64,000 nt of DNA from Rhodothermales bacterium (lineage in GTDB: Bacteria; Bacteroidota; Rhodothermia; Rhodothermales; DATKEJ01), in the NCBI GenBank assembly GCA_965250215.1, contig CBDFNN010000004.1, positions 1,266,734 through 1,330,733 of the forward strand. Direction: 5' to 3'. Position 1 is the stretch's first letter, and each line of letters starts with the position of its first letter. Below, one piece after another: positions 1 through 64,000 of the stretch. Both the position numbers and the translations under genes were made by a program. The notes beneath the pieces were generated by a model. That model was not told the DNA's origin, searched no databases, and was given only the letters and a program-made list of their open reading frames with translations.

Positions 1-185
1 ATACCGGCATACATTGTCGTAAACAAAATATTTTGCTTGAAATCATAGGGGAGTCCAATGACTGGATAAAACGGCAAGTCTCCCAGAAGACCTTTCTCGA
101 GAATCGAATAAATAAGGGCTCCAAAAATCCATATCAATCCGAAGGGAATGATTTGAGATAGATCACGGCGAAGTTTTGGAGACAT
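1..185 (-). CDS. 5' part of a membrane-protein gene that runs off the left edge. The N-terminus resembles the membrane N-termini of Bacteroidota adenylate/guanylate-cyclase-domain proteins, but function is not established.
   Basis: Manual reverse translation from ATG at 185-183 gives MSPKLRRDLSQIIPFGLIWIFGALIYSILEKGLLGDLPFYPVIGLPYDFKQNILFTTMYAG. The frame is open to position 1 and contains a hydrophobic TM-like segment. It is absent from the ORF track because it is truncated. Confidence 0.4.
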   Translation of the reverse strand, partial: MSPKLRRDLSQIIPFGLIWIFGALIYSILEKGLLGDLPFYPVIGLPYDFKQNILFTTMYAG

Positions 186-249
186 TTTGTGGCCGTTGAT
201 TGATTACCGCCAAGCCTCGGGGTCGGGCCTTAAAATTATTGATTGCCTG

Positions 250-2223
250 TCAATTCTTAAGGTACTTGGCGTACCACGTTATGTATCGTTCATATCGGTC
301 TTTTTGAAAACTCGGCTTTCTAATGCCATGTCCTTCACCGGGATAGACAACCAGTTGCGTATCGATACCGAGGCGCTTAGTAGCTTGATACATCTGCTCT
401 GAGTTCATGATTGGTACATTCCAATCTTTCTCACCGCCAATCCAGAGTGTCGGCGTCTTAATATTGCCGACATTATTGAAGGGGGAAATTTTCTCCCATG
501 CCTCGCTGTTTTCCCAGGGGAGGCCGAGTTCTTTCTCCCAGAAATATTGATAGTGATCGTGGCCGTAATTGGCCCGATAGTTGGCCTCACTGGCTCCCGA
601 AATCGCCACTTTGAATCGATCAGTCGAGGTAATGATGTAGTTTGTAAGCATGCCCCCATAGCTCCAACCACCAACACCAAGTTTGTCAGGATCGCCGATT
701 CCTTCCTCAATCACATAATCGACCCCAGCCAAGACATCTTTCGTATCTGGAACTCCCCATTGGGCCCAGAGAGCCTCGGAAAAAGCTTGTCCGTACCCGG
801 AAGAGCCTCGCGGGTTGGTTGTGACAACGACGTAACCCTGTGCAGCCAATAGCTGGGCCTCGAAGTTAAAGCTAAAATCGTATTGTGAGACTGGGCCTCC
901 ATGAATCCGTAGAATGACAGGGTACTTCTTGCCGTCCTCGACATTTGGGGGAGAGAAGATGAATCCCTCGACCATGACTCCAGGCTCAGATTCATAGTTG
1001 ATATTGCGCACGCTTGATAAACTTAGACTGTCCAGAAGAACGGTATTGGTGTGAGTCAACTGCCGAAGTCCATTGGAGTCTTTGATGAAAACTTCAGTCG
1101 GGAGCTGAGATTTTGAAAGGAGTAGAGCCGTTTGACCACCAACTTTCCTATGTGACGATGCTCTGTGATGTCCTTCTACAGTTTTACTGAATTCCCTCGT
1201 GGCGACATCGATTTCCCCAATATGTCGTTCCCCGCTGTCTTCAATCGTGACGGTGATCTTTTTGCCGTCAGAAGACCAGATTGGCTGGGAAACATTTCGA
1301 TCTAGATGTTGGGTGAGTACTTGTGTTGTCTTGTCTTCTATATCCGTTATTGCGATGTAATCCAAGGCGTACCAAATTTTGTCAGGCTCAGTCCCAGTAT
1401 GATAGGCGATCTGCTTTCCGTCAGGGCTCCAGACGGGATTTGAGTCGGAGCCTGGGTTGGTAGTGATTTGAACTGGTATATGGGGCGAGCCAGTAGTATC
1501 ACTAGCAACAGTCCAAATGTCGGAGTTTCGATTTGAATCTGGATAGTCCGTGATGTTTGCATCGAAGGCGATGCTTGATCCATCGGGTGACCAGGCCGGA
1601 TTGCCGATGCTATAGCTCCCGTCAGTCAATTGTTTGAGAGTTTTTGAGGCTAGATCGAATACGTACAAATGTGTGCTCAGCGAGTCAAGATAACCAGTGT
1701 AGTCTCTTTTTATTTCTAATCTATCAATGACCCAGGGTTTTGGCTTCTTCTTTTTCTCGTCCTCCTCTTCCTCTTTCTTGTCTTTGATGGTTAAGGCTAA
1801 CTTTGTCCCATCCGAGGACCATACATATGACGAAATGCCGTGTTTTACCTCGGTAAGTTGTTGAGCTTCTCCTCCCAATCGATTTAGGAGCCAGACTTGG
1901 CTCTTGCTTTCCATTCGACTTCCTGAGAAGGCGAGGTATTTGTTGTCTGGGCTCCATCGAGGTCTGCTTGAGGAGAATCCCTTCATAGTCATTGGAATAG
2001 CATCACCACCTTCGCTGGGAATCATCCAAACCCGAGTTTCCCTTTTGTCCTTTTCCAGATCCGTTTCCGAGACTGTATAAGCAACCCACTTTCCGTCGGG
2101 ACTTATTTGCGGATCCCTAACTGATTTAATGGAGAAAAAATCATCGACTTCAAGGTTGCGTTGAGCAAGTAGATGTCCGTCCGAGAAAACGAAGATTAAA
2201 CAGAGCAGTGTGGCAAGTCGCAT
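250..2223 (-). CDS. Secreted S9-family serine peptidase (prolyl oligopeptidase / acylaminoacyl-peptidase type) with an N-terminal TolB-like beta-propeller
   Basis: 657 aa. Signal peptide MRLATLLCLIFVFSDGHLLA. Repeated SPDGK/WSPDG/WSSDG propeller blades. Catalytic-serine motif GGWSYGG, with an alpha/beta-hydrolase C-terminus ending GEGHG. Confidence 0.9.
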   Translation of the reverse strand: MRLATLLCLIFVFSDGHLLAQRNLEVDDFFSIKSVRDPQISPDGKWVAYTVSETDLEKDKRETRVWMIPSEGGDAIPMTMKGFSSSRPRWSPDNKYLAFSGSRMESKSQVWLLNRLGGEAQQLTEVKHGISSYVWSSDGTKLALTIKDKKEEEEDEKKKKPKPWVIDRLEIKRDYTGYLDSLSTHLYVFDLASKTLKQLTDGSYSIGNPAWSPDGSSIAFDANITDYPDSNRNSDIWTVASDTTGSPHIPVQITTNPGSDSNPVWSPDGKQIAYHTGTEPDKIWYALDYIAITDIEDKTTQVLTQHLDRNVSQPIWSSDGKKITVTIEDSGERHIGEIDVATREFSKTVEGHHRASSHRKVGGQTALLLSKSQLPTEVFIKDSNGLRQLTHTNTVLLDSLSLSSVRNINYESEPGVMVEGFIFSPPNVEDGKKYPVILRIHGGPVSQYDFSFNFEAQLLAAQGYVVVTTNPRGSSGYGQAFSEALWAQWGVPDTKDVLAGVDYVIEEGIGDPDKLGVGGWSYGGMLTNYIITSTDRFKVAISGASEANYRANYGHDHYQYFWEKELGLPWENSEAWEKISPFNNVGNIKTPTLWIGGEKDWNVPIMNSEQMYQATKRLGIDTQLVVYPGEGHGIRKPSFQKDRYERYITWYAKYLKN

Positions 2224-2384
2224 AAAATACCTAGGTTTTGAAAGTCTTGCATTAAGCTACACTGCTTGAAGGAAAACTGCACAATGATTGATTTGCACAA
2301 TGGAAGACCCCCGGTGGAATATCACGGAGCCCCGTCGCTGATCGATTATATAATCTAGAAGAATGTTAGGAATTGACCTGTCCC

Positions 2385-2414
2385 AAAAAGGGGCCGACTG
2401 GATCGGCCCCTTTT
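2385..2414 (-). terminator. Rho-independent terminator (bidirectional shape) downstream of the 2439..3614 gene
   Basis: AAAAA (2385-2389), stem GGGGCCG (2390-2396), 7-nt loop, stem CGGCCCC (2404-2410), TTTT (2411-2414). On the minus strand the stem is followed by TTTTT. Confidence 0.75.
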
Positions 2415-2438
2415 ATCTAAGAAATTCAAAGCTCGGTA

Positions 2439-3614
2439 TTACTTCTGGAGGACCAGACGTCCAGATTCTTTGAAGTTCTGACCGTTGACTTGATAGAAAT
2501 AGAGCCCGTTCTTCAGACTTGATCCTTCGATCGTAATGAGTTCTCTTTGATTGGCCGTCAAACTCGAGTTGAAAATCGTCTGGACATTTCTGCCGAGCGC
2601 ATCAAAGAGCTCGACTCTAACTTCTTGGTCTTCCGCAACAATGAGAGAAAAACTGGAACTCGAAGAGAATGGATTGGGATAAGCTGATGAAATGCTCGCG
2701 GGACCTGGGAGCTCTACGGTCACTTCGATTTCATCACTGAAGTTCATCAGACCATCGAAATCGAGTTGCTGAAGTCTAAAAGTGTGAACACCGGCAGACA
2801 AATTTTCGACTCTGAAGTCGTAGCTCTGAGCTTCAAGGGTTGATCCATGACCGTCAATAAATCCATGGTTGGTATACTCGGAGCCGAAACTTTTGCTTTG
2901 GACGAAAAAACCTGAATTATTTTCTTCTGAAGCTGTGTCCCAGGCAAGAATTACATCATTGCCTTCAACAAGGGCCTCGAAGTTGGTTAATTCGACGGGC
3001 AAATTCGCCATGTAGGAGGCTCGAACCATCCAGTTCCCAGCTAAGCCAAAGCTGTCGATCGTCCCCCAATCTTGTGGAGCCGGGAGGATAGGTGGATCGG
3101 TGGGGCCAGGCAGATTCCAAGTACCTCCCCAAGATCTACCTTGCGTAGCCGTTTGGTCCAAATTTGCGGGAAACTCATGGTTTGGTGGGGCTGGTCCGTC
3201 TCGATTTATGACGCCAACTAAAATATCACCGACTGTTGTTGCCTGAGTCGTTGTAATAGGGAGCACAACGAAGGTTGAATTATCAGCAGCCGTTATCGTA
3301 CCCGAAGCAGAGCCTAACAAAACAGCTCCAGTTCCTGGGTTACCATCAAGATCGGTGTCCTCCCAAACGTAGACATCGATGTTCTGATTTAGGAGAGAAG
3401 GAGTTGCTGGAAATTGGACTTGGACATCGGTTACCTTCAGTGGATAATCTCCCGGAGGCGGTGTGAATCTATTGAGCCAGAGGAAGACACCGCTTCTTAG
3501 GTCATCACCTACGGCAGTCTCAGGGCCTCCATCATCAAGGGTTAAGACCTGCGCTTCTATTTCAGATCCTAGGCAAAGTATCGACAGAAGTAAGAGTAGT
3601 AGATTTTTTTGCAT
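2439..3614 (-). CDS. Secreted protein with a T9SS C-terminal sorting domain
   Basis: 391 aa. Signal peptide MQKNLLLLLLSILCLGSEIEA. Pre-CTD module LPVELTNFEALVEGNDVILAWDTASEENNSGFFVQ. CTD begins at AYPNPFSSSS and ends GLYFYQVNG...RLVLQK. Confidence 0.8.
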   Translation of the reverse strand: MQKNLLLLLLSILCLGSEIEAQVLTLDDGGPETAVGDDLRSGVFLWLNRFTPPPGDYPLKVTDVQVQFPATPSLLNQNIDVYVWEDTDLDGNPGTGAVLLGSASGTITAADNSTFVVLPITTTQATTVGDILVGVINRDGPAPPNHEFPANLDQTATQGRSWGGTWNLPGPTDPPILPAPQDWGTIDSFGLAGNWMVRASYMANLPVELTNFEALVEGNDVILAWDTASEENNSGFFVQSKSFGSEYTNHGFIDGHGSTLEAQSYDFRVENLSAGVHTFRLQQLDFDGLMNFSDEIEVTVELPGPASISSAYPNPFSSSSSFSLIVAEDQEVRVELFDALGRNVQTIFNSSLTANQRELITIEGSSLKNGLYFYQVNGQNFKESGRLVLQK

Positions 3615-3833
3615 TTTGACAAAATAATTTATTGGGTGGTCATCGCGAGCTAAGGTAATCTAACAAATCCGTTGTTATTTTTGAGCTTGGATTGTGTTTG
3701 TTTCTTGAATTGCTGTATAAGTTCTAACAATGTTGACTCCTCATATTCAATCTTTAGACAATCTTGAATCGAATTACTTTCAATCAAATACTCATTTTGA
3801 CCTAAAAGTAGGAATCCGGCCTTGACGAGATTA

Positions 3834-4400
3834 TCACCGAAGGTCGAGCAAACTTGATTTCGCTTCGAATGTCCGGGTGACCTTCTTTAAGTCCTTGTAG
3901 GCCTGCAAAGTCATGTACATCGGTTGGAAAAGGATGGGGGACATACCTACCATGGGGCCAAATGGTTTGAGTCCAATGTGTTTATACAAACTCTCCTCCA
4001 TAACGGTGCCAGACATAATACCAAGGTCATAGCCTAGACTCGCGCAATGTCTTGCGAGGAGTTGAAGTAATCCCTGAAAAACGCGTAATTTTCGATACTC
4101 CTCCTCGATGGCCAATAGGCGAAACTCGCAAAGGGCTTTGTGTGGTGGCAAATACGAATCGAGATTTTCCAGTTTATGATCGAGGGAGAAAGGTCGCTGA
4201 TCTCTGGTTGTGATCATTCCTACAACTCGACTCTTGTCCAACCCGATGATGTAGGTATTCTGGTCGTGAAATTTGTCGACAAGTGATTTTTCTACATTGG
4301 GAGGGTGTTGCGGAATCTCTTCGACAAATGTCTTATAGTTGAGTCGATGAATCTGCTCAAACTCATTATCCTTCGTCGCTATTTTGAATTCAAGATTCAC
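3834..4400 (-). CDS. GNAT-fold N-acyltransferase-like protein
   Basis: 188 aa. The core RLLAIEEEYRKLRVFQGLLQLLARHCASLGYD looks like an acyl-CoA-binding GNAT fold. The start overlaps the stop of the upstream plsY-like gene by 4 nt. Confidence 0.55.
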   Translation of the reverse strand: MNLEFKIATKDNEFEQIHRLNYKTFVEEIPQHPPNVEKSLVDKFHDQNTYIIGLDKSRVVGMITTRDQRPFSLDHKLENLDSYLPPHKALCEFRLLAIEEEYRKLRVFQGLLQLLARHCASLGYDLGIMSGTVMEESLYKHIGLKPFGPMVGMSPILFQPMYMTLQAYKDLKKVTRTFEAKSSLLDLR

Positions 4401-4996
4401 TCGACCGGCTGGGTAAGAAGTGTTTTCTTCAGATCGTGGCGATGTGTGTAAACGATAAGGCCAGCAAGGGCCACGAGTCCGATGATGATCGGCAGGGCCA
4501 ATCCCAAGGCATAAGCAATCAAAGGAGAGATGGAGATCACAAAGGTGACGCTTAGATGATCATTCTTACTCAGAAGGGTGAGTAGAGCCGTGATGGCAAG
4601 AAGTATCAAGGCCAATCTGTAGTCGATAACAAGCAGGCCAGCCAAGCAAGTCGCCAGCCCTTTTCCACCTTTGAAGCTAAGCTGAGCTGGGAAAATATGA
4701 CCTGTCACTACAGCAACGAGGGCCAGCATGCATATAGACTCACCCAAATCCAAATAGAGACAAGCAGAAACAACCAACGCTCCTTTAATAAAATCTCCGA
4801 GAAAAACGAGAATGAAGCCTTTTTTGCCGAGAGCTCTACCAGCGTTCTTTGCACCCGCATTGCTGCTACCGAATTCACGAATGTCTTGTCCCAGACTACT
4901 TTTTGTGAGATAGTAGGCTGAGCTAAAACAGCCAACAAAGTAGCTCGCGATAATTATCGAGATGTTGGGGAGGGTTATGAAGTCTGCAGGATTCAA
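4397..4996 (-). CDS. PlsY-family (acyl-phosphate:glycerol-3-phosphate acyltransferase-like) membrane protein, divergent
   Basis: 199 aa with a TTG start. By eye it aligns collinearly with E. coli PlsY as recalled from memory: GCFSSA, FGSSNAGAKNAGRALGKKG (canonical GSGNxGATN), GHIFPAQLSFKGGKGLAT, THRHDLKK. Confidence 0.8.
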   Translation of the reverse strand: MNPADFITLPNISIIIASYFVGCFSSAYYLTKSSLGQDIREFGSSNAGAKNAGRALGKKGFILVFLGDFIKGALVVSACLYLDLGESICMLALVAVVTGHIFPAQLSFKGGKGLATCLAGLLVIDYRLALILLAITALLTLLSKNDHLSVTFVISISPLIAYALGLALPIIIGLVALAGLIVYTHRHDLKKTLLTQPVE

Positions 4997-5076
4997 AACG
5001 TCTAGTCCTTGGTGTGGAATCCAATTTAGTTAAGGAAAACATAAAAGACGATTAACGATTATCCGATTGTCTGATT

Positions 5077-5101
5077 TTCCGAAATTCGGAAGCATTAATG
5101 C
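5077..5101. promoter_or_regulatory. Two abutting perfect palindromes in a divergent promoter spacer (candidate operator)
   Basis: TTCCGAAATTCGGAA (5077-5091) is immediately followed by GCATTAATGC (5092-5101). They lie between the plsY-like start (4996, minus strand) and the NTF2-like gene (5249, plus strand). Confidence 0.3.
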
Positions 5102-5140
5102 TTTCGGGCCATGGAGGGCTAATGAAGTGAGGGTATCTTC

Positions 5141-5210
5141 AAAACTCAAAACTCAAAACTCAAAACTCAAAACTCAAAACTCAAAACTCAAAACTCAAAA
5201 CTCAAAACTC
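5141..5210 (+). repeat. Perfect heptanucleotide tandem array (AAAACTC)x10
   Basis: Ten uninterrupted copies counted base by base from 5141 to 5210. The array ends 38 nt upstream of the ATG at 5249. Confidence 0.98.
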
Positions 5211-5248
5211 AATCTCCTATATTGACGCCACAACCAATCTCAAACAAA

Positions 5249-5725
5249 ATGCGTCAGCTAATTTCCAGCTTACTCCTTGTCGTTCTTATTCCACTCCTTG
5301 GCTTTGCTCAAGAATCAGAACTCGATGCTTATTGGGCGGAAGGATCCCGAACAGTAGGGGAAGGCGATTTCGACGGCTATGCGGCAACCTACCATCCAGA
5401 TGCCGTCTTGGTAAATGCTTTGAATGGCAAATCATATCCGATTGCCACGGCACTCTCGGGCTGGAAGCAAGGTTTTGATGACGTCGTTTCCGGGAAAATG
5501 AAGGCTGGTGTTACCTTTCGATTTTCGCAGAGATTGAACGACGAGACAACAGCCCACGACACCGGCATTTTCCGATACTGGTTTGCCATGGGTGAAGATG
5601 AGCCAAGCGTTTCCCTTGTTCACTTCGAAGGCTTGCTTGTCAAAGTGGATGGAGAATGGAAGATGGTTATGGAGTATCAGAAATCCAGAGCAAGTGAGGT
5701 GGAGTGGGAGGCTTTGGGAGAATAG
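5249..5725 (+). CDS. Secreted NTF2-fold (SnoaL/DUF4440-like) protein
   Basis: The track ORF starts at TTG 5222. I prefer ATG 5249, which gives the signal peptide MRQLISSLLLVVLIPLLGFAQ. The motif GDFDGYAATYHPDAVLV and the ~150-aa size fit SnoaL/DUF4440-like proteins. Confidence 0.6.
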   Translation: MRQLISSLLLVVLIPLLGFAQESELDAYWAEGSRTVGEGDFDGYAATYHPDAVLVNALNGKSYPIATALSGWKQGFDDVVSGKMKAGVTFRFSQRLNDETTAHDTGIFRYWFAMGEDEPSVSLVHFEGLLVKVDGEWKMVMEYQKSRASEVEWEALGE

Positions 5726-5737
5726 ATTTCCGGAACA

Positions 5738-6877
5738 TCAGATTGTCAGATTGTCAGATATCGCCAGAGCTCCTACCAAGGGATTTGCAGCGATAGGAGG
5801 TGATGTTTTCGATTTTAACCCAAATAGAGGTCTTAGGAATCCTAGTCTGCGGATCACAAACTCGTAGCTAAGAAAACAACCCAGGCCTGTGAGTAGAACG
5901 ACAAGACCGAACTTGATCCATTGGGGCATTTCCAGATCGAAAAAGAGATAGGATCCTAGATAGAGGAATGCCATGTGGATTATATAGACCGGATATGCCG
6001 CCTGGCTAAGATAACTAAGTACTCTGCTCGGTCTATTGAGGTAGGAATAGCCGAGGCCAAATACACCGAAAATCCAAAGACAGGACTCGATCGACAGCAA
6101 GTAATTTTCTGGCTTTAGATCGAAATAGACGAGCCGCGTTAGGTAGAGCGTGAAGGCGCAAGCAATGAGGCCCCATTTCCATTTCTTTACCGTGTCGAAG
6201 AACGCGACTCCACTCCACACACACGAAAACCCCACAAAGAATGCAATCATTCCGATCCAAAAACCGTGCAGGGTCATCGCGTAGATTTCGAAGCTATCGG
6301 GATTAACTAATATCGATTCCACAACGAAGGGAAGAATGATTGCCATCAATCCCAGTGGAGTTCCGAGTAATCTCTTGAGTCCTCGATTAATTGCGCCACT
6401 CTTGTTCTTCTTGAGATAAAAGAACAGAGGCGACAACACCACGACGTAGATAAATATATTCCCAAGAAACCAGAGATGAGCTGGATTAAGCACGAAGGTG
6501 ATATCCTGACTATAATATTTCTGCCATAGAAAAACGTGGATCGGTACAATGGCTATCGTCCCAAAAATAAACGGCAGCAGGATTCGCCTTGATCGCTCCA
6601 TGATCAGTTTCTTGAAATCTCGTCTCTCTATGGCAAAACTTACTCCCATTCCCGATACAAAAAAGAGCAGAGGTATCCTCCAGACGTTTAACATGCTCAT
6701 TGGTATCCAGATCGACTCCAAGGAGTCGCCGTTTTGAATGAAGCCAATGAACACACCCCAAGGTTGAAATCCGATCGAAATGTGATAGATAAGAAGAAGG
6801 CCGATTGCGATGACTCGTAGCCAATCGATGTCGTGTCTTCGTTGAGATATCTGCATTTGAGCATTCACTTTTGACAT
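5738..6877 (-). CDS. Acyltransferase family 3 (OpgC/OafA-like) integral membrane protein
   Basis: The motif RRHDIDWLRVIAIGLLLIYH is followed by about 10 hydrophobic segments. The track ORF extends to 6985, but ATG 6877 or 6856 fits the family N-terminus better. The start is uncertain. Confidence 0.75.
   Translation of the reverse strand: MSKVNAQMQISQRRHDIDWLRVIAIGLLLIYHISIGFQPWGVFIGFIQNGDSLESIWIPMSMLNVWRIPLLFFVSGMGVSFAIERRDFKKLIMERSRRILLPFIFGTIAIVPIHVFLWQKYYSQDITFVLNPAHLWFLGNIFIYVVVLSPLFFYLKKNKSGAINRGLKRLLGTPLGLMAIILPFVVESILVNPDSFEIYAMTLHGFWIGMIAFFVGFSCVWSGVAFFDTVKKWKWGLIACAFTLYLTRLVYFDLKPENYLLSIESCLWIFGVFGLGYSYLNRPSRVLSYLSQAAYPVYIIHMAFLYLGSYLFFDLEMPQWIKFGLVVLLTGLGCFLSYEFVIRRLGFLRPLFGLKSKTSPPIAANPLVGALAISDNLTI
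5739..5760 (+). repeat. Octanucleotide array CAGATTGT CAGATTGT CAGATA
   Basis: 2.75 copies lying between the convergent stops at 5725 and 5738. The last codons of the minus-strand acyltransferase ORF (ISDNLTI*) are read from this array. Confidence 0.85.
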
Positions 6878-6997
6878 TCCTATTCTGATAAATTGAGTCT
6901 TCTCATCTGTCAAGGAGGCGGACACCTGGGATTCTCCAATAGGAGAATTCAACTGAAGGTGCGCCTCGATTCTATAGAGCCTCAATGAGACTCTACT

Positions 6998-7597
6998 CTA
7001 TTGGCCGTTTTCTATCATCTCCGCGATGATCGGGCGTGCAACGATGATCTCTTCGTAATCGAGCTTTAGACCTAAAGGGCCAAGATCCTTGCTAATCTGA
7101 TCATATATGGGCTTCACCTGGTCAAAGCTAGCAAGGAGTGATTCTAGAGCCGTTGCTCCATAGCTATTTCGAATGCTAAGGTCTGCCTTGTTGTTGATAA
7201 GAAGTTTTGCAATTTCAGTCCGGCCGAAAAATGAAGCTGTGTGCAAAGGCGTAGAGCCGTCGGCACTTGCTATATTCAAGTCAGCCCCTGCTTCGATCAG
7301 AAGTTTTGCGACTTCCGTCTTCCCGAAGGTGGCGGCGATTGTCAAGGGAGTGGAACCATAGTCATCCTTTTGATTCAAGTCCGATTTAGCCGCGATGTGA
7401 CCGTTGACGGACTTTGCGTCGCCCATAAAGGCTGCCATGGCTAGTGGTGTTTTCGGGGTCTCTACTTTTACAGTTGTCTCGGAATTTTGCTCGATATCCT
7501 GGTCGCATGAGACAAGTATAATTGAGGTGCATAGTAAAAACAGAAAGCTCAGTGTTGCGATACTGTTGATCTTGAAGGATTTCATCGGATTGATCAT
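6998..7597 (-). CDS. Ankyrin-repeat lipoprotein
   Basis: 199 aa. Lipobox-like LVSCDQD. Three clear ANK repeats: GSTPLTIAATFGKTEVAKLLIEAGADLN, GSTPLHTASFFGRTEIAKLLINNKADLS and a third beginning GATALE. Confidence 0.85.
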   Translation of the reverse strand: MINPMKSFKINSIATLSFLFLLCTSIILVSCDQDIEQNSETTVKVETPKTPLAMAAFMGDAKSVNGHIAAKSDLNQKDDYGSTPLTIAATFGKTEVAKLLIEAGADLNIASADGSTPLHTASFFGRTEIAKLLINNKADLSIRNSYGATALESLLASFDQVKPIYDQISKDLGPLGLKLDYEEIIVARPIIAEMIENGQ

Positions 7598-7808
7598 TAA
7601 GTGATTGAGTAATTGATAGACTCAAGATCGGAACAGTGTCCCGCTTACACTTATTAGCTATGTTGCCGATGATATCGCCTATGATTCAGTCCTATTAACT
7701 ATAGCTCATGACTATAAATTATGACGCAAGGGCGGAAATCAATCTTTATCTTCGTGTTATTATGTCTAATTACAGTCCATTTTTCTGCAACACCTTATAG
7801 AGACCTAG

Positions 7809-9887
7809 TTGATCGATCTATTCGAAATAGAAGACCCTTTTCTTAAAACCCTTATCTCTCACATTGAGGAGGATATGGAGGATGAGAATTTCGGTGTTGC
7901 TGAGCTCGCGGAAAAAGCCGGGATGAGCCGATCGAACCTTCTTAGGCGAGTCCAAAAGATTTCTGGGCGCTCAGTGAGTGTATTGATTCGGGAAGTTCGA
8001 TTGCATCACGCAAAAGGCTTATTGCAAGATGGAGCTCTCAATGTCTCGGAAATATCCTACAAGGTTGGCTTCAATAGCACCTCATATTTCACTAAGTGCT
8101 ATAGAGAGCTCTACGGTTATCCGCCCGGAGAAGAGGCTAGCCGTAGCATCGAGTCCGTTAAGGAGGAGAACGCGATTCAAGTTGACGAGAAAAGGAAATC
8201 GCCCTTCATTTTTCCCGCTATAGTCTTTACGGTGCTCGGTCTATTGGTCGTCCTGATTTTCGTGTCGCGAGAAAATCGAATTCAAGACGCGTCTTTCGAA
8301 AAGTCTATCGCAGTCTTGCCCTTCAAGAATGACAGCAATGATTCTGAGAACACCTATTTCGTCAATGGCCTGATGGAAGCGGTATTGAATAATCTTCAGA
8401 AAATTGAAAACCTGAGGGTCGTTAGCAGAACGTCGAGCGAAAAATATCGGGATGCGAAACTTTCCAGTGCAGAAATATCAGAGGAGTTGGGAGTCAAATA
8501 TTTCGTTGAAGGCAGTGGACAGAAATTGGGCGATGAGATCATCCTCACAATTCAGTTGATCGAGGCTTCCAGCGACAAGCATTTGTGGTCTCATAGATAT
8601 GCTAGACAAGCCACAGACATTTTTTCTCTTCAGGCTGAGGTTGCTCAGGACATTGCAAAGGAGATAGAGGTCATTGTAACGCCAGAGGAAAGGGGTCGCA
8701 TCGAGAAAATACCAACGGCTAACTTGACAGCATATGATTACTATCTGCGGGGCATGGATCTCACAAAAAAGAAAAGCTTCGAGTCTCTTGAGAGAGCTAT
8801 CGAGTATTTTGAAAAGGCTCTAGCTGAAGATGAGGATTTTCCGCACGCCTACGCCGCGACGGCTATTTGTAATTATTACTTGGATTATTTTCTAGCGAAG
8901 AAGACACGTGGGCCGGAGATAAAGACCCTCGCTGATAAGGCTCTTTCTTTGGACCCTGAGCTACCCGAAAGTCTTATCGCAAAAGGTCTGTTCTACCTTC
9001 ATGACGGTGAATATGAATTGGCTGCGAGTTACATGGAAAGGGTTTTGCTTTACAATCCGAACTCTGCCGTCGCCTACAATTTCTTGTCGGATATATACAA
9101 TGCCTATCTGCCAGATACTAAGAAGTACCTAAGATATGCTCTAAAAAGTATCAGGCTAGACCAGGCCGGTGTAGACTCGTCTACAACAAGTTTATCGTAT
9201 TTGCATTTGGCCAATGCACTCGCCCAAACTGGTTTTATTGAAGAGGCCGATCAAAACATTCGGATATCCAGAGCTTACGATCCTAGCAATATATTTTCCG
9301 AATATGTGCATGCCTACATCAAGCTGGGACAAGATGGGAATTTTGAAAGGACCAGAGATCTACTCATAGAAACCTTGGCAAAAGACACCACCCGGCTGGA
9401 TGTCGTTCAGGAGCTTGCCAAGATCTATTACCACATGGAAGATTACGATACGGCCTATGCTTACTACGACAAATTTGTGGAGGCCAGAGAATCCTTCGGT
9501 ATGAATATCTTCGTCGCTGAGGATGTCAAAATTGGTTTTGTAATGAGCAAGGTCGGGCAGGAAGCCAGGGCTGAAAAGTATTTCGGAAGCTATCTGGAGT
9601 ATGCGGAAAAGGATGAGTCGATTTATAGGGATCTCAGTTTTGCTGCCTATTACGCCACGCAAGGAGAGGTGGACAAAGGATTCGAACATTTGAAGCTGTT
9701 TTCCAAACAAAGCGGAGTACAGTTCTGGTTCATCCTATTCATGGAGAATGATCCGATTGTCAGCCTACTGTCAGGTCATCCGGAGTATCAGGAAATCCTT
9801 GACGAGATAGCGGCGTCATTTTGGGCAGAGCACCGGGAGATGAGGAAGCAGTTGGAGGAAGAAGGACTGATAGGAGGTAGAGAATAG
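7809..9887 (+). CDS. Membrane-spanning one-component regulator: AraC-type HTH, one TM helix, then a periplasmic TolB-N-like/TPR domain
   Basis: 692 aa. The HTH region FGVAELAEKAGMSRSNLLRRVQK...VGFNSTSYFTKCYRELYGYPPGE is followed by the TM helix FIFPAIVFTVLGLLVVLIFV. Next comes KSIAVLPFKNDSNDSENTYFVNGLMEAVLNNL and TPR-like helical repeats. Confidence 0.8.
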   Translation: MIDLFEIEDPFLKTLISHIEEDMEDENFGVAELAEKAGMSRSNLLRRVQKISGRSVSVLIREVRLHHAKGLLQDGALNVSEISYKVGFNSTSYFTKCYRELYGYPPGEEASRSIESVKEENAIQVDEKRKSPFIFPAIVFTVLGLLVVLIFVSRENRIQDASFEKSIAVLPFKNDSNDSENTYFVNGLMEAVLNNLQKIENLRVVSRTSSEKYRDAKLSSAEISEELGVKYFVEGSGQKLGDEIILTIQLIEASSDKHLWSHRYARQATDIFSLQAEVAQDIAKEIEVIVTPEERGRIEKIPTANLTAYDYYLRGMDLTKKKSFESLERAIEYFEKALAEDEDFPHAYAATAICNYYLDYFLAKKTRGPEIKTLADKALSLDPELPESLIAKGLFYLHDGEYELAASYMERVLLYNPNSAVAYNFLSDIYNAYLPDTKKYLRYALKSIRLDQAGVDSSTTSLSYLHLANALAQTGFIEEADQNIRISRAYDPSNIFSEYVHAYIKLGQDGNFERTRDLLIETLAKDTTRLDVVQELAKIYYHMEDYDTAYAYYDKFVEARESFGMNIFVAEDVKIGFVMSKVGQEARAEKYFGSYLEYAEKDESIYRDLSFAAYYATQGEVDKGFEHLKLFSKQSGVQFWFILFMENDPIVSLLSGHPEYQEILDEIAASFWAEHREMRKQLEEEGLIGGRE

Positions 9888-9960
9888 ATAGAGATCAGCT
9901 AGAGAAGGATGTAGAGGGAATCCTTACTAACAAGGTTATTTTAAGTGATACTATGTCAAG

Positions 9961-10287
9961 GTGTGCTCCCTGAGACTTCACTTTAGTAATTACAATAAAA
10001 TGAAGTGCTCGAGATTTCACCTCAGGCATATCCTAACCTTAACTCTTAAGTTTGACAATAAATCTCTGGATGCTGATCCCCACATGGGCTATTCCGTCAT
10101 GCTCCAAGACGGCGTAATCGGAGAAGGCATGAATGATTACGACCGCATTTTTAGTATTCTGAAGCAGGCAGGATTTTCCTGTTGGATCTCCATCGACGAT
10201 GGCATCGATCCCGAAACTGGCTTTCAAAACCTAGCCGACTCAGCGACATATCAAAGGCGAAAAATGCAGGTACATGGACTCCCATAA
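9961..10287 (+). pseudogene. C-terminal remnant of a xylose-isomerase-like TIM-barrel (sugar phosphate isomerase/epimerase) gene
   Basis: Only about 75 aa resemble the family C-terminus (GVIGEGMNDYDRIFSILKQAGFSCWISIDDGIDPE). About 190 nt lie between it and the upstream gene, too little for the missing ~200 N-terminal residues. It overlaps the Nramp-like start by 14 nt. Confidence 0.45.
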
Positions 10288-12052
10288 AACGCCGCCCAAA
10301 AAAATTGGAGGAATTCTAAGGCAGCTTGGTCCAGGTTTGATCATCGCAGGCTCAGTCGTTGGATCGGGCGAATTGATAGCCACCACAAAGACGGGGGCCG
10401 AGGCTGGATTCTGGCTGTTGTGGTTGATCTTGATCGGTTGCGTTATTAAGGTCTTCGTCCAGGTTGAGATGGGACGATATTCCGTGGTCACTGGCAAGAC
10501 CACGATGGAGGGCTTATCCGAAGTTCCTGGACCTCGAATAGCAGGTCGCGGAAACTGGCTGGTCTGGTTCTATGCCCTTGTGTTCGTGGCGACAATCGGG
10601 CAAGTCGGCGGCATTGTCGGAAGCGTTGGTCAGGCCTTGCAGATCTTTGTGCCGATTACCGAAAGCGGCCGAACGTTCAACCGGCAGGTCGATGTTGAAA
10701 CAGCCTACACGGTTGCCCATGGCGAATTGCAATTGGCGCAAAAGCGATCCGATGAAGGCCACGCTGCTGGCTCTGCTCGGGTTAAGGAATTGCAGGAGGA
10801 AATTGCTCGTCTGGAGCCCTTATTTGTTGAAGACCGGCTTGCAGTGGCGACGCAAGAAATGGAATCCTTGAGCACCGTCGGTGGGGAAGACTCGCAGTCG
10901 GAAGAAAGATTGAAGGATCTGGATGCGGCACTTGCCGTGGTGCAAAAACGATTGGCGGAAGAGATGCAGCCCGGAGAGCTGTTCGCCGCCACAGGTGAAG
11001 ATTTGGCCTCCGAAGATAGGACGCAAGCTGAGATTCACGAATTGGGACAGGTCATCAAAAGCCTCGGACGTCGCTCAAGCCGCGACGACGTAATATGGGC
11101 GGTGTTTATCGCAATAATAACAGCCATCGTGTTGGTTGTTGGTCGTTACAACTTAATTCAAACCTTCTCAGTTGGTCTGGTAGCCTCGTTCACACTCATC
11201 ACGATCGTGAACCTGGTGATGTTGCAAAGCAATGTCTACTGGGCAGTGACGAGCACGGATATAATCAATGGTTTGAGCTTTCGACTAGGGCCGATTACTT
11301 CCACTGCGACGAGCGCGTCTGGAGTGGCGACAGCGCTAGCGACCTTTGGACTCATTGGCGTCGGGGCTAATGAATTGATTGCCTATCCCTACTGGTGTCT
11401 AGAAAAAGGCTACGCCAGATTCACAGGCCCGAGAGACGAGACGCAGGAGTGGGCGGATCGAGCAAGCGGCTGGATGCGAGTGATGCGTTGGGATGCTTGG
11501 GGTTCGATGGTAATCTATACCTTTGCAACGCTTGCCTTCTACTTGTTGGGCGCTGCGATACTCGGGAGGACGGGGCTCAATCCGGCAGGTGGCGACATGA
11601 TCCGTACGCTTGGCGTTATGTATGAGCCGGTGTTTGGTTCGATAGCACGATGGGTGTTTTTATTCGGCGCTGTCGCCGTGCTCTACTCGACATTTTTTAT
11701 CGCCACGGCCAGTTTTGCACGAGTGGTCCCTGACTGTATGCGAGTGATAGGTTTCGGTCCAAAGAACGAGGCCTCCTACGAACGTTGGGTTCGAGGAGTC
11801 AGCGTGATTTTTCCCTTTACCTGCGTTTTGGCTTACAGCATTCTGCATTCGCCAGCCTTGATGGTATTGATTGGTGGTGTGATGCAGGGTCTGATGTTGC
11901 CTCTGCTTGCTGGCGCGGCGCTTTACTTTCGTTACCGTTGCAGTGATGCTCGCATCACTCCTAAGATTGTGTGGGATATTTTTCTCTGGCTGTCTGCGGC
12001 CGGTATGTTAATCACAGGTGTCTGGACTGTCTGGAACAGGTTACTAGCTTAG
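10274..12052 (+). CDS. Nramp-family-like transporter with a ~145-aa soluble coiled-coil insertion
   Basis: 592 aa. N-terminal GPGLIIAGSVVGSGELIATTKTGAEAGFWLLW and VQVEMGRYSVVTGKT are Nramp-type. Residues ~129-272 are charged and helical (ELQEEIARLEP, ERLKDLDAALAVVQKRLAEE), and hydrophobic segments resume afterwards. Confidence 0.75.
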   Translation: MDSHKTPPKKIGGILRQLGPGLIIAGSVVGSGELIATTKTGAEAGFWLLWLILIGCVIKVFVQVEMGRYSVVTGKTTMEGLSEVPGPRIAGRGNWLVWFYALVFVATIGQVGGIVGSVGQALQIFVPITESGRTFNRQVDVETAYTVAHGELQLAQKRSDEGHAAGSARVKELQEEIARLEPLFVEDRLAVATQEMESLSTVGGEDSQSEERLKDLDAALAVVQKRLAEEMQPGELFAATGEDLASEDRTQAEIHELGQVIKSLGRRSSRDDVIWAVFIAIITAIVLVVGRYNLIQTFSVGLVASFTLITIVNLVMLQSNVYWAVTSTDIINGLSFRLGPITSTATSASGVATALATFGLIGVGANELIAYPYWCLEKGYARFTGPRDETQEWADRASGWMRVMRWDAWGSMVIYTFATLAFYLLGAAILGRTGLNPAGGDMIRTLGVMYEPVFGSIARWVFLFGAVAVLYSTFFIATASFARVVPDCMRVIGFGPKNEASYERWVRGVSVIFPFTCVLAYSILHSPALMVLIGGVMQGLMLPLLAGAALYFRYRCSDARITPKIVWDIFLWLSAAGMLITGVWTVWNRLLA

Positions 12053-12212
12053 ATTGACGCGTGGACTCAATAAATGCAAGCATAAATAGACATGGTGGTC
12101 TCGGAATTAGGTAACCTTCATTCAAGATGGAAATCTACACTTTATCCTAACCCGGTTTCTCGGCAGACGAGCCGATCAGACTATCATTTTCCAGATTATT
12201 GAGACGCATCGA

Positions 12213-12603
12213 ATGACGCTGGCTGTCCTCCTGGGGAATCAACCAATCAAGATCGTCGAATGCCAAGGGCTGACAGAAGGCGTGCTGCTTGCAGGGGAAC
12301 GGACGATCGCGCAAATCGCGCATCTTAGATCGATGGGCAATTTCCCGAACCCCTTTAGTGAATCGACAGAAGTCCAGTTTGAACTAAGCCAGCCTGGGAC
12401 GATTACGATGGAGGTATTCGATGTTCTGGGTCGGCGCATTGAGTCCCTGAGCTTGAGTTACGCTTCGGCGGGCGTTCGCTCTTACGTGGTCTCCTTCAGT
12501 AGATCTAGCTCTACCGAAGGGTGATTCGATCTTGATGTACACCTTGAAAGTCGAAGGTCGTCAGGCTGAATCCATATTGGGTAACATGTTCTATATCAAA
12601 TGA
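12213..12603 (+). pseudogene. Frameshifted remnant of a T9SS cargo gene (sorting domain only)
   Basis: Frame 0 reads GNFPNPFSESTEVQFELSQPGTITMEVFDVLGRRIE and stops at 12524. The CTD end continues in frame +1 as LMYTLKVEGRQAESILGNMFYIK* (stop 12601-12603). No cargo domain lies upstream. Confidence 0.55.
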
Positions 12604-12608
12604 TGGCA

Positions 12609-12644
12609 GAACATCAGATTGTCGGAACACGGCAAACGGAACAC
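12609..12644 (+). repeat. Composite micro-repeat: GAACATCAGATTGTC followed by GGAACAC GGCAAAC GGAACAC
   Basis: 12609-12623 is identical to 5733-5747. 12623-12644 (22 nt) is identical to 49950-49971. The repeat ends 6 nt from the stop of the minus-strand DUF1501 gene. Confidence 0.9.
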
Positions 12645-12650
12645 GTTTCT

Positions 12651-14105
12651 TTACGCCAATATCCCCTTGATCACTTCTCCATGCACGTCCGTCAATCGCA
12701 TCCGCCGACCTTGTGCCTTGAAGGTCATCCGTTCATGATCGACGCCCATCAGATGTAGTAGCGTCGCTTGGAAGTCATAAACGTGAACCGGGTTCTCAGC
12801 GATGTTGTAACCAAAGTCATCTGTCCGTCCATAGGTGAATCCGTTTTTCACTCCTGCACCGGCCATGAAAATAGTGTAGCACTTAGGATGGTGATCCCGA
12901 CCGTAGTTCGTAGCTGTCAGCTTACCTTGCGAGTAGTTTGTCCGGCCAAATTCTCCGCCCCAAATCACGAGAGTGTCCTCCAGAAGACCTCGCTGTTTCA
13001 AGTCCTTGATCAGAGCTGCAGTGGGCTGATCAGTGTCCGTTGTCAACTTTTGAATTTCACTCGGTAGATTTCCATGCTGGTCCCAGCCTTGATGATAGAG
13101 CTGTATGAATTTGACATCTTTTTCGGCTAGTCTTCTGGCGAGAAGACAGTTGGCAGCGAAAGTACCAGGCTTCTTGCTCTCTGGACCATACATTTCATAG
13201 ACGCTATCTGGTTCTTTCGATACATCCATGATTTCTGGCACCGAGGTCTGCATGCGATAAGCCATTTCATATTGAGCAATACGCGATGTGATCTCCGGAT
13301 CCATTACACGTTCATGCTGCTCCTCATGCATCTTGCGAAGTGTATCTAACATCTTTCTGCGACTCGACTTGTTCATTCCATGAGGATCGTTCAAAAATAG
13401 AACGGGGTCTAAGCCGGATCGGAACTGAACGCCCTGATGCTGAGAAGGGAGGAAGCCCGTTCCCCACAGTCTCGAGTAAAGAGGTTGATCTCCGTTGTTG
13501 CTACGCGACAACAGGACTATAAACGAAGGAAGGTTGTTGTTGTCAGTTCCAAGTCCGTAGGAAATCCACGAACCAATCGAAGGTCTGCCGGCCTCTTGTC
13601 GTCCCGTCTGGATAAAAGTCACAGCGGGGTCATGGTTAATGGCCTCCGTGTGCATGGTCTTGATGAAACAAAGGTCATCAGCAACTCCAGCGATGTTCGG
13701 CATCAATGAGCTGACGGTTGCACCGGAATTTCCATGCTTGGCGAAATCAAATGCCGATCCAGCGAGTGGAAAAGATTTCTGATGCGAAGTCATGCCGGTC
13801 AGGCGTTGTCCCTGTCGGATCGACTCAGGCAACTCTTCTCCGTTCATCTCTCGGAGAAGGGGTTTGTGATCGAATAAATCGAGTTGAGACGGGGCACCAC
13901 TTTGGAAAAGATAGATGACGCGTTTGACCCTTGGATTGAGATGTAAAGATCCAAGAGCCCCGTTGACTTTCAAGTCTGGCCCTTTCCCCAATAGGTCAAG
14001 AGGGTTCATCATTGAGGCCAAGGCCATGGTTCCGATGCCCTTGCTCGCTTGGGAGAGAAAGTAGCGTCGGCTAAAATTAAACTTAAGGTCGTCTAGCTCT
14101 TTCAT
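12651..14105 (-). CDS. DUF1501 family (sulfatase-fold) protein with a Tat signal
   Basis: 484 aa. Twin-arginine signal FSRRYFLSQASKGIGTMALA. Family signatures HDPAV, WGGEFGRT and YGRDHH. ATGA start/stop overlap with the upstream gene. Confidence 0.9.
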   Translation of the reverse strand: MKELDDLKFNFSRRYFLSQASKGIGTMALASMMNPLDLLGKGPDLKVNGALGSLHLNPRVKRVIYLFQSGAPSQLDLFDHKPLLREMNGEELPESIRQGQRLTGMTSHQKSFPLAGSAFDFAKHGNSGATVSSLMPNIAGVADDLCFIKTMHTEAINHDPAVTFIQTGRQEAGRPSIGSWISYGLGTDNNNLPSFIVLLSRSNNGDQPLYSRLWGTGFLPSQHQGVQFRSGLDPVLFLNDPHGMNKSSRRKMLDTLRKMHEEQHERVMDPEITSRIAQYEMAYRMQTSVPEIMDVSKEPDSVYEMYGPESKKPGTFAANCLLARRLAEKDVKFIQLYHQGWDQHGNLPSEIQKLTTDTDQPTAALIKDLKQRGLLEDTLVIWGGEFGRTNYSQGKLTATNYGRDHHPKCYTIFMAGAGVKNGFTYGRTDDFGYNIAENPVHVYDFQATLLHLMGVDHERMTFKAQGRRMRLTDVHGEVIKGILA

Positions 14106-17100
14106 CGTTTGTAGATGGCTTCATCAAAATTCATGATCGTGTTTGCTACTACCGTGTAGGCGGCGGTCTCCGCTGGATCAAGTCGCTTGTCTCTAGGAAA
14201 ATCGCCGATACTTAGAAGTTGAATTGCGGAGGCTTGGTCCTTTTTGTAAAGCTCGAGTTCAGATTCGTAGAGGTCGAGCAAGCCGGCCAGTTCAGAATCG
14301 TTTGGTTTTCTAGAGGTCAAAAGAAGGAAGCCAAGAGAGATTCGATCTACAACCGAGTTTCCGCCCTCTTTGAGCATTCGTTCGGCTAGAATTCTTGCTG
14401 CCTCGACAAATTGAGGATCATTCATCAAAACCAGAGCCTGTAAAGGAGTATTGGTATTCTGTCTTTTGACAACGCAGAAATTGCGCTCGGGCGCATCAAA
14501 GTTAGTCATTGTCGGAGGGGGAGTGGTCCGCTTCCAAATCGTATACATGGAACGTCGATAGAGATTGTCTCCAGAATCTTGGTTGTAGACGGTAGCATTT
14601 CGAGTAGCAAGCTCCTTCCATAGACCGGCAGGTTGATAAGGGTAGACACTTGGCCCTCCGACTTCCCTAACCATCAATCCACTCGCGGCCAAGGCGTTGT
14701 CTCTAACCATCTCAGCAGGAAGTCTGTAGGAAGATCCACGCGAGTACAAGGTGTTCGATGGATCCTTTTCCAGAGCAAGGTCACTTCCAATCGATGACTG
14801 CATATAGGTCGAGCTCATCACCATCTTTTTGATCAGCGCTTTGACATCCCATCCAGATTCTACAAAGTCTGTTGCTAGGTAATCAAGCAGAAGAGGATGG
14901 CTCGGGAAGGCACCTTGATTGCCGAAATCATCGGGAGTACTAACGAGCGCAGTGCCAAAGATGTATTGCCAAAATCGATTGACGGTGACCCTTGCGGTCA
15001 AAGGGTTCTGAGGATCAAGAATCCATTTGGCCAGACCGAGGCGGTTTCTTGGCAGGCTTTCGTCAAAAGCGAGAATAGCTTCGATGACGCCTTCACTGAC
15101 TTCTTCTGTCGGAGCATCATAGGCCCCACGGTCGAGAATGTAAGTTGGCCTTTTAAAAGATCGCTCCTGCATGATCATGACTTCCGGCTGGGCCGTCATG
15201 AAATCGTTAAGCTCACCTCGCTGTTTGGTGGCCTTTTCAAGTTGCTTCTTATATTCGGGATTTATTCGCTGGACGTAGTAACGTCTCAAGTCATCATCAG
15301 AGGATTGGTCGTCAGTTTGTCCCGACTCGCTCAAGACTTCTAAAGGTGTGAGCTCATAGTCGAATATTTTCCAGTCGTCTATTACCACGCTGTCTAAGGA
15401 GGACTCGGCAAGTTTGCCAAATTTCATGTGGGTGTAGCCGTTCCAATTGCCGCCAACTGAGTCGGTAATGATGCTCTTGTTCAGATTGTCGACTAGGATT
15501 TCGCTATCGAAATGCCGGCCATCTCTATAGATATTGAAGCCAGAAGCTTTCGACGATCCGTCATAAGTGATCGTGAGATGCTCCCACTTTCCGACTTCAA
15601 TTGGGTTTTTTGAAACTCGAATTATCGAATTGTCTGGTGCGACGTGGTTGAGACTTATCTCGATGCGACCATCTAACATCAATTTGGTCAAGATTCCTCG
15701 ATCGCCATTCATAAGACCGGCAGACTGGGCAATCATCGGACCCTCAACGGAGTCGGTCAAAACCTTGATCCAGATGCCACTGGAGAAAGGTTCATTCCTT
15801 TCGAAGTGCTTCACCTCTTTGATTGTATCTACCCAAGAATCTCCGACAAGCGTCAGTGCCGTTTCGACTTTTCCCTCAACTTGTGTTGGAAGCTGGTCCT
15901 GATCACCGGCAAGAACGGCATCTGCCACTTTTGCCGTGTTTGAGGCGAAGTAATATTTGGTTTTGTCTTTGTCTTGTTTCTCGTCCAGTCTGTCAAATGG
16001 ATAATGAGCGATAGGCATTGAGGCTACTACCTGTGACTCGTCTCTTGACGATTTCCAAGTCTGAAATCCTGAATCATAGCTTTCATGTTTATAGTCGAGG
16101 ACTTCCTCTAACTCAGCAATCTCGTCTTCCAGTGAGTTTCGCCGTTCCTTGTCCTCGTCATCTAACATGATGAGAGTTGGCGCTGCCTCACCGGAGTAGG
16201 GGATTTGTCCTCGCTCATTGTTGTTGTTGAAGAAGCTAAACATCTGGAAGTACTCCTTCTGAGAGATCGGATCGAATTTGTGATCATGGCAGCGTGCGCA
16301 CCTGGCGCTCATCCCCAGATAGGCTCGAGTGACAACATCGGTTCGGTCCGCGACGTATTCCGTACGGTACTCCTCCTCGATGACACCTCCTTCCTGAGTC
16401 TGAAGATGATTTCGATTGAAGGCGGTCGCTAGCAATTGCTCGTCGGTCGGATTCTCAAGAAGGTCTCCGGCGAGTTGCCAAGTCGTGAACTGATCGAATG
16501 GCATGTTTTGATTGAAGGCTTTGATGACCCAATCTCTGTAGGGCCACATGTTGCGCATACCGTCGTCTTGATAGCCATGGGAGTCGGCGTAGCGAGCAAC
16601 ATCCAGCCACTCTGTTGCCATTCTCTCTCCAAAGTGGACCGTGGCAAGAAGATTGTCGACAAGATTTTCGTAGGCGTCCTGAGAATTGTCATTTAAAAAG
16701 CTCTCGATGTCTTCCTTTGTAGGTGGCAATCCTGTCAAGTCGAAGCTTGCTCTTCGGAGCAGGGTTTCTTTAGTCGCGCGATCAGCAGGAGTCAAGCCAG
16801 TCTTTTCGATCTTCGCAAGAATGAATTGATCGATGTCAGTTATGGGCCAATCTTCTTGTTGGACAGTTGGAAGTTCAGGCATCGAGGCAGGAATGAAAGA
16901 CCAGTGTTTTTGAAAAGGGGCTCCCTGGTCGATCCATTTTATTATCAGGGCTTTCTCTTCGTCGGTCACTGTCACGTTGGACTCGGGTGGTGGCATGTGA
17001 AATTGCGGATCCGTCGATACAAGTCTTCGGATGATATCTTTCGACCCTATAACTTCTCGAGCTCCTTCCTCGATGTCTAGACGCAGGTCGGCCTTTCTTG

Positions 17101-17272
17101 TGCTGATATCCGGGCCATGGCATAAGTAGCAACGATCAGAAAGGATGGGCTTGATGTCTCGATTGTAATCGACATCCTCCGTTAGAGACGCAAGCTGGAC
17201 CTCAACAGATTCGGGAATCGATGGTGAGCAGGCAAAGAGTAGTAGCAGGACAGCAGGCGTGAATCGTCTCAT
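14102..17272 (-). CDS. Planctomycete-type cytochrome-c / DUF1549 / LamG-like / DUF1553 multidomain protein
   Basis: Heme motif CYLCHGPD. DUF1549 region LTGLPPTKEDIESFLND...WLDVARYADSHGYQDD. A concanavalin/LamG-like middle region. DUF1553 region RVTVNRFWQYIFG...DDFGNQG. I prefer ATG 17272 (MRRFTPAVLLLLFACSP signal) over the track start at 17407. Confidence 0.9.
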   Translation of the reverse strand: MRRFTPAVLLLLFACSPSIPESVEVQLASLTEDVDYNRDIKPILSDRCYLCHGPDISTRKADLRLDIEEGAREVIGSKDIIRRLVSTDPQFHMPPPESNVTVTDEEKALIIKWIDQGAPFQKHWSFIPASMPELPTVQQEDWPITDIDQFILAKIEKTGLTPADRATKETLLRRASFDLTGLPPTKEDIESFLNDNSQDAYENLVDNLLATVHFGERMATEWLDVARYADSHGYQDDGMRNMWPYRDWVIKAFNQNMPFDQFTTWQLAGDLLENPTDEQLLATAFNRNHLQTQEGGVIEEEYRTEYVADRTDVVTRAYLGMSARCARCHDHKFDPISQKEYFQMFSFFNNNNERGQIPYSGEAAPTLIMLDDEDKERRNSLEDEIAELEEVLDYKHESYDSGFQTWKSSRDESQVVASMPIAHYPFDRLDEKQDKDKTKYYFASNTAKVADAVLAGDQDQLPTQVEGKVETALTLVGDSWVDTIKEVKHFERNEPFSSGIWIKVLTDSVEGPMIAQSAGLMNGDRGILTKLMLDGRIEISLNHVAPDNSIIRVSKNPIEVGKWEHLTITYDGSSKASGFNIYRDGRHFDSEILVDNLNKSIITDSVGGNWNGYTHMKFGKLAESSLDSVVIDDWKIFDYELTPLEVLSESGQTDDQSSDDDLRRYYVQRINPEYKKQLEKATKQRGELNDFMTAQPEVMIMQERSFKRPTYILDRGAYDAPTEEVSEGVIEAILAFDESLPRNRLGLAKWILDPQNPLTARVTVNRFWQYIFGTALVSTPDDFGNQGAFPSHPLLLDYLATDFVESGWDVKALIKKMVMSSTYMQSSIGSDLALEKDPSNTLYSRGSSYRLPAEMVRDNALAASGLMVREVGGPSVYPYQPAGLWKELATRNATVYNQDSGDNLYRRSMYTIWKRTTPPPTMTNFDAPERNFCVVKRQNTNTPLQALVLMNDPQFVEAARILAERMLKEGGNSVVDRISLGFLLLTSRKPNDSELAGLLDLYESELELYKKDQASAIQLLSIGDFPRDKRLDPAETAAYTVVANTIMNFDEAIYKR

Positions 17273-17585
17273 ACAAAAATATAGCGAAGCGACCTGACTT
17301 ATTGCAAAGCAAATTCGGGGTAGTTGCCTACAAAATCGCGCTCTCGCTGACTTTGAAGCCAATTTGACCATGAGCACCTCTGGACCCGACCTGCAAGCCA
17401 TTGTCAAGTCTCATCCGAGGCTAGTTATTATTAAGCACAAGTTTCTAATAATCGAAGATATTGAAAACGCCATTTCCTTTGTGAATTATGTCGTCAGACA
17501 AATACTTTGGGCGATAAAGCGGCGTCAAACTAATAACTACTCCATATTGACCTCTTATTCTTTTAAACACACATTGAGGAGACGG

Positions 17586-19232
17586 ATGAGGACGATAAGC
17601 TTTACAATCGCACTTTTTACCCTCATTTTATTTGAGTCATCTGGACCGAAATTCGACGGCCTGGAGACCGAAGATTTTTCTGTCTCTGAAAATTTAGACG
17701 AAAGATTTCGCAAGTACGAGCTCATAACCAACAAGGCCGAGAGACAAACCGTTATGGCTGGCTTCATTCTTGACCGGCCCACCGCCGAGCTCGTCGTTCT
17801 AGAAGTTGAGGAAGTTGGTTCGACCTCGGCACGAATATATTCCCTCGAAAATGGCGAATGGGGAATTGCAAACAAGTTGACCTTAGGGGCACCAGTTTTT
17901 GTCGACCTCGTCAATATCGATGGCCAAGATCGTCTTCTCAGCTACGAATCTGGATCGCTTCTGTGGTTTGATATCGTTTCGGGTTCAATGAATGAAATCG
18001 CTCGGCTCAGTTCCAGTTTTCTGCCACCTCGAAAAGATGAAATCCCACATCTTGATATCAGTCGAGACATCAATGCCGACGGATTCGATGACTTGCTTAT
18101 ACCGGACTTCGATGGATTCTGGGTTCTTGTTCAAAAGACGAATGGTGAATTTGCAGACCCAGTCAAAGTCGGCAATGAAAGCGATTTAACACGCATCACC
18201 GGAGCAGACGGATATCGATATGACTCTTGGAGTCAGAGCCGCGTCCATGAATTCGATTACAATAAGGACGGAAGAGTCGACCTAGTATATTGGAAGGAAG
18301 ATCATTTCGCGGTCCATCTCCAAAATGAACAGGGATTGTTTGACCAGGTCTCTACGACCTTCACTACGCAGCTTCCTTTCGATTCCGACAACCTCAATTG
18401 GCTAGACTCACACGAAATGAAGGGTCGGATACTGGATTCAATTGCGGATATGAACGATGATGGAATCGCTGATATGGTCCTCTACACACTTGAGGGCGAA
18501 ACTGAATCTGGAAAGCGATCAGCATATCGCGTTTACTTTGCTAGCATCGAAAATGGAGTCACCGTTTTCGCGAGTGAGGAGGGCGATGTCTTTGAGACCA
18601 GTGATCATATTCAACTTTCCATGGATCGGCTCGATTTTGAAGGCGATGGAGATATCGATCTAATCTTGACAACAATGCATGTCAAGTATCTTTCAGCTAG
18701 TCTATGGAAGAAATTGAAAGGATCGATGGGAGACGATATTTGGCTTGAGCTCGAGTTCTATGAAATGGAGGACGGTCGCTTTCCCGACCAGCCAAACTTT
18801 ACAAAGAAAGTTGCTCTTGACGGCCCTCCAAGTCACACTGAACCGTTGTGGATTCCTCTAGTGCAGGCTATTAATGGTGGGAAGCATAAGAACCGCAGCT
18901 CCAAGGATCTCTATCCTCGAGCATTCAACATGGTTGCCATGCTAGGTGATGTGACTGGAGATGATCACCTCGACTTACTCATTGAGTCAACCCACAGAGG
19001 GCTTGATCTTTCTTACGGTGGGTTGAGTGCTGAGATATTCACCCGGAAGTCAAAGGATATCTCAGTCTCCGTTCCAAGTGATGAGGAGTATGTGTGGATG
19101 TTCGATATGAACAAGGACGGCAAGCAAGATATTATTATGCATCATCCCTTCTCAGAACGAGATGTCCACGGAGGTCGCAAGCAAGGGTCTGGAGAGGAGC
19201 CACATCGCGTCGTCGTGTTAATGAGTCTTTGA
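17586..19232 (+). CDS. Secreted FG-GAP/VCBS-like repeat protein
   Basis: Recurrent Ca-binding-like motifs: DINADGFDDLLIPD, DYNKDGRVDLVYW, DMNDDGIADMVLY, DFEGDGDIDLILT, DVTGDDHLDLLIES, DMNKDGKQDIIMH. ATG 17586 gives the signal-like N-terminus MRTISFTIALFTLILF. The track start at 17364 overlaps the divergent gene. Confidence 0.7.
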   Translation: MRTISFTIALFTLILFESSGPKFDGLETEDFSVSENLDERFRKYELITNKAERQTVMAGFILDRPTAELVVLEVEEVGSTSARIYSLENGEWGIANKLTLGAPVFVDLVNIDGQDRLLSYESGSLLWFDIVSGSMNEIARLSSSFLPPRKDEIPHLDISRDINADGFDDLLIPDFDGFWVLVQKTNGEFADPVKVGNESDLTRITGADGYRYDSWSQSRVHEFDYNKDGRVDLVYWKEDHFAVHLQNEQGLFDQVSTTFTTQLPFDSDNLNWLDSHEMKGRILDSIADMNDDGIADMVLYTLEGETESGKRSAYRVYFASIENGVTVFASEEGDVFETSDHIQLSMDRLDFEGDGDIDLILTTMHVKYLSASLWKKLKGSMGDDIWLELEFYEMEDGRFPDQPNFTKKVALDGPPSHTEPLWIPLVQAINGGKHKNRSSKDLYPRAFNMVAMLGDVTGDDHLDLLIESTHRGLDLSYGGLSAEIFTRKSKDISVSVPSDEEYVWMFDMNKDGKQDIIMHHPFSERDVHGGRKQGSGEEPHRVVVLMSL

Positions 19233-19976
19233 TCATATGATTAGGCTATCCATTGCTCGTTGATATGGGCCAGGTCCTTTGCTGATTCTAGAGACACCTG
19301 CTTCTGCCAAGCTCTGGATACTAAGCTCATCGTTTCGGAGCATGATGTTGACTGGAAGATGGCATTCTTCGCAAATCGTTCTTATCGACTCCATATCCAG
19401 CAAAGAAGGGATAAATATTCCACTTGCTCCAGCAACTTCGAAGGCCGTCGCTCTATCCAAAACTTCAGAGATCGCTCGATTGGAATCGTTTGGATAGAGA
19501 TCTTTGATGTAGACGTCTGTTCGGGCGTTAATAAATAAGTCGATTCTCAGGTCATTGGCAGCGGACCTTGCCGCGATGATTCGTTCAGCCTGAGTATTGA
19601 TGTCATACAATCCGTCACCGGACAAGTGACCGTCTTCCAGATTGATTCCGACCGCACCGGCTTCGATCACCTTTTTTGTTGTGCGATAGACTTCAGAACC
19701 AGTCTTGCCATAGCCTGTCTCGACATCTAGAGATACTGGAATATCTACCGCATTTACAATTCTCTCTAGGTTTGCGACGACTAGTGGAAACGGTAGGTTT
19801 TCTCCGTCCCTGTATCCGTGAGATTCGGCAACGGAGTGGCTTCCCGTGGCCAAAGCTTGTGCACCATTAGCAGCGACTGCCTTGGCGCTTCCCGCGTCCC
19901 AAATATTAGTTAGAACGAGTGGTGAGTCACCATAGTGAAGTTGCTTGAATAGCTTTACGTTTTCCTTTTGTGTCAT
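19233..19976 (-). CDS. Isocitrate lyase / PEP mutase superfamily protein
   Basis: 247 aa. FKQLHYGDSPLVLTNIWDAGSAKAV and INLEDG are typical of the ICL/PEPM family. Confidence 0.8.
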   Translation of the reverse strand: MTQKENVKLFKQLHYGDSPLVLTNIWDAGSAKAVAANGAQALATGSHSVAESHGYRDGENLPFPLVVANLERIVNAVDIPVSLDVETGYGKTGSEVYRTTKKVIEAGAVGINLEDGHLSGDGLYDINTQAERIIAARSAANDLRIDLFINARTDVYIKDLYPNDSNRAISEVLDRATAFEVAGASGIFIPSLLDMESIRTICEECHLPVNIMLRNDELSIQSLAEAGVSRISKGPGPYQRAMDSLII

Positions 19977-21018
19977 TATTTTCCTTTTCGTGATCTAGTA
20001 GCCAAGATTTTCTCGATAATCCGCCCGCATAGCCACCCAGACCACCGTTTTTATTAATCACTCTGTGGCAGGGAATAATGATCGCAACTTGATTGGACGC
20101 ATTTGCGCTTGCCACAGCACGAATGGCTTTGGGCTTGCCGATAGCCTTGGCGATGTCAGCGTAGGATCGGGTTTCTCCTAAAGGTATATCGCGCAAGGCC
20201 TTCCAAACAGAAGCCTGGAAGTCCGTCCCCCAAGCAGCTATAGGAATGGAGAAGCTGTCTAGTGAGCCAGAGAAATAATCATCCAACTCTGTCCGCAGTT
20301 TCGAAATGATGACCGTTTCGCCTGGAACGATGGGGCGGCGGGTTTTGGCCCGGAGTCGAGTGTATTCTCGATTTAATTCTTTCCGATTCTCAAACTCCAG
20401 AAGAAATAGTTCTTTTTCGTCCGCAATGGCAATCATCGGACCTAGTGGAGTATCCAGCCAGGTCGCGTAGAGAAGGTTTTGTTCGGCCTTTGTTGGTGCG
20501 CTTCCCATTACATGAGTAAATGCGTCACGGAATCCACTACTAGAATCGTAGCCGAAATCGAGCTGAGACTTGATTACCGATTCGCCTTTCTTGATCTGTT
20601 CCATGGCAAGTCCCATTCGCCGAGCTCTCGCATATTGTACAAAGGTCATCCCAAATCGTTTTTTGAATTGGCGTCTTACGGTCGAGGTTTCGGTCGATAG
20701 TGATTTGAAGTCATCGTCTGTCCAGCGTTTGTCTGGATTTGCTTCAACCGCATTGACAAGCTTTCGAACTAGTGGGTTGACCTCGTTAGGAAGGGAGAGA
20801 GGTTGACATCGTTTACAAGGTCGAAATGAAGCTTGTAGTGCCGATTGCGGTGTTTTGAAAAACTCGCAGTTCTCGAACTTTGGTTTTCGGGCTGGGCAGG
20901 TTGGCCTGCAGAAGATGCCGGTCGTCTTGACACCTACGTAGAATACACCCTCGAATTCTGGGTCTTTGGAAATTAGAGCCTCGTAATAGGCCTTGATATT
21001 GCTCTGCTGATATATCAT
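19927..21018 (-). CDS. ada: Bifunctional Ada: Zn-finger methylphosphotriester acceptor + AraC HTH + O6-methylguanine-DNA methyltransferase
   Basis: 363 aa. N-Ada motif FCRPTCPARKPKFENCEFF, AraC-type HTH in the middle, and C-terminal MGMT active site IIPCHRVI. Confidence 0.9.
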   Translation of the reverse strand: MIYQQSNIKAYYEALISKDPEFEGVFYVGVKTTGIFCRPTCPARKPKFENCEFFKTPQSALQASFRPCKRCQPLSLPNEVNPLVRKLVNAVEANPDKRWTDDDFKSLSTETSTVRRQFKKRFGMTFVQYARARRMGLAMEQIKKGESVIKSQLDFGYDSSSGFRDAFTHVMGSAPTKAEQNLLYATWLDTPLGPMIAIADEKELFLLEFENRKELNREYTRLRAKTRRPIVPGETVIISKLRTELDDYFSGSLDSFSIPIAAWGTDFQASVWKALRDIPLGETRSYADIAKAIGKPKAIRAVASANASNQVAIIIPCHRVINKNGGLGGYAGGLSRKSWLLDHEKENNDTKGKRKAIQATSLW

Positions 21019-21439
21019 GGAGATCTCAGGTTGAATGCTTGTCAGACAAACTAACGACTAAGAAATAGTCGCGTAACCGGAAATCAGGCATCGATATTTT
21101 TAGTCACTGGCCGAATACGAATCGCATGAGATCAAGGCACTTGTTTTCCTGAAATAGAGGTTGAAATCCATTGCATTTATTCGTGAGAGATCGATAAGAA
21201 ATAGTAATGAGCTCTAGGCGACCCAGGGAGTCCTATCTGAAAACCTAGAAGACTGGTTCAATAGAAATACCGTATTCCCGTTGATTCAATTTGACTCGGG
21301 ATACTGCTATTGTTTAAAGACTAGTCTGATTCGGATCATCATCCCTATTCAGGGTAAGATTTTGGTGTGACCAATTGGAATAATGATTAGTTTTTTAGCG
21401 ACATCTGTTTCAATGGATTCACTTTTTCATCTGCTTCAT

Positions 21440-23857
21440 TTACAAAGCGGTCTTTTTCTGCCTCAACATAAATACACCTTCCGTAACCGACGACACGATA
21501 ATAGTCCCAGACTTGAAGAAGGGATAGTTACTCCAAGAGCCGGCAAAACCAGGATCGTTCGCGCTCCAAGGCACGGTATCAAAATAGCCGACCTCCACGG
21601 GATTGATCGGGTCGGCAATATCCAAAATGCGCAGCCCTCCGATGTAGTTGGATTGATACATGTAATTGCCTTTCACATACAAGTTGTGGTCCGAAACCTT
21701 CGTTGTACCGAAGTGCTCCTTGACCAATACAGGGTCATCAAGGTCTTCCATGTCGTAGATCATCGTCCTCGTTCCCTCCATCTCAGTTTGGAGTTCGTCT
21801 CCCTCATCGTCTAGGTAGAAGTATTTCTGGTCATCTGTCAGCCATCCCTGATGGGCATATCCTACAGAAGGGTAGTCAACGGCAGACAAAGTGACAGGTT
21901 TGCTCTTGTCAGACACGTCCACAACCAAGAGGAGACGCTCGTTTGAGTTGAAGCAGATCTCTTTGCCAACATGTTCGGTATCGGGACCGGTGTAGTTCAC
22001 ACATTGAGCATCGTGCGTGACACCGCGACCCGCACTTGGATGGGTCACATCGTGATAGCAGCCGGCGAATTTGGGCTCTAGAGGATTTCTGATATCGACC
22101 ATGTGCAGCGACCCGCCGCAAGTCTCTCCACCATCCGAGTTTCCGACAAGGTAGGCAAAGCCGGAATCCTCGTTGATCACAACATTGTGAGAGGAGTAAA
22201 TACCATCGTAGACTACATCAGCTTCAAAAGTAGCCGGGACTACTTTGAGGTCTCGCAATTTTTTCAGATCGAAAATCTGCATTCCATGTTTTCCGACATT
22301 GTCGGCCACAACGAAGGCGTAGTTTTGATAGGTCTTGACGTCTCGCCAGTGATTAGGGACGGATGTGTCTGTTGCAGGGAGATCTCCAAGATAGACGGGA
22401 TTGTTTGCATTGCTGACATCAATAAAGGAGGTACCGTCACTTCGTCCGACGATGGCTATTTCAGCGCCCGTCTCTGGATCGGTCCATCCCCAAACGTCAT
22501 TCATGATAACGCCTCGCTTGGCACCTACTTCCCTGTTAGGTAGGAAAGAAAGGATGTCGACATTAGAGCAATCAAATTCGCTTGCAGAGCCTTCCTCACA
22601 TTTGACCTCGTCGCCTGTAATGGACTCCAATCCGCGGCCTTCGTCACCAACATCTCCGACCTGTTTCCACGCGCCCGAGTACTCGTCTTGCATGAATACG
22701 TAAACTTTTCCTTCACCAAAGTCGGCCTTCATTGCTGCGACTATGGCCATGTCTTCGCCAGCAGCAACCTTTAGACCGATGCCCGTTCGAGAAGATGTCT
22801 TCTCGACTGTCAGTTTGCCGATGGCCACATATTCTTCCGTCGTTCGGTCTAGTTTGAAGGTGTGGACGGCCCCGATGTTTTTGTCGGCTCCTGGTGACCC
22901 AACCCATACTTGATTTCCCTTCAACAAAACACTCGATCCAAAGCCGGGTCGTGACAAATCCTCAGGTTGAATAATTTTGAAAGGCTCCCAAATATTCTGG
23001 TCGCTCAGATCCATCACGATCGCAGCTCCAGGATTGTTCGGACCACGATTGCCGGAATTGGCATCTAATCCAGGTGCCGAGATGATGACTCGGTCGCCAA
23101 CCCAATCCATTTCCAAGCCGAAATGAGAGCTCTTTTCTCCAAAGGGACTTTCGATTTGTTGTTTGTGTTCAGCGCTGGCATCGCTACCGCTGAAATAATG
23201 AACCGAACCAGTTCCTGTATCCGCTGCTCCCACTAGGAATCCCTTGGGGCCGGCTGTTACGCTGGATCCAAATCGACCTCCTTCTTCCAGTGCAATTGGA
23301 TTGAAAGGTCTTACCTGCCATGCGCCGTCTACTTTCTGAGCCACACCGGCTGCCCCTGTTCCCATGTAACCCGGCGCTCCGACCGCAATTTTGTCACCGT
23401 GAACGTCCAGTGCATAACCAAAGAAGGCCTCTTCGTTGCAACCTGGAATAACCAGTCGATCTGCTGATACCCAGCGCCCGCTGCTCGCTTTTGTATATAT
23501 ATAGATGGCTCCGCAATTGTTGTCGGTGTAGGGCGCAGAGATGGCAAGGACTTGATTGCTAGCAGCAATGGAGTAGCCAAATCCATCCGTAACCTTTAGC
23601 CCGTCTGGTGCGAGTTTTTGTCGCTCGACCCATTCGCCATCCTTGAGTTCGAATACAAAGACGCTTCCAGTTTGCGCAGGAGGTGCTTGAAACAGAGTCG
23701 AGATACCCGTCATCGAGGCGATTATGTGGTCACCATCGACGGCAATGTCGGATCCGAAGCCGGCCATCGAGCCGCTCGGAGATTGATATTGATCTGCCGT
23801 CTGGGCAAGAACAGTTAGAGGGAGAAGAAGGAGGAGGACTAGCGAGGTGATTTTCAT
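21440..23857 (-). CDS. Secreted protein with an N-terminal FG-GAP-like propeller and a C-terminal LVIVD-repeat (choice-of-anchor-B-like) region
   Basis: 805 aa with a signal peptide. About seven (F/H)FG...I..(S/G)AP blades. C-terminal LLVVDVSD and GLRILDIADP LVIVD-type repeats. Confidence 0.7.
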   Translation of the reverse strand: MKITSLVLLLLLPLTVLAQTADQYQSPSGSMAGFGSDIAVDGDHIIASMTGISTLFQAPPAQTGSVFVFELKDGEWVERQKLAPDGLKVTDGFGYSIAASNQVLAISAPYTDNNCGAIYIYTKASSGRWVSADRLVIPGCNEEAFFGYALDVHGDKIAVGAPGYMGTGAAGVAQKVDGAWQVRPFNPIALEEGGRFGSSVTAGPKGFLVGAADTGTGSVHYFSGSDASAEHKQQIESPFGEKSSHFGLEMDWVGDRVIISAPGLDANSGNRGPNNPGAAIVMDLSDQNIWEPFKIIQPEDLSRPGFGSSVLLKGNQVWVGSPGADKNIGAVHTFKLDRTTEEYVAIGKLTVEKTSSRTGIGLKVAAGEDMAIVAAMKADFGEGKVYVFMQDEYSGAWKQVGDVGDEGRGLESITGDEVKCEEGSASEFDCSNVDILSFLPNREVGAKRGVIMNDVWGWTDPETGAEIAIVGRSDGTSFIDVSNANNPVYLGDLPATDTSVPNHWRDVKTYQNYAFVVADNVGKHGMQIFDLKKLRDLKVVPATFEADVVYDGIYSSHNVVINEDSGFAYLVGNSDGGETCGGSLHMVDIRNPLEPKFAGCYHDVTHPSAGRGVTHDAQCVNYTGPDTEHVGKEICFNSNERLLLVVDVSDKSKPVTLSAVDYPSVGYAHQGWLTDDQKYFYLDDEGDELQTEMEGTRTMIYDMEDLDDPVLVKEHFGTTKVSDHNLYVKGNYMYQSNYIGGLRILDIADPINPVEVGYFDTVPWSANDPGFAGSWSNYPFFKSGTIIVSSVTEGVFMLRQKKTAL

Positions 23858-23988
23858 AGGTAAGGAGGTTTATGAATCAATAATAGCCCATTTAGGCCAG
23901 TATTTGAAACGATGGCCATTCTGTGTGGATTGGCGATGGTGGATCCCTCGGATCCTTCGCATCGCGGGATGACTAGATCGCGACTAAT

Positions 23989-24016
23989 GACCAAGGACCA
24001 CGGACCAAAGACCAAC
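23989..24016 (+). repeat. Degenerate heptamer array GACCAAG GACCACG GACCAAA GACCAAC
   Basis: Four in-phase GACCANN units, ending 71 nt upstream of ATG 24088. The A/C-rich strand is the sense strand of that gene. Confidence 0.8.
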
Positions 24017-24087
24017 AAGCATTTGTCCTTTTTCTCAAAGCTCTGTCGTGATTAGTGTGTAGGCTACTCACTTTACAACGATCGACC

Positions 24088-26091
24088 ATGATTTACGGAC
24101 CTAGGATTTCAATATGCCTGTTAGCTTTCTCATTCCTCTTTTCATTGCCCTGTAATGCAGATGATATTTTTGTTACGCATTTGACGGATGACTTAACTTT
24201 TTCTGACGGCACGTGCACACTGCGAGAGGCTATATTTTCTGCGAATACAGACGCTGTAAAGGATGCGTGCCCGGCTGGAAATGGAGACGACGTCATTTAT
24301 TTCACACAGTCGGGAAGAATCGAATTGATCGCTGGACTACCCCATATTTCAGCCAACCTCCATATCGTCGGTCCAGGTGCAGAATTGTTGACGATCGATG
24401 CAAATTCGTTTGACAGCGTTTTGTATATCTCCGTTTCGGGTGATGACGGAGACTACGCCATTTCCGGGCTAACCCTAACCGGAGGCAGAGCATTGACTGG
24501 AGGCGGAATTTTCTTTTTTCAATCAGGATCACTCTCGATCAAGGATAGCATAATAACAGGCAATGAAGCCGTATCAACCGGTTCCTTGGCTTTAGGAGGA
24601 GGAGTTCACATAAAACAAGGGGATATTGTCCTGGAGAGGGTTAGTATTTTTAGTAATTCCTCCGATAATAATGGTGGTGGCCTTTCTCTGAGCACGGCAT
24701 TTGCTGACGGGATCTCCCTGACTATTACAAATTCGACCATTCGAGACAACCACGCTGATCAAGATGGAGGTGGTATCTTTATCGCGGCTACTTCTGCTGA
24801 AACATACACGATCACATCAAGCACCATTAGTGGCAATACGGCCGCAATTGATGGTGGCGGAATTCATGCGGTAAGTGGGATACTTGATATTTCACATTGC
24901 ACCCTGACCAATAACTCGGCTGGTACCAGCATAATCTCGGGAAGTGGCGGAGGATTTCGACGGTTCAGTGGAACGACTTCATTTTACAACACGATTGTTG
25001 CGGGAAATTTTGATCTTGCACCAACTGACTCCGATTACCCTGACATTTACTTACTCTCTTCCAATTATTCTACCTTTGGACATAACTTTGTCGGAAACAA
25101 CGAAGGTCACGGGAATCTCTTCTTCCATCCCAGCGGAAATCCAAATGTCGACGGAGATTATATCGGAACAACTGCGAATCCTGCAGTGGCTGACTTGGAT
25201 GCGATAACAGACAATGGTGGTCCGACATTCACGCATCTTCCCTCGAATATTCCGAATAACAATTTGGTTGACCGGGGTGACTGTCTTGGTGAACCTTATG
25301 ATCAACGAGGTAGAGGTGGAAGTAATGATGGCCCAAGAATAGTTGACCTGACTCCTGCCAACTCGGGGGATGGTTGTGATATCGGAGCCGTAGAGGCAAA
25401 TGGAATCAGACAAAAAGTCGAGCTTGATCTCAAGGTCATCCTATCAGGACCATACACAAATGTACTCATGAGCACTGATCTAAACCAAGGAGGTCATCTG
25501 CCAACTGACCAACCCTATTCGATCGCGCCTTGGAATTACTCCGGAACAGAATCAATATCGACTCCTTCGGCGGACATGGTCGACTGGGTTTTGGTTCATT
25601 TAATGAAGGGCATTCCTGGCGATGTAAACCCCACAATTATCTCCACGAGGGCAGCCATTCTGCATGACAATGGCGAAATATTTGCGGTAGACGAAAACTC
25701 ACCCCTTTCCATGGGCCCACAATTGCCAGGGGCCTATTATGTTCTTATCGAGCATCGGAATCATCTCGGTGTAGTAAGCTCTATTCCGATACTTGCAAAC
25801 TGGGACGATGCAGTGAATTACGATTTTTCTGATTCACTCTCAAAGGCATACTCCGCCGGTGGGGCAGCAATGAACGATCTCGGAAGTGGATTTTTCGGAC
25901 TCTGGGGTGGAGATGGCGATGCCAACAAGATCACCTCGTCTTTTGATTTCCTCAATACCTGGCTACCTGTTAATGGAAGTCCCGCGGCATATCTCGCTGG
26001 AGATTTTGACATGAATGGATTGGTCACGGCCTTTGATTTCCTGCAAGTATGGTTACCTGCCAACGGGCAAGCCTCTCAGGTTCCAAATTGA
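24088..26091 (+). CDS. Secreted right-handed beta-helix repeat protein with a C-terminal dockerin-like tandem repeat
   Basis: Signal peptide from ATG 24088 (MIYGPRISICLLAFSFLFSLPCNA). DGTCTLREAIFSANTD motif. Many GGG(I/L) beta-helix turns. C-terminal GDGDANKITSSFDFLNTWLPVNG and GDFDMNGLVTAFDFLQVWLPANG. Confidence 0.7.
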   Translation: MIYGPRISICLLAFSFLFSLPCNADDIFVTHLTDDLTFSDGTCTLREAIFSANTDAVKDACPAGNGDDVIYFTQSGRIELIAGLPHISANLHIVGPGAELLTIDANSFDSVLYISVSGDDGDYAISGLTLTGGRALTGGGIFFFQSGSLSIKDSIITGNEAVSTGSLALGGGVHIKQGDIVLERVSIFSNSSDNNGGGLSLSTAFADGISLTITNSTIRDNHADQDGGGIFIAATSAETYTITSSTISGNTAAIDGGGIHAVSGILDISHCTLTNNSAGTSIISGSGGGFRRFSGTTSFYNTIVAGNFDLAPTDSDYPDIYLLSSNYSTFGHNFVGNNEGHGNLFFHPSGNPNVDGDYIGTTANPAVADLDAITDNGGPTFTHLPSNIPNNNLVDRGDCLGEPYDQRGRGGSNDGPRIVDLTPANSGDGCDIGAVEANGIRQKVELDLKVILSGPYTNVLMSTDLNQGGHLPTDQPYSIAPWNYSGTESISTPSADMVDWVLVHLMKGIPGDVNPTIISTRAAILHDNGEIFAVDENSPLSMGPQLPGAYYVLIEHRNHLGVVSSIPILANWDDAVNYDFSDSLSKAYSAGGAAMNDLGSGFFGLWGGDGDANKITSSFDFLNTWLPVNGSPAAYLAGDFDMNGLVTAFDFLQVWLPANGQASQVPN

Positions 26092-26195
26092 TCTGTCGTG
26101 ATACCTTGCTTTTCGCTCTGCGATCGCCACATGGCAGACTCCAAGACAATGGGATGATAGTGTGATAGAGAGCTAGGGACGATATTTTTCCCCTT

Positions 26196-26238
26196 GACGA
26201 CTGACGACTGACGACTGACGACTGACGACTGACGACTG
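26196..26238 (+). repeat. Perfect heptanucleotide tandem array (GACGACT)x6 plus one G
   Basis: Counted from 26196 to 26237. It abuts the stop codon (26239-26241) of the minus-strand gene and lies in the spacer between convergent genes. Confidence 0.98.
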
Positions 26239-27207
26239 CTACCTATAACCTGCCCCAGCGCCGACAAAGCCAAAACCTGCTCGATTAACTAGCGCATCCG
26301 CCGGCAACCATTCTATTGTCCGGATGAATCCGGCTCCGACGAAGCCAAAGCCATTTTCGACATTGCTTAACAGACCGGGCTCAACAAGAATATTAGGATC
26401 GAAAGAACCGCTTGGTGAGATCCAACCCTCGTTGCCAATATGTACATCGATTCGCATATTCCGAAGTTCTACAAGCGTTGCAGCAAATCCTTCACTTGCC
26501 AGAAAAGATAGTATCGCTCTGTAATCCTTACGCAATTCGATAGGGATTTCGAAACCAGTTGCGTTGGGTTCCTGGGTGTTTGTGTAATCAATTTCCACAG
26601 ATTCGGTCGTAGCATCGGCGGTAAACTCGTTCCATCCAAAAATAGTGTAGGTAACTGTTACTCTAGTGACTGAGGGGGGAGTACCAATGATGTCTATTGG
26701 TACAAAGATGTCTGTCACCTGGCCTTGATCTGCCTCTTGCACTGCAATTCGTAGGGAATCTGGAACCGTCACGAGAGCTCTAACACTTTCGCCATCTGAC
26801 CTCACGGCCTTCACCTCATAGCTGTGATTGTATTCTATGGGTGACGCCGACCAATAGACATGTCTAAAGTCACCATCGTCCAGTTGTACAACGGAGTCGC
26901 GCCAGACTTCCGTGACCCCGGATTCCATGTCTGTAACTTCAACTCGTGCGTCGATTTCTTCTGGCTGTAAGATGCGGATGGTGGGGTGAATCTCAAAAAG
27001 CCTAACTCCGTTTTTTTCGAGATCGGGATTGAATGCTCCCCACATGGTGAAGGGTCTATCGATGCCGAGATTTACTTGAACCGTATCATCACATCCAAGG
27101 GATAGAGTCGATAAAAGTGCAAGGCATAGGAAGGGACTCAGACGAATTGGGAAGCCGAATCTCCGTCCTGTTCTTCTTCTTCGATATGTCGACTCAGATC
27201 CTCTCAA
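26239..27207 (-). CDS. DUF4249-like lipoprotein partner of the TonB-dependent receptor
   Basis: 322 aa. Lipobox LSLGCDD. C-terminal SNVENGFGFVGAGF resembles the DUF4249 'NGxGxFG' signature. ATGA overlap with the receptor gene. Confidence 0.5.
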   Translation of the reverse strand: MRGSESTYRRRRTGRRFGFPIRLSPFLCLALLSTLSLGCDDTVQVNLGIDRPFTMWGAFNPDLEKNGVRLFEIHPTIRILQPEEIDARVEVTDMESGVTEVWRDSVVQLDDGDFRHVYWSASPIEYNHSYEVKAVRSDGESVRALVTVPDSLRIAVQEADQGQVTDIFVPIDIIGTPPSVTRVTVTYTIFGWNEFTADATTESVEIDYTNTQEPNATGFEIPIELRKDYRAILSFLASEGFAATLVELRNMRIDVHIGNEGWISPSGSFDPNILVEPGLLSNVENGFGFVGAGFIRTIEWLPADALVNRAGFGFVGAGAGYR

Positions 27208-29483
27208 TTTAATTCTATCTTGAGCCCAGCGGTAGGAAGAAATGGAAGCTGGTCTGTTCGCTTTTGGGTGAAAATGTCCAGCGCGAATATATTTCTTCGA
27301 TTGTAAACATTGATTACGCTGGCCTGCGCCGTCACTTTGGCATTTTTAGTCTCCCAAGTTCGATCCACCGAAATATCTAGTCGATGATAGGTTGGTAGAA
27401 CGCCCTGATAGGGCTCCTCATAAATAACTCGTTGCTCATCTTCTACATTGAAGATATCGACGACGCCATCTAGAAGGACAAAGCCATCAAATCCGAAGAC
27501 TCTATTGAAAGGTCGACCAGATCCGAAATTCCATCTAGCACTTAGATCGAATCCGAAAAGACTTGTCGCTACCAGTGTATTGAATTGATGTCTACGATCA
27601 TGAGGAGGACTGAATTCCAGTTCCTCAACGCCATACCATAATGGAATTGATGCTTGCTTGGCCGTGTACAGAACTTTTGACAGACCGTAATTGATAAATC
27701 CGTATAGCTTGGAAATCTGAAATTCTGCACGAACATCGAGGCCTGAGATTGAGCCGTCCGCCAGCTGAAGCCGAGAGGTGAACCGAGGAAAAGAAGTCCA
27801 TTCACCGATGTAGAGATTGTTCAGATCTTTGTAGTAGGCCTCGGCGGAGAACTCAAAGTTGTCAGAAGCGGCCAGTCGATATCCTGCGAGAGCGTGATAG
27901 GCAGTGGTAAGATCTGTGTTGGGTGCGCTGCGGTAGGTCGTGTAAACATTGTTCGCATCCCGCCTGTCATTAAGGCCGAACATATCTTGATGGTAAACAC
28001 CAGCAGCGGCGCTAAACTCGTGACGTCCTTTTTGGAAGACTGTTTTGAATCGAGGCTCAATAAATGAAGGATCATCTTGCCCAGGAAAAAGCTGTCCAAC
28101 AAAGCCAACTTGAACGTGCCAGTTCGGCGTGATATAAAAATCGGGTTCAACATACACTCCAGCTTTGTGGCGACGACCAAATCCAAATTCGACTCCCTGA
28201 AATAGTCCACCGAGAGCTGACTTTATTTCCGGAGGGCGCCAAAAGAAGCCCCAGTGCCATTCTGCAGTTCCAACGAAATTCGTGATGTTAACGGTGTAGG
28301 AAAGATTGCTCACGATCACCTTTCTGACGGGCTGTTCTCGCGGACCAAGTTCGGATTCATAAGTAGACTTTGAGAGAACGATCTCGCCTACAAATGGAAT
28401 TTGTTTCGGGAGAAATATATAGCGAATCCCAAGGGCGGTGTTATTCCAGCGTACCTCGTCCAATACCTGATCTTCGGTGGGCTCTCCAATAACCCCGCGA
28501 TCATGTGTTCGCAATCCCGTTATGGAGACTCTGTGGTTGGGCGTGACTACATAATGCAGCTTGGCAAATGAGTCACCGAAGTTGAAGGGGAGACTTTGAT
28601 CGACGTACTTTGCGGCGCCCTGTTCAATGAAGGATTGCCTAGCAGAAGCGAGGAAGGAAACCTTGTCCTTTACGATGGGACCTTCAGCTTTTAATGAGCT
28701 CACAAATGGGGAAATAGAAGCCGAGCCCTCGTAGTTTCTCAAGTTGCCGTTTCTCGAATAGATATCAATCACGGAGGAAATTCTCCCGGTAAACCTGCTA
28801 CTATGTCCGGCTGCATAGATATCGGCTCGATTGATAATGTCAGAGGGAAAAGCGGAATAGAAACCCAAAAGATGGAAGGGCTGATAGACATATATGCCAT
28901 CGAGAAGGATCATATTGTGGCTCGGCTCACCACCTCTGATATAGAGTTGTCCACCACGATCGCCGATCGAGACCACCCCAGGTAGCGTAGTCAAATAGCT
29001 AGCAAGATCTCCTGACACATCTACGGAAGGGACCACGTCAATGTCGGCCGCCCGAATCGTTTGTAGACCGGCGGTTTGACTTGCAGCACTGGTAATTCTT
29101 TCTGATTCGACTGTGACTTCTTCCATATTTGAAGCCTCCGTGTTCAGCTCAATATTGATGATCATGTCTTCTCCACGAACATCTATTGCCACGCTATAGG
29201 TCTCATATCCGACAAAGCTCACTCGAAGACTATAAGGGCCAGGTTCGACGCGAGAAATTACCCAAACGCCATCACCATTTGAGACTGCTCCTCGAAAAAT
29301 CCCAGTGTCGTTGTCCAAGACAACATTGACGCCTTGAAGGGCTTCACCGTTGCTAGCATGCGTTACGAATCCTCTAAGGATTGAGGTCTGCGCTGCCAGA
29401 TCGGTAGACAACAAGACAAGCATCGCAAATAAGAATACTTTCCTAGCTAACTTGGTCGATATGTTCGGAATCCTGCGAATCAT
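27204..29483 (-). CDS. TonB-dependent receptor with an N-terminal carboxypeptidase-regulatory-like domain
   Basis: 759 aa. Signal peptide. ILRGFVTHASNGEALQGVNVVL (CarbopepD_reg-like). Plug region DVSGDLASYLTTLPGV. Long beta-barrel ending GLKIELN. Confidence 0.85.
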   Translation of the reverse strand: MIRRIPNISTKLARKVFLFAMLVLLSTDLAAQTSILRGFVTHASNGEALQGVNVVLDNDTGIFRGAVSNGDGVWVISRVEPGPYSLRVSFVGYETYSVAIDVRGEDMIINIELNTEASNMEEVTVESERITSAASQTAGLQTIRAADIDVVPSVDVSGDLASYLTTLPGVVSIGDRGGQLYIRGGEPSHNMILLDGIYVYQPFHLLGFYSAFPSDIINRADIYAAGHSSRFTGRISSVIDIYSRNGNLRNYEGSASISPFVSSLKAEGPIVKDKVSFLASARQSFIEQGAAKYVDQSLPFNFGDSFAKLHYVVTPNHRVSITGLRTHDRGVIGEPTEDQVLDEVRWNNTALGIRYIFLPKQIPFVGEIVLSKSTYESELGPREQPVRKVIVSNLSYTVNITNFVGTAEWHWGFFWRPPEIKSALGGLFQGVEFGFGRRHKAGVYVEPDFYITPNWHVQVGFVGQLFPGQDDPSFIEPRFKTVFQKGRHEFSAAAGVYHQDMFGLNDRRDANNVYTTYRSAPNTDLTTAYHALAGYRLAASDNFEFSAEAYYKDLNNLYIGEWTSFPRFTSRLQLADGSISGLDVRAEFQISKLYGFINYGLSKVLYTAKQASIPLWYGVEELEFSPPHDRRHQFNTLVATSLFGFDLSARWNFGSGRPFNRVFGFDGFVLLDGVVDIFNVEDEQRVIYEEPYQGVLPTYHRLDISVDRTWETKNAKVTAQASVINVYNRRNIFALDIFTQKRTDQLPFLPTAGLKIELN

Positions 29484-29613
29484 GAGCTTCGAAAATGTAA
29501 CGAAGTCACAGTTATCGAATGGGGTATTTAATTGGGAGTAGGGATTCCAGATAACTGCTTAGCAGAGATCCGAATCAGAGGAAGATGAGACGTTAAAGAT
29601 TAGGTCGAAGTTC

Positions 29614-29695
29614 TTCGAAGCACTTATTTCCTTCCACTGACGGCAATTTGTAACAACCACTTGAATTGTGTGGAAGGAAATTGGCTGAGAAGAAT
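29614..29695 (+). repeat. Copy A of an ~80-nt intergenic element with conserved termini and an internal hairpin
   Basis: 5' end TTCGAAGCACTTATTTCCTTCCACT and 3' end GAAATTGGCTGAGAAGAAT match copy B. There is an 11-bp stem, TTTCCTTCCAC (29627-29637) with GTGGAAGGAAA (29670-29680). Confidence 0.8.
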
Positions 29696-29707
29696 TAAGA
29701 CCTAATC

Positions 29708-31108
29708 TTAACTAAATACATATGGCAATTGCACGATACAGAAGTAGCCGAAGACCAAAGCCGAAACGATTAGGAGCGCAAGGATTGACCAGTGAGGTTT
29801 GATCAATTCGTAGACTTCTTTTGCAAACATCTTAGGCATAACGAAATAGAGTACTACGGCGATCCAAATTGCTTGAAGTGGGGTCAATAGCAAACCATCC
29901 ATTAAGGCACCTATTTGCACGAGGAAGACCGGACGATCACCATCTCGGAACAGAATGATCAATACAAAGACGAGGAAAAAGAGGAGGAATCCGCGAAACT
30001 GCTTTTTCCACTCGAACTTGGCATCGAATCCAGGAATACAAAGTCGAAATGTATCTGCCATAAGTCTAGGCCAACCAGCCATCTGCCCTGTCAATGTCGA
30101 GATTAACGCAGCCGCACCACCTAGCAAGAAGAGGAAAGCGCCAAGCTCACCCCAATCCTTTTCGAACAAGCTGGAGAGCTGTCTCGCCAATTCACTGCTA
30201 CCCGGTGCCACTTCATTGGCGCCAAGAATTCCGTGTCCTGCAATAAGGAAGCAAGCGGTTACAACCGTTCCAATGACCAATGCGATTGCCGCATCGAAGT
30301 TGACAACCTTTAACCATCCCTTCAGCTTCTGACCATCTTCGCTTGTAAAAGATTGTAGGCGATCGAGATCCGCAGCCTTACCATAGCCCACTCCGTCTGT
30401 TGCGCCATAGCCCGCGCCGAGAACCCAGTACGTATACCAGACTTGGCTGGCAAATCCTCCGGCGCCCCATCCAATCAATGGAAGCATTTCTTTCCAGGGA
30501 TTTTCCGCCACGCCCTGAGCGATGGCCCATGCTGGTACTTGTGGAACTTGAGGAATAAGTCCGGCAAATAGATCTCCAATTGGGGGGAAGATTTTCACAG
30601 CGACAACCAATACTCCCAGAACGGTTACTCCTACTAGACCACTCATGACGATTTTCAGAATCGAAAAGTCACCGGTCCAAGCAATGCCTACTGCAAAAAG
30701 AGTGACGAGCAAGCCCATCGTCAATGTATCCATTCCAAAGATTTCACTCAAGAAAGATGCTGATGCAGCGGCAAGTCCCCCCATCGAGATACAACCCGCT
30801 ATTATTTGAACAACCAGAACGATCCAAACAGCCCAGTTCTTTGGACCAGGCACACGCGCAAACATATCTATCATGCCCTCGCCAGTGCAGACCGTATAGC
30901 GCGCTCCCGCCAGTCCGATGACAAATTTTAGAAAGACCCCTAAGGCAATCGCCCAGAGAACTCCGAGGCCCAAAATAGATCCGACTCTCGTCGCAACAAC
31001 GACTTCCCCAGATCCAATATATTCAGCCGCCCAGATAAGCGATGGTCCAGCGAGGGCGAAAATAGCTAAGCCAACCGGGGGCTTCTTTATTGTCAGGAGG
31101 TCGGACAT
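29708..31108 (-). CDS. Nramp-family-like transporter
   Basis: 466 aa. GPSLIWAAEYIGSGEVVVATRVGSILGLGVLW and about 11 hydrophobic segments. Paralogous to 10274..12052 but lacks the insertion. Confidence 0.75.
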   Translation of the reverse strand: MSDLLTIKKPPVGLAIFALAGPSLIWAAEYIGSGEVVVATRVGSILGLGVLWAIALGVFLKFVIGLAGARYTVCTGEGMIDMFARVPGPKNWAVWIVLVVQIIAGCISMGGLAAASASFLSEIFGMDTLTMGLLVTLFAVGIAWTGDFSILKIVMSGLVGVTVLGVLVVAVKIFPPIGDLFAGLIPQVPQVPAWAIAQGVAENPWKEMLPLIGWGAGGFASQVWYTYWVLGAGYGATDGVGYGKAADLDRLQSFTSEDGQKLKGWLKVVNFDAAIALVIGTVVTACFLIAGHGILGANEVAPGSSELARQLSSLFEKDWGELGAFLFLLGGAAALISTLTGQMAGWPRLMADTFRLCIPGFDAKFEWKKQFRGFLLFFLVFVLIILFRDGDRPVFLVQIGALMDGLLLTPLQAIWIAVVLYFVMPKMFAKEVYELIKPHWSILALLIVSALVFGYFCIVQLPYVFS

Positions 31109-31109
31109 C

Positions 31110-31144
31110 TGGTTTGTGGGTCTTGGTTCGTGGTGATTGGTCTC
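31110..31144 (-). repeat. Degenerate heptamer array, plus strand TGGTTTG TGGGTCT TGGTTCG TGGTGAT TGGTCTC
   Basis: Five TGG-phased units starting 2 nt from the ATG (31108-31106) of the minus-strand Nramp-like gene. On the sense strand the leader reads GAGACCA ATCACCA CGAACCA AGACCCA CAAACCA. Confidence 0.8.
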
Positions 31145-31326
31145 TAGCGTAGCAACAGTCAGTTCAAATAATACTCAACCTGATTAACAATCGCTCAAAT
31201 AAGAACGATCGAATCAATTCGGTTTCGGAACTCCGCACACCAGCAACCGCAAACTGCATTTTGTTCTAGTTTTCACCCAAGCTGCCGTTTGCCTATAATT
31301 AGAGCTTCATCTAAACCTGAAAAGAT

Positions 31327-33132
31327 TTGAATCTCCATCCCATAGATCTCGCCATCATCGGCGTCTACATCGTTGCCGTAGTCGTTGCCGGCCTCGTCCT
31401 TTCGAAACGAGCTTCCAAAGATCTCGACAGTTATTTTCTCGGCGGAAGAAACGTTCCATGGTACATGCTGGGAGTATCCAACGCCTCCTCGATGTTTGAT
31501 GTCACCGGAACGATGTGGCTGGTCTCGATCATGTTCATTTATGGATTAAAACTACCCTGGATACTGTGGCTATGGCCATTCTTCAATCAGGTATTCTCCA
31601 TGATGTACATGTCCAAGTGGGTACGTCGATCAAATGTATTGACTGGGGCAGAATGGATGGACACGAGATTTAGTAAAGGTAGAGGCCTGGATCTTTCAAG
31701 AATCGCAGTTCTTGTTGTGGCCCTCGTTGGGACCATCGGATTTCTTAGTTATGCATTCCAAGGTGTCGGCAAGTTTTCGAGTGTATTTTTCCCCTTTGAC
31801 CTATCGCCAGAGATGTATGCCCTCATCATAATGAGCATCACGACGACCTACGTTGTGGCTGGCGGAATGTATAGCGTTGTCTTCACCGACGTAATCCAGT
31901 TTGTCATCCTCACAATCATCTCGGTTGTAATTGGAGTTATCGCGATGGACAAGGTCTCGCCGGATATGATTGCCGCAATTGTGCCAGACGGATGGGGTAA
32001 TTTTTTCTTTGGATCAAGACTAGGCCTCGACTGGGCCTCGACCCTTCCTGCGGTTACTGAACGTATCTCGGACGACGGTTTCGAGTTTTTCTCGATCATT
32101 GTAATGGCATTCTTATTCAAAGGCGTATTGATATCGATGGCGGGGCCAACGCCAGGCTATGACATGCAGCGATCCTTAGCAGCGAAGTCTCCGAAACAAG
32201 CCAACATGATGAGCGCAATTGTGACATTCTGCACTGTGCCGAGATGGTTCATGGTTGCAGGTGTGTGTACTCTTGCTCTCGCATTCTACATGCCGGAGAT
32301 GCAAGCAGCTGGTCCGAATCTCGATTTCGAGCTAATCCTTCCTTGGGTGATCAGCGAATTTCTTCCTGTCGGATTAGTCGGACTCCTATTGGCAGGTCTC
32401 TTGGCAGCATTTATGTCTACCTTTGATTCTACGGTAAATTCGGGCGCAGCCTATTTAGTAAATGATCTCTATAAGGAATATTTTCGCCCCAATGAATCCA
32501 ATAAGACCTATATCAGAGCGTCTTATCTGGCTTCCTTTCTGGTTGTCGCCGTTGGTATCGCTTTTGGCTTTATGGCAGATAATATCAATTCGATCACTCA
32601 ATGGATTGTCTCTGGTTTGTATGGTGGATATACCGCTCCAAACCTCTTGAAATGGCATTGGTGGAAGTTGAATGGCAAGGGATATTTCGCTGGAATGATC
32701 TCTGGAATATCAAGCAGTTTACTCTACTCTGCAGGAGGAATAGTCGCACCCGAGACCTTTAGTCTGTCTGCCCTTGAGTTCTTTCCATTCCTACTAGCGA
32801 TCTCAACAATTTTCACTATCCTTGTGTCGCTCAAAACCGACCCAGATGATGAGGAGACTTTGCTGGCATTCTACAAGAATGTTAGGCCATGGGGATTCTG
32901 GGGGCCGATCAGGGAGAAAGCCATTGCAGAAGGCTTGGAAGATCCACAAAGAGATTTCTCCAGAGACGCAACGAATGTATTTGTGGGATTGATTTGGCAA
33001 ATGGCATTAATAGTCGCACCGATTCTACTCGTTGTATTTAACTACAAAGGAGCTGGCATTGCATTGGCCGTTTTGATTATTACGTCGTGGTTCTTGAAAA
33101 AGAATTGGTATGACGCGATGGAGGAAAATTGA
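31327..33132 (+). CDS. Sodium:solute symporter (SSS) family transporter
   Basis: 601 aa with a TTG start. Typical SSS N-terminus IDLAIIGVYIVAVVVAGLVLSKRASKDLDSYFLGGRNVPW and about 13-14 hydrophobic segments. Confidence 0.85.
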   Translation: MNLHPIDLAIIGVYIVAVVVAGLVLSKRASKDLDSYFLGGRNVPWYMLGVSNASSMFDVTGTMWLVSIMFIYGLKLPWILWLWPFFNQVFSMMYMSKWVRRSNVLTGAEWMDTRFSKGRGLDLSRIAVLVVALVGTIGFLSYAFQGVGKFSSVFFPFDLSPEMYALIIMSITTTYVVAGGMYSVVFTDVIQFVILTIISVVIGVIAMDKVSPDMIAAIVPDGWGNFFFGSRLGLDWASTLPAVTERISDDGFEFFSIIVMAFLFKGVLISMAGPTPGYDMQRSLAAKSPKQANMMSAIVTFCTVPRWFMVAGVCTLALAFYMPEMQAAGPNLDFELILPWVISEFLPVGLVGLLLAGLLAAFMSTFDSTVNSGAAYLVNDLYKEYFRPNESNKTYIRASYLASFLVVAVGIAFGFMADNINSITQWIVSGLYGGYTAPNLLKWHWWKLNGKGYFAGMISGISSSLLYSAGGIVAPETFSLSALEFFPFLLAISTIFTILVSLKTDPDDEETLLAFYKNVRPWGFWGPIREKAIAEGLEDPQRDFSRDATNVFVGLIWQMALIVAPILLVVFNYKGAGIALAVLIITSWFLKKNWYDAMEEN

Positions 33133-33134
33133 GC

Positions 33135-33155
33135 TGGTTTTTGGTTCATGGTTTA
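33135..33155 (+). repeat. Heptamer array TGGTTTT TGGTTCA TGGTTTA
   Basis: Three in-phase units beginning 3 nt after the SSS stop codon (33130-33132). Confidence 0.8.
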
Positions 33156-33247
33156 AGCCAAGATCCCAGAATGTTTATACAAGGGTATGTGAACTACATG
33201 AAGACTTGAATCGCGACATTAATCTTTCTTGAACTAATCATCCCATA

Positions 33248-34954
33248 GTGTCTAGTCCAGTGACCAATAACCAAAGACCAACAACCCAATTCGATGCAAT
33301 CGTTGTCGGCTCGGGCATCTCCGGCGGTTGGGCCGCGAAGGAGCTCTGCGAAAGGGGACTAAAGGTTTTATTGCTTGAGCGAGGTCGTGAGGTCATTCAT
33401 GGCAAAGACTATGTAAACGAACACAAGGCGGCCTGGGATCTACCCCACAAAGGACTAGGCGACCGGAATAAGTATCGCGAGGAATATCCTGTACAAAGCG
33501 AGTGCTACGCTTTCACAGAATGGTCTAAACCATTTTGGGTGAACGACAAAGAGCAGCCATATGAAGTGGACGAGGGGGGAGAATTCCTCTGGTTTCGAGG
33601 CAACCAACTAGGCGGGCGCTCATTGCTTTGGGCAAGACAATGTTATCGCTGGAGTGATCTCGACTTTGGAGCCAACTTGAATGACGGTCATGGCGTGGAC
33701 TGGCCCATTCGCTACAAAGATATCGAGCCTTGGTATTCCTACGTAGAAAAGTTTGCTGGTATCTCTGGCCGGCCAGAAGGAATGTCTCAGCTTCCTGACG
33801 GAGAGTTTCTCCCCCCGATGATGATGAACGTGGCAGAACAGAAAATTAAGTCTGGAATTGAGTCGGCCTATCCAGATCGTAGAATGACAATTGGAAGGGC
33901 GGCAGTATTGACTCAAGAGCATCTCGGTCGAGCTGCATGTCACTATTGCGGACCCTGTCAAAATGGTTGTAGCACTGGATCCTACTTTAGCAGCCAGAGC
34001 TCGACTCTACCTGCTGCTTTGGCGACTGGAAATCTGACAATTCAATGTGACGCCATCGTGGAGAGCGTTCTTTATGATGAGACAAACGATAGAGCAAAGG
34101 GTGTCAGATATATTGATGCAAAGAGTAAAGAAAGTCGAGAGCTAGAGGCCAAGATCATTTTTTTATGTGCTTCGACATTAGGTACAACACAGATTATGCT
34201 GAATTCGAAATCGAATCGATTTCCGACTGGCATTGCTAATTCGAGCGGAGTGTTGGGGCATTATCTCATGGACCACCTATTTGAGGCGGGGGCTAGGGGC
34301 GAGGTACCAGGTCTCGACGACAAGTATACTTTTGGCAATCGACCCAACGGCATCTATCTCATGCGATTTCGCAACCTGCTCGAAGGAAGGCAGCAAAATG
34401 ATTTTGTTCGAGGTTACGCCTACCAAGGATCTGCCTATCGATCGGGTTGGAAGAGAGCGGCAACAGCGCTGGGAATCGGCGCAGATTATAAAAATTCGAT
34501 TCGGGAGCCAGGGCCTTGGATGATGGATATCGAAGGATATTGTGAGATGCTCCCTAACTTTGACAATTATGCATACCTCGATGAATCCAAGACAGACCAG
34601 TGGGGCATCCCAATCTTGAGGATTAACTGCCTATGGGGCGAGAACGAGCTGACTATGATGCAAGATGCCATGACTCAGGCCGCGGAAATGCTTGTAGCAG
34701 CTGGCTGTAAGAATGTCGAGACCTATAACTATCACCCCAAGCCTGGTAGGAGCATTCACGAAATGGGTACCGCCAGGATGGGAAACGACCCAAAGACTTC
34801 AATTCTAAATCAGCATAACCAATGTCATGATGTACCGAATCTCTTCGTGACGGATGGTTCTGTCATGACCTCGTCCGCCTGTCAAAATCCAAGTATCACT
34901 TACATGGCCCTAACAGCTAGGGCGTGTGCCTATGCTGTTTCAATAATGCAATAG
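33248..34954 (+). CDS. GMC-family FAD-dependent oxidoreductase (gluconate-2-dehydrogenase flavoprotein-like), paralogue 1
   Basis: 568 aa with a GTG start. FAD fold DAIVVGSGISGGWAAKEL, plus CHYCGPCQNGC and the C-terminal HEMGTARMG...NLFVTDGS. No signal peptide. Confidence 0.9.
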   Translation: MSSPVTNNQRPTTQFDAIVVGSGISGGWAAKELCERGLKVLLLERGREVIHGKDYVNEHKAAWDLPHKGLGDRNKYREEYPVQSECYAFTEWSKPFWVNDKEQPYEVDEGGEFLWFRGNQLGGRSLLWARQCYRWSDLDFGANLNDGHGVDWPIRYKDIEPWYSYVEKFAGISGRPEGMSQLPDGEFLPPMMMNVAEQKIKSGIESAYPDRRMTIGRAAVLTQEHLGRAACHYCGPCQNGCSTGSYFSSQSSTLPAALATGNLTIQCDAIVESVLYDETNDRAKGVRYIDAKSKESRELEAKIIFLCASTLGTTQIMLNSKSNRFPTGIANSSGVLGHYLMDHLFEAGARGEVPGLDDKYTFGNRPNGIYLMRFRNLLEGRQQNDFVRGYAYQGSAYRSGWKRAATALGIGADYKNSIREPGPWMMDIEGYCEMLPNFDNYAYLDESKTDQWGIPILRINCLWGENELTMMQDAMTQAAEMLVAAGCKNVETYNYHPKPGRSIHEMGTARMGNDPKTSILNQHNQCHDVPNLFVTDGSVMTSSACQNPSITYMALTARACAYAVSIMQ

Positions 34955-35081
34955 GGTGAAGGTCCTTCTTGACCAATTTCCCTCCTTCCTTAGTCAGCTA
35001 GCATAGACGATCAGAGCCGGTAAATAAGTGTCTCGAAGAACCTTCCCCCATTGCATAAATTTTGGAAAATCAAGGTACATT

Positions 35082-35105
35082 CCGTCGATCCGTGATTCCG
35101 TGATT
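35082..35105 (+). repeat. Octamer array CCGTCGAT CCGTGATT CCGTGATT
   Basis: Three in-phase units in the 321-nt spacer upstream of the subunit-3 gene. Confidence 0.75.
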
Positions 35106-35145
35106 TTTATTCGCAAAAAGTACTGCATGAATATAGATGTTGTTT

Positions 35146-35225
35146 TTCGAAGCACTTTTTTCCGTCACTATATACATTGTGCATGGCATAAATTGATTCA
35201 GTTACAGAAATTGGCTGAGAAGAAT
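35146..35225 (+). repeat. Copy B of the ~80-nt intergenic element
   Basis: TTCGAAGCACTTTTTTCCGTCACT (35146-35169) and GAAATTGGCTGAGAAGAAT (35207-35225; 19/19 identical to copy A). The middle is divergent but of similar length. An imperfect stem is possible between TTTCCGTCACT and AGTTACAGAAA. Confidence 0.8.
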
Positions 35226-35275
35226 GACATCTGTATTTATCTCTGCTTACATTCGATAAAGCAAATCAGGGAATC

Positions 35276-35833
35276 ATGGAAAGAAGAAAAGCACTTGAGA
35301 GAATAGGATTACTAACCGGAGCCAGTTTATCAGCCCCCGTCTTAGCTGCAGCACTAGGTGGATGCAAAGCACCAGTCGCCAGTTACATTCCAGTAAATTT
35401 TGATGCCGACCTATTCCGGGCCCTCGGAATAATCTCGGACATAATCATTCCAGAGACCGACACGCCGGGAGCCAAGGAAGCTGGCGTCGACCAATTTATA
35501 GATCTCGCATTGTCTAGTGCCTTCGAGGAAAAAGACAAAGACCTTTTCATCGGTGGCATGAATCAGATGAACAATGATTCCCTGGGTGCATACGAACTGC
35601 CATTTGCAGATCTCGATTTAGAGAGGCAGACTCAAATTGTAACTGCCATGGATCAAAAGGCGTTTGAGGATATCGAGGCGGGTGTCCGTCCAAGACCCTT
35701 TTTCACCACGCTCAAACAAATAGTCCTCACCGGATATTACACGTCAGAAATTGGAGCGACACAGGAATTGAGATGGATCGTGGCGCCCGGTCGTTACGAT
35801 GGAGCTGCCGAGATGGGAAGAACTTGGGCTTAA
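35276..35833 (+). CDS. Gluconate 2-dehydrogenase subunit-3-family small subunit with a Tat signal
   Basis: 185 aa. Twin-arginine signal MERRKALERIGLLTGASLSAPVLAAALGGC. IIPETDTPGAKEAGV and LTGYYTSEIG are typical of the family. Confidence 0.85.
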   Translation: MERRKALERIGLLTGASLSAPVLAAALGGCKAPVASYIPVNFDADLFRALGIISDIIIPETDTPGAKEAGVDQFIDLALSSAFEEKDKDLFIGGMNQMNNDSLGAYELPFADLDLERQTQIVTAMDQKAFEDIEAGVRPRPFFTTLKQIVLTGYYTSEIGATQELRWIVAPGRYDGAAEMGRTWA

Positions 35834-35920
35834 GAAGCTCAGCTAGCTGAGCTGTGATGAGTGGGGGTTTTTGGGTGATGAGTCTCGCCCCGTACTTCAT
35901 TCACTTTCAAGAGCAAGCCC

Positions 35921-35940
35921 AAAACACAAAACACAAAACT
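35921..35940 (+). repeat. Heptamer array AAAACAC AAAACAC AAAACT
   Basis: About 2.9 units ending 7 nt upstream of ATG 35948. Confidence 0.8.
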
Positions 35941-35947
35941 GTTTCTC

Positions 35948-37663
35948 ATGGAGTCATTCAACATCAAGCAAGAAGAGCAATATGATGCAATTGTGGTCGG
36001 ATCAGGTATCTCCGGTGGTTGGGCCGCTAAGGAACTGACTGAAAAAGGCCTAAAGGTTTTATTGGTTGAGAGAGGGAGGATGGTAGAGCACGGAAAAGAC
36101 TACGTTAATGAGCACAAAGCCGCATGGGACCTTCCATTCAAAGGCTTAGGAGATCGGAAAAAGTATCGAGAAGAGCATGCCGAGCAAAGCAAATGCTACG
36201 CCTTTACAGAATGGTCTGAGCCCTTCTGGGTGAACGACAAAGAAAATGCTTATGACGTGGATGAAGGTAGTCGATTTGCTTGGATAAGAGGCTATCATCT
36301 TGGTGGCAGGTCACTCATGTGGGGCCGACAGTGCTATAGATGGAGCGATCTAGATTTCGGAGCCAACGCCAAAGATGGGTTCGGGACGGATTGGCCAATT
36401 CGATACAAAGACATTGAGCCCTGGTATTCACATGTAGAAAAATTCGCAGGAATATCCGGTCAGGCAGAGGGAATGCCACAATTGCCTGATGGTCATTTTC
36501 AAAAGCCGATGATGATGACTGCAGCGGAGACATTTGTAAAAGGAGGAATCGAGTCGGCCTATCCAGACAGAAAAATGACTATTGGACGAGTCGCCGTCTT
36601 AACGGAAGATGTGCCAGGACGGGCTGCCTGTCACTACTGCGGACCATGTCAAAACGGATGCAGCACGGGTTCTTACTTCAGTAGCCAAAGCTCCACCTTA
36701 CCTGCCGCTATGGCAACAGGTAATCTCACGATTCAGACGGACGCCATCGTCGAGAGCGTTTTATATGACGAAGAATCAGACCGTGCCAAAGGGATTCGAT
36801 ATATAGATGCCAATACCAAGGAGAGCCGGGAAGTAACTGCCAAACTTGTATTCTTATGTGCATCGACGCTTGGAAGTACTCAAATCATGCTCAACTCAAA
36901 ATCGAATCGATTTCCAAACGGGATCGCAAATTCGAGCGGCGCATTGGGACACTACTTAATGGATCATCCTTATCAATCAGGAGCTAACGGAGAAGTCCCA
37001 GGATTGACGGATAAATACACCTATGGAAACAGGCCCAATGGTATTTACCTGATGCGATTTAGAAATCTTCTAAATGGACCACAGGAGAAAGACTTTCTGA
37101 GAGGCTATGGCTATCAAGGCGGTGCATCTAGATCTGGATGGGGGAGAGGCGCCAGCGAACTAGGAGTTGGTGCAGATTTTAAAAACTCCCTAAGAACCCC
37201 GGCGCCTTGGAGAATGGGCATCGGCGCGTGGGGAGAAATGATTCCTAATTATGACAACTACGCCTATCTCGACGATAGCAAAGTTGATAAATGGGGCATC
37301 CCGATTCTTCGTATCAAATGTGAGTGGGGGGACAACGAAAAGACTATGATGCTCGACGCCATGAATCAGGCCGCAGAGATGCTCGAAGCAGCGGGGTGCA
37401 AAAATGTCACTACCTACAACGGAAATCCGAAACCTGGTTTCTGCATCCATGAAATGGGAACGGCAAGAATGGGGAAGGATCCAAAAACATCAGTTCTTAA
37501 TGGATGGAATCAAACGCATGACGTCCCAAATCTCTTTGTGACAGACGGTTCTGCCATGGCATCCACCGCTTGTCAAAACCCCTCGATCACTTACATGGCG
37601 TTGACGGCGCGTGCTTGTGACTTTGCTGTCAATGAGGTGAACAAAGGAAATTTGAAGGTCTAG
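35948..37663 (+). CDS. GMC-family FAD-dependent oxidoreductase, paralogue 2
   Basis: 571 aa. Collinear with 33248..34954 and roughly 75-80% identical by eye. Same FAD and CHYCGPCQNGC motifs. No signal peptide. Confidence 0.9.
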   Translation: MESFNIKQEEQYDAIVVGSGISGGWAAKELTEKGLKVLLVERGRMVEHGKDYVNEHKAAWDLPFKGLGDRKKYREEHAEQSKCYAFTEWSEPFWVNDKENAYDVDEGSRFAWIRGYHLGGRSLMWGRQCYRWSDLDFGANAKDGFGTDWPIRYKDIEPWYSHVEKFAGISGQAEGMPQLPDGHFQKPMMMTAAETFVKGGIESAYPDRKMTIGRVAVLTEDVPGRAACHYCGPCQNGCSTGSYFSSQSSTLPAAMATGNLTIQTDAIVESVLYDEESDRAKGIRYIDANTKESREVTAKLVFLCASTLGSTQIMLNSKSNRFPNGIANSSGALGHYLMDHPYQSGANGEVPGLTDKYTYGNRPNGIYLMRFRNLLNGPQEKDFLRGYGYQGGASRSGWGRGASELGVGADFKNSLRTPAPWRMGIGAWGEMIPNYDNYAYLDDSKVDKWGIPILRIKCEWGDNEKTMMLDAMNQAAEMLEAAGCKNVTTYNGNPKPGFCIHEMGTARMGKDPKTSVLNGWNQTHDVPNLFVTDGSAMASTACQNPSITYMALTARACDFAVNEVNKGNLKV

Positions 37664-37890
37664 TCGTCCGTCTGTTTTACTTCTTAGAAAAAGTAATTTC
37701 TCATTAATTACTCCGATTCGTCTTGCCTTGCGGTCCGAGTTGGCTGTCTTCCAGTATATTTCGTCGTTTTGATCCTTTCGCCTTATAAAAACACCATTTA
37801 GGGTAGACGAAACATTTGATAGCTTTAGATAGTTTTACTAAGAATTGGAGTCGATTTTACAATCTCGAAAAGACGCACGTTTCCAGCGAA

Positions 37891-38070
37891 ATGAACTACG
37901 AACTTTCCTCTCCCGCGACAAACAAGCGAGCAGAAAATGAGCTTGATAATCAGCGCTCTGCGGACTTGCTCAAGAAGTTTGGAAAATACGGATTTCTGTT
38001 TTTCCTTTTAAAAGGCCTACTTTGGCTTGTGGTCGCATCCGCGGCCTATTTTGGAATTACAAATTTCTAA
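37891..38070 (+). CDS. Possible small tail-anchored membrane protein (59 aa)
   Basis: ATG 37891 gives MNYELSSPATNKRAENELDNQRSADLLKKFGKYGFLFFLLKGLLWLVVASAAYFGITNF, a polar N-terminus plus one C-terminal TM helix. It ends 9 nt before the next gene. I recognise no homology. Confidence 0.35.
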   Translation: MNYELSSPATNKRAENELDNQRSADLLKKFGKYGFLFFLLKGLLWLVVASAAYFGITNF

Positions 38071-38079
38071 GCCAAACAC

Positions 38080-38943
38080 ATGGAACGCAGAAACTTTCTT
38101 AAGAAAGGGATAGGTGCAGGAGCCGCTACAATTATTGCACAGAGCGCCGTCGCCAAAGAGTTTGAGACCGTTGAAAAGCCTGATTTGAAAGGCAATATCA
38201 ATCATTCGGTTTGCAAATGGTGCTATGACAGCATGTCTGTCGAAGAATTGGCGATTGCTTCGAATGCTATGGGAATCAAATCCATGGAGATCGTTTATCC
38301 GGACGCCTTCCCAATTCTTAAGAAATACAACTTGTCCTGTGCCATGACCAGGTCGCCTCAGTCTATCAACAAAGGCTGGAATAGACTTGAGCATCATGAC
38401 GAATTCGTTCCGGGGTTTATAGAGGCAATTGACCAGGTTTCGGCTGCAGGATTCAAAAATCTTATTGTTTTCTCTGGGATTCGCGATGGAATGGACGACG
38501 AGGAGGGACTCGAAAACTGCGTTACCGGCCTTAAGCGCATCATGTCACATGCCGAAGCAAAAAATGTCGACATCGTGATGGAGCTTTTGAATTCGAAGGT
38601 CGATCACAAAGATTACATGTGTGACTTTACACCCTGGGGGGTCAAGCTAGTCAACGCTATGGGATCTGATAACTTTGGATTGCTCTATGATATCTATCAT
38701 ATGCAAATCATGGAGGGTGACGTTATTCGGACTATCCAGGATAATCACCAGTATTTCAAGCACTATCACACCGGTGGCAATCCAGGCCGCAACGAAATCG
38801 ATGAGACTCAGGAGCTCAACTATCCAGCCATCATGAGGGCGATTTTAGAAACGGGATACACAGGTTTTGTAGGTCAGGAATTTATCCCAACCAGACCACC
38901 ACTCACCTCACTAGGTCAGGCGATATCTCTCTGTGACGTCTAG
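38080..38943 (+). CDS. Tat-exported xylose-isomerase-like TIM-barrel protein (hydroxypyruvate-isomerase-like / sugar phosphate isomerase-epimerase family)
   Basis: 287 aa. Tat signal MERRNFLKKGIGAGAATIIAQSAVA. Family-typical NHSVCKWCY, VMELLNSKVDHKDY and LYDIYHMQIMEGD. Confidence 0.85.
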   Translation: MERRNFLKKGIGAGAATIIAQSAVAKEFETVEKPDLKGNINHSVCKWCYDSMSVEELAIASNAMGIKSMEIVYPDAFPILKKYNLSCAMTRSPQSINKGWNRLEHHDEFVPGFIEAIDQVSAAGFKNLIVFSGIRDGMDDEEGLENCVTGLKRIMSHAEAKNVDIVMELLNSKVDHKDYMCDFTPWGVKLVNAMGSDNFGLLYDIYHMQIMEGDVIRTIQDNHQYFKHYHTGGNPGRNEIDETQELNYPAIMRAILETGYTGFVGQEFIPTRPPLTSLGQAISLCDV

Positions 38944-38960
38944 AAGAGAGTAGTTATTGA

Positions 38961-39395
38961 CTACTCGACGATCATCGTTCCCTGCATCAGGGCATAGTGA
39001 CCGGGGAAAGTGCAGATATAGCGATATTTGCCTGGAGCAGGTGCTACAAATGTCACAGACTGGACTTCACCCGGACCAGCCATAGCTGTGTAAGCTAAGA
39101 TCTCGTCACTCTCAGGGATATATCCCTTGTCGGCCGCCATGACAGCAGCGGATCCGACCTGAGTTACAGCCAAATCAGACATAGACGTCAGGATGACAAT
39201 ATTGTGCTGCATAGCTGGACTCGTGGCAGTGTTCTTCATCGTTAGAGTCACTTCCTGGCCAGATTTGACCGTAAAGGACTTGGTCGCAAATTCCATCGTT
39301 TCGCCAACAGGATAAATCTCGATCGAAGTGGCAGACGGGCCACAAGACGTGAAAATGAGTGCTAAAATTGCTAAGATTGGGAGCCTTTTGAACAT
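38961..39395 (-). CDS. Type-1 copper (azurin/plastocyanin-family cupredoxin) lipoprotein
   Basis: 144 aa. Lipobox IFTSCGPS. Copper-ligand pattern MQHNIV ... YICTFPGHYALMQG (H, C, H, M). Confidence 0.8.
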   Translation of the reverse strand: MFKRLPILAILALIFTSCGPSATSIEIYPVGETMEFATKSFTVKSGQEVTLTMKNTATSPAMQHNIVILTSMSDLAVTQVGSAAVMAADKGYIPESDEILAYTAMAGPGEVQSVTFVAPAPGKYRYICTFPGHYALMQGTMIVE

Positions 39396-39753
39396 AATAT
39401 AAAGGTTGATTCAAGTACGTTTTTTATGGGAGTATCGGAAGATCAGATTCCAAGAAAGTATGATTTCTAAACAAGCATAATGATCCATATTCTCATGTAA
39501 TTGTTCGTTCTTACATGAAGGCAAAGTCTCATCTCCTTGAAACTGATGAGACTAGTGAGTGCCTCGTACGAGATTGCACCTAAAGGCAGTGGCCTAATTT
39601 GTTGTTAATCATTTATATAGTATTTTCAAGTGAAGCGATGGGGGAATCGAAATTTAGCAGCCTAAGTGTAGTATATACTCTTGAAGCGAGTTCTACATTA
39701 CCTCCTCCACCACGACTAATCCGACACATTTCAACGGCAGGGGCCATTCCTAT

Positions 39754-42345
39754 ATGAAATTTCTACAAGGTCTATACATTGTAGCTACACTCATCTTTTG
39801 TGTGACACTACCAAGCCAGATTCAGGCGCAGACCGATATCTCAGGTTCATGGTCAAATATTACTGCCTACGGAACGGGACAAAACGATGTCTACTGTCAA
39901 GGGCTCTACAATAATGATCAAGAAATTCGCTACGGTGCGGACAACTACAACAGTGGTTACTGGGATTCAATGTGTTACTACACAAATAAGCCTTCTGGTC
40001 AGAGTGGGCTTGGATTCTTCGGTACTCAAGGGCTGACTTTTAGCTGCCAAGATGAGTCTCAGGCAAAAGTGCTCTATAACTTGGGCGAGTTCAAGCACTT
40101 CAACGAATCTGTCTATATCAGGAATTTTGGCCATCCGGTTTTTGACGAAAGTCTTGGTGGAGGTCAACTAAGCATTTCGCTTTCCGGCGATCTAAGCGCA
40201 ACATACTCTTTCGATGTGGATTTCGAAGAGACACCAAATGATCCTAATGGTTATCCTCAAGGAAATTACCAAACCCTTGGTTGCCCATACGGCACATTCA
40301 ATAACAAATGTAACGACAGAGTCAGCATCGAGAACGTTGTTGATCCGGGCAACGCGGTCATTATCAATGGCCAACAATGCCAGATCGTTATAGAAGGCTT
40401 CGGTGACTGCGCAACATCTGTAGAGCAGGATCCAGTGGAGTTCGTCACAACGGAGGGAAGTATCAACTCCAGCTGTGTTTGGGCCAGCATGTCTCCTCCT
40501 CCTGCCGTTTATGGCGCAATAGGAGATTACGTGTGGGGTGACGTAGACGCTGACGGTATTCAGGACGACGAAGAGAGTGGCCTTGATAATATTAGAGTGG
40601 AGGTCTATGAGTCTGTTGACAACGCTCCTTTTGTGTACAGGGAGTTCACGACCACCAATGCCGCTGGATATTACGATTTTGCAAATCTAGAGTCTGAGCG
40701 TGCCTATAAAATATACATCGATCCAGGTACTCTCGCTCCTGGTGAGATCACTGCAAGGAAGCAAGGAAATAAGCGAAGCAAAGACAGCAATGCCTATGCA
40801 AGTGGCTTCACGAACAAAGTGACTATTCAGCCAAATCAGTTTAAAACCAACATCGATATTGGTATCGTTCCCAACGCACAAGTTGGCTCCTTGCAAGGAT
40901 TAGCATGGATTGACCGAAGTGGCGACGGAACTTTAGAGAGTCCCGCTGAGCAAGCCGCTCCGGTTGCCGGCGCAACAATTAGTCTTTTTGAAGATCACAA
41001 TGGCGATGGAATTGGTGACGGTGCCTCGGTTCAAACGGCAATTACATCGGGTGACGGAGAATACTCTTTCCCTGGCTTGAATCCGTCGATAAATTATGTT
41101 GTTGGTATTTCAAACATACCCAACACATTACCCGGAACAGTCGCGGCCTGGAATGCTGGATCGGATGATACCATCGATAGTGATTTCGACCCGGCTACAT
41201 TAACAACCGGATCTCTTAATATTGAGCCAGAAGCCATACTCGATAATGTAGACGTTGGAGTCAATGCGGGTGGGATTGTCATCATTATCCATGACGGTGG
41301 AGAACTTCCAGGTGGATACGATCCAAATGGCGAAGAGCCTGAGCATGCTACGAACGACTATCTCTTTATTGGTGCGGCCATTGGCGGTAATGTAAACGCA
41401 AGTGAGAAGACGAAGAGCTTTGATAGAAGTGAACTTTCTCGAGTAGCTCTGGACGATGGTATCGAAGGTCCTAGCTTTGCTCCTGATGAGCCAGTTATGG
41501 GCTTTGATTTCAATGTCACGATTACTTCAAACGCATGGGCAATGTTAAGCTGCTTTGTTGACTATGACATCAATGGTGTCTTTGAGGAGGATGAAAGAAC
41601 CGATGTTGCAATTATGGGAAGCAATGTCTACAGAGTGCCAATGGAATCAACAGAGGATGTTTCTGCAGGATCAACCTTCGGTCGCTGCCGATTGGCATAC
41701 GACAGTAGCGAAGTTGAATCACCAGGTGGACCAGCCAGTTCTGGTGAAGTCGAGGACTTCCCTTTCCAAATTGGAGCGAATCTTCCGGTTGAACTTCTCT
41801 CATTCGAAGGCGAGCTTGTCCAAGGACAAATTGTTCTTAATTGGGCAACTGGTTCTGAGGAGAACAACGCGGGATTCTACGTGGAGCGATCCATTAATGG
41901 TCTCGGATTCCAGAGAGTAGGATTCGTTGAAGGAAACGGAACGGTCAATACAGAATCAACTTATTCGATTGCACTATCAGAGTTGGATCCCGGTGTTCAC
42001 ACCTATCGATTGAAGCAGGTTGATCATGATGGTCGATTCGAGTATTCCCGAAGCATAGAGGTAAGCGTGGATCTTCCAACGAACCTTCATCTGTCGGATG
42101 CTTATCCAAACCCATTCAATCCACAGTCGACTATAAGATTCACTGTTAAGAATGAAACGGAAGTAACCATTGGACTATACGACCTATCTGGAAGACTTCG
42201 AGCTACTTTATTCGAAGGCATTCAAGAGGCTGGAACAAGCCGCGAAATTCAGATCGACGGAAGCGACTTGAGTAGTGGTACATACTTCGTTCAGTTGAGC
42301 TCACCGCTCGACGTAGTTCAGAAGACAATCACCATCGCAAAATAA
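39754..42345 (+). CDS. Large T9SS cargo protein, tandem paralogue 1: Cys-rich N-domain, SdrD-B/Cna-B-like repeats, GEVED-like motif, pre-CTD module, T9SS CTD
   Basis: 863 aa with a signal peptide. Eight Cys in the first ~240 aa are conserved with paralogue 2. GDYVWGDVDADGIQDDEE repeats, SGEVEDFPF, LPVELLSFEGELVQGQIVLNWATGSEENNAGF, AYPNPFNPQSTIRF...GTYFVQL. Confidence 0.85.
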   Translation: MKFLQGLYIVATLIFCVTLPSQIQAQTDISGSWSNITAYGTGQNDVYCQGLYNNDQEIRYGADNYNSGYWDSMCYYTNKPSGQSGLGFFGTQGLTFSCQDESQAKVLYNLGEFKHFNESVYIRNFGHPVFDESLGGGQLSISLSGDLSATYSFDVDFEETPNDPNGYPQGNYQTLGCPYGTFNNKCNDRVSIENVVDPGNAVIINGQQCQIVIEGFGDCATSVEQDPVEFVTTEGSINSSCVWASMSPPPAVYGAIGDYVWGDVDADGIQDDEESGLDNIRVEVYESVDNAPFVYREFTTTNAAGYYDFANLESERAYKIYIDPGTLAPGEITARKQGNKRSKDSNAYASGFTNKVTIQPNQFKTNIDIGIVPNAQVGSLQGLAWIDRSGDGTLESPAEQAAPVAGATISLFEDHNGDGIGDGASVQTAITSGDGEYSFPGLNPSINYVVGISNIPNTLPGTVAAWNAGSDDTIDSDFDPATLTTGSLNIEPEAILDNVDVGVNAGGIVIIIHDGGELPGGYDPNGEEPEHATNDYLFIGAAIGGNVNASEKTKSFDRSELSRVALDDGIEGPSFAPDEPVMGFDFNVTITSNAWAMLSCFVDYDINGVFEEDERTDVAIMGSNVYRVPMESTEDVSAGSTFGRCRLAYDSSEVESPGGPASSGEVEDFPFQIGANLPVELLSFEGELVQGQIVLNWATGSEENNAGFYVERSINGLGFQRVGFVEGNGTVNTESTYSIALSELDPGVHTYRLKQVDHDGRFEYSRSIEVSVDLPTNLHLSDAYPNPFNPQSTIRFTVKNETEVTIGLYDLSGRLRATLFEGIQEAGTSREIQIDGSDLSSGTYFVQLSSPLDVVQKTITIAK

Positions 42346-42395
42346 GGAATGGCCAATCTGGCCGGTCTAGCTAAGAAAGATTCGAAATCTTTGTC

Positions 42396-42430
42396 GAGGG
42401 TTGTCTCAGAAATGAGGCGACCCTCTTTTT
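42396..42430 (+). terminator. Rho-independent terminator after paralogue 1
   Basis: Stem GAGGGT (42396-42401) with ACCCTC (42420-42425), followed by TTTTT (42426-42430). It is preceded by a second small hairpin, AAAGATT-CGA-AATCTTT (42376-42392). Confidence 0.65.
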
Positions 42431-42705
42431 GTGGCACGTCTGTTTGATCTGACATTGGAGGCTGTCAAAATGACGACATTCTAATCTTGGATCGATTTTG
42501 ACACTTTCCTGACTTACTTAAGTGCCTTCATTGTCCCAGTGAGCTTTTACTCCGAAGAGCCAGAATGGCCAGACGAGGCAGATAAGCCCCATGTGAGCTA
42601 GCTAGGAGATAAAATGTTCGTATTAGTTAAAGGCAGTAAATTCCTTCATAGGAATGTATTCTCCTGCAATAATTTAATCATCATTTACTGCCCAGCTAGA
42701 GCAAA

Positions 42706-45294
42706 ATGAATATGAAATCTCACCTATATCTACTTCTTCTCCTGAGCTTTTCCCTCGCAACACCGCTTAGTGCTCAAATCGATGTCAGCGGAAGCTGGTC
42801 TAATATCGAAGCATACGGAAGCGGAGTTAGCAGTCCTTATTGTTCTGGCATTTTCAATGCCTCTCAAGAAATCAGATATGGTGCAAGCTACTACGACAAT
42901 GGCTACTGGGATTCGATGTGTTACTGGACTAACAAACCAGGCGGACAGAGTGGTCTTGGTTTCTATGGTAACTCGAATATCAATTTCGCCTGTCAGACAC
43001 CAGGTCAGACCAAAGAGCTATACAATCTCGGCACTTTTACTCACTACAATCAGCCGATTTACGTGCCCTATTCTACAGATGGCGTCAATAGTGAGAGTCT
43101 TTCTGGAGGATTACTAACGGTTTCACTCACTGGCGAATCTGATTCGGATTTCGATTTCTTTGTTGACTTTGAAGAGACGCCGAATAATCCGAATAACTAT
43201 CCGGTTGCGCGATGGGATACCTCGACATGTCCTTATGGAGAGAACAACGGATCATGCAACGACAGAATTAGTGTCGAAGACAGAATTGATCCAGGCAATG
43301 AGATTATTATTGATGGAGAGAGCTGCCAAGTCGTTCTCGAAGGCTTCGGCGACTGTAGTACAGGCGTTTCTTCGGACGTGGTAGAGTTTATCACAACGGA
43401 AGGTAGCACAAACTCAGCATGCCTCTGGGCAAGCATGACTACTCCCGAAGATCTGAATGGGACGGTTGGAGACTTCGTTTGGTCTGATTTGAACGCAGAC
43501 GGAATCCAGACGCCTAGTGAGCCCGGTATCACTGGCATCGTTTTGGACTTGTACGTGTCTGTTGACAATCAGTCGTACTCGTTTGCAGAGACCACGACAA
43601 CCGGCAGCAATGGGAAGTATTCCTTCGACAGTATCAATCCCGATCTCTGGTATAAGGTTTTTATAGATCCCGCCAATATTCCAAACGGCGGCGCAATCAC
43701 AGCCCGTAAGCAGGGAAGCAAATCTGGAAAAGACAGCAATGCCTATCAAACTGGGTTTACAAATAGGTTTTCGGTCAATGAAAGTAAATTCAAGAAATCA
43801 ATAGATATAGGTATCGTACCAATCTCCGTGATGGTCAGTCTAAGTGGACAAGCATGGATCGATCGTAGCGGAGATGGTACATTGGAGAGCGCCGCAGAGC
43901 AAGCCGCACCAGTTGACGGCGCCACCGTGAAACTATACAAGGACGAGAATGGCGATGGGGTAAAAGACGGTGGTGCACTTCAGACCACAACAACTCAAGG
44001 CGGTGGTCTGTACGACTTCTCCGGTCTAAATCCCTCTTTGAACTATGTCGTTGAGTTGACTGACATTCCTTCCGCGCTGCCAGGATTCGTAGCTTTAAAT
44101 GCGGGAAGCAATGATGCTATAGACAGCGATTTCGACCCCGCAACGGGATTTACAGCATCAATTAATCCTGAGCCATCAATTCCCGTTGTTGATGTCGATG
44201 CGGGACTTAACGCTGGTGGAATCGTCATCGTGATTTATGACAATGGTGATGCCCCTACCGTATACGACATAGGTGGCGAACCAGGCCATGTCCAGAACGA
44301 TCAATTGTTCATCGGAAGCATTTTGGGTGATGGGGTCAACAGCCCGGATAAATTCAGTCCTCGTTTCGATATGGCCACTCTTTCAGCAGTCGTGCCTTTA
44401 GACGATGGAATAAGTGGGCCTGCTGCTATTCCAGGCGGATCAGTAAGAGGATTTTCACTGGATGTCACAATCGTCTCGAATGCATGGGCTTCATTGTCCT
44501 GCTGGGTCGACTATGATCAGAACAATGCATTCGACGACGACGAAAAGCGAGATATTCTAATCACTGGCGCCAATGTCTATTCTGTGCCGATGATTACAAC
44601 AGAAGACATCGTCTTGGGTGACACCTATGCAAGATGCAGATTGGCCTATGATTCGAGTGAAACCACGGCACCTGGAGGGCTTGCGAGCTCCGGTGAGGTC
44701 GAGGACTTTCCAGTCTTCATAGGAGAAGACCTTCCTGTTGAATTATCATATTTTGAAGCAGATGCTCGAGATGGTCGCGTCGTTTTAAGCTGGGCAACGG
44801 CATCTGAGAGCAACAATGCCGGATTCTCAGTCCAGCATTCCACGAATGGCCGCGACTTTGACGAAATCGAATTTATTGAAGGAAATGGAACGACAAATAC
44901 AGAATCGAACTATTCGTCGAGCATTGACGGTCTAGATTCCGGAATTCACCTTTTCCGACTGAAGCAAGTCGACCACGATGGTCGCTTTGAATATTCGAGG
45001 ACGATAGAAGTAGAAATGGAAATACCTTCTCAAGTCCACTTGTCTAATGCCTATCCTAATCCATTCAATCCATCTACCACAATCCAATTCTCAGTCCATG
45101 AACGAAGCAATGTTGAGATCGGAATCTATGATTTAACGGGTCGGCTCAGACAGACTATCTTTAGTGGCATCCAAGAAGCTGGAACCGCAAGAGAGATCGC
45201 TATAGATGCATCAAAGCTCAGCAGCGGCACTTATTTGGTTCGTCTGAATGCTGAAGGTATTATTGCTCAAAAATCGATAACTCTGGCCAAATAA
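42706..45294 (+). CDS. Large T9SS cargo protein, tandem paralogue 2
   Basis: 862 aa. Collinear with 39754..42345 (about 60% identical by eye, about 70% in the first 60 mature residues). Same domain order and CTD (AYPNPFNPSTTIQF...GTYLVRL). Confidence 0.85.
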   Translation: MNMKSHLYLLLLLSFSLATPLSAQIDVSGSWSNIEAYGSGVSSPYCSGIFNASQEIRYGASYYDNGYWDSMCYWTNKPGGQSGLGFYGNSNINFACQTPGQTKELYNLGTFTHYNQPIYVPYSTDGVNSESLSGGLLTVSLTGESDSDFDFFVDFEETPNNPNNYPVARWDTSTCPYGENNGSCNDRISVEDRIDPGNEIIIDGESCQVVLEGFGDCSTGVSSDVVEFITTEGSTNSACLWASMTTPEDLNGTVGDFVWSDLNADGIQTPSEPGITGIVLDLYVSVDNQSYSFAETTTTGSNGKYSFDSINPDLWYKVFIDPANIPNGGAITARKQGSKSGKDSNAYQTGFTNRFSVNESKFKKSIDIGIVPISVMVSLSGQAWIDRSGDGTLESAAEQAAPVDGATVKLYKDENGDGVKDGGALQTTTTQGGGLYDFSGLNPSLNYVVELTDIPSALPGFVALNAGSNDAIDSDFDPATGFTASINPEPSIPVVDVDAGLNAGGIVIVIYDNGDAPTVYDIGGEPGHVQNDQLFIGSILGDGVNSPDKFSPRFDMATLSAVVPLDDGISGPAAIPGGSVRGFSLDVTIVSNAWASLSCWVDYDQNNAFDDDEKRDILITGANVYSVPMITTEDIVLGDTYARCRLAYDSSETTAPGGLASSGEVEDFPVFIGEDLPVELSYFEADARDGRVVLSWATASESNNAGFSVQHSTNGRDFDEIEFIEGNGTTNTESNYSSSIDGLDSGIHLFRLKQVDHDGRFEYSRTIEVEMEIPSQVHLSNAYPNPFNPSTTIQFSVHERSNVEIGIYDLTGRLRQTIFSGIQEAGTAREIAIDASKLSSGTYLVRLNAEGIIAQKSITLAK

Positions 45295-45319
45295 TCTGTT
45301 GTCATCAGAACACCTCACT

Positions 45320-45367
45320 CTGAAAATCTGATAATCTGATAATCTGAAGTTCTGAAAATCTGAATCG
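45320..45367 (+). repeat. Degenerate octamer array CTGAAAAT CTGATAAT CTGATAAT CTGAAGTT CTGAAAAT CTGAATCG
   Basis: Six CTGA-phased units between the stop (45292-45294) and the terminator. Confidence 0.9.
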
Positions 45368-45379
45368 CCTCGCTTGTCT

Positions 45380-45414
45380 GAAGGCCGTCCTAGTTAAGGC
45401 GGCCTTCTTTTTTT
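45380..45414 (+). terminator. Rho-independent terminator after paralogue 2
   Basis: Stem GAAGGCCG (45380-45387) with CGGCCTTC (45400-45407), followed by TTTTTTT (45408-45414). Confidence 0.8.
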
Positions 45415-45598
45415 GTGGCAAAAACTTCGTTCAGCTGAGGAAATCTTGATCGCAAGCTACTGTCCGGTTGAGGTCTGAAATGTCCGTTCCACGCTTTTTT
45501 GGTGTAAACACCCGGTCCTGATCAATGATATCCCATCATGGGCTTCGGTTTTCGGTCGGTTATTTCTACTTTAAGACATCAACTAAACACCTCCCGCT

Positions 45599-46552
45599 AT
45601 GGAACGACGAGACTTTCTCAAAAAATCTTCTGGAGCAGCTCTTTCTGGAGCCATCCTTTCTCCCTCAATGCTCAAAGGCTTCAATCCCTTGGCCTCGCCA
45701 TCGGCGCCGCTTTATAAAATATCGCTGGCTCAGTGGACCTTGAATCGAAAGTTTTTCAAGAAGGAGATCGACAATTTGGACTTTGCCTCGATTGCAAAAA
45801 ATGAATTGGGAATTGACGCAGTGGAGTATGTCAATCAGTTCTTTATGAAGAAGGCCAAAGACATGGACTACCTAAATGAAATGAAGATGCGGGCCGAAGA
45901 TAACGGTGTAACAAATGTCCTGATAATGTGTGATGGGGAAGGCGCTATCGGAAGTCCTGACAAGGCTACCAGAGTCGAGGCGGCTGAGAATCATCACAAA
46001 TGGGCAGATGCCGCTAAGTTCTTGGGATGCCATTCAATTCGTGTCAATGCTTTTAGCGGAGGGACCTGGGGTGCTGCTCCGGATGCCTATACCGAGTCTC
46101 AGAAGCTTGTAGCCGATGGTTTGTCTCATCTGCTTGAGTATGTTGCGTCGATGGATTTAAATCTGATAGTCGAGAATCATGGTGGCAATTCAAGCAATGC
46201 TGATTGGCTCGCTGGGGTTATGGAGATAATTGGCAGCGATCGAATGGGTACCCTTCCAGATTTTGGCAACTTCACCATCTACAAAGATCTCGTCTATGAT
46301 CCCTATGTAGGAGTCGACAAACTTATGCCCTTTGCCAAGGGTGTAAGCGTGAAACCAAGTTCTCAAAAACCTGGAGGAGGTAAGAACATGATCGACTATG
46401 AGAAGATGATGCGCATCGTACTGAAGCATGGTTTCAGAGGCTACGCCGGAATAGAGACTGTCGGCCCAAAAGGAGAGGAGTACGCAGCGATAAAGGAAAC
46501 TCGAGATCAGCTGATCGCTGTTCGTGAAGCCCTTGCATCCGAGTTTGAGTAA
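45599..46552 (+). CDS. Tat-exported xylose-isomerase-like TIM-barrel protein (sugar phosphate isomerase/epimerase family)
   Basis: 317 aa. Tat signal MERRDFLKKSSGAALSGAILSPSMLKG. Family-typical SIRVNAF, NLIVENHGG, LPDFGNF and GYAGIE. Confidence 0.85.
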   Translation: MERRDFLKKSSGAALSGAILSPSMLKGFNPLASPSAPLYKISLAQWTLNRKFFKKEIDNLDFASIAKNELGIDAVEYVNQFFMKKAKDMDYLNEMKMRAEDNGVTNVLIMCDGEGAIGSPDKATRVEAAENHHKWADAAKFLGCHSIRVNAFSGGTWGAAPDAYTESQKLVADGLSHLLEYVASMDLNLIVENHGGNSSNADWLAGVMEIIGSDRMGTLPDFGNFTIYKDLVYDPYVGVDKLMPFAKGVSVKPSSQKPGGGKNMIDYEKMMRIVLKHGFRGYAGIETVGPKGEEYAAIKETRDQLIAVREALASEFE

Positions 46553-46687
46553 TATATCTGGCTTTTCTACTGGGAGATGGTTGGAGTCCATCATCCTCTA
46601 GGGAGATCAGCTTAGCAGAAGGACTAGTCAAGGCCACATAAGCTGGGAAGTGGCGGCAAGTCCTCGTTCCCGTAACTCACAACTCTA

Positions 46688-47620
46688 ATGCATGTTATTT
46701 TTGGCTATGGTCAAATAGGGACTCCGCTGGCAGAGATATTGAGCCGGCAAGGCAAATCTGTACGAGTGATCAAGAGATCTAAAGCCGAGGTACCAGATGG
46801 TGTGGAGCTCATGCTTGGTGACGTTGCCGATTCTGCATTCTGCGACAAGGCTTGCTTCGGTGCGGATGTGGTTTATCATTGCATGAATCCAGCCTATAGC
46901 ATCAAGAAATGGAGGCAACTGCTTCCATTATATATGAGAAATCTGGTAGGAGCGGCGTCATCGTCAAACGCCAAATTGGTCGTTCTAGACAATCTCTACT
47001 GCTACGGAGCAACGACCGGACTGCCAATAAATGAGATGAGTCCTATTAATCCGACTAGCAAGAAGGGAGAAGTTCGAGCTGATGTCACTTACTATCTCAA
47101 TACTGCGATCGATCAAGGTGAAATCCAGGCGGTCATTGCTAGAGCTGCTGACTTCTATGGCCCAGGCGGAACGCTCAGTCAGTTTGGTGACTTCTTTTGG
47201 AAGTCGGCGATCAAGGGAAAGGCCCCACAAATATTTTTCAACCCTGACACATTACATTCATATACCTACACCCTCGATGTAGCCGAGGCTTTGGCCCTAT
47301 TAGGTGATGCCCCTAACGAGGATTTTGGAAAAACGTGGATGATTCCGACGGTGGAAGCAGACTCGACCAGAAATCTTGTCAAAAGATTTTCGAAACATCT
47401 TGGCCAGGAAATTCCGCTTAAAGTTATGCCACGCGGCTTACACAAGTTTCTGGGATATTTGGTGCCCATCGTCGGGGAATTGGCAGAGATGAGATATCAA
47501 TGGGACGAATCTTTCATTCTCGATTCGAGCAAGTTCAGCGAGCACTTCGGTTTGATGCCAACGGATGTCGAGGAGGGCGCTAGGGCAACCGTCGATTGGG
47601 CGGAAGAGAAATACAGATAA
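46688..47620 (+). CDS. NAD(P)-dependent epimerase/dehydratase (extended SDR) family protein
   Basis: 310 aa. N-terminal Rossmann-like VIFGYGQIGTPLAEIL and RAADFYGPG. Size and layout fit atypical or extended SDRs. Confidence 0.7.
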   Translation: MHVIFGYGQIGTPLAEILSRQGKSVRVIKRSKAEVPDGVELMLGDVADSAFCDKACFGADVVYHCMNPAYSIKKWRQLLPLYMRNLVGAASSSNAKLVVLDNLYCYGATTGLPINEMSPINPTSKKGEVRADVTYYLNTAIDQGEIQAVIARAADFYGPGGTLSQFGDFFWKSAIKGKAPQIFFNPDTLHSYTYTLDVAEALALLGDAPNEDFGKTWMIPTVEADSTRNLVKRFSKHLGQEIPLKVMPRGLHKFLGYLVPIVGELAEMRYQWDESFILDSSKFSEHFGLMPTDVEEGARATVDWAEEKYR

Positions 47621-47674
47621 AGGGGTTGAAGGTATAGATGTCGTTTCAACTTGGCACCTCTGTCTAGATGACAC

Positions 47675-47711
47675 AAAAGTGGCGTACCAATTTGCTTGAC
47701 ACGCCACTTTT
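47675..47711. terminator. Bidirectional rho-independent terminator between convergent genes
   Basis: AAAAGTGGCGT (47675-47685) pairs with ACGCCACTTTT (47701-47711) across a 15-nt loop. A/T runs are present on both sides. Confidence 0.8.
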
Positions 47712-47732
47712 GACCAAGACTTGGACAGACGG

Positions 47733-48878
47733 CTACTTCGTGAGCAACATCTTTCCGTGGTCCGCGAAAACCTCTCCGACGACTCGGTAGATGTAAAGGC
47801 CACTGGGAAGTCCGTTTGCATCGAAGGAAAAATCACGACGACTGTTAGCCTCCATCTCTCCATCAAACAAAATCTGGACTAATTGACCCTTAGCATCAAA
47901 AACAACCATACGAACGTTTTGCCTAATCGCCACGACGAGGGAAAACTGTGTACTAGGGTTGAATGGATTTGGGTAAGCCTCGGACAATTCATGAGTGCCC
48001 GGCACCTCTAACGTCGCCTCCGTTTCTGGGCTAAATGCGAATGCACCATCGAAGTCCAATTGTTTGAGACGAAAGACGTACATACCTGCTTCAAGGTCTG
48101 TTAATCTATACTCATAGTTTTGTGACTCAGTGGTCGTACCGAATCCGTGAACAAATCCTTTTGTTAGGAAATTATCATCTGATTCTGACTTCAACTGTAC
48201 CCCGAAACCTGCATTGTTTGTCTCGCTTAAGCTTTCCCATTTCAAAAGGACATCAGAACCTTCGACATGGGCGTCAAGGCTTGTCATTTCGACGGGAAGC
48301 GGTGCAGCACCGATCACGTTGAGGTTAAAGGCTGGAAGAAGGTTGGAGTTTGGGGAAAGGTTTACGCACCCAGCACCAAGTCCGCCTGAACAAATGGTCT
48401 CCGCTACCCTGATAAAATATTCTGTCCCAAGTTCTACATCGACAAAGAGATTAGCGCCCCCACCAAGGGGCACGCCGTCGTCGAAAGTGGAAGCGCAAGC
48501 TAATCCAATTAAAGGATAACCTGTTCCGAATTCGGGGGTGTGCACACTTAATGTGGCATTAAATTCTAGTGGTCCTGTTATCATGATGTCTATTGAGCCG
48601 TCAACAGACGGGCTGTAGCTGTACCAGAGGGAATGATCCGAAGTGTGGAATTCATCAATGCACATCGGCTGATCTTCGTCTGGAAACTCGAGAGTCGCGC
48701 CGCTGGTAGTTCCACCGATGTCAATTGGAGTCGAGGTAATAGGAATGGCGTCTGCGAGGTTGTCATTTATTGGACTATCTCCAGCATTCTGTGCCCAGGC
48801 CGCGGTCGCTGTGAGGCCCATAAGAAGGAAAAATAAAATTCCAAAGGTGCAATTCTTTTTCGTAACAATATTTCTCAT
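47733..48878 (-). CDS. Secreted T9SS cargo protein
   Basis: ATG 48878 gives MRNIVTKKNCTFGILFFLLMGLTATAAWA. Pre-CTD module LPVEMTSLDAHVEGSDVLLKWESLSETNNAGF. CTD AYPNPFNPSTQFSL...GLYIYRVVG. Confidence 0.8.
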   Translation of the reverse strand: MRNIVTKKNCTFGILFFLLMGLTATAAWAQNAGDSPINDNLADAIPITSTPIDIGGTTSGATLEFPDEDQPMCIDEFHTSDHSLWYSYSPSVDGSIDIMITGPLEFNATLSVHTPEFGTGYPLIGLACASTFDDGVPLGGGANLFVDVELGTEYFIRVAETICSGGLGAGCVNLSPNSNLLPAFNLNVIGAAPLPVEMTSLDAHVEGSDVLLKWESLSETNNAGFGVQLKSESDDNFLTKGFVHGFGTTTESQNYEYRLTDLEAGMYVFRLKQLDFDGAFAFSPETEATLEVPGTHELSEAYPNPFNPSTQFSLVVAIRQNVRMVVFDAKGQLVQILFDGEMEANSRRDFSFDANGLPSGLYIYRVVGEVFADHGKMLLTK

Positions 48879-49217
48879 TATTTTTTGGGTTTGCTGAAAG
48901 ATTTTGTGGCACACAGATATTGTACGTTATCGCGAATCGGATTGCCAGTTGCTATTCTCGGCGGAAATATCCGTTGATAGAAACTCTATCCAGATAGGGC
49001 CATCCGCACCTGATCTAAAAAACGGGGTAGCTTTTTGAAGGGATGAGCAGACTGGGCGAGTGCCAGTTCGCTAGATTGACGAGTTGTCAATCTCTTGTCG
49101 GAATTGATAAAACCCATAGGTAGAACAGCTAGGCCTTTTAATAAGCGTCGTCGCGAGTGAATTTCCATATTCCTACTTGTTGTAGTTGTTCTTGTAGAAT
49201 ACCATAGCTTCAAATAA

Positions 49218-49874
49218 ATGGCATATTGGTCAATAATGACAGGGCGGACTCAATATTTGCTCAGACTCGTTGAATCCAGACTCGAGGGGACTGGCAGATA
49301 TATCCTCGGAATTACTGGCCCTCCAGCTTCAGGAAAATCCACGCTCTCTAGGGATTTGGTTAGGACGATTAACGATAGGGAAGGTGCAGAAATAGCGGTC
49401 CTACTTGGAATGGATGGATTCCACAAATCAAATGCAGACTTGAAAGAACTGGGCTTACTTCACCTCAAGGGAATTCCTGAGTCCTTTGATTCGCAGAAGT
49501 ATGTAGGTCTGCTCTCCGTGTTAAAGAAATACCCAGAAGAAACCCATCATGCTCCAGAATTCAGACGAGAAATCGAAGCATCGATCCAAAATGCGATTGC
49601 GATTCATCCTCACCATAAGCTGGTTGTAACGGAAGGGAATTATCTCCTACTCGAGAGTTATCCCTGGAAGGAGTTATCCCAAATTATCGACGAGGTATGG
49701 TACCTGGAAATTGAAGAGGAAATCCGACTAAGGCGCCTGACGGAGCGACACTTGTTTCATGGACGATCTCAAGAAGAGACAGCAAAAAAAATCGATGAAA
49801 CAGATGATCCTAACACGCGGCTGATCGAAGAGTCAAAAAATAGGGCAGATAGAGTTTTGAAAATAGATGCCTGA
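49218..49874 (+). CDS. P-loop nucleoside/sugar kinase family protein (uridine-kinase/PRK-like fold)
   Basis: 218 aa. Walker A GITGPPASGKST, MDGFH and VTEGNYLL motifs. Confidence 0.6.
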   Translation: MAYWSIMTGRTQYLLRLVESRLEGTGRYILGITGPPASGKSTLSRDLVRTINDREGAEIAVLLGMDGFHKSNADLKELGLLHLKGIPESFDSQKYVGLLSVLKKYPEETHHAPEFRREIEASIQNAIAIHPHHKLVVTEGNYLLLESYPWKELSQIIDEVWYLEIEEEIRLRRLTERHLFHGRSQEETAKKIDETDDPNTRLIEESKNRADRVLKIDA

Positions 49875-49949
49875 GGCGGGTTTTGTCAAATCTCAACTTG
49901 ACGATGTAAATTAAAGGAGCATCTTCCCACAACCCAAAACCCACTCTTC

Positions 49950-49971
49950 CGGAACACGGCAAACGGAACAC
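49950..49971 (+). repeat. C GGAACAC GGCAAAC GGAACAC, second copy of the 22-nt micro-repeat
   Basis: Identical to 12623-12644. It ends 3 nt from the stop (49975-49977) of minus-strand galU and is preceded by ACCCAAA ACCCACT (49932-49945). Confidence 0.9.
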
Positions 49972-49974
49972 CTC

Positions 49975-50871
49975 CTATTCCATCACTTCCTTCAAATAGG
50001 CCATGACTCCGTCACGCATATCCTTCCGTCTGAGTGCATAATCTAAAAAGCACTTTACATACTCAACTCGATTCCCAATGTCATATCGATGTGCCTTCCA
50101 TTTCAAAGCAAAAGTTGGTATATCCGCGGCTTGCATATTCATAGCATCGGTCAGCTGGATTTCACCTCCGTGTCCTTCGCTGGTACGATCCAAATAGTCA
50201 AATATATCTGGTGTGAATATGTATCTACCGGCGATGGCCAGGTTAGTGGGCGCGTGCTCCGGACTTGGTTTTTCGATCAATCTGTTGAGCCGGTACAAAT
50301 CAGGGTAGGCAGAGTCTTCAACGCCATCGACGATGCCATATCGAGAGACCCATTCATGCGGGACTTCGTGCACAGCAACAACACTGGATTCTTTTTTGTC
50401 GTATGCGTCAATTAGATGTCGTAGCCCCGGAATGCTTTCACCTTCGGCATCTTGCTTTGAGCTATCAATAATGGTATCGCCAAGTAGAACGGCGAAGGGC
50501 TCATTCCCAACGTGCATTCGGGCATGGCGAATAGCGTCTCCAAGGCCGGCTTGTGTCTTCTGACGGATGTAGTGAATATTTGCTTGATCAGCAAGCTCTC
50601 TAATCTCAGCTACCATTTCACCCTTCCCGGCCTCATCCAAGAATGACTCAAGCTCTGGATTATAGTCGAAATGATTTTCTATCGACCTCTTGGTTCGTCC
50701 CGTTATTATTAATATGTCGTCTAGGCCACTTGCTATCGCCTCCTCGATGACATACTGAATTACAGGTTTGTCCACGATGGGTAACATTTCCTTTGGCATC
50801 GATTTAGTCGCTGGCAGAAATCGAGTGCCCATACCCGCGGCAGGAATGACGGCTTTTCTTATGATCGACAT
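49975..50871 (-). CDS. galU: UTP--glucose-1-phosphate uridylyltransferase
   Basis: 298 aa. KAVIPAAGMGTRFLPATKSMPKEMLPIVDKPVIQYVIEEA, GLGDAI and LLGDTII. Confidence 0.9.
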   Translation of the reverse strand: MSIIRKAVIPAAGMGTRFLPATKSMPKEMLPIVDKPVIQYVIEEAIASGLDDILIITGRTKRSIENHFDYNPELESFLDEAGKGEMVAEIRELADQANIHYIRQKTQAGLGDAIRHARMHVGNEPFAVLLGDTIIDSSKQDAEGESIPGLRHLIDAYDKKESSVVAVHEVPHEWVSRYGIVDGVEDSAYPDLYRLNRLIEKPSPEHAPTNLAIAGRYIFTPDIFDYLDRTSEGHGGEIQLTDAMNMQAADIPTFALKWKAHRYDIGNRVEYVKCFLDYALRRKDMRDGVMAYLKEVME

Positions 50872-50951
50872 TGGGATCTTTTGTGGAGAACTAGAGCATA
50901 TTTGACGATGCTCCAGTTGTTGTAACAGACCGAAATTGGGACTGTCAAGGG

Positions 50952-51941
50952 CTAATATACAGGTACGACGACTTCTGCACCTAGCTCGCCAAATGCCTTT
51001 TTAATGGCTTTTAGCCGAATGGGATCGCCATCATACATGCCCACAACAGCTCCTCCTGATCCGGCATATTTCACAGGACATCCAAGTTTTCTGCCCGTTT
51101 CAACGAGCTTCACATGACCACTATTAAGCGAGCAAAGAGATCTTCTTAGATCGAAGTTCTGGTCCATGAGTGGCCCAATTTCTCTGCCCCTTCCAGACTT
51201 GATCAGGTCAAAGCTTTCTTGAGCAAGGGTCGCAATATTCTGCATACCATTTATCACTGCCACATCACCTCGATTGTATCTAGCTCGAAGATCGTTGTGA
51301 GTTAGTTCCGTTCCTTCGGCAAGTTCGCTGCTAAAAGCAATGAAAAGGGGAGGCAAAAGAGCCGGATCGATACCTTTGTAGAGTCCATGTCCAGTACTTT
51401 TCATGTGCTCCTTCTCGAAATCCATAAAGACCGCACCTTCATAAACTTGAATAACTCGGTCCTGTAATCCAGCCCCAATTTTCAATTCGTCAAGCTCAAC
51501 ACTCAAAATCAAACTCGGAAGAAGAGGCTTCGGGATTTCGATCTCATAGAATTGACAAAGAGCGCGCATGGTCGCTGTGATGATGGCGCTAGAACCAGCC
51601 AGTCCAACTCGAATTGGGATATTTGTATCGTACTCAATCGAGAAATTTCTTTTCGGAATTTCGATGCCTTCCGACTGGCAATAATCGTAGAAGCGTTTCG
51701 TAGATGCCTTCAAAAGACGGATACCGCCATAGTATCCCGTGATCTTGATGTCGTGGACAAGCTGTTTCATGCTGGTGTATTCCAAGTCATCACTTCCCCG
51801 TGCTATGAATTGAAGTCTGGTCGATTCGTAGACCGTCACCTTCGCACGGAAGGTGTCCAATATTGCGGAAATAGTCTTGCCATAGTAACCCATCCGACGG
51901 GTTTCCGATAAGCCCGTAACGGGCATAAGCAAGGGCTTCAA
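50952..51941 (-). CDS. GHMP-family sugar kinase (glucuronokinase-like)
   Basis: 329 aa. GHMP motif VGLAGSSAIITATMRAL. The N-terminal YYGKTISAIL...VTVYES region resembles glucuronokinase-type GHMP kinases. Confidence 0.7.
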   Translation of the reverse strand: MKPLLMPVTGLSETRRMGYYGKTISAILDTFRAKVTVYESTRLQFIARGSDDLEYTSMKQLVHDIKITGYYGGIRLLKASTKRFYDYCQSEGIEIPKRNFSIEYDTNIPIRVGLAGSSAIITATMRALCQFYEIEIPKPLLPSLILSVELDELKIGAGLQDRVIQVYEGAVFMDFEKEHMKSTGHGLYKGIDPALLPPLFIAFSSELAEGTELTHNDLRARYNRGDVAVINGMQNIATLAQESFDLIKSGRGREIGPLMDQNFDLRRSLCSLNSGHVKLVETGRKLGCPVKYAGSGGAVVGMYDGDPIRLKAIKKAFGELGAEVVVPVY

Positions 51942-52033
51942 TCATGGATCATTTCAAGGCTAATAGACTGACAATTCATTTTGCTAGTTGGCCAATCCAA
52001 TTGGACGGATTCAGGGATTATAGACCTCAGAAT

Positions 52034-52078
52034 CAAGATCAGCAAGATCAGCCACTCACTTAGACAAGCAAGGTCAGC
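52034..52078 (+). repeat. 9-mer repeat CAAGATCAG CAAGATCAG plus a degenerate CAAGGTCAG
   Basis: Two perfect tandem copies at 52034-52051. The third, related copy lies within 52068-52078. All sit in the spacer 3' of the GH20 gene. Confidence 0.7.
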
Positions 52079-52095
52079 TAGAAAAGCCAGATAAG

Positions 52096-53706
52096 CTATC
52101 TCTCATGCTTTCTGTATTTAACTCCGTCACGATCGAGTCGATCATAGTGCCTAGTCAAACGCTCCAGGAACGATTCATAATTCTTGAGATCGGGATTGGT
52201 CCAAGCATTTTCTGCAACAGCTGTCAATCGAGGATAGATCATATAGTCCAAGTAGTCCTGATTGTTGATGTATTCGGTCCAAACATTGGCTTGAGTTCCA
52301 AGGATGTGCTTGCTTTGCTTAGCGTTGAGGACTTCGGGCACGGGCTCGAAAGAGTAAACCGTTTCAAGAGCTAGAAAGCTATCGCCGATGGCGAGAGGCT
52401 CCGTCTCCTTGTCGCCTTGTCTATAGTCCAGATAAGCATGGGTCGTCGGTGTCATGATTACATCATGACCCTGCTGTGCAGCGGCTATACCCCCCTCTGT
52501 GCCTCTCCAAGACATAACCGTAGCTTCGGGTGCCAAGCCACCTTCAAGAATTTCATCCCAACCGATGAGGCTTCGTCCATGTGAGTTCAAAAATTTCTCC
52601 ATGCGTTTGATGAAGTAGCTCTGTAACTCGTTCTCATCTTTCAATCCCTCTCGCTTGATAACGGATTGAGCTAGTTCTGATTTTTCCCACACATCGTTCG
52701 GGGCTTCATCAGCACCCACGTGGATGTACTTCGATGGGAAGAGCTCCATGACCTCAAGAAGGACATTTTCGTAGAATTCGAATGTCTCTTCCGATGGGCA
52801 TACAACACCTGCTTCGTGGACGCCCCAGTTGTTTGAGACCTCGATCGGTTCATCCGTACAGCCAAGCCAAGGGTAAGCTGCCATGGCGGCTTGAGCGTGC
52901 CCAGGCATTTCGATCTCTGGTATGACAGTTATGTGTCGGCTTGCGGCATAACGGACCACTTCTCTCACATCATCATGTGCATAGTGGCCTTCGTAAGGAT
53001 TCCCGTCTTTTACATCGTGGCTAAAGGGCTTGACCAAAAGAGTTGTGGATTTACGCCTCGATGCCACATCTACTAGCTTTGGGTATTTCTTGATCTCGAT
53101 TCTCCATCCTTGGTCATCCGTCAAATGCCAATGAAATTTGTTCAGTTTGTGGGCGGCCATCAAGTCCAACTGACGCTTAATCTGACCGACTGAGAAATAG
53201 TGCCTCGATACATCTAGCATCATTCCTCTATACGGGAATCTCGGCTCATCAAAGATGTCGACAGCAGAAATAGTCTTAGCTCCATCCTGAGGCAATAGCT
53301 GGAGAAAAGTTTGAATGGCGTAGAATAGTCCGGCATCGCTATTTCCACGCAAGAGCACTTCATCGCTGCTTACAGATATCGAGTATCCTTCTGGACCTGT
53401 GTCTAATTTTGGATCAATATCTAGCTTTATCGAGCCCTCTCCATTTTGGTTGAGTTTCCAACCTGAAAGCGTTTCGATGCGCTGAAGTAGATAGTCACAA
53501 ACTCCGTCGTCTTTACAGGCGACGCCAGCGCCTTCCAAAGAGAAACTTCCCTTGGCCAATTGCACAGACTGGGGAAGGGGCACAAGGCCGAGTGAAGAAG
53601 AATCAATAGTCATTATTGGTGTATTCGAATTACTGGTACATGATTGACAAAAAGCCGAAAGCAACAATAGGATGAATATAGTTTTTGACTTTGAAATTAG
53701 ATTCAT
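52096..53706 (-). CDS. Beta-N-acetylhexosaminidase (GH20), secreted lipoprotein-like
   Basis: 536 aa. HWHLTDDQGWRIEIKKYPKL and HVGADE (catalytic D-E), with a signal/lipobox-like N-terminus. Confidence 0.9.
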   Translation of the reverse strand: MNLISKSKTIFILLLLSAFCQSCTSNSNTPIMTIDSSSLGLVPLPQSVQLAKGSFSLEGAGVACKDDGVCDYLLQRIETLSGWKLNQNGEGSIKLDIDPKLDTGPEGYSISVSSDEVLLRGNSDAGLFYAIQTFLQLLPQDGAKTISAVDIFDEPRFPYRGMMLDVSRHYFSVGQIKRQLDLMAAHKLNKFHWHLTDDQGWRIEIKKYPKLVDVASRRKSTTLLVKPFSHDVKDGNPYEGHYAHDDVREVVRYAASRHITVIPEIEMPGHAQAAMAAYPWLGCTDEPIEVSNNWGVHEAGVVCPSEETFEFYENVLLEVMELFPSKYIHVGADEAPNDVWEKSELAQSVIKREGLKDENELQSYFIKRMEKFLNSHGRSLIGWDEILEGGLAPEATVMSWRGTEGGIAAAQQGHDVIMTPTTHAYLDYRQGDKETEPLAIGDSFLALETVYSFEPVPEVLNAKQSKHILGTQANVWTEYINNQDYLDYMIYPRLTAVAENAWTNPDLKNYESFLERLTRHYDRLDRDGVKYRKHER

Positions 53707-53707
53707 G

Positions 53708-55147
53708 TTATACCTGTCTGGTTTTCCATTTCCCCTTCTTAAAGAAATAATATCCGAATAATGCTAATAGAGTCTGTGCAACAGAGATTGCGACAAAAAC
53801 CGCCTCTGTTCCGTAGTTAAGCTCGATTGCCAAAAAATAGGCTAGAGGTATTTGTAGGACCCAAAATACAAATAGGTTGATCCATGTTGGAGTCGTTGTA
53901 TCTCCTGCACCATTGAATGCCTGAATGGTTACCATTCCCACAGCCCAGAAGGGAAAGGAGTAGGCAAGGATACGAAGACATTGAACGGAGTATCTTATGT
54001 CCTCAGGTTCATCAGTAAATATTCGAGTTAGTTGCTCGGGAAATAGCCAAAGAATTAAGCCAAGAAAGCTTAGGAGAATCGAGTTGATCCAAGCCGTCGT
54101 CCAGACGGTTTGTTTAGCTCGATCTGCCTTTCCAGCACCAAGATTTTGACCAACCAAGGTTGCAGCTGCATTGCCAATACCCCATGAAGGAAGGAGAACG
54201 AAGACAATTAATCGAACGGCGAGTGTGTAACCGGCCACTGCGTGCGAACCGAAATAAGCGATGATTCTGATAACACCGATCCAGCTCGCAGTCGAGATCA
54301 AGAACTGAAGCATACCGGGACCACCTACCCTTACGATGCCCTTTATTTTCTCTATGTCGGGGCGAAAGGGAATGCCTTTAATGTTGATCTGACCATTGAT
54401 ACCAAAGAGGATCTTTAGCTGATAGAGAACGCCGACCGACCTGCCGATCGTTGTCGCAAGTGCAGCACCTGCTACACCCATTCCTGCCCATGATCCGATG
54501 CCAAAAATTAATAAGGGGTCCAATAGCATATTGAGACCATTAGCAAGCCAAAGAGATTTCATGGCGAGTGAAGCATCTCCAGCACCTCGAAAAATCGCGT
54601 TGATTAGAAAGAGAAGGAATATGCTAGCATTACCTCCAAAAAGGATCGCGCAGTAACTTGCCCCAGTGTCGATGACAGACTGTTCGGCACCCATCAAGCC
54701 TAGTAACTCGGGTGCGTATATCCAACCGAGAATGGCAATAGGGGTGGAAAAGGCGATTCCGATAAAAATTAGTTGGATTGAGGTTCTTGATGCCTCCTCG
54801 GGGTCACCCTCACCAATCCTCCGTGCCACCATAGCCGTGCCGGCCATGCTGAGTCCTATGCAAAGGGCGAAAACGATGATGATGAGACTCGCTGTAAGCC
54901 CGACCGCAGCAACAGCCTCCGTGCTGTTGGGAAGTTTGGAAACGAAAAAGATGTCCACGACCTCGAGAAAAGATTGCATAAGCATCTCGAGAACCATAGG
55001 AACGGCCAAGTAGAAGATGGCTTTCTTAATAGATCCAGTGGTGTAGTCTCTTGGGCCACCTTTTATGGCGCTCAAAAAGGCTCTAGCACCTCGAGAAAAA
55101 ATATTCCGTTGCTGTTGCTCCATTCTGTGAATTTGGGTGAGCGCCAA
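53708..55147 (-). CDS. MATE-family efflux transporter
   Basis: 479 aa. 12 hydrophobic segments. Typical N-terminus KKAIFYLAVPMVLEMLMQSFLEVVDIFFVSKL. Confidence 0.85.
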   Translation of the reverse strand: MALTQIHRMEQQQRNIFSRGARAFLSAIKGGPRDYTTGSIKKAIFYLAVPMVLEMLMQSFLEVVDIFFVSKLPNSTEAVAAVGLTASLIIIVFALCIGLSMAGTAMVARRIGEGDPEEASRTSIQLIFIGIAFSTPIAILGWIYAPELLGLMGAEQSVIDTGASYCAILFGGNASIFLLFLINAIFRGAGDASLAMKSLWLANGLNMLLDPLLIFGIGSWAGMGVAGAALATTIGRSVGVLYQLKILFGINGQINIKGIPFRPDIEKIKGIVRVGGPGMLQFLISTASWIGVIRIIAYFGSHAVAGYTLAVRLIVFVLLPSWGIGNAAATLVGQNLGAGKADRAKQTVWTTAWINSILLSFLGLILWLFPEQLTRIFTDEPEDIRYSVQCLRILAYSFPFWAVGMVTIQAFNGAGDTTTPTWINLFVFWVLQIPLAYFLAIELNYGTEAVFVAISVAQTLLALFGYYFFKKGKWKTRQV

Positions 55148-55330
55148 GATAGGGAAAGTGCAGTCTCGGTGACGGTCCTAGGGGATAGCACTTAGGCTTG
55201 ACCCAAGTAAAATGTCGATTGGTGCCTGTTTTGAGGTATTGGGGGGTACTTGTTTAATCGAAGCGAGATACCTTTAGAAAAACAGGACCCTCTCGAGGGA
55301 CATTAAATAAAAAGACAAAATCAATCATCA

Positions 55331-55759
55331 ATGAAAACCTCAATTCGATCCTTCTATTTCCCGATTGTGCTGCTATTCGTCAGTTTCGTAGCCTCATGCG
55401 ATGTGAATCCCTTTGATCAAAGCCAAGTGGCTATCATCACAACCGCTGTTACGGATTCAATAGCAACTATATCGTGGACACCAGCTGGAGCTTATCGGAT
55501 AAGAATCTACGAGGGTTCCTACGATGGAGATGATGGATATAATGGAGTGGTGTGGTCGGCAACGGCGGAGGATTTTAGCAATGTCTTGGTTTCTCCTTAT
55601 GTCGCAGGCTCAGATCCAGGAATCGAAAGCGGAAATCCTGTATTACTTCCTGGACAGAACTACACGGTGACAGTCCGAAGACGTGATCCAAAAGGAACGG
55701 GAGACGGCTTTACCAACACATCCAAGGTGTATATTGGCGAGTTGGCTTTCATACCTTGA
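55331..55759 (+). CDS. Small lipoprotein of unknown function
   Basis: 142 aa. Signal/lipobox LLFVSFVASCDVN. Beta-rich sequence. No recognisable family. Confidence 0.55.
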   Translation: MKTSIRSFYFPIVLLFVSFVASCDVNPFDQSQVAIITTAVTDSIATISWTPAGAYRIRIYEGSYDGDDGYNGVVWSATAEDFSNVLVSPYVAGSDPGIESGNPVLLPGQNYTVTVRRRDPKGTGDGFTNTSKVYIGELAFIP

Positions 55760-55783
55760 GGAGGCTTGGCGATGCTAAGCCGG

Positions 55784-55839
55784 GAGGAGTGAGGAGTGAG
55801 GAGTGAGGAGTGAGGAGTGAGGAGTGAGGAGTGAGGAGT
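55784..55839 (+). repeat. Perfect heptanucleotide tandem array (GAGGAGT)x8
   Basis: Eight uninterrupted copies counted from 55784 to 55839, starting 25 nt after the stop at 55759 and lying upstream of pnuC. Confidence 0.98.
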
Positions 55840-55946
55840 TCAGGTTACTACTACCTCCTATTCGGCTGAAAAAAATTTGGAGCAAGGCCAAACCCAAAAC
55901 CCAAAACTCTTCTACCATTTCTCACAACGCAAAACAGCCTCGACCC

Positions 55947-56597
55947 ATGTCCCGCACGGCCTTTATTCTAAGTTGTCTTGCCAGTATTCTGGTATTGGTT
56001 TTACCATATCAAGACTTCATTCCTGTCGAATTGAGCAAGATCGAGTCACTTGGCGTGGTGACTTTTGCATGGTCTGTCTGGCTCTTGGCTCAAAATAATC
56101 CACTTGGATGGTGGGTAAGCATCGTTGGAGTGGCTCTCTATATCTACATATTTTATGAGGCCAAGCTCTATGGCGAAATAATAATTCAGATCTTCTTTCT
56201 GATTACAGGCTTTCAAGGTATTTACCTCTGGGCGAAAGGAGGCGACGGGAAAGAGGAAAGACCCGTTTCCATGATCTCGACTAAGATTCTTTTGTTGTCT
56301 CTTCTTACAGGGGTCATTGCCTTTTTCGCACTAAGAGTATTCCTAGTCGAGTTCAATGGCGCTGCTCCTTTTTGGGATGCACTTACGACAGTAATCGCCT
56401 TTGTTGCTCAGGTATATCTTATAAATCGATGGCTCGAAAACTGGTATCTCTGGATCATTGCTGATATCATTTATATACCTTTATATGCCTCGAGAGAGCT
56501 CTATTTCACAAGCGCGCTCTATGCCGTTCTCTTGCTGATGTCAATTCACGGCCTGCTGAATTTTCGAAAGCTTTATCAAGCGCAAAAGAGTCTTTAA
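55947..56597 (+). CDS. pnuC: Nicotinamide riboside transporter PnuC
   Basis: The track ORF starts at GTG 55824 inside the GAGGAGT array. ATG 55947 (MSRTAFILSCLASILVLVL) gives a 216-aa protein. PnuC-like WWVSIVGVALYIYIFYEAKLYGE and WYLWIIADIIYIPLY. Confidence 0.8.
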   Translation: MSRTAFILSCLASILVLVLPYQDFIPVELSKIESLGVVTFAWSVWLLAQNNPLGWWVSIVGVALYIYIFYEAKLYGEIIIQIFFLITGFQGIYLWAKGGDGKEERPVSMISTKILLLSLLTGVIAFFALRVFLVEFNGAAPFWDALTTVIAFVAQVYLINRWLENWYLWIIADIIYIPLYASRELYFTSALYAVLLLMSIHGLLNFRKLYQAQKSL

Positions 56598-56670
56598 CTA
56601 TTTTGCTATATATGCAACAAAGGACGGAAGAACTCCGATCTCATTATAGAATCTGCTAAACTGTATTTAC

Positions 56671-59559
56671 TTGTTTTCCAATCTTCGCCCAGTATGGATA
56701 CTTGCCATATTTCTTTTTGCCCTTCCTCTCTTCTGCATTGCTCAGGACACTCAACAGTCACCACGTGGCATCGATTGGAAAGAGATCGATTCTTCCCATT
56801 TTCGTGTCATCTTTCCTAAAGAAATTGAAGCCGACGCAAAACGTATCGCCGTAAATTTAGAGCGACTCTATTGGGCGACCAGCCGATCCTTGCAGGTCAG
56901 TCCAACGAAAATTCCGGTGGTGTTGCAGAACACCTATCCTGTTGCCAATGGTTCGGTAGGATTTGCACCTAGAAAGTCAGAGTGGTATCACCAGCCTTTC
57001 CTACCCACAATATTTGCCGGTTCGGGAGTAGATGATTGGTATGATTTACTGGCGTCTCATGAATACAGACATGTGGTTCAATTAGACGCGGCTAATACAG
57101 GCTCAACAAAATTGATGTCTCTTCTTTTTGGGGACACAGGAAGGCAAGCCATGACCTTTTTGTCGATTCCCTCCTGGTTCTTCGAGGGAGATGCCGTGGG
57201 CATGGAGACCGCTGTTGGACTAGGTGGACGTGGACGTCTTCCCTGGTTCGAGATGCATACTCGTGCTTTACTTCTCGAAGACATCAATTATTCCTATCCG
57301 AAGGCTCTTCATCGATCGTACAAGCATTATTATGCCAGCCAATATCCTTTGGGCTACGAATTGACCACATACGTCAAGAAGGAACATGGTGTAGATGCCT
57401 GGCGGGATGTTCTTGATAAAACATCTAGATATTCTTTCCTACCTCTTTCATTCAATAGATCGGTGAGAAATACTCTGGGAGCCAATATGAATACCATTTA
57501 TGATCGGACGATGGACGATTTGAAAGTGGAATGGGAAAAGTCTCTCCACATGATTCAGATATCCAACGGAATACTGATCAATGACGCCACTCATAAATCA
57601 TCCTGGACGAGCTATGCTTTTCCCGAAATTCTCGACGACGGTGGAGTCATAGCTGTGAAGACCTCACTTGAGAATCCGGCTAAGTGGGTTCGCTTTGACG
57701 CGGAAGGCAATGAGAAAGTCGGAAATCGGGCCGACTCTGAAGCATTCAGTTATGGGTTTAATCACTCCAATGGAAAAATCACATGGCATCGAACTTTACC
57801 AGATCTAAGATGGGGTCTAGGTGGTTCGTCCGTCATTATGATCCAGGATCTAGAAAGTGGAAAGACTAAGCAGTTAACATCTGGATCTAACCTCACCTTG
57901 CCCGCTCTTTCAAGTGACGCTTCGCAAGTTGCAGCGGTGGAATTTACGAAAGACCGTTTGGCCAGTCTTATCATTTATGACGTTGAAAGTGGACGAGAGA
58001 TCGAACGTATAGGAATGGGCGCCAATGATTTCATTATGTCGCCGTCATGGTCTCCTGACGATTCTAAGATCGTTGTAATGAGACAGACCTTAGCGGGAAA
58101 GGCGATGACAGAAATCGACCTGAAAACTCGCAGGACAAGGGATATCATTGAGGCAGGTACCGAGGATATTAATGAGCCCCAGCATCAGGGTAATGTCATT
58201 TACTACCAATCGAGTAGATCTGGTATCGAAAATATTTGGGCGATCGATCTTGAGAGCAACAAGAGATATCAGATCACATCCAGAATTGTTGGAGCCATGC
58301 ATCCTTCGATTTCAAAAGATGGAAAGACTCTCATTTACAACGATTATTCAACGATGGGATTCGACATTTTCGAGGCGCCTATCGACCGGAGAAAATGGAA
58401 ATACGCTCCGCAAGTTCGTGACCGAGTCACAAAATATTATCAAGAAATGCTCGACCAGGAAGAGGTTGGCCCCTACCTCCTTACCTCGACAGCAAACTAT
58501 GACGGGAGGGAAGTGAAAGACTATTCAGGAATTAAAAACCTATTCAAGTTTCATTCCTGGGCTCCCATTCTTTCTGAGGACAATGTCGGTCTGACTTTAA
58601 ACTCCAGCAATCTTCTAAATACTTTTCAGTTCGATCTCATTGCAGATCACGACAGAAAAGATCATAAGTGGAAAAATACAGTGCGGGCAACTTATTCCGG
58701 TTTGTATCCGATCTTTCAAATTGACGCTTCTCAGGAATGGCAGGAAGAAAGAACGTCTTGTGATGCTCGGGGGACTGAAAACTTGACAAGCTGTAGTGTT
58801 CAGGAAATTGATGCTAGGATAATTCTTCCCCTGAATCTGTCACGCGGAATTAATAATCGATTTCTTAAACTGTACGCGGGAGGAGAGGCTCTTCGCGCAG
58901 CTCCAAGATCTACGATTGAAGATCCCGCTGTCCTGTGGGTCAACTCATACAATTTTGGACTCACAGCTTCTCAGTTTCGAAATGGTGCATTCCGAGACTT
59001 CTGGCCAGGTTTTTCTCAGGCATTGAGTTTCGAATATGAAAAGACGACCCCAGAAAGTGGGGCAACAGGTCAAAGGACTGCCTTTTTTGGATTGGCTTAT
59101 ATTCCCGGTCTTCTCAAGCAACACAAGCTAAGAGTTAGGGCTAGCGTTGAGGTTCAAAACCCAGATACTTGGTTGTATGAGACCGATCTCGATTTGGCTC
59201 GTGGTTACGATTTTGTTTTTCGAAATCAGCTGAGCACCTTTGGAATTGATTACAAATTTCCTTTGAGCTATCCCGATATCGCCATCGGAAATCTGGTTTT
59301 TGTAAAGCGCGTTTTAGGCGGTTTCTTTTACGACCACAGCATGGGAAATAGCGAGAGCTTAACCACAAGCGTTGAAGACTTTTCCGCAAGGTCTGCTGGA
59401 GCTGAGCTTCGTTTCGATTTTCACCTCTTCGATTGGCCTCTTGAATTTCAGGCGGGAGTAAGAGCTGGAGTTCGTCTTGACGATTTAATGGGACCAGGTG
59501 ATCAACTGGACAAGAAAGGATTCTTTGTCAAGCCAGTCGTATTTGGTGTAGGCTTTTAG
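56671..59559 (+). CDS. Large envelope protein: N-terminal HExxH region, TolB-like beta-propeller, C-terminal beta-barrel-like region
   Basis: 962 aa with a TTG start and a signal peptide. HEYRH at 57058-57072. WD40-like/TolB blades (SPSWSPDDSKIVV, HPSISKDGKTLIYNDY). Alternating-pattern C-terminus ending in ...VVFGVGF. Confidence 0.7.
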   Translation: MFSNLRPVWILAIFLFALPLFCIAQDTQQSPRGIDWKEIDSSHFRVIFPKEIEADAKRIAVNLERLYWATSRSLQVSPTKIPVVLQNTYPVANGSVGFAPRKSEWYHQPFLPTIFAGSGVDDWYDLLASHEYRHVVQLDAANTGSTKLMSLLFGDTGRQAMTFLSIPSWFFEGDAVGMETAVGLGGRGRLPWFEMHTRALLLEDINYSYPKALHRSYKHYYASQYPLGYELTTYVKKEHGVDAWRDVLDKTSRYSFLPLSFNRSVRNTLGANMNTIYDRTMDDLKVEWEKSLHMIQISNGILINDATHKSSWTSYAFPEILDDGGVIAVKTSLENPAKWVRFDAEGNEKVGNRADSEAFSYGFNHSNGKITWHRTLPDLRWGLGGSSVIMIQDLESGKTKQLTSGSNLTLPALSSDASQVAAVEFTKDRLASLIIYDVESGREIERIGMGANDFIMSPSWSPDDSKIVVMRQTLAGKAMTEIDLKTRRTRDIIEAGTEDINEPQHQGNVIYYQSSRSGIENIWAIDLESNKRYQITSRIVGAMHPSISKDGKTLIYNDYSTMGFDIFEAPIDRRKWKYAPQVRDRVTKYYQEMLDQEEVGPYLLTSTANYDGREVKDYSGIKNLFKFHSWAPILSEDNVGLTLNSSNLLNTFQFDLIADHDRKDHKWKNTVRATYSGLYPIFQIDASQEWQEERTSCDARGTENLTSCSVQEIDARIILPLNLSRGINNRFLKLYAGGEALRAAPRSTIEDPAVLWVNSYNFGLTASQFRNGAFRDFWPGFSQALSFEYEKTTPESGATGQRTAFFGLAYIPGLLKQHKLRVRASVEVQNPDTWLYETDLDLARGYDFVFRNQLSTFGIDYKFPLSYPDIAIGNLVFVKRVLGGFFYDHSMGNSESLTTSVEDFSARSAGAELRFDFHLFDWPLEFQAGVRAGVRLDDLMGPGDQLDKKGFFVKPVVFGVGF

Positions 59560-59567
59560 CTTTCCCG

Positions 59568-59596
59568 AAGATCCGGTCTAATTAGGGGGATCTTTT
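59568..59596 (+). terminator. Weak candidate terminator hairpin
   Basis: AAGATCC (59568-59574) pairs with GGATCTT (59588-59594), followed only by TT. Confidence 0.3.
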
Positions 59597-59645
59597 GCAC
59601 ATTTAAAAGGTCACCCGCGCTTCTGCAAAACCGAAGGAAAAGGCC

Positions 59646-61946
59646 ATGAAGAACGATAAAGAGAAAGATCCAGGATCCAATTTTATCCACCAGATCGTGG
59701 AACAAGATCTGGAGAAAGGAACCAATGGTGATCGGGTTCTGACCCGTTTTCCTCCAGAGCCGAACGGATATTTGCATATCGGACACGCTCAATCTATTGG
59801 CCTCAATTTTTCCATCGCTTCGAAGTATGGAGGAAAAACCAATCTGAGATTTGACGACACCAATCCAACGACCGAAGATATAGAGTTTGTCGAGTCCATT
59901 AAACGAGATATTAAGTGGCTCGGATTTGATTGGGAGGATCGCCTGTATTTCGCTTCAGACTACTTCGAGAAACTCTACGATTTAGCGATTGGTTTAGTAA
60001 GGAAGGGAAAGGCCTATGTAGACTCATCAAGTCTTGAAGAGATTAGAGAAATGCGAGGTAGCGTCACTGAGCCTGGACAAAATAGTCCGTTTAGAGACCG
60101 TTCAGTCGAGGAGAATCTTGAGCTTTTTGCCGGGATGAGAGCTGGCGAATTTACCGATGGGAGCCATGTTTTAAGGGCCAAGATTGACATGGCATCACCA
60201 AACATGCTTCTCCGAGATCCTCTTCTCTATCGGATTAGAAAGGCTCATCACTATCGTACAGGCGATGATTGGTGCATCTACCCGATGTATGACTATGCCC
60301 ACCCTCTGTCTGATGCCATTGAAGGTGTTACACATTCAATTTGCACGCTCGAGTTTGAGGTTCATAGACCACTTTATGATTGGCTGATCAAGAATGCAGA
60401 TGTCACTTTCGTGTCGCGACAGTATGAGTTTGCTCGCTTGAACCCAGATTTCATGGTAACCAGCAAGAGGAAGCTAAAGAAGCTTGTTGCGGAAGGCCAT
60501 GTCAGTGGATGGGACGATCCGCGTATGCCCACAATTGCTGGCCTTAGACGTAGAGGCGTTACACCGACCGCTATACGAGCTTTTTGTGAGAAGGCCGGAG
60601 TTTCAAAAGTTGATTCCCGAACGGGGATATCCTTGTTTGAATATTGCCTACGAGATGAATTGAACTCGATTGCTCCGCGAAGGATGGCAGTGCTGGAGCC
60701 TCTAAAAATAACATTGTCCAATTGGGAAGATGGTCGAGTTGAGATGATGCCAGCTCCTTATGGTCCAATTTTCGATGGAAAGAATGAAAAGGGCCTAGAA
60801 GGAAGCTCTTCAGAGGATAAAAGACTCATGCCTTTGACCAAGGAGCTTTTTATTGAAAGGTCTGATTTTTCAGTCGAAGCTCCGAAAGGCTTTAAAAGAC
60901 TGATTCCTGGTGGTGACGTGAGATTACGACATGGATACATTATTACGTGTGACGAAGTAGTCAGAAATGAAAGCGGAGATGTAGAGGAGTTGATTTGTAG
61001 CTATGACCCCTCTAGTAAGAGCGGTTCCGACAAGAGTGGCAAAAAGGTAAAGGGCACGATTCACTGGGTCTCTGCAAGCAGATCAGTCCCTGTAAGGATC
61101 AATCTATTCGATCGTCTCTTCGCTGTGGAGAATCCGAACATTGTTCAGGAAGGACAGAGTTTCATGGATCATCTTAATCCAGATTCACTCCGAGTCATTG
61201 AGAAGGCGCGGGTCGAACCAAGTGTTTTGGATTTGTCTAAAGAAGAACGCATCCAGTTTGAGCGGCACGGGTATTTCTTTCAAGACGAAGAATCTTCGGA
61301 AGAGGAATTGGTTTTCAACATGATCGTTGGTCTCAGAGACACTTGGGCAGCTGGTGAGGAAAAGACATCGAAAAATAACGAGGAAAAAGACGCCCATGTT
61401 CAAAAGGAACAGGTATTGAGCGATGAGCAAATTAAGGCAAGAGATGAGATTCTATCGCAGTATGACATCAGCGACGAATTCGCAATTATCATCTCCGAGT
61501 CCGAGTTGCTAATTAAGGTGATGTCCGAAACCGTTCAGACTGGTTCTTCGGCTAGTGATGCTGCTAATTGGGTCGTGAATGACGTACTCAGAGTCTCAAA
61601 AGACGGAGATTTGAAATTCACTGGAGCCCAACTTGCAGAGCTCATATCCATGGTAAATGCGGACCACATTTCTGCTTCGATAGGCCGTAAGGTCTTTGAA
61701 GAGATGGCTTCATCAGGAAAGGATCCAGAAAGTATTGTGGAGGAGGAATCTCTTTCACAAATTTCGGATAGTTCGGAGCTACAAGCTATCGTTAACCAAG
61801 TACTTGAAGAACATGCCGACAAGGTAGAGATCTATCGATCTGGAAAGACAGGCGTCGCTGGATTCTTGGTTGGCCAGGTAATGCAAAAGACAGGAGGAAA
61901 AGCGAATCCGAAGATGGTAAAGGACTTAATCGTCGGGTCTATCTAA
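59646..61946 (+). CDS. glnS: Glutamine--tRNA ligase with a C-terminal GatB/YqeY-type appended domain
   Basis: 766 aa. HIGH motif PEPNGYLHIGHAQS. GlnRS core YPMYDYAHPLSDAIEGVTHSICTLEF. MSK-type loop VTSKRKL. The final ~190 aa (…AANWVVNDVL…GVAGFLVGQVMQKTGGKANPKMVKDLI) are GatB_YqeY-like. Confidence 0.9.
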   Translation: MKNDKEKDPGSNFIHQIVEQDLEKGTNGDRVLTRFPPEPNGYLHIGHAQSIGLNFSIASKYGGKTNLRFDDTNPTTEDIEFVESIKRDIKWLGFDWEDRLYFASDYFEKLYDLAIGLVRKGKAYVDSSSLEEIREMRGSVTEPGQNSPFRDRSVEENLELFAGMRAGEFTDGSHVLRAKIDMASPNMLLRDPLLYRIRKAHHYRTGDDWCIYPMYDYAHPLSDAIEGVTHSICTLEFEVHRPLYDWLIKNADVTFVSRQYEFARLNPDFMVTSKRKLKKLVAEGHVSGWDDPRMPTIAGLRRRGVTPTAIRAFCEKAGVSKVDSRTGISLFEYCLRDELNSIAPRRMAVLEPLKITLSNWEDGRVEMMPAPYGPIFDGKNEKGLEGSSSEDKRLMPLTKELFIERSDFSVEAPKGFKRLIPGGDVRLRHGYIITCDEVVRNESGDVEELICSYDPSSKSGSDKSGKKVKGTIHWVSASRSVPVRINLFDRLFAVENPNIVQEGQSFMDHLNPDSLRVIEKARVEPSVLDLSKEERIQFERHGYFFQDEESSEEELVFNMIVGLRDTWAAGEEKTSKNNEEKDAHVQKEQVLSDEQIKARDEILSQYDISDEFAIIISESELLIKVMSETVQTGSSASDAANWVVNDVLRVSKDGDLKFTGAQLAELISMVNADHISASIGRKVFEEMASSGKDPESIVEEESLSQISDSSELQAIVNQVLEEHADKVEIYRSGKTGVAGFLVGQVMQKTGGKANPKMVKDLIVGSI

Positions 61947-62395
61947 TGGATCGCTTAGCTCGTCTCAAGGATTTCTATCCCCATCTTGAAACACGAAGCC
62001 CTGGGCTTTCCGATTGGTCGGTAGCAATGCAGATTGAACATATTCTCAGAGCCCGAATCGTGATGTATATGGCTCTGGAGCGATCGACACCGGGGGAGAA
62101 GAAAAAGAAACTCACTCCTGTCGGAAGATTAATCTTTGCCGCTGGTCGTTTTCCGCGAGGGCGTGCAAAATCACCAAAAGTGGCTCTGCCCTCAGATAGC
62201 ATAGACGAAGTAGATTTAGATCGACTTTTCATTAAGGCACAAGAGTGGGATTCAAAAATCCCAAATGTTGATGAAAGAGCGTGGTTCAAGCACCCTTATT
62301 TCGGAATTTTGGATCGAGATGCAACTGTCAAATGTGTCGAGATCCACGATTATCACCACATCAAAATAATTGAGGAAATGATTGCGGGCTCGTGA
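61946..62395 (+). CDS. DinB-superfamily (DUF1569-like) protein
   Basis: 149 aa. IEHILRA near the N-terminus and HPYFGILDRDATVKCVEIHDYHHIKII near the C-terminus. The start overlaps the glnS stop by 1 nt. Confidence 0.6.
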   Translation: MDRLARLKDFYPHLETRSPGLSDWSVAMQIEHILRARIVMYMALERSTPGEKKKKLTPVGRLIFAAGRFPRGRAKSPKVALPSDSIDEVDLDRLFIKAQEWDSKIPNVDERAWFKHPYFGILDRDATVKCVEIHDYHHIKIIEEMIAGS

Positions 62396-62722
62396 TCAAT
62401 AAATTTCCCCTAGCGAAATTGCCGCCAGATACTGCGATGGGCAGTTTTGCCTAGCTTTGTAGATTTCTTGGATTCAAAGTACCAGTTTAATTCGAGTATT
62501 AGTCTGTATTATCGACGAAAAGCTGTCACATTAAATTCGATTGTGCGTTATACTGTAAAGAGATGCTTGGTCTAGAGAGGAAGAGCAATTTTGTCCCCAA
62601 TAGCATACTGTCTTATTGGCGAGGAGTAATTTTAGAGTTCGTCAAGGCTATTTTTTGATTCAACGAGACCATGCAAACTAGCGAGTCGGCGATCCCTTCT
62701 ACCCTTAGAATTAATTTTTCGA

Positions 62723-63475
62723 ATGCAGAAAACCATTGACATTAATTGTGATCTAGGGGAAAGTTTTGGGCGATATCTCCTAGGCCGTGATGAGGATTTA
62801 ATGCCTCTTGTTAGTTCTTGCAATATTGCATGTGGCTTCCACGCTGGAGATCCAAGTACCATGAGACGGACCGTCGAAAATGCTTTGGCAAGCGGTGTAA
62901 AAATTGGGGCCCATCCTTCTTTCCCGGATTTGCAGGGCTTTGGAAGGCGTGAAATGATTATTCCACTAGATGAGTTGCGAGACATGGTGGTCTATCAGGT
63001 GTCAGCCCTTAAAGGCATCGTTGAAGTTGCTGGCGGGAAACTACATCATGTCAAACCGCATGGCGCACTTTATAACATGTCGGCAAAGGATCAGAAGATC
63101 GCTGAAAGTGTGGTCGCTGGAATTGCATCTATCGACAAGAAATTAAAAATCTATTCAACGCTTGGATCCGAAATGGCTCAAGCTGCCATTAGACGGTCTA
63201 TGACGGTTCTATATGAGGCCTTTTCTGACCGGAGGTATAACTCGGACCTGTCTCTTGTTGGGCGCGAAATCAATGGTTCAGTCCTTACTTCAAGTCGGGA
63301 AATTGTTAAGCAAGTCATCCAAGTGGTTACAGAGGAAAAGATCGAAACCATGGAGGGGGACATCGTCAAAATTAAAGCTGACACGATTTGCGTACATGGA
63401 GATAACCCTAGAGTAGTAGAGATCGTGCTAGAGCTGAAGTCTCACCTCAGCGATGCAGGATATACGGTTTCTTAA
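62723..63475 (+). CDS. pxpA: 5-oxoprolinase subunit A (LamB/YcsF family)
   Basis: 250 aa. IDINCDLGESFG, SCNIACGFHAGDP and VKPHGALYN. Confidence 0.85.
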   Translation: MQKTIDINCDLGESFGRYLLGRDEDLMPLVSSCNIACGFHAGDPSTMRRTVENALASGVKIGAHPSFPDLQGFGRREMIIPLDELRDMVVYQVSALKGIVEVAGGKLHHVKPHGALYNMSAKDQKIAESVVAGIASIDKKLKIYSTLGSEMAQAAIRRSMTVLYEAFSDRRYNSDLSLVGREINGSVLTSSREIVKQVIQVVTEEKIETMEGDIVKIKADTICVHGDNPRVVEIVLELKSHLSDAGYTVS

Positions 63476-63476
63476 T

Positions 63477-64000
63477 TCAAATATTTGGTGCGTGGAAAAG
63501 CTCTACCGTGCCACCATTTGTCTCTAAGAGATCGACATACCATTGATAGCTCGCATTGGTGTGAGTTCGCTGGGAATCTAGCCCCCAGATAACCGTCAAT
63601 GTGTTTTTGCTCTTTTCGTGGGTCTTGGTTCTCTGAGAGTCTTTTACACAATTTGCGCAGGGACCCAGACTGTCCCAAAGACAAAGAAGTCCAGAAATAT
63701 TCATTACCTGCCCTGACGGGTTAAAAATGTATTCTGTCTCTGCCTCGGCGCACCTGATAGACAAAGGCGGAGTCGCCTTGTCAAAATCGATCACGCTAAT
63801 ACCCAATCCTGAATGGAGGGAAACGACATTACAAATATCAACAGCTAAATTGATGGATGACAGGATTTCCTCATTTGAGGCGCGGACTAAGTATTCTGGA
63901 GAAGGTTTTGCACGACCAGTTGGTTTGTATCCATTATGTCGTATCAAATTTCTCATCTCACTTCGGATCTCTTCACTTCGCCTGACGGGAGCATCGAAGT
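63477..64000 (-). CDS. B3/B4 tRNA-binding-domain protein; the 5' end lies beyond the right edge
   Basis: The frame is open to position 64000 (manual extension gives ...FDAPVRRSEEIRSEMRNLIRHNGYKPTGRAKPSPEYLVRA). INLAVDICNVVSLHSGLGISVIDFD is typical of solo B3/4 domains. Confidence 0.55.
   Translation of the reverse strand, partial: FDAPVRRSEEIRSEMRNLIRHNGYKPTGRAKPSPEYLVRASNEEILSSINLAVDICNVVSLHSGLGISVIDFDKATPPLSIRCAEAETEYIFNPSGQVMNISGLLCLWDSLGPCANCVKDSQRTKTHEKSKNTLTVIWGLDSQRTHTNASYQWYVDLLETNGGTVELFHAPNI

Follow-up and report, generated by a model that had tools for sequence, protein, structure and literature searches.

Why do so many spacers in this stretch of a Rhodothermales genome carry tandem arrays of 7- to 9-nt units, and why are these arrays oriented relative to the adjacent genes? 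In the 64-kb window (the whole stretch of DNA that was analysed), an array was found in 13 of the 27 spacers of at least 100 nt, mostly with 7-base units and in a few cases with units of 8 or 9. A first-pass annotation had listed 14 arrays and proposed that they are expandable leader modules with 3' counterparts. All 14 were present in the sequence, with boundaries shifted by no more than 1-2 nt. Three of them are perfect, namely (TCAAAAC)x10.6 at 5139-5212, (TGACGAC)x6.3 at 26195-26238 and (GAGGAGT)x8 at 55784-55839, and the remaining ones are short or degenerate, with lag-7 matches of 10/14, 17/28, 11/14 and 14/21 at 12624, 31110, 33135 and 33262, respectively. Arrays missing from that list were found at 5056-5082 (period 8), 23941-23963 (period 9) and 49922-49946 (period 7), and the nonamers at 52034 were found to belong to a degenerate array, GCTnnnCTn, that reaches the stop codon at 52096.

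When the 6.2 kb of intergenic DNA was analysed with TRF, six period-7 arrays were found compared to 0.17 in dinucleotide shuffles (maximum 1 in 100), and the 57.8 kb of coding DNA contained none compared to 1.07 expected. With a 14-nt window and a threshold of at least 12 matches, a lag spectrum of intergenic DNA gave six hits at lag 7 compared to 0.03 expected, two at lag 8 and two at lag 9, with no matches or enrichment at lags 3-6 and 10-13, and coding sequence was at chance level. At a looser setting of 10/14, lag 7 gave 11 matches compared to 1.15 expected, so, taken together, the degenerate arrays are also more numerous than chance predicts. Exact heptamer doublets occurred at 0.95 per kb of intergenic DNA and 0.07 per kb of coding DNA. 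For period 7, the two methods together give six intergenic arrays against 0.03-0.17 expected. The earlier statement that all but one array are non-coding holds for most of them and fails on the number of exceptions, which is two. At 33262-33289 (plus strand), GACCAAT AACCAAA GACCAAC AACCCAA lies in the first codons of a GMC oxidoreductase (GTG 33248 or 33260), preceding its Rossmann motif. The octamer array (CAATCTGA)x2.75 at 5738-5759 (minus strand) encodes the end of ORF 5738-6985, forming the last seven codons and TGA of this minus-strand ORF, 13 nt past the stop of a convergent plus-strand gene.

Several arrays lie close to start codons. The perfect array at 5139-5212 (plus strand) is 36 nt upstream of ATG 5249 of a secreted SnoaL-like protein, and its sense strand contains no G and no start codon; the same divergent spacer (4997-5248) holds a degenerate octamer array detected by TRF, (CGATTATC)x3.4 at 5056-5082 (plus strand), which by family match is a member of the CAGATTnT/CGATTnTC family. 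The divergent spacer 23858-24087 contains the nonamer array (GGATCCCTC)x2.6 at 23941-23963 (no strand assigned) and the degenerate heptamer array GACCAAG GACCACG GACCAAA GACCAA at 23989-24015 (plus strand), which is A/C-rich in sense and 39-72 nt upstream of the start (GTG 24055 or ATG 24088). On the minus strand, the degenerate heptamer array at 31110-31144 (sense GAGACCA ATCACCA CGAACCA AGACCCA CAAACCA) ends 1 nt ahead of ATG 31108 and is alignable with the arrays at 23989 and 33262. The array (CAAAACA)x2.9 at 35920-35939 (plus strand), 8 nt upstream of ATG 35948, is probably intercistronic, because 35276-35833 and 35948-37663 appear to form a single operon. Upstream of PnuC (ATG 55947), (AAACCCA)x2.6 at 55890-55907 (plus strand) is 39 nt from the start, with no G and no start codon in sense, and the perfect array at 55784-55839 (plus strand), G-rich in sense, lies about 107-108 nt from the same start and 24 nt past stop 55759.

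Other arrays follow stop codons. A composite element at 12609-12644 (minus strand), made of one octamer unit GAACATCAGATTGTC, which recurs at 5733, and then GGAACAC GGCAAAC GGAACAC, begins 6 nt past the stop of minus-strand gene 12651-14105. A second element, at 49922-49971 (minus strand), consists of CACAACC CAAAACC CAC and then the 22-mer CGGAACACGGCAAACGGAACAC, identical to 12623-12644, and lies 3 nt past the stop of minus-strand gene 49975-50871; each is G/U-rich in the transcript of its gene. TGGTTTT TGGTTCA TGGTTTA at 33135-33155 (plus strand), the complement of the GACCAAN/AACCAAA family, begins 2 nt past the stop at 33132, and TATCTGGCTTTTCTA at 46555-46569 (plus strand) lies 2 nt past the stop at 46552. 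The degenerate nonamer array at 52034-52095 (minus strand; sense GCTnnnCTn, approximately seven units including CTGATCTTG twice) abuts the stop of minus-strand gene 52096-53706. The perfect array at 26195-26238, which has no assigned strand and is neutral in composition on both, lies in a convergent spacer 0 nt from the TAG stop of minus-strand gene 26239-27207. In a 3' UTR, the octamer array (TCTGAAAA / AATCTGAn)x5.8 at 45319-45364 (plus strand) begins 24 nt past stop 45294 and ends 15 nt ahead of an intrinsic terminator at 45380-45407. Several arrays are in mid-spacer, such as (ATTCCGTG)x3.4 at 35079-35105 (plus strand; spacer 34955-35275), or in convergent spacers, where a leader is absent.

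The closeness to gene ends noted in the first-pass annotation was confirmed: 6 of 15 arrays are separated from a CDS boundary by 8 nt or less, whereas 2.05 would be expected if arrays were placed at random in their spacers (P = 0.008), an excess that neutral placement does not predict. We infer that at least some arrays must be transcribed: 1 nt (31110) and 8 nt (35920) separate two of them from a start codon, and the 45319 array, flanked by a stop codon on one side and a strong intrinsic terminator on the other, would be transcribed as well.

When polarity was scored by the nearest gene boundary of each array, start-side arrays were A/C-rich in six cases and otherwise in one, and stop-side arrays were A/C-rich in two cases and G/T-rich in seven (Fisher P = 0.04), with 5:0 versus 0:3 for strongly skewed arrays only (P = 0.018); given the small number of arrays and a rule derived from the very data it was scored on, these significance values are nominal. 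The statement that all six arrays within 110 nt of a start are A/C-rich hinges on nearest-boundary assignment; without it, the arrays at 33135 (G/T-rich, 93 nt to 33248) and 55784 (G-rich, approximately 108 nt to 55947) also qualify. The companion rule of G/U-rich trailers is weaker: it clearly fits four arrays, of which two carry an identical 22-mer, and does not fit the arrays at 5738, 26195 and 45319, which are neutral or A-rich in the transcript. Because base composition 3' of stops is unskewed here, a passive effect does not explain why stop-abutting arrays tend to be G/T-rich. These findings support the arrays as real, non-coding and polar.

The supposition that the host initiates translation independently of Shine-Dalgarno pairing was borne out, with an SD-like 4-mer upstream of 3 of 45 genes. 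Leader G content at positions -1 to -40 was 15% with arrays or none, and 15.4% with the arrays excluded. The start-proximal arrays are more A/C-rich (both T-poor and G-poor) than this already G-poor background, and the A/C-rich arrays are predicted to be unpaired, as had been assumed of them. The start-proximal arrays contain one start codon in 224 nt of sense sequence versus 29 if the orientation is reversed. A passive filter would give the same 5' polarity, which offers a simple explanation for the 5' half of the rule. The proposed link to Bacteroidota-type initiation also failed, since heptamers of Nostoc and of the SD-using Xanthomonas have the same upstream and downstream strand polarity as those described here (PMC4692102) and CAAAACN arrays of unrelated viral contigs have a sense bias. 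In these viral contigs, an independent sample that points the same way, start-adjacent CAAAACN arrays were sense in 13 cases and antisense in 3, and stop-adjacent GAGGAGT arrays in 8 and 2 cases, respectively.

On balance, and with moderate confidence, we favour the explanation that the arrays are simple sequence repeats of the 5-11-nt class generated by slippage, with their orientation filtered by mRNA-level selection. A short unit already present in a spacer would be duplicated and then expanded; perfect arrays of 6-10 copies would be recent, and degenerate ones older and decaying through point mutation. Because periods 7 and 8 shift the reading frame, arrays would survive only in non-coding DNA or at ORF extremities. 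Selection acting on mRNA would then filter orientation: as the host is SD-free and its leaders are G-poor, an array ahead of a start would be kept only if it introduced neither G-rich or structured sequence nor a spurious start codon (ATG, GTG or TTG), and the G/T-rich orientation would be tolerated solely past stop codons. The continuum from perfect to degenerate arrays supports slippage as the generator, and in most genomes no other long-unit repeat is as common as the heptanucleotide, with polymerase slippage as the proposed origin, according to Mrazek (2007) as summarised in PMC4679880 and PMC4692102. The tandem paralogues 39754-42345 and 42706-45294 both retain a downstream terminator, and the 3' UTR of the former contains a single CAATCTGG where the latter has (AATCTGAn)x6. 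Judged from this comparison, the 45319 octamer array appears to have grown from one unit that survives in the paralogue.

Observations that run counter to slippage with an orientation filter are the viral GACCAAN arrays, which have no clear polarity (17:14), the G/T-rich bias of the stop-abutting arrays and the excess of arrays within 8 nt of gene ends. Local slippage alone also does not account for the recurrence of a few unit families across loci and the exact copying of imperfect stretches.

Possible, if rather unlikely, is an extension of the earlier idea in which the arrays are functional cis-acting RNA elements that would determine how efficiently mRNAs are translated, tuned by copy number. 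The A/C-rich 5' heptamer arrays would be unstructured landing pads free of start codons or, equally, binding arrays for ribosomal protein S1 or a cold-shock-type OB-fold protein, one per heptamer, and the stop-abutting G/U-rich arrays a second class acting on termination or mRNA 3' ends. The polarity, the proximity to starts and stops above random placement, the A/C excess over the leader background, and a limited unit repertoire that occurs at several loci in fixed orientation to the genes all agree with this. In Beggiatoaceae, Cyanobacteria and five Bacteroidetes, heptamer direct repeats have been described directly before start codons and proposed to regulate translation, with TAACTGA repeats in this position as suggested targets of S1, Csp or Csr proteins (PMC4679880), and initiation in Flavobacterium johnsoniae is tuned by low mRNA structure and upstream A residues (PMC6847099). 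The earlier comparison with cyanobacterial STRR repeats proved apt, since two unit families are within one base of the heptamers ahead of Nostoc recF and recO, (TTCAAAA)3 and (GAC(C/T)AAT)8, in the same orientation (preprint 10.1101/2022.06.06.494920). Deletion of the Nostoc heptamers altered reporter responses, but the effects were modest and the role speculative according to the authors (10.1101/2022.06.06.494920). In addition, the downstream genes have no common functional theme, and several arrays are mid-spacer or convergent. Conservation also argues against such elements: the ORF142-PnuC spacer is 187 nt here with two arrays, whereas the PnuC-upstream spacer, the sole one comparable, measures 1, 71 and at most 152 nt and contains no array in the three nearest relatives found, in which synteny is preserved and PnuC is 60-68% identical; this weakens the notion of functional modules. 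Gramella and Aequorivita likewise carry repeats, and the spacers of their relatives are shorter and repeat-free (PMC4679880). Both comparisons count in favour of the slippage explanation.

We consider it doubtful that the arrays were seeded or spread by a copying mechanism, for which tiny dispersed mobile elements and inter-spacer gene conversion are candidates, instead of arising independently at each locus, with slippage merely expanding the seeds. Sequence sharing between spacers argues for it. The 22-mer that is identical at 12623 and 49950 follows the stop of a minus-strand gene in both places, at 6 and 3 nt respectively and in one and the same orientation, although the two genes are unrelated, and the identical 15-mer TATCTGGCTTTTCTA at 46555 and approximately 52080 lies 2-3 nt past two stops, the second that of gene 52096-53706, in sense orientation both times; an insertion preference beside stop codons would explain these copies. 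Another 15-mer is shared by 5733 and 12609, the junction GGAACAT-CAGATTGT is common to two convergent spacers, and the GACCAAN arrays share a variant second unit, [GC]ACCACG, and are alignable past the repeat unit. Five exact matches of at least 13 nt join different spacers, and an estimated 0.07 or so of at least 15 nt are expected by chance. Short sequences do get copied between spacers here, as an unrelated dispersed element of approximately 86 nt indicates. Very small dispersed mobile elements embedded in Nostoc heptamer repeats were reportedly described by Elhai et al. in 2008. However, each sequence has just two or three copies per 64 kb, terminal repeats, target duplications and hairpins were not seen, and the window contains no transposase gene. 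The 21-mer, a low-complexity sequence, had no meaningful match elsewhere, its three matches in genome and metagenome scans coming from unrelated organisms, two of them from one gammaproteobacterial locus. Convergent selection for a binding site, moreover, predicts an identical picture.

It is highly improbable that the arrays are contingency loci, in which copy-number change in a promoter or leader switches adjacent genes (phase variation) as population bet-hedging: perfect 6-10-copy arrays are the tract type that mutates fast via slippage, and intergenic repeats drive phase variation in Haemophilus and Moraxella (PMC4679880; those of Haemophilus are the subject of PMC12721329), but the associated genes are housekeeping or metabolic (SnoaL-like, PnuC, GMC oxidoreductases, Nramp-like transporter, GH20), type IX-secreted surface proteins in the window have no 5' arrays, many arrays are in 3' regions or convergent spacers, long-unit repeats typify large-genome free-living bacteria and not host-adapted pathogens (Mrazek 2007, as summarised in PMC4679880), and phase variation was judged unlikely for Xanthomonas and Nostoc heptamers by Rehm et al. 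(PMC4692102).

As products of slippage and an orientation filter, the leader arrays would not be conserved, dedicated modules. The A/C-rich ones probably help, as a by-product, to keep structure away from the start region, and they may modulate expression; the idea of an expandable leader module is a plausible hypothesis. The bacterium represents a new lineage for a known class, the heptameric intergenic simple sequence repeats.

All 14 arrays listed by the first-pass annotation, which was made from the sequence alone, were recovered at their positions, and one array missing from that list was found at 49922. Three arrays were perfect, namely (TCAAAAC)x10.6, (TGACGAC)x6.3 and (GAGGAGT)x8. When the 6.2 kb of intergenic DNA was searched with TRF, 6 period-7 arrays were found compared to 0.17 expected from dinucleotide-preserving shuffles, and the 57.8 kb of coding DNA contained 0 compared to approximately 1 expected in the same type of shuffles. 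The intergenic enrichment over shuffled sequence, which the annotation had named as a check, is present in the window at period 7. The lag spectrum of the window spacers contained 6 matches at lag 7, 2 at lag 8 and 2 at lag 9, and none at lags 3-6 and 10-13, and coding sequence was at chance level at every lag. With a looser threshold at lag 7, there were 11 intergenic matches compared to 1.15 expected, indicating that the degenerate arrays at 12624, 31110, 33135 and 49951, together with the unlisted array at 49922, are above chance as a class. Exact heptamer doublets occurred approximately 14-fold more often in intergenic than in coding DNA (0.95 and 0.07 per kb, respectively). At least one array was present in 13 of the 27 spacers of at least 100 nt, and the density of about 17 arrays in 64 kb looks very high.

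Overlap of arrays with coding sequence was restricted to the extreme ends of ORFs (5738 and 33262). The octamer array at 5738-5759 had been considered non-coding and in fact forms the 3' end of the ORF at 5738-6985, comprising its final seven codons and its stop codon. Confinement to non-coding DNA follows from a period that is not a multiple of 3. Units recurred in families, named here with the first coordinate of each array: CAAAAC[T/A/C] at 5139, 35920, 55890 and 49922; GACCAAN at 23989, 31110 (minus strand) and 33262, and inverted at 33135; the octamer CAGATTnT at 5056, 5738 and 12612, and inverted at 45319; GGAACAC/GGCAAAC at 12623 and 49950; and GA[G/C]GA[G/C]T at 26195 and 55784. The tandem excess over chance, the predominance of heptanucleotides and the exclusion from coding sequence are those of long-unit SSRs, and the arrays are a real, well-described and unusually dense case of this known, still unexplained repeat class in a poorly sampled lineage.

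The arrays were not placed at random within their spacers. Six of 15 arrays lay 8 nt or less from a CDS boundary compared to 2.05 expected from random placement in their own spacers (P = 0.008), and in four of these six the boundary was a stop codon, which is unambiguous. When each array was scored against its nearest boundary, 6 of 7 arrays near starts were A/C-rich on the sense strand and 7 of 9 near stops were G/T-rich on the sense strand (Fisher P = 0.04 for the contrast), and for strongly skewed arrays the ratios were 5:0 and 0:3, respectively (P = 0.018), these P values being nominal because the rule was derived from the data on which it was scored. The polarity was clear upstream, in 5 of 5 strongly skewed arrays, but weaker downstream, where four arrays were clear and three neutral or contrary. 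The earlier statement that all six arrays near starts carry the A/C-rich strand as sense holds under nearest-boundary assignment but fails otherwise, since the arrays at 33135 and 55784, both G-rich in sense, also lie within 110 nt upstream of a start. A replication-strand cause of the polarity was rejected, because GC skew was positive over nearly all of the window and both orientations occurred on the plus strand. By our count, the nine strongly skewed arrays comprised six A/C-rich and three G/T-rich arrays on the plus strand, and all nine obeyed the gene-relative rule. These findings show that polarity tracks gene orientation and not the replication strand.

The same bias was looked for in viral contigs of diverse hosts with three pattern scans, crude ORF calls and de-duplicated matches. 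Arrays of CAAAACN in start-adjacent contexts were sense in 13 cases and antisense in 3, and arrays of GAGGAGT in stop-adjacent contexts were sense in 8 and antisense in 2. No clear polarity was observed for viral GACCAAN arrays (17:14), many of which were within ORFs, and longest-ORF calls began at TTG codons of the inverted array. All that follows from this result is that the bias takes this direction in other sequences besides the genome of the window.

The orientation found upstream of genes is almost exactly the one free of start codons. In the seven start-proximal arrays (224 nt), a single ATG, GTG or TTG was present in the sense orientation, and 29 would be present if the arrays were flipped. 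In the stop-proximal arrays (379 nt), there were 28 such codons in sense and 4 in antisense. Initiation in this organism was found to be SD-independent, as had been proposed, with an SD-like 4-mer upstream of only 3 of 45 genes. When SD cannot guide the choice of start, the presence of GUG or UUG runs or of an SD-like GGAG before the genuine start codon would be expected to do harm, in line with the tuning of initiation by low structure and upstream A residues that was reported for Flavobacterium johnsoniae (PMC6847099). Before a start codon, only the start-codon-free, G-poor orientation would then be tolerated. The G content of leaders was 15% at -1 to -40 and rose to 22% by -81 to -120, the depletion occurring with or without arrays; no skew in base composition was found in the regions 3' of stop codons.

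The first-pass annotation had read the arrays as functional elements, with expandable unstructured leaders at the 5' side and trailers at the 3' side. For the 5' arrays this reading fits the data in part, the A/C-rich arrays being fully unpaired in the predicted fold, but for the 3' arrays it is weak, with four clear and three neutral or contrary cases, and overall it is unproven. A passive filter on orientation, in which arrays arise by slippage and are sieved by selection on the mRNA, explains the same facts as the unstructured-leader idea.

Several arrays are probably transcribed, as judged from their positions. Those at 31110 and 35920 are 1 and 8 nt from starts, respectively, leaving no room for a promoter downstream. 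Co-directional genes, which in relatives are separated by 1-71 nt, flank the arrays at 33135, 35920, 55784 and 55890, and the octamer array at 45319 has the stop at 45294 on one side and a strong intrinsic terminator (45380-45407) on the other. The Bacteroidetes -7 promoter motif TAnnTTTG was not enriched in the window (39 compared to 32.6 expected) and was nearly absent from the spacers, and scans for sigma-70-type promoters and terminators were at background overall except for two strong terminators, so that the arrays could not be placed relative to promoters. No match was found when the window was scanned with Rfam and for tRNAs.

Exact copies of imperfect sequence were found among the stretches that follow stop codons. 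The identical 22-mer CGGAACACGGCAAACGGAACAC occurs at 12623-12644, 6 nt past a stop, and at 49950-49971, 3 nt past a stop, in the same orientation; the genes ahead of it are unrelated, both on the minus strand, and encode a DUF1501 protein and a nucleotidyl transferase. The 15-mer TATCTGGCTTTTCTA, in gene sense, is located 2-3 nt past the stops of a xylose-isomerase-like gene (plus strand) and of a GH20 gene (minus strand), at 46555-46569 and about 52080-52094. A 15-nt junction, GAACAT-CAGATTGTC, is common to two convergent spacers. Each of these exactly copied imperfect stretches has a constant orientation relative to the gene ending there. Five exact matches of at least 13 nt were found between different spacers, and we estimate the chance expectation for matches of at least 15 nt at about 0.07. 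Sharing of 9-12-mers between spacers was at chance level, and the long exact matches alone are meaningful. They suggest that sequence is copied from spacer to spacer or that particular sequences are under selection, and the shared 15-22-mers, with two or three copies each in 64 kb, are too few to choose between the two. The recurrence of unit families and the exact imperfect copies indicate that slippage alone does not explain them.

The 21-mer GGAACACGGCAAACGGAACAC was scanned for in a genome collection and in metagenomes as a possible high-copy element of this genome, and the scans gave only three matches, chance-like and in unrelated organisms, that have no bearing on this question. One match lay in CACGG-rich sequence of low complexity in a Bacillota genome, and the other two were a single gammaproteobacterial locus found twice. 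In that gammaproteobacterial sediment genome (5944-6095, corresponding to 917-1060 of the second copy), the 21-mer forms one of the two arms of a near-perfect inverted repeat of 26 nt, whose arms flank a stretch of about 100 nt that precedes a gene, a local feature that is probably unrelated to the window.

An intergenic element of approximately 86 nt was observed twice, at 29610-29695 and 35142-35225. It contains a 19/19-identical block (GAAATTGGCTGAGAAGAAT) and a second block, GTTyTTCGAAGCACTTwTTTCC, that is 88% identical. Both copies are in the plus orientation, but the copy at 29610 is located between -/- genes and the copy at 35142 between +/+ genes. The element had no Rfam match and could be a shared operator or a small RNA in a sugar-oxidation cluster. 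At another locus, the G/T-rich array at 33135-33155, just past the stop at 33132, is complementary to the A/C-rich array at 33262-33289 at the start of the next gene, and the predicted fold pairs 12 + 5 bp and encloses the whole spacer and the start region. A structural role for this pairing was rejected, as the minimum-energy fold was no better than that of shuffled sequence (z = -0.28).

Two tandem paralogues, at 39754-42345 and 42706-45294, retain a homologous terminator and differ in the 3' UTR, where the first has a single CAATCTGG and the second has six AATCTGAn units. This is the pattern expected if the array grew from one unit. Both genes of this region (39754-45420) encode secreted SdrD_B/GEVED proteins that carry type IX sorting tails, and strong intrinsic terminators were found downstream of both, at 42396-42425 and 45380-45407, indicating that canonical terminators are in use in this organism.

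Orthologous spacers were compared in the PnuC neighbourhood, using contigs of three relatives at 60-68% identity. The order ORF142-PnuC-925aa-GlnRS was kept wholly or partly on the three environmental contigs. The spacer between the ORF and PnuC was 1 nt, 71 nt and at most 152 nt in these relatives and contained no tandem repeat, compared to 187 nt with two arrays in the window. These short, repeat-free spacers indicate that the arrays are lineage-specific additions that lengthen spacers, and the same pattern of spacer-lengthening repeats was reported for Gramella and Aequorivita (PMC4679880).

At this locus, the database PnuC (257 aa) begins at a GTG at 55824, within (GAGGAGT)x8, and its homologues are 219-223 aa long and align from the ATG at 55947. 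The GTG codons of the array appear to have misled the gene caller, a practical consequence of the arrays. The (GAGGAGU)n RNA (55784-55860) was observed to contain overlapping copies of an SD-like GGAG, followed after 6 nt by GUG and a five-codon mini-ORF (GUG AGG AGU GAG GAG UGA), repeated in every reading frame. An ACCUCCU located 12 nt downstream of the array pairs with it in the predicted fold. The closest matches of PnuC (55947-56597), with 60-68% identity, came from four environmental relatives, and all of the best homologues with a named source were from filamentous cyanobacteria (Microcoleus, Leptolyngbya and Tychonema; 52-55%). As judged from the protein matches, this hints at gene exchange with cyanobacteria, the group in which heptamer repeats are best known.

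The window has 47% G+C and about 45 genes that occupy roughly 90% of the sequence. Pfam searches found several type IX secretion C-terminal sorting domains, a DUF1501/PSCyt/PSD1 pair, a GH20 hexosaminidase, a TonB-dependent receptor with a CarboxypepD_reg domain, PnuC, a GlnRS-YqeY fusion, and GMC oxidoreductases with gluconate-2-dehydrogenase subunit 3, a content that bears out the earlier assignment to the FCB group. The nearest relatives have 55-68% protein identity. GlnRS (59646-61946), which has a C-terminal YqeY/GatB-type domain, shared about 55% identity with its best relatives when aligned over almost its entire length, and up to 63% in partial alignments, and its named matches were scattered over Chloroflexota (Caldilineae), Gemmatimonadota, Rhodothermales and Acidobacteriota. 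Such distant and scattered relatives indicate a lineage without a close sequenced relative in the protein database.

Among known systems, the long-unit repeats of most genomes have heptanucleotides as the commonest type, largely in non-coding DNA, and polymerase slippage was proposed as the cause of long-unit repeats, according to the survey of Mrazek 2007 as summarized in PMC4679880 and PMC4692102. As those papers describe the long SSRs (5-11 nt), the arrays of the window are alike in being head-to-tail and perfect or near-perfect, with period 7 far commonest, in non-coding DNA of a mid-sized to large genome (here a 4.5-Mb contig) and with antigen genes not involved. Phase-variable contingency loci, in which a repeat tract in the promoter, leader or 5' coding region switches surface or host-interaction genes on and off, were considered as well. 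In the window, the arrays flank genes for metabolism or transport, none of the secreted surface proteins has an array on its 5' side, and many of the arrays are located 3' of genes. The window differs from the survey, in the same summaries, in a density that looks very high, with arrays in half of the spacers that reach 100 nt, in its few recurring families, and in its deep-branching lineage with type IX signals, which is absent from the taxa of the survey as they are summarized there.

The strand rule itself was seen by Rehm et al. 2015 (PMC4692102) for GGGAATC in Xanthomonas and GGGGA(C/T)T in Nostoc, which are about 90% intergenic. Within 0-50 bp upstream of ORFs the G-rich strand was mostly non-coding, and within 0-50 bp downstream it was mostly coding, with some repeats overlapping the stop (PMC4692102). 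The arrays of the window share this rule, with no tie to mobile elements or surface-protein genes, but have several unrelated coexisting unit families instead of one dominant unit (PMC4692102). G-quadruplex potential, scored as at least 4 runs of at least 3 G, was absent from the arrays; no unit in the window contains GGG, and GAGGAGT has only GG. The polarity shared with Xanthomonas and Nostoc therefore cannot be a quadruplex effect here.

TAACTGA repeats directly upstream of starts were described in Beggiatoaceae, Cyanobacteria and five Bacteroidetes by MacGregor 2015, who proposed S1, Csp or Csr proteins as their readers and found the spacers of close relatives to be repeat-free (PMC4679880). 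Heptamer-rich Bacteroidetes in that paper include Flexibacter litoralis, Gramella forsetii and Aequorivita sublithincola. The arrays resemble them as mostly intergenic heptamers that lie 'forward' a few nt before starts, with some sets after stops, other heptamers in the same spacers, shorter repeat-free spacers in relatives and a translational role that is only proposed (PMC4679880). The leader arrays of the window differ in being A/C-rich and stop-free, whereas TAACTGA carries two stop codons (PMC4679880). In the window, TAACTGA occurs four times singly and never in tandem.

Long G-free arrays that contain C and are unstructured resemble Rho loading sites. A more elaborate reading is that the arrays, instead of being passive, form a genome-wide, two-class single-stranded RNA system read by a sequence-tolerant OB-fold protein of the cold-shock or S1 type that measures heptamers. 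A/C-rich arrays would load ribosomes, or clear the region for them, at SD-less starts, and the G/U-rich arrays next to stop codons would influence termination, the release of ribosomes or the stability of 3' ends. The number of copies would serve as a dial open to evolution, and seeds would be copied between spacers by a mechanism shared or exchanged with cyanobacteria. We consider this reading, taken as a whole, improbable.

Identity with cyanobacterial repeats was also considered. In Nostoc PCC 7120, (TTCAAAA)3 is located upstream of recF and (GAC(C/T)AAT)8 abuts the start of recO, with modest effects in reporters (10.1101/2022.06.06.494920). The TCAAAAC and GACCAAN units of the window are within one base of TCAAAAT and GAC(C/T)AAT and are alike in orientation and in their position abutting starts (10.1101/2022.06.06.494920). 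By our estimate, a one-mismatch likeness is not improbable by chance with several families on each side. Tandem heptamers in a small repertoire scattered over many intergenic sites are also the style of the STRR repeats, with which the first-pass annotation had compared the arrays, and this part of the comparison stands, together with a likeness of GACCAAN. The STRR heptamers of cyanobacteria were reportedly described by Mazel et al. in 1990. Their units are CCCCAGT, TTGGTCA and CAACAGT, and their host is a (heterocystous) cyanobacterium. Only GACCAAN was similar to any of these, matching the complement of TTGGTCA at 6 of 7 positions, and the STRR1 and STRR3 units were absent from the window arrays. 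The identification as cyanobacterial STRR fails on the unit sequence and on the host, which has type IX domains, the DUF1501/PSCyt/PSD1 pair and a TonB-dependent receptor and is not cyanobacterial; the best named matches were cyanobacterial for PnuC only. REP/BIME, MITE or other palindromic elements were dismissed, as the arrays are direct repeats, the A/C-rich arrays have no fold, and there were no inverted partners and no Rfam match.

Among the heptamer repeats of bacterial spacers, those of cyanobacteria have been known since 1990, and surveys of such repeats followed in 2007 and 2015. To our knowledge, both the gene-relative strand rule and the preference for heptamers still lack an explanation. 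The window extends these repeats, at unusual density, to a distant lineage with SD-independent initiation and type IX secretion signals, and its units remove the quadruplex explanation offered for Xanthomonas and Nostoc. They indicate a simpler, testable rule, by which only the G-poor, start-codon-free orientation would be tolerated before starts. The most useful new points are the polarity in non-quadruplex units, the start-codon-free 5' orientation and the exact copies among stop-abutting sequences. Should the stop-abutting G/U-rich arrays and the copied 15-22-mers turn out to occur throughout the genome, they would provide a lead, either to a 3'-end element not yet described or to a tiny copying mechanism.
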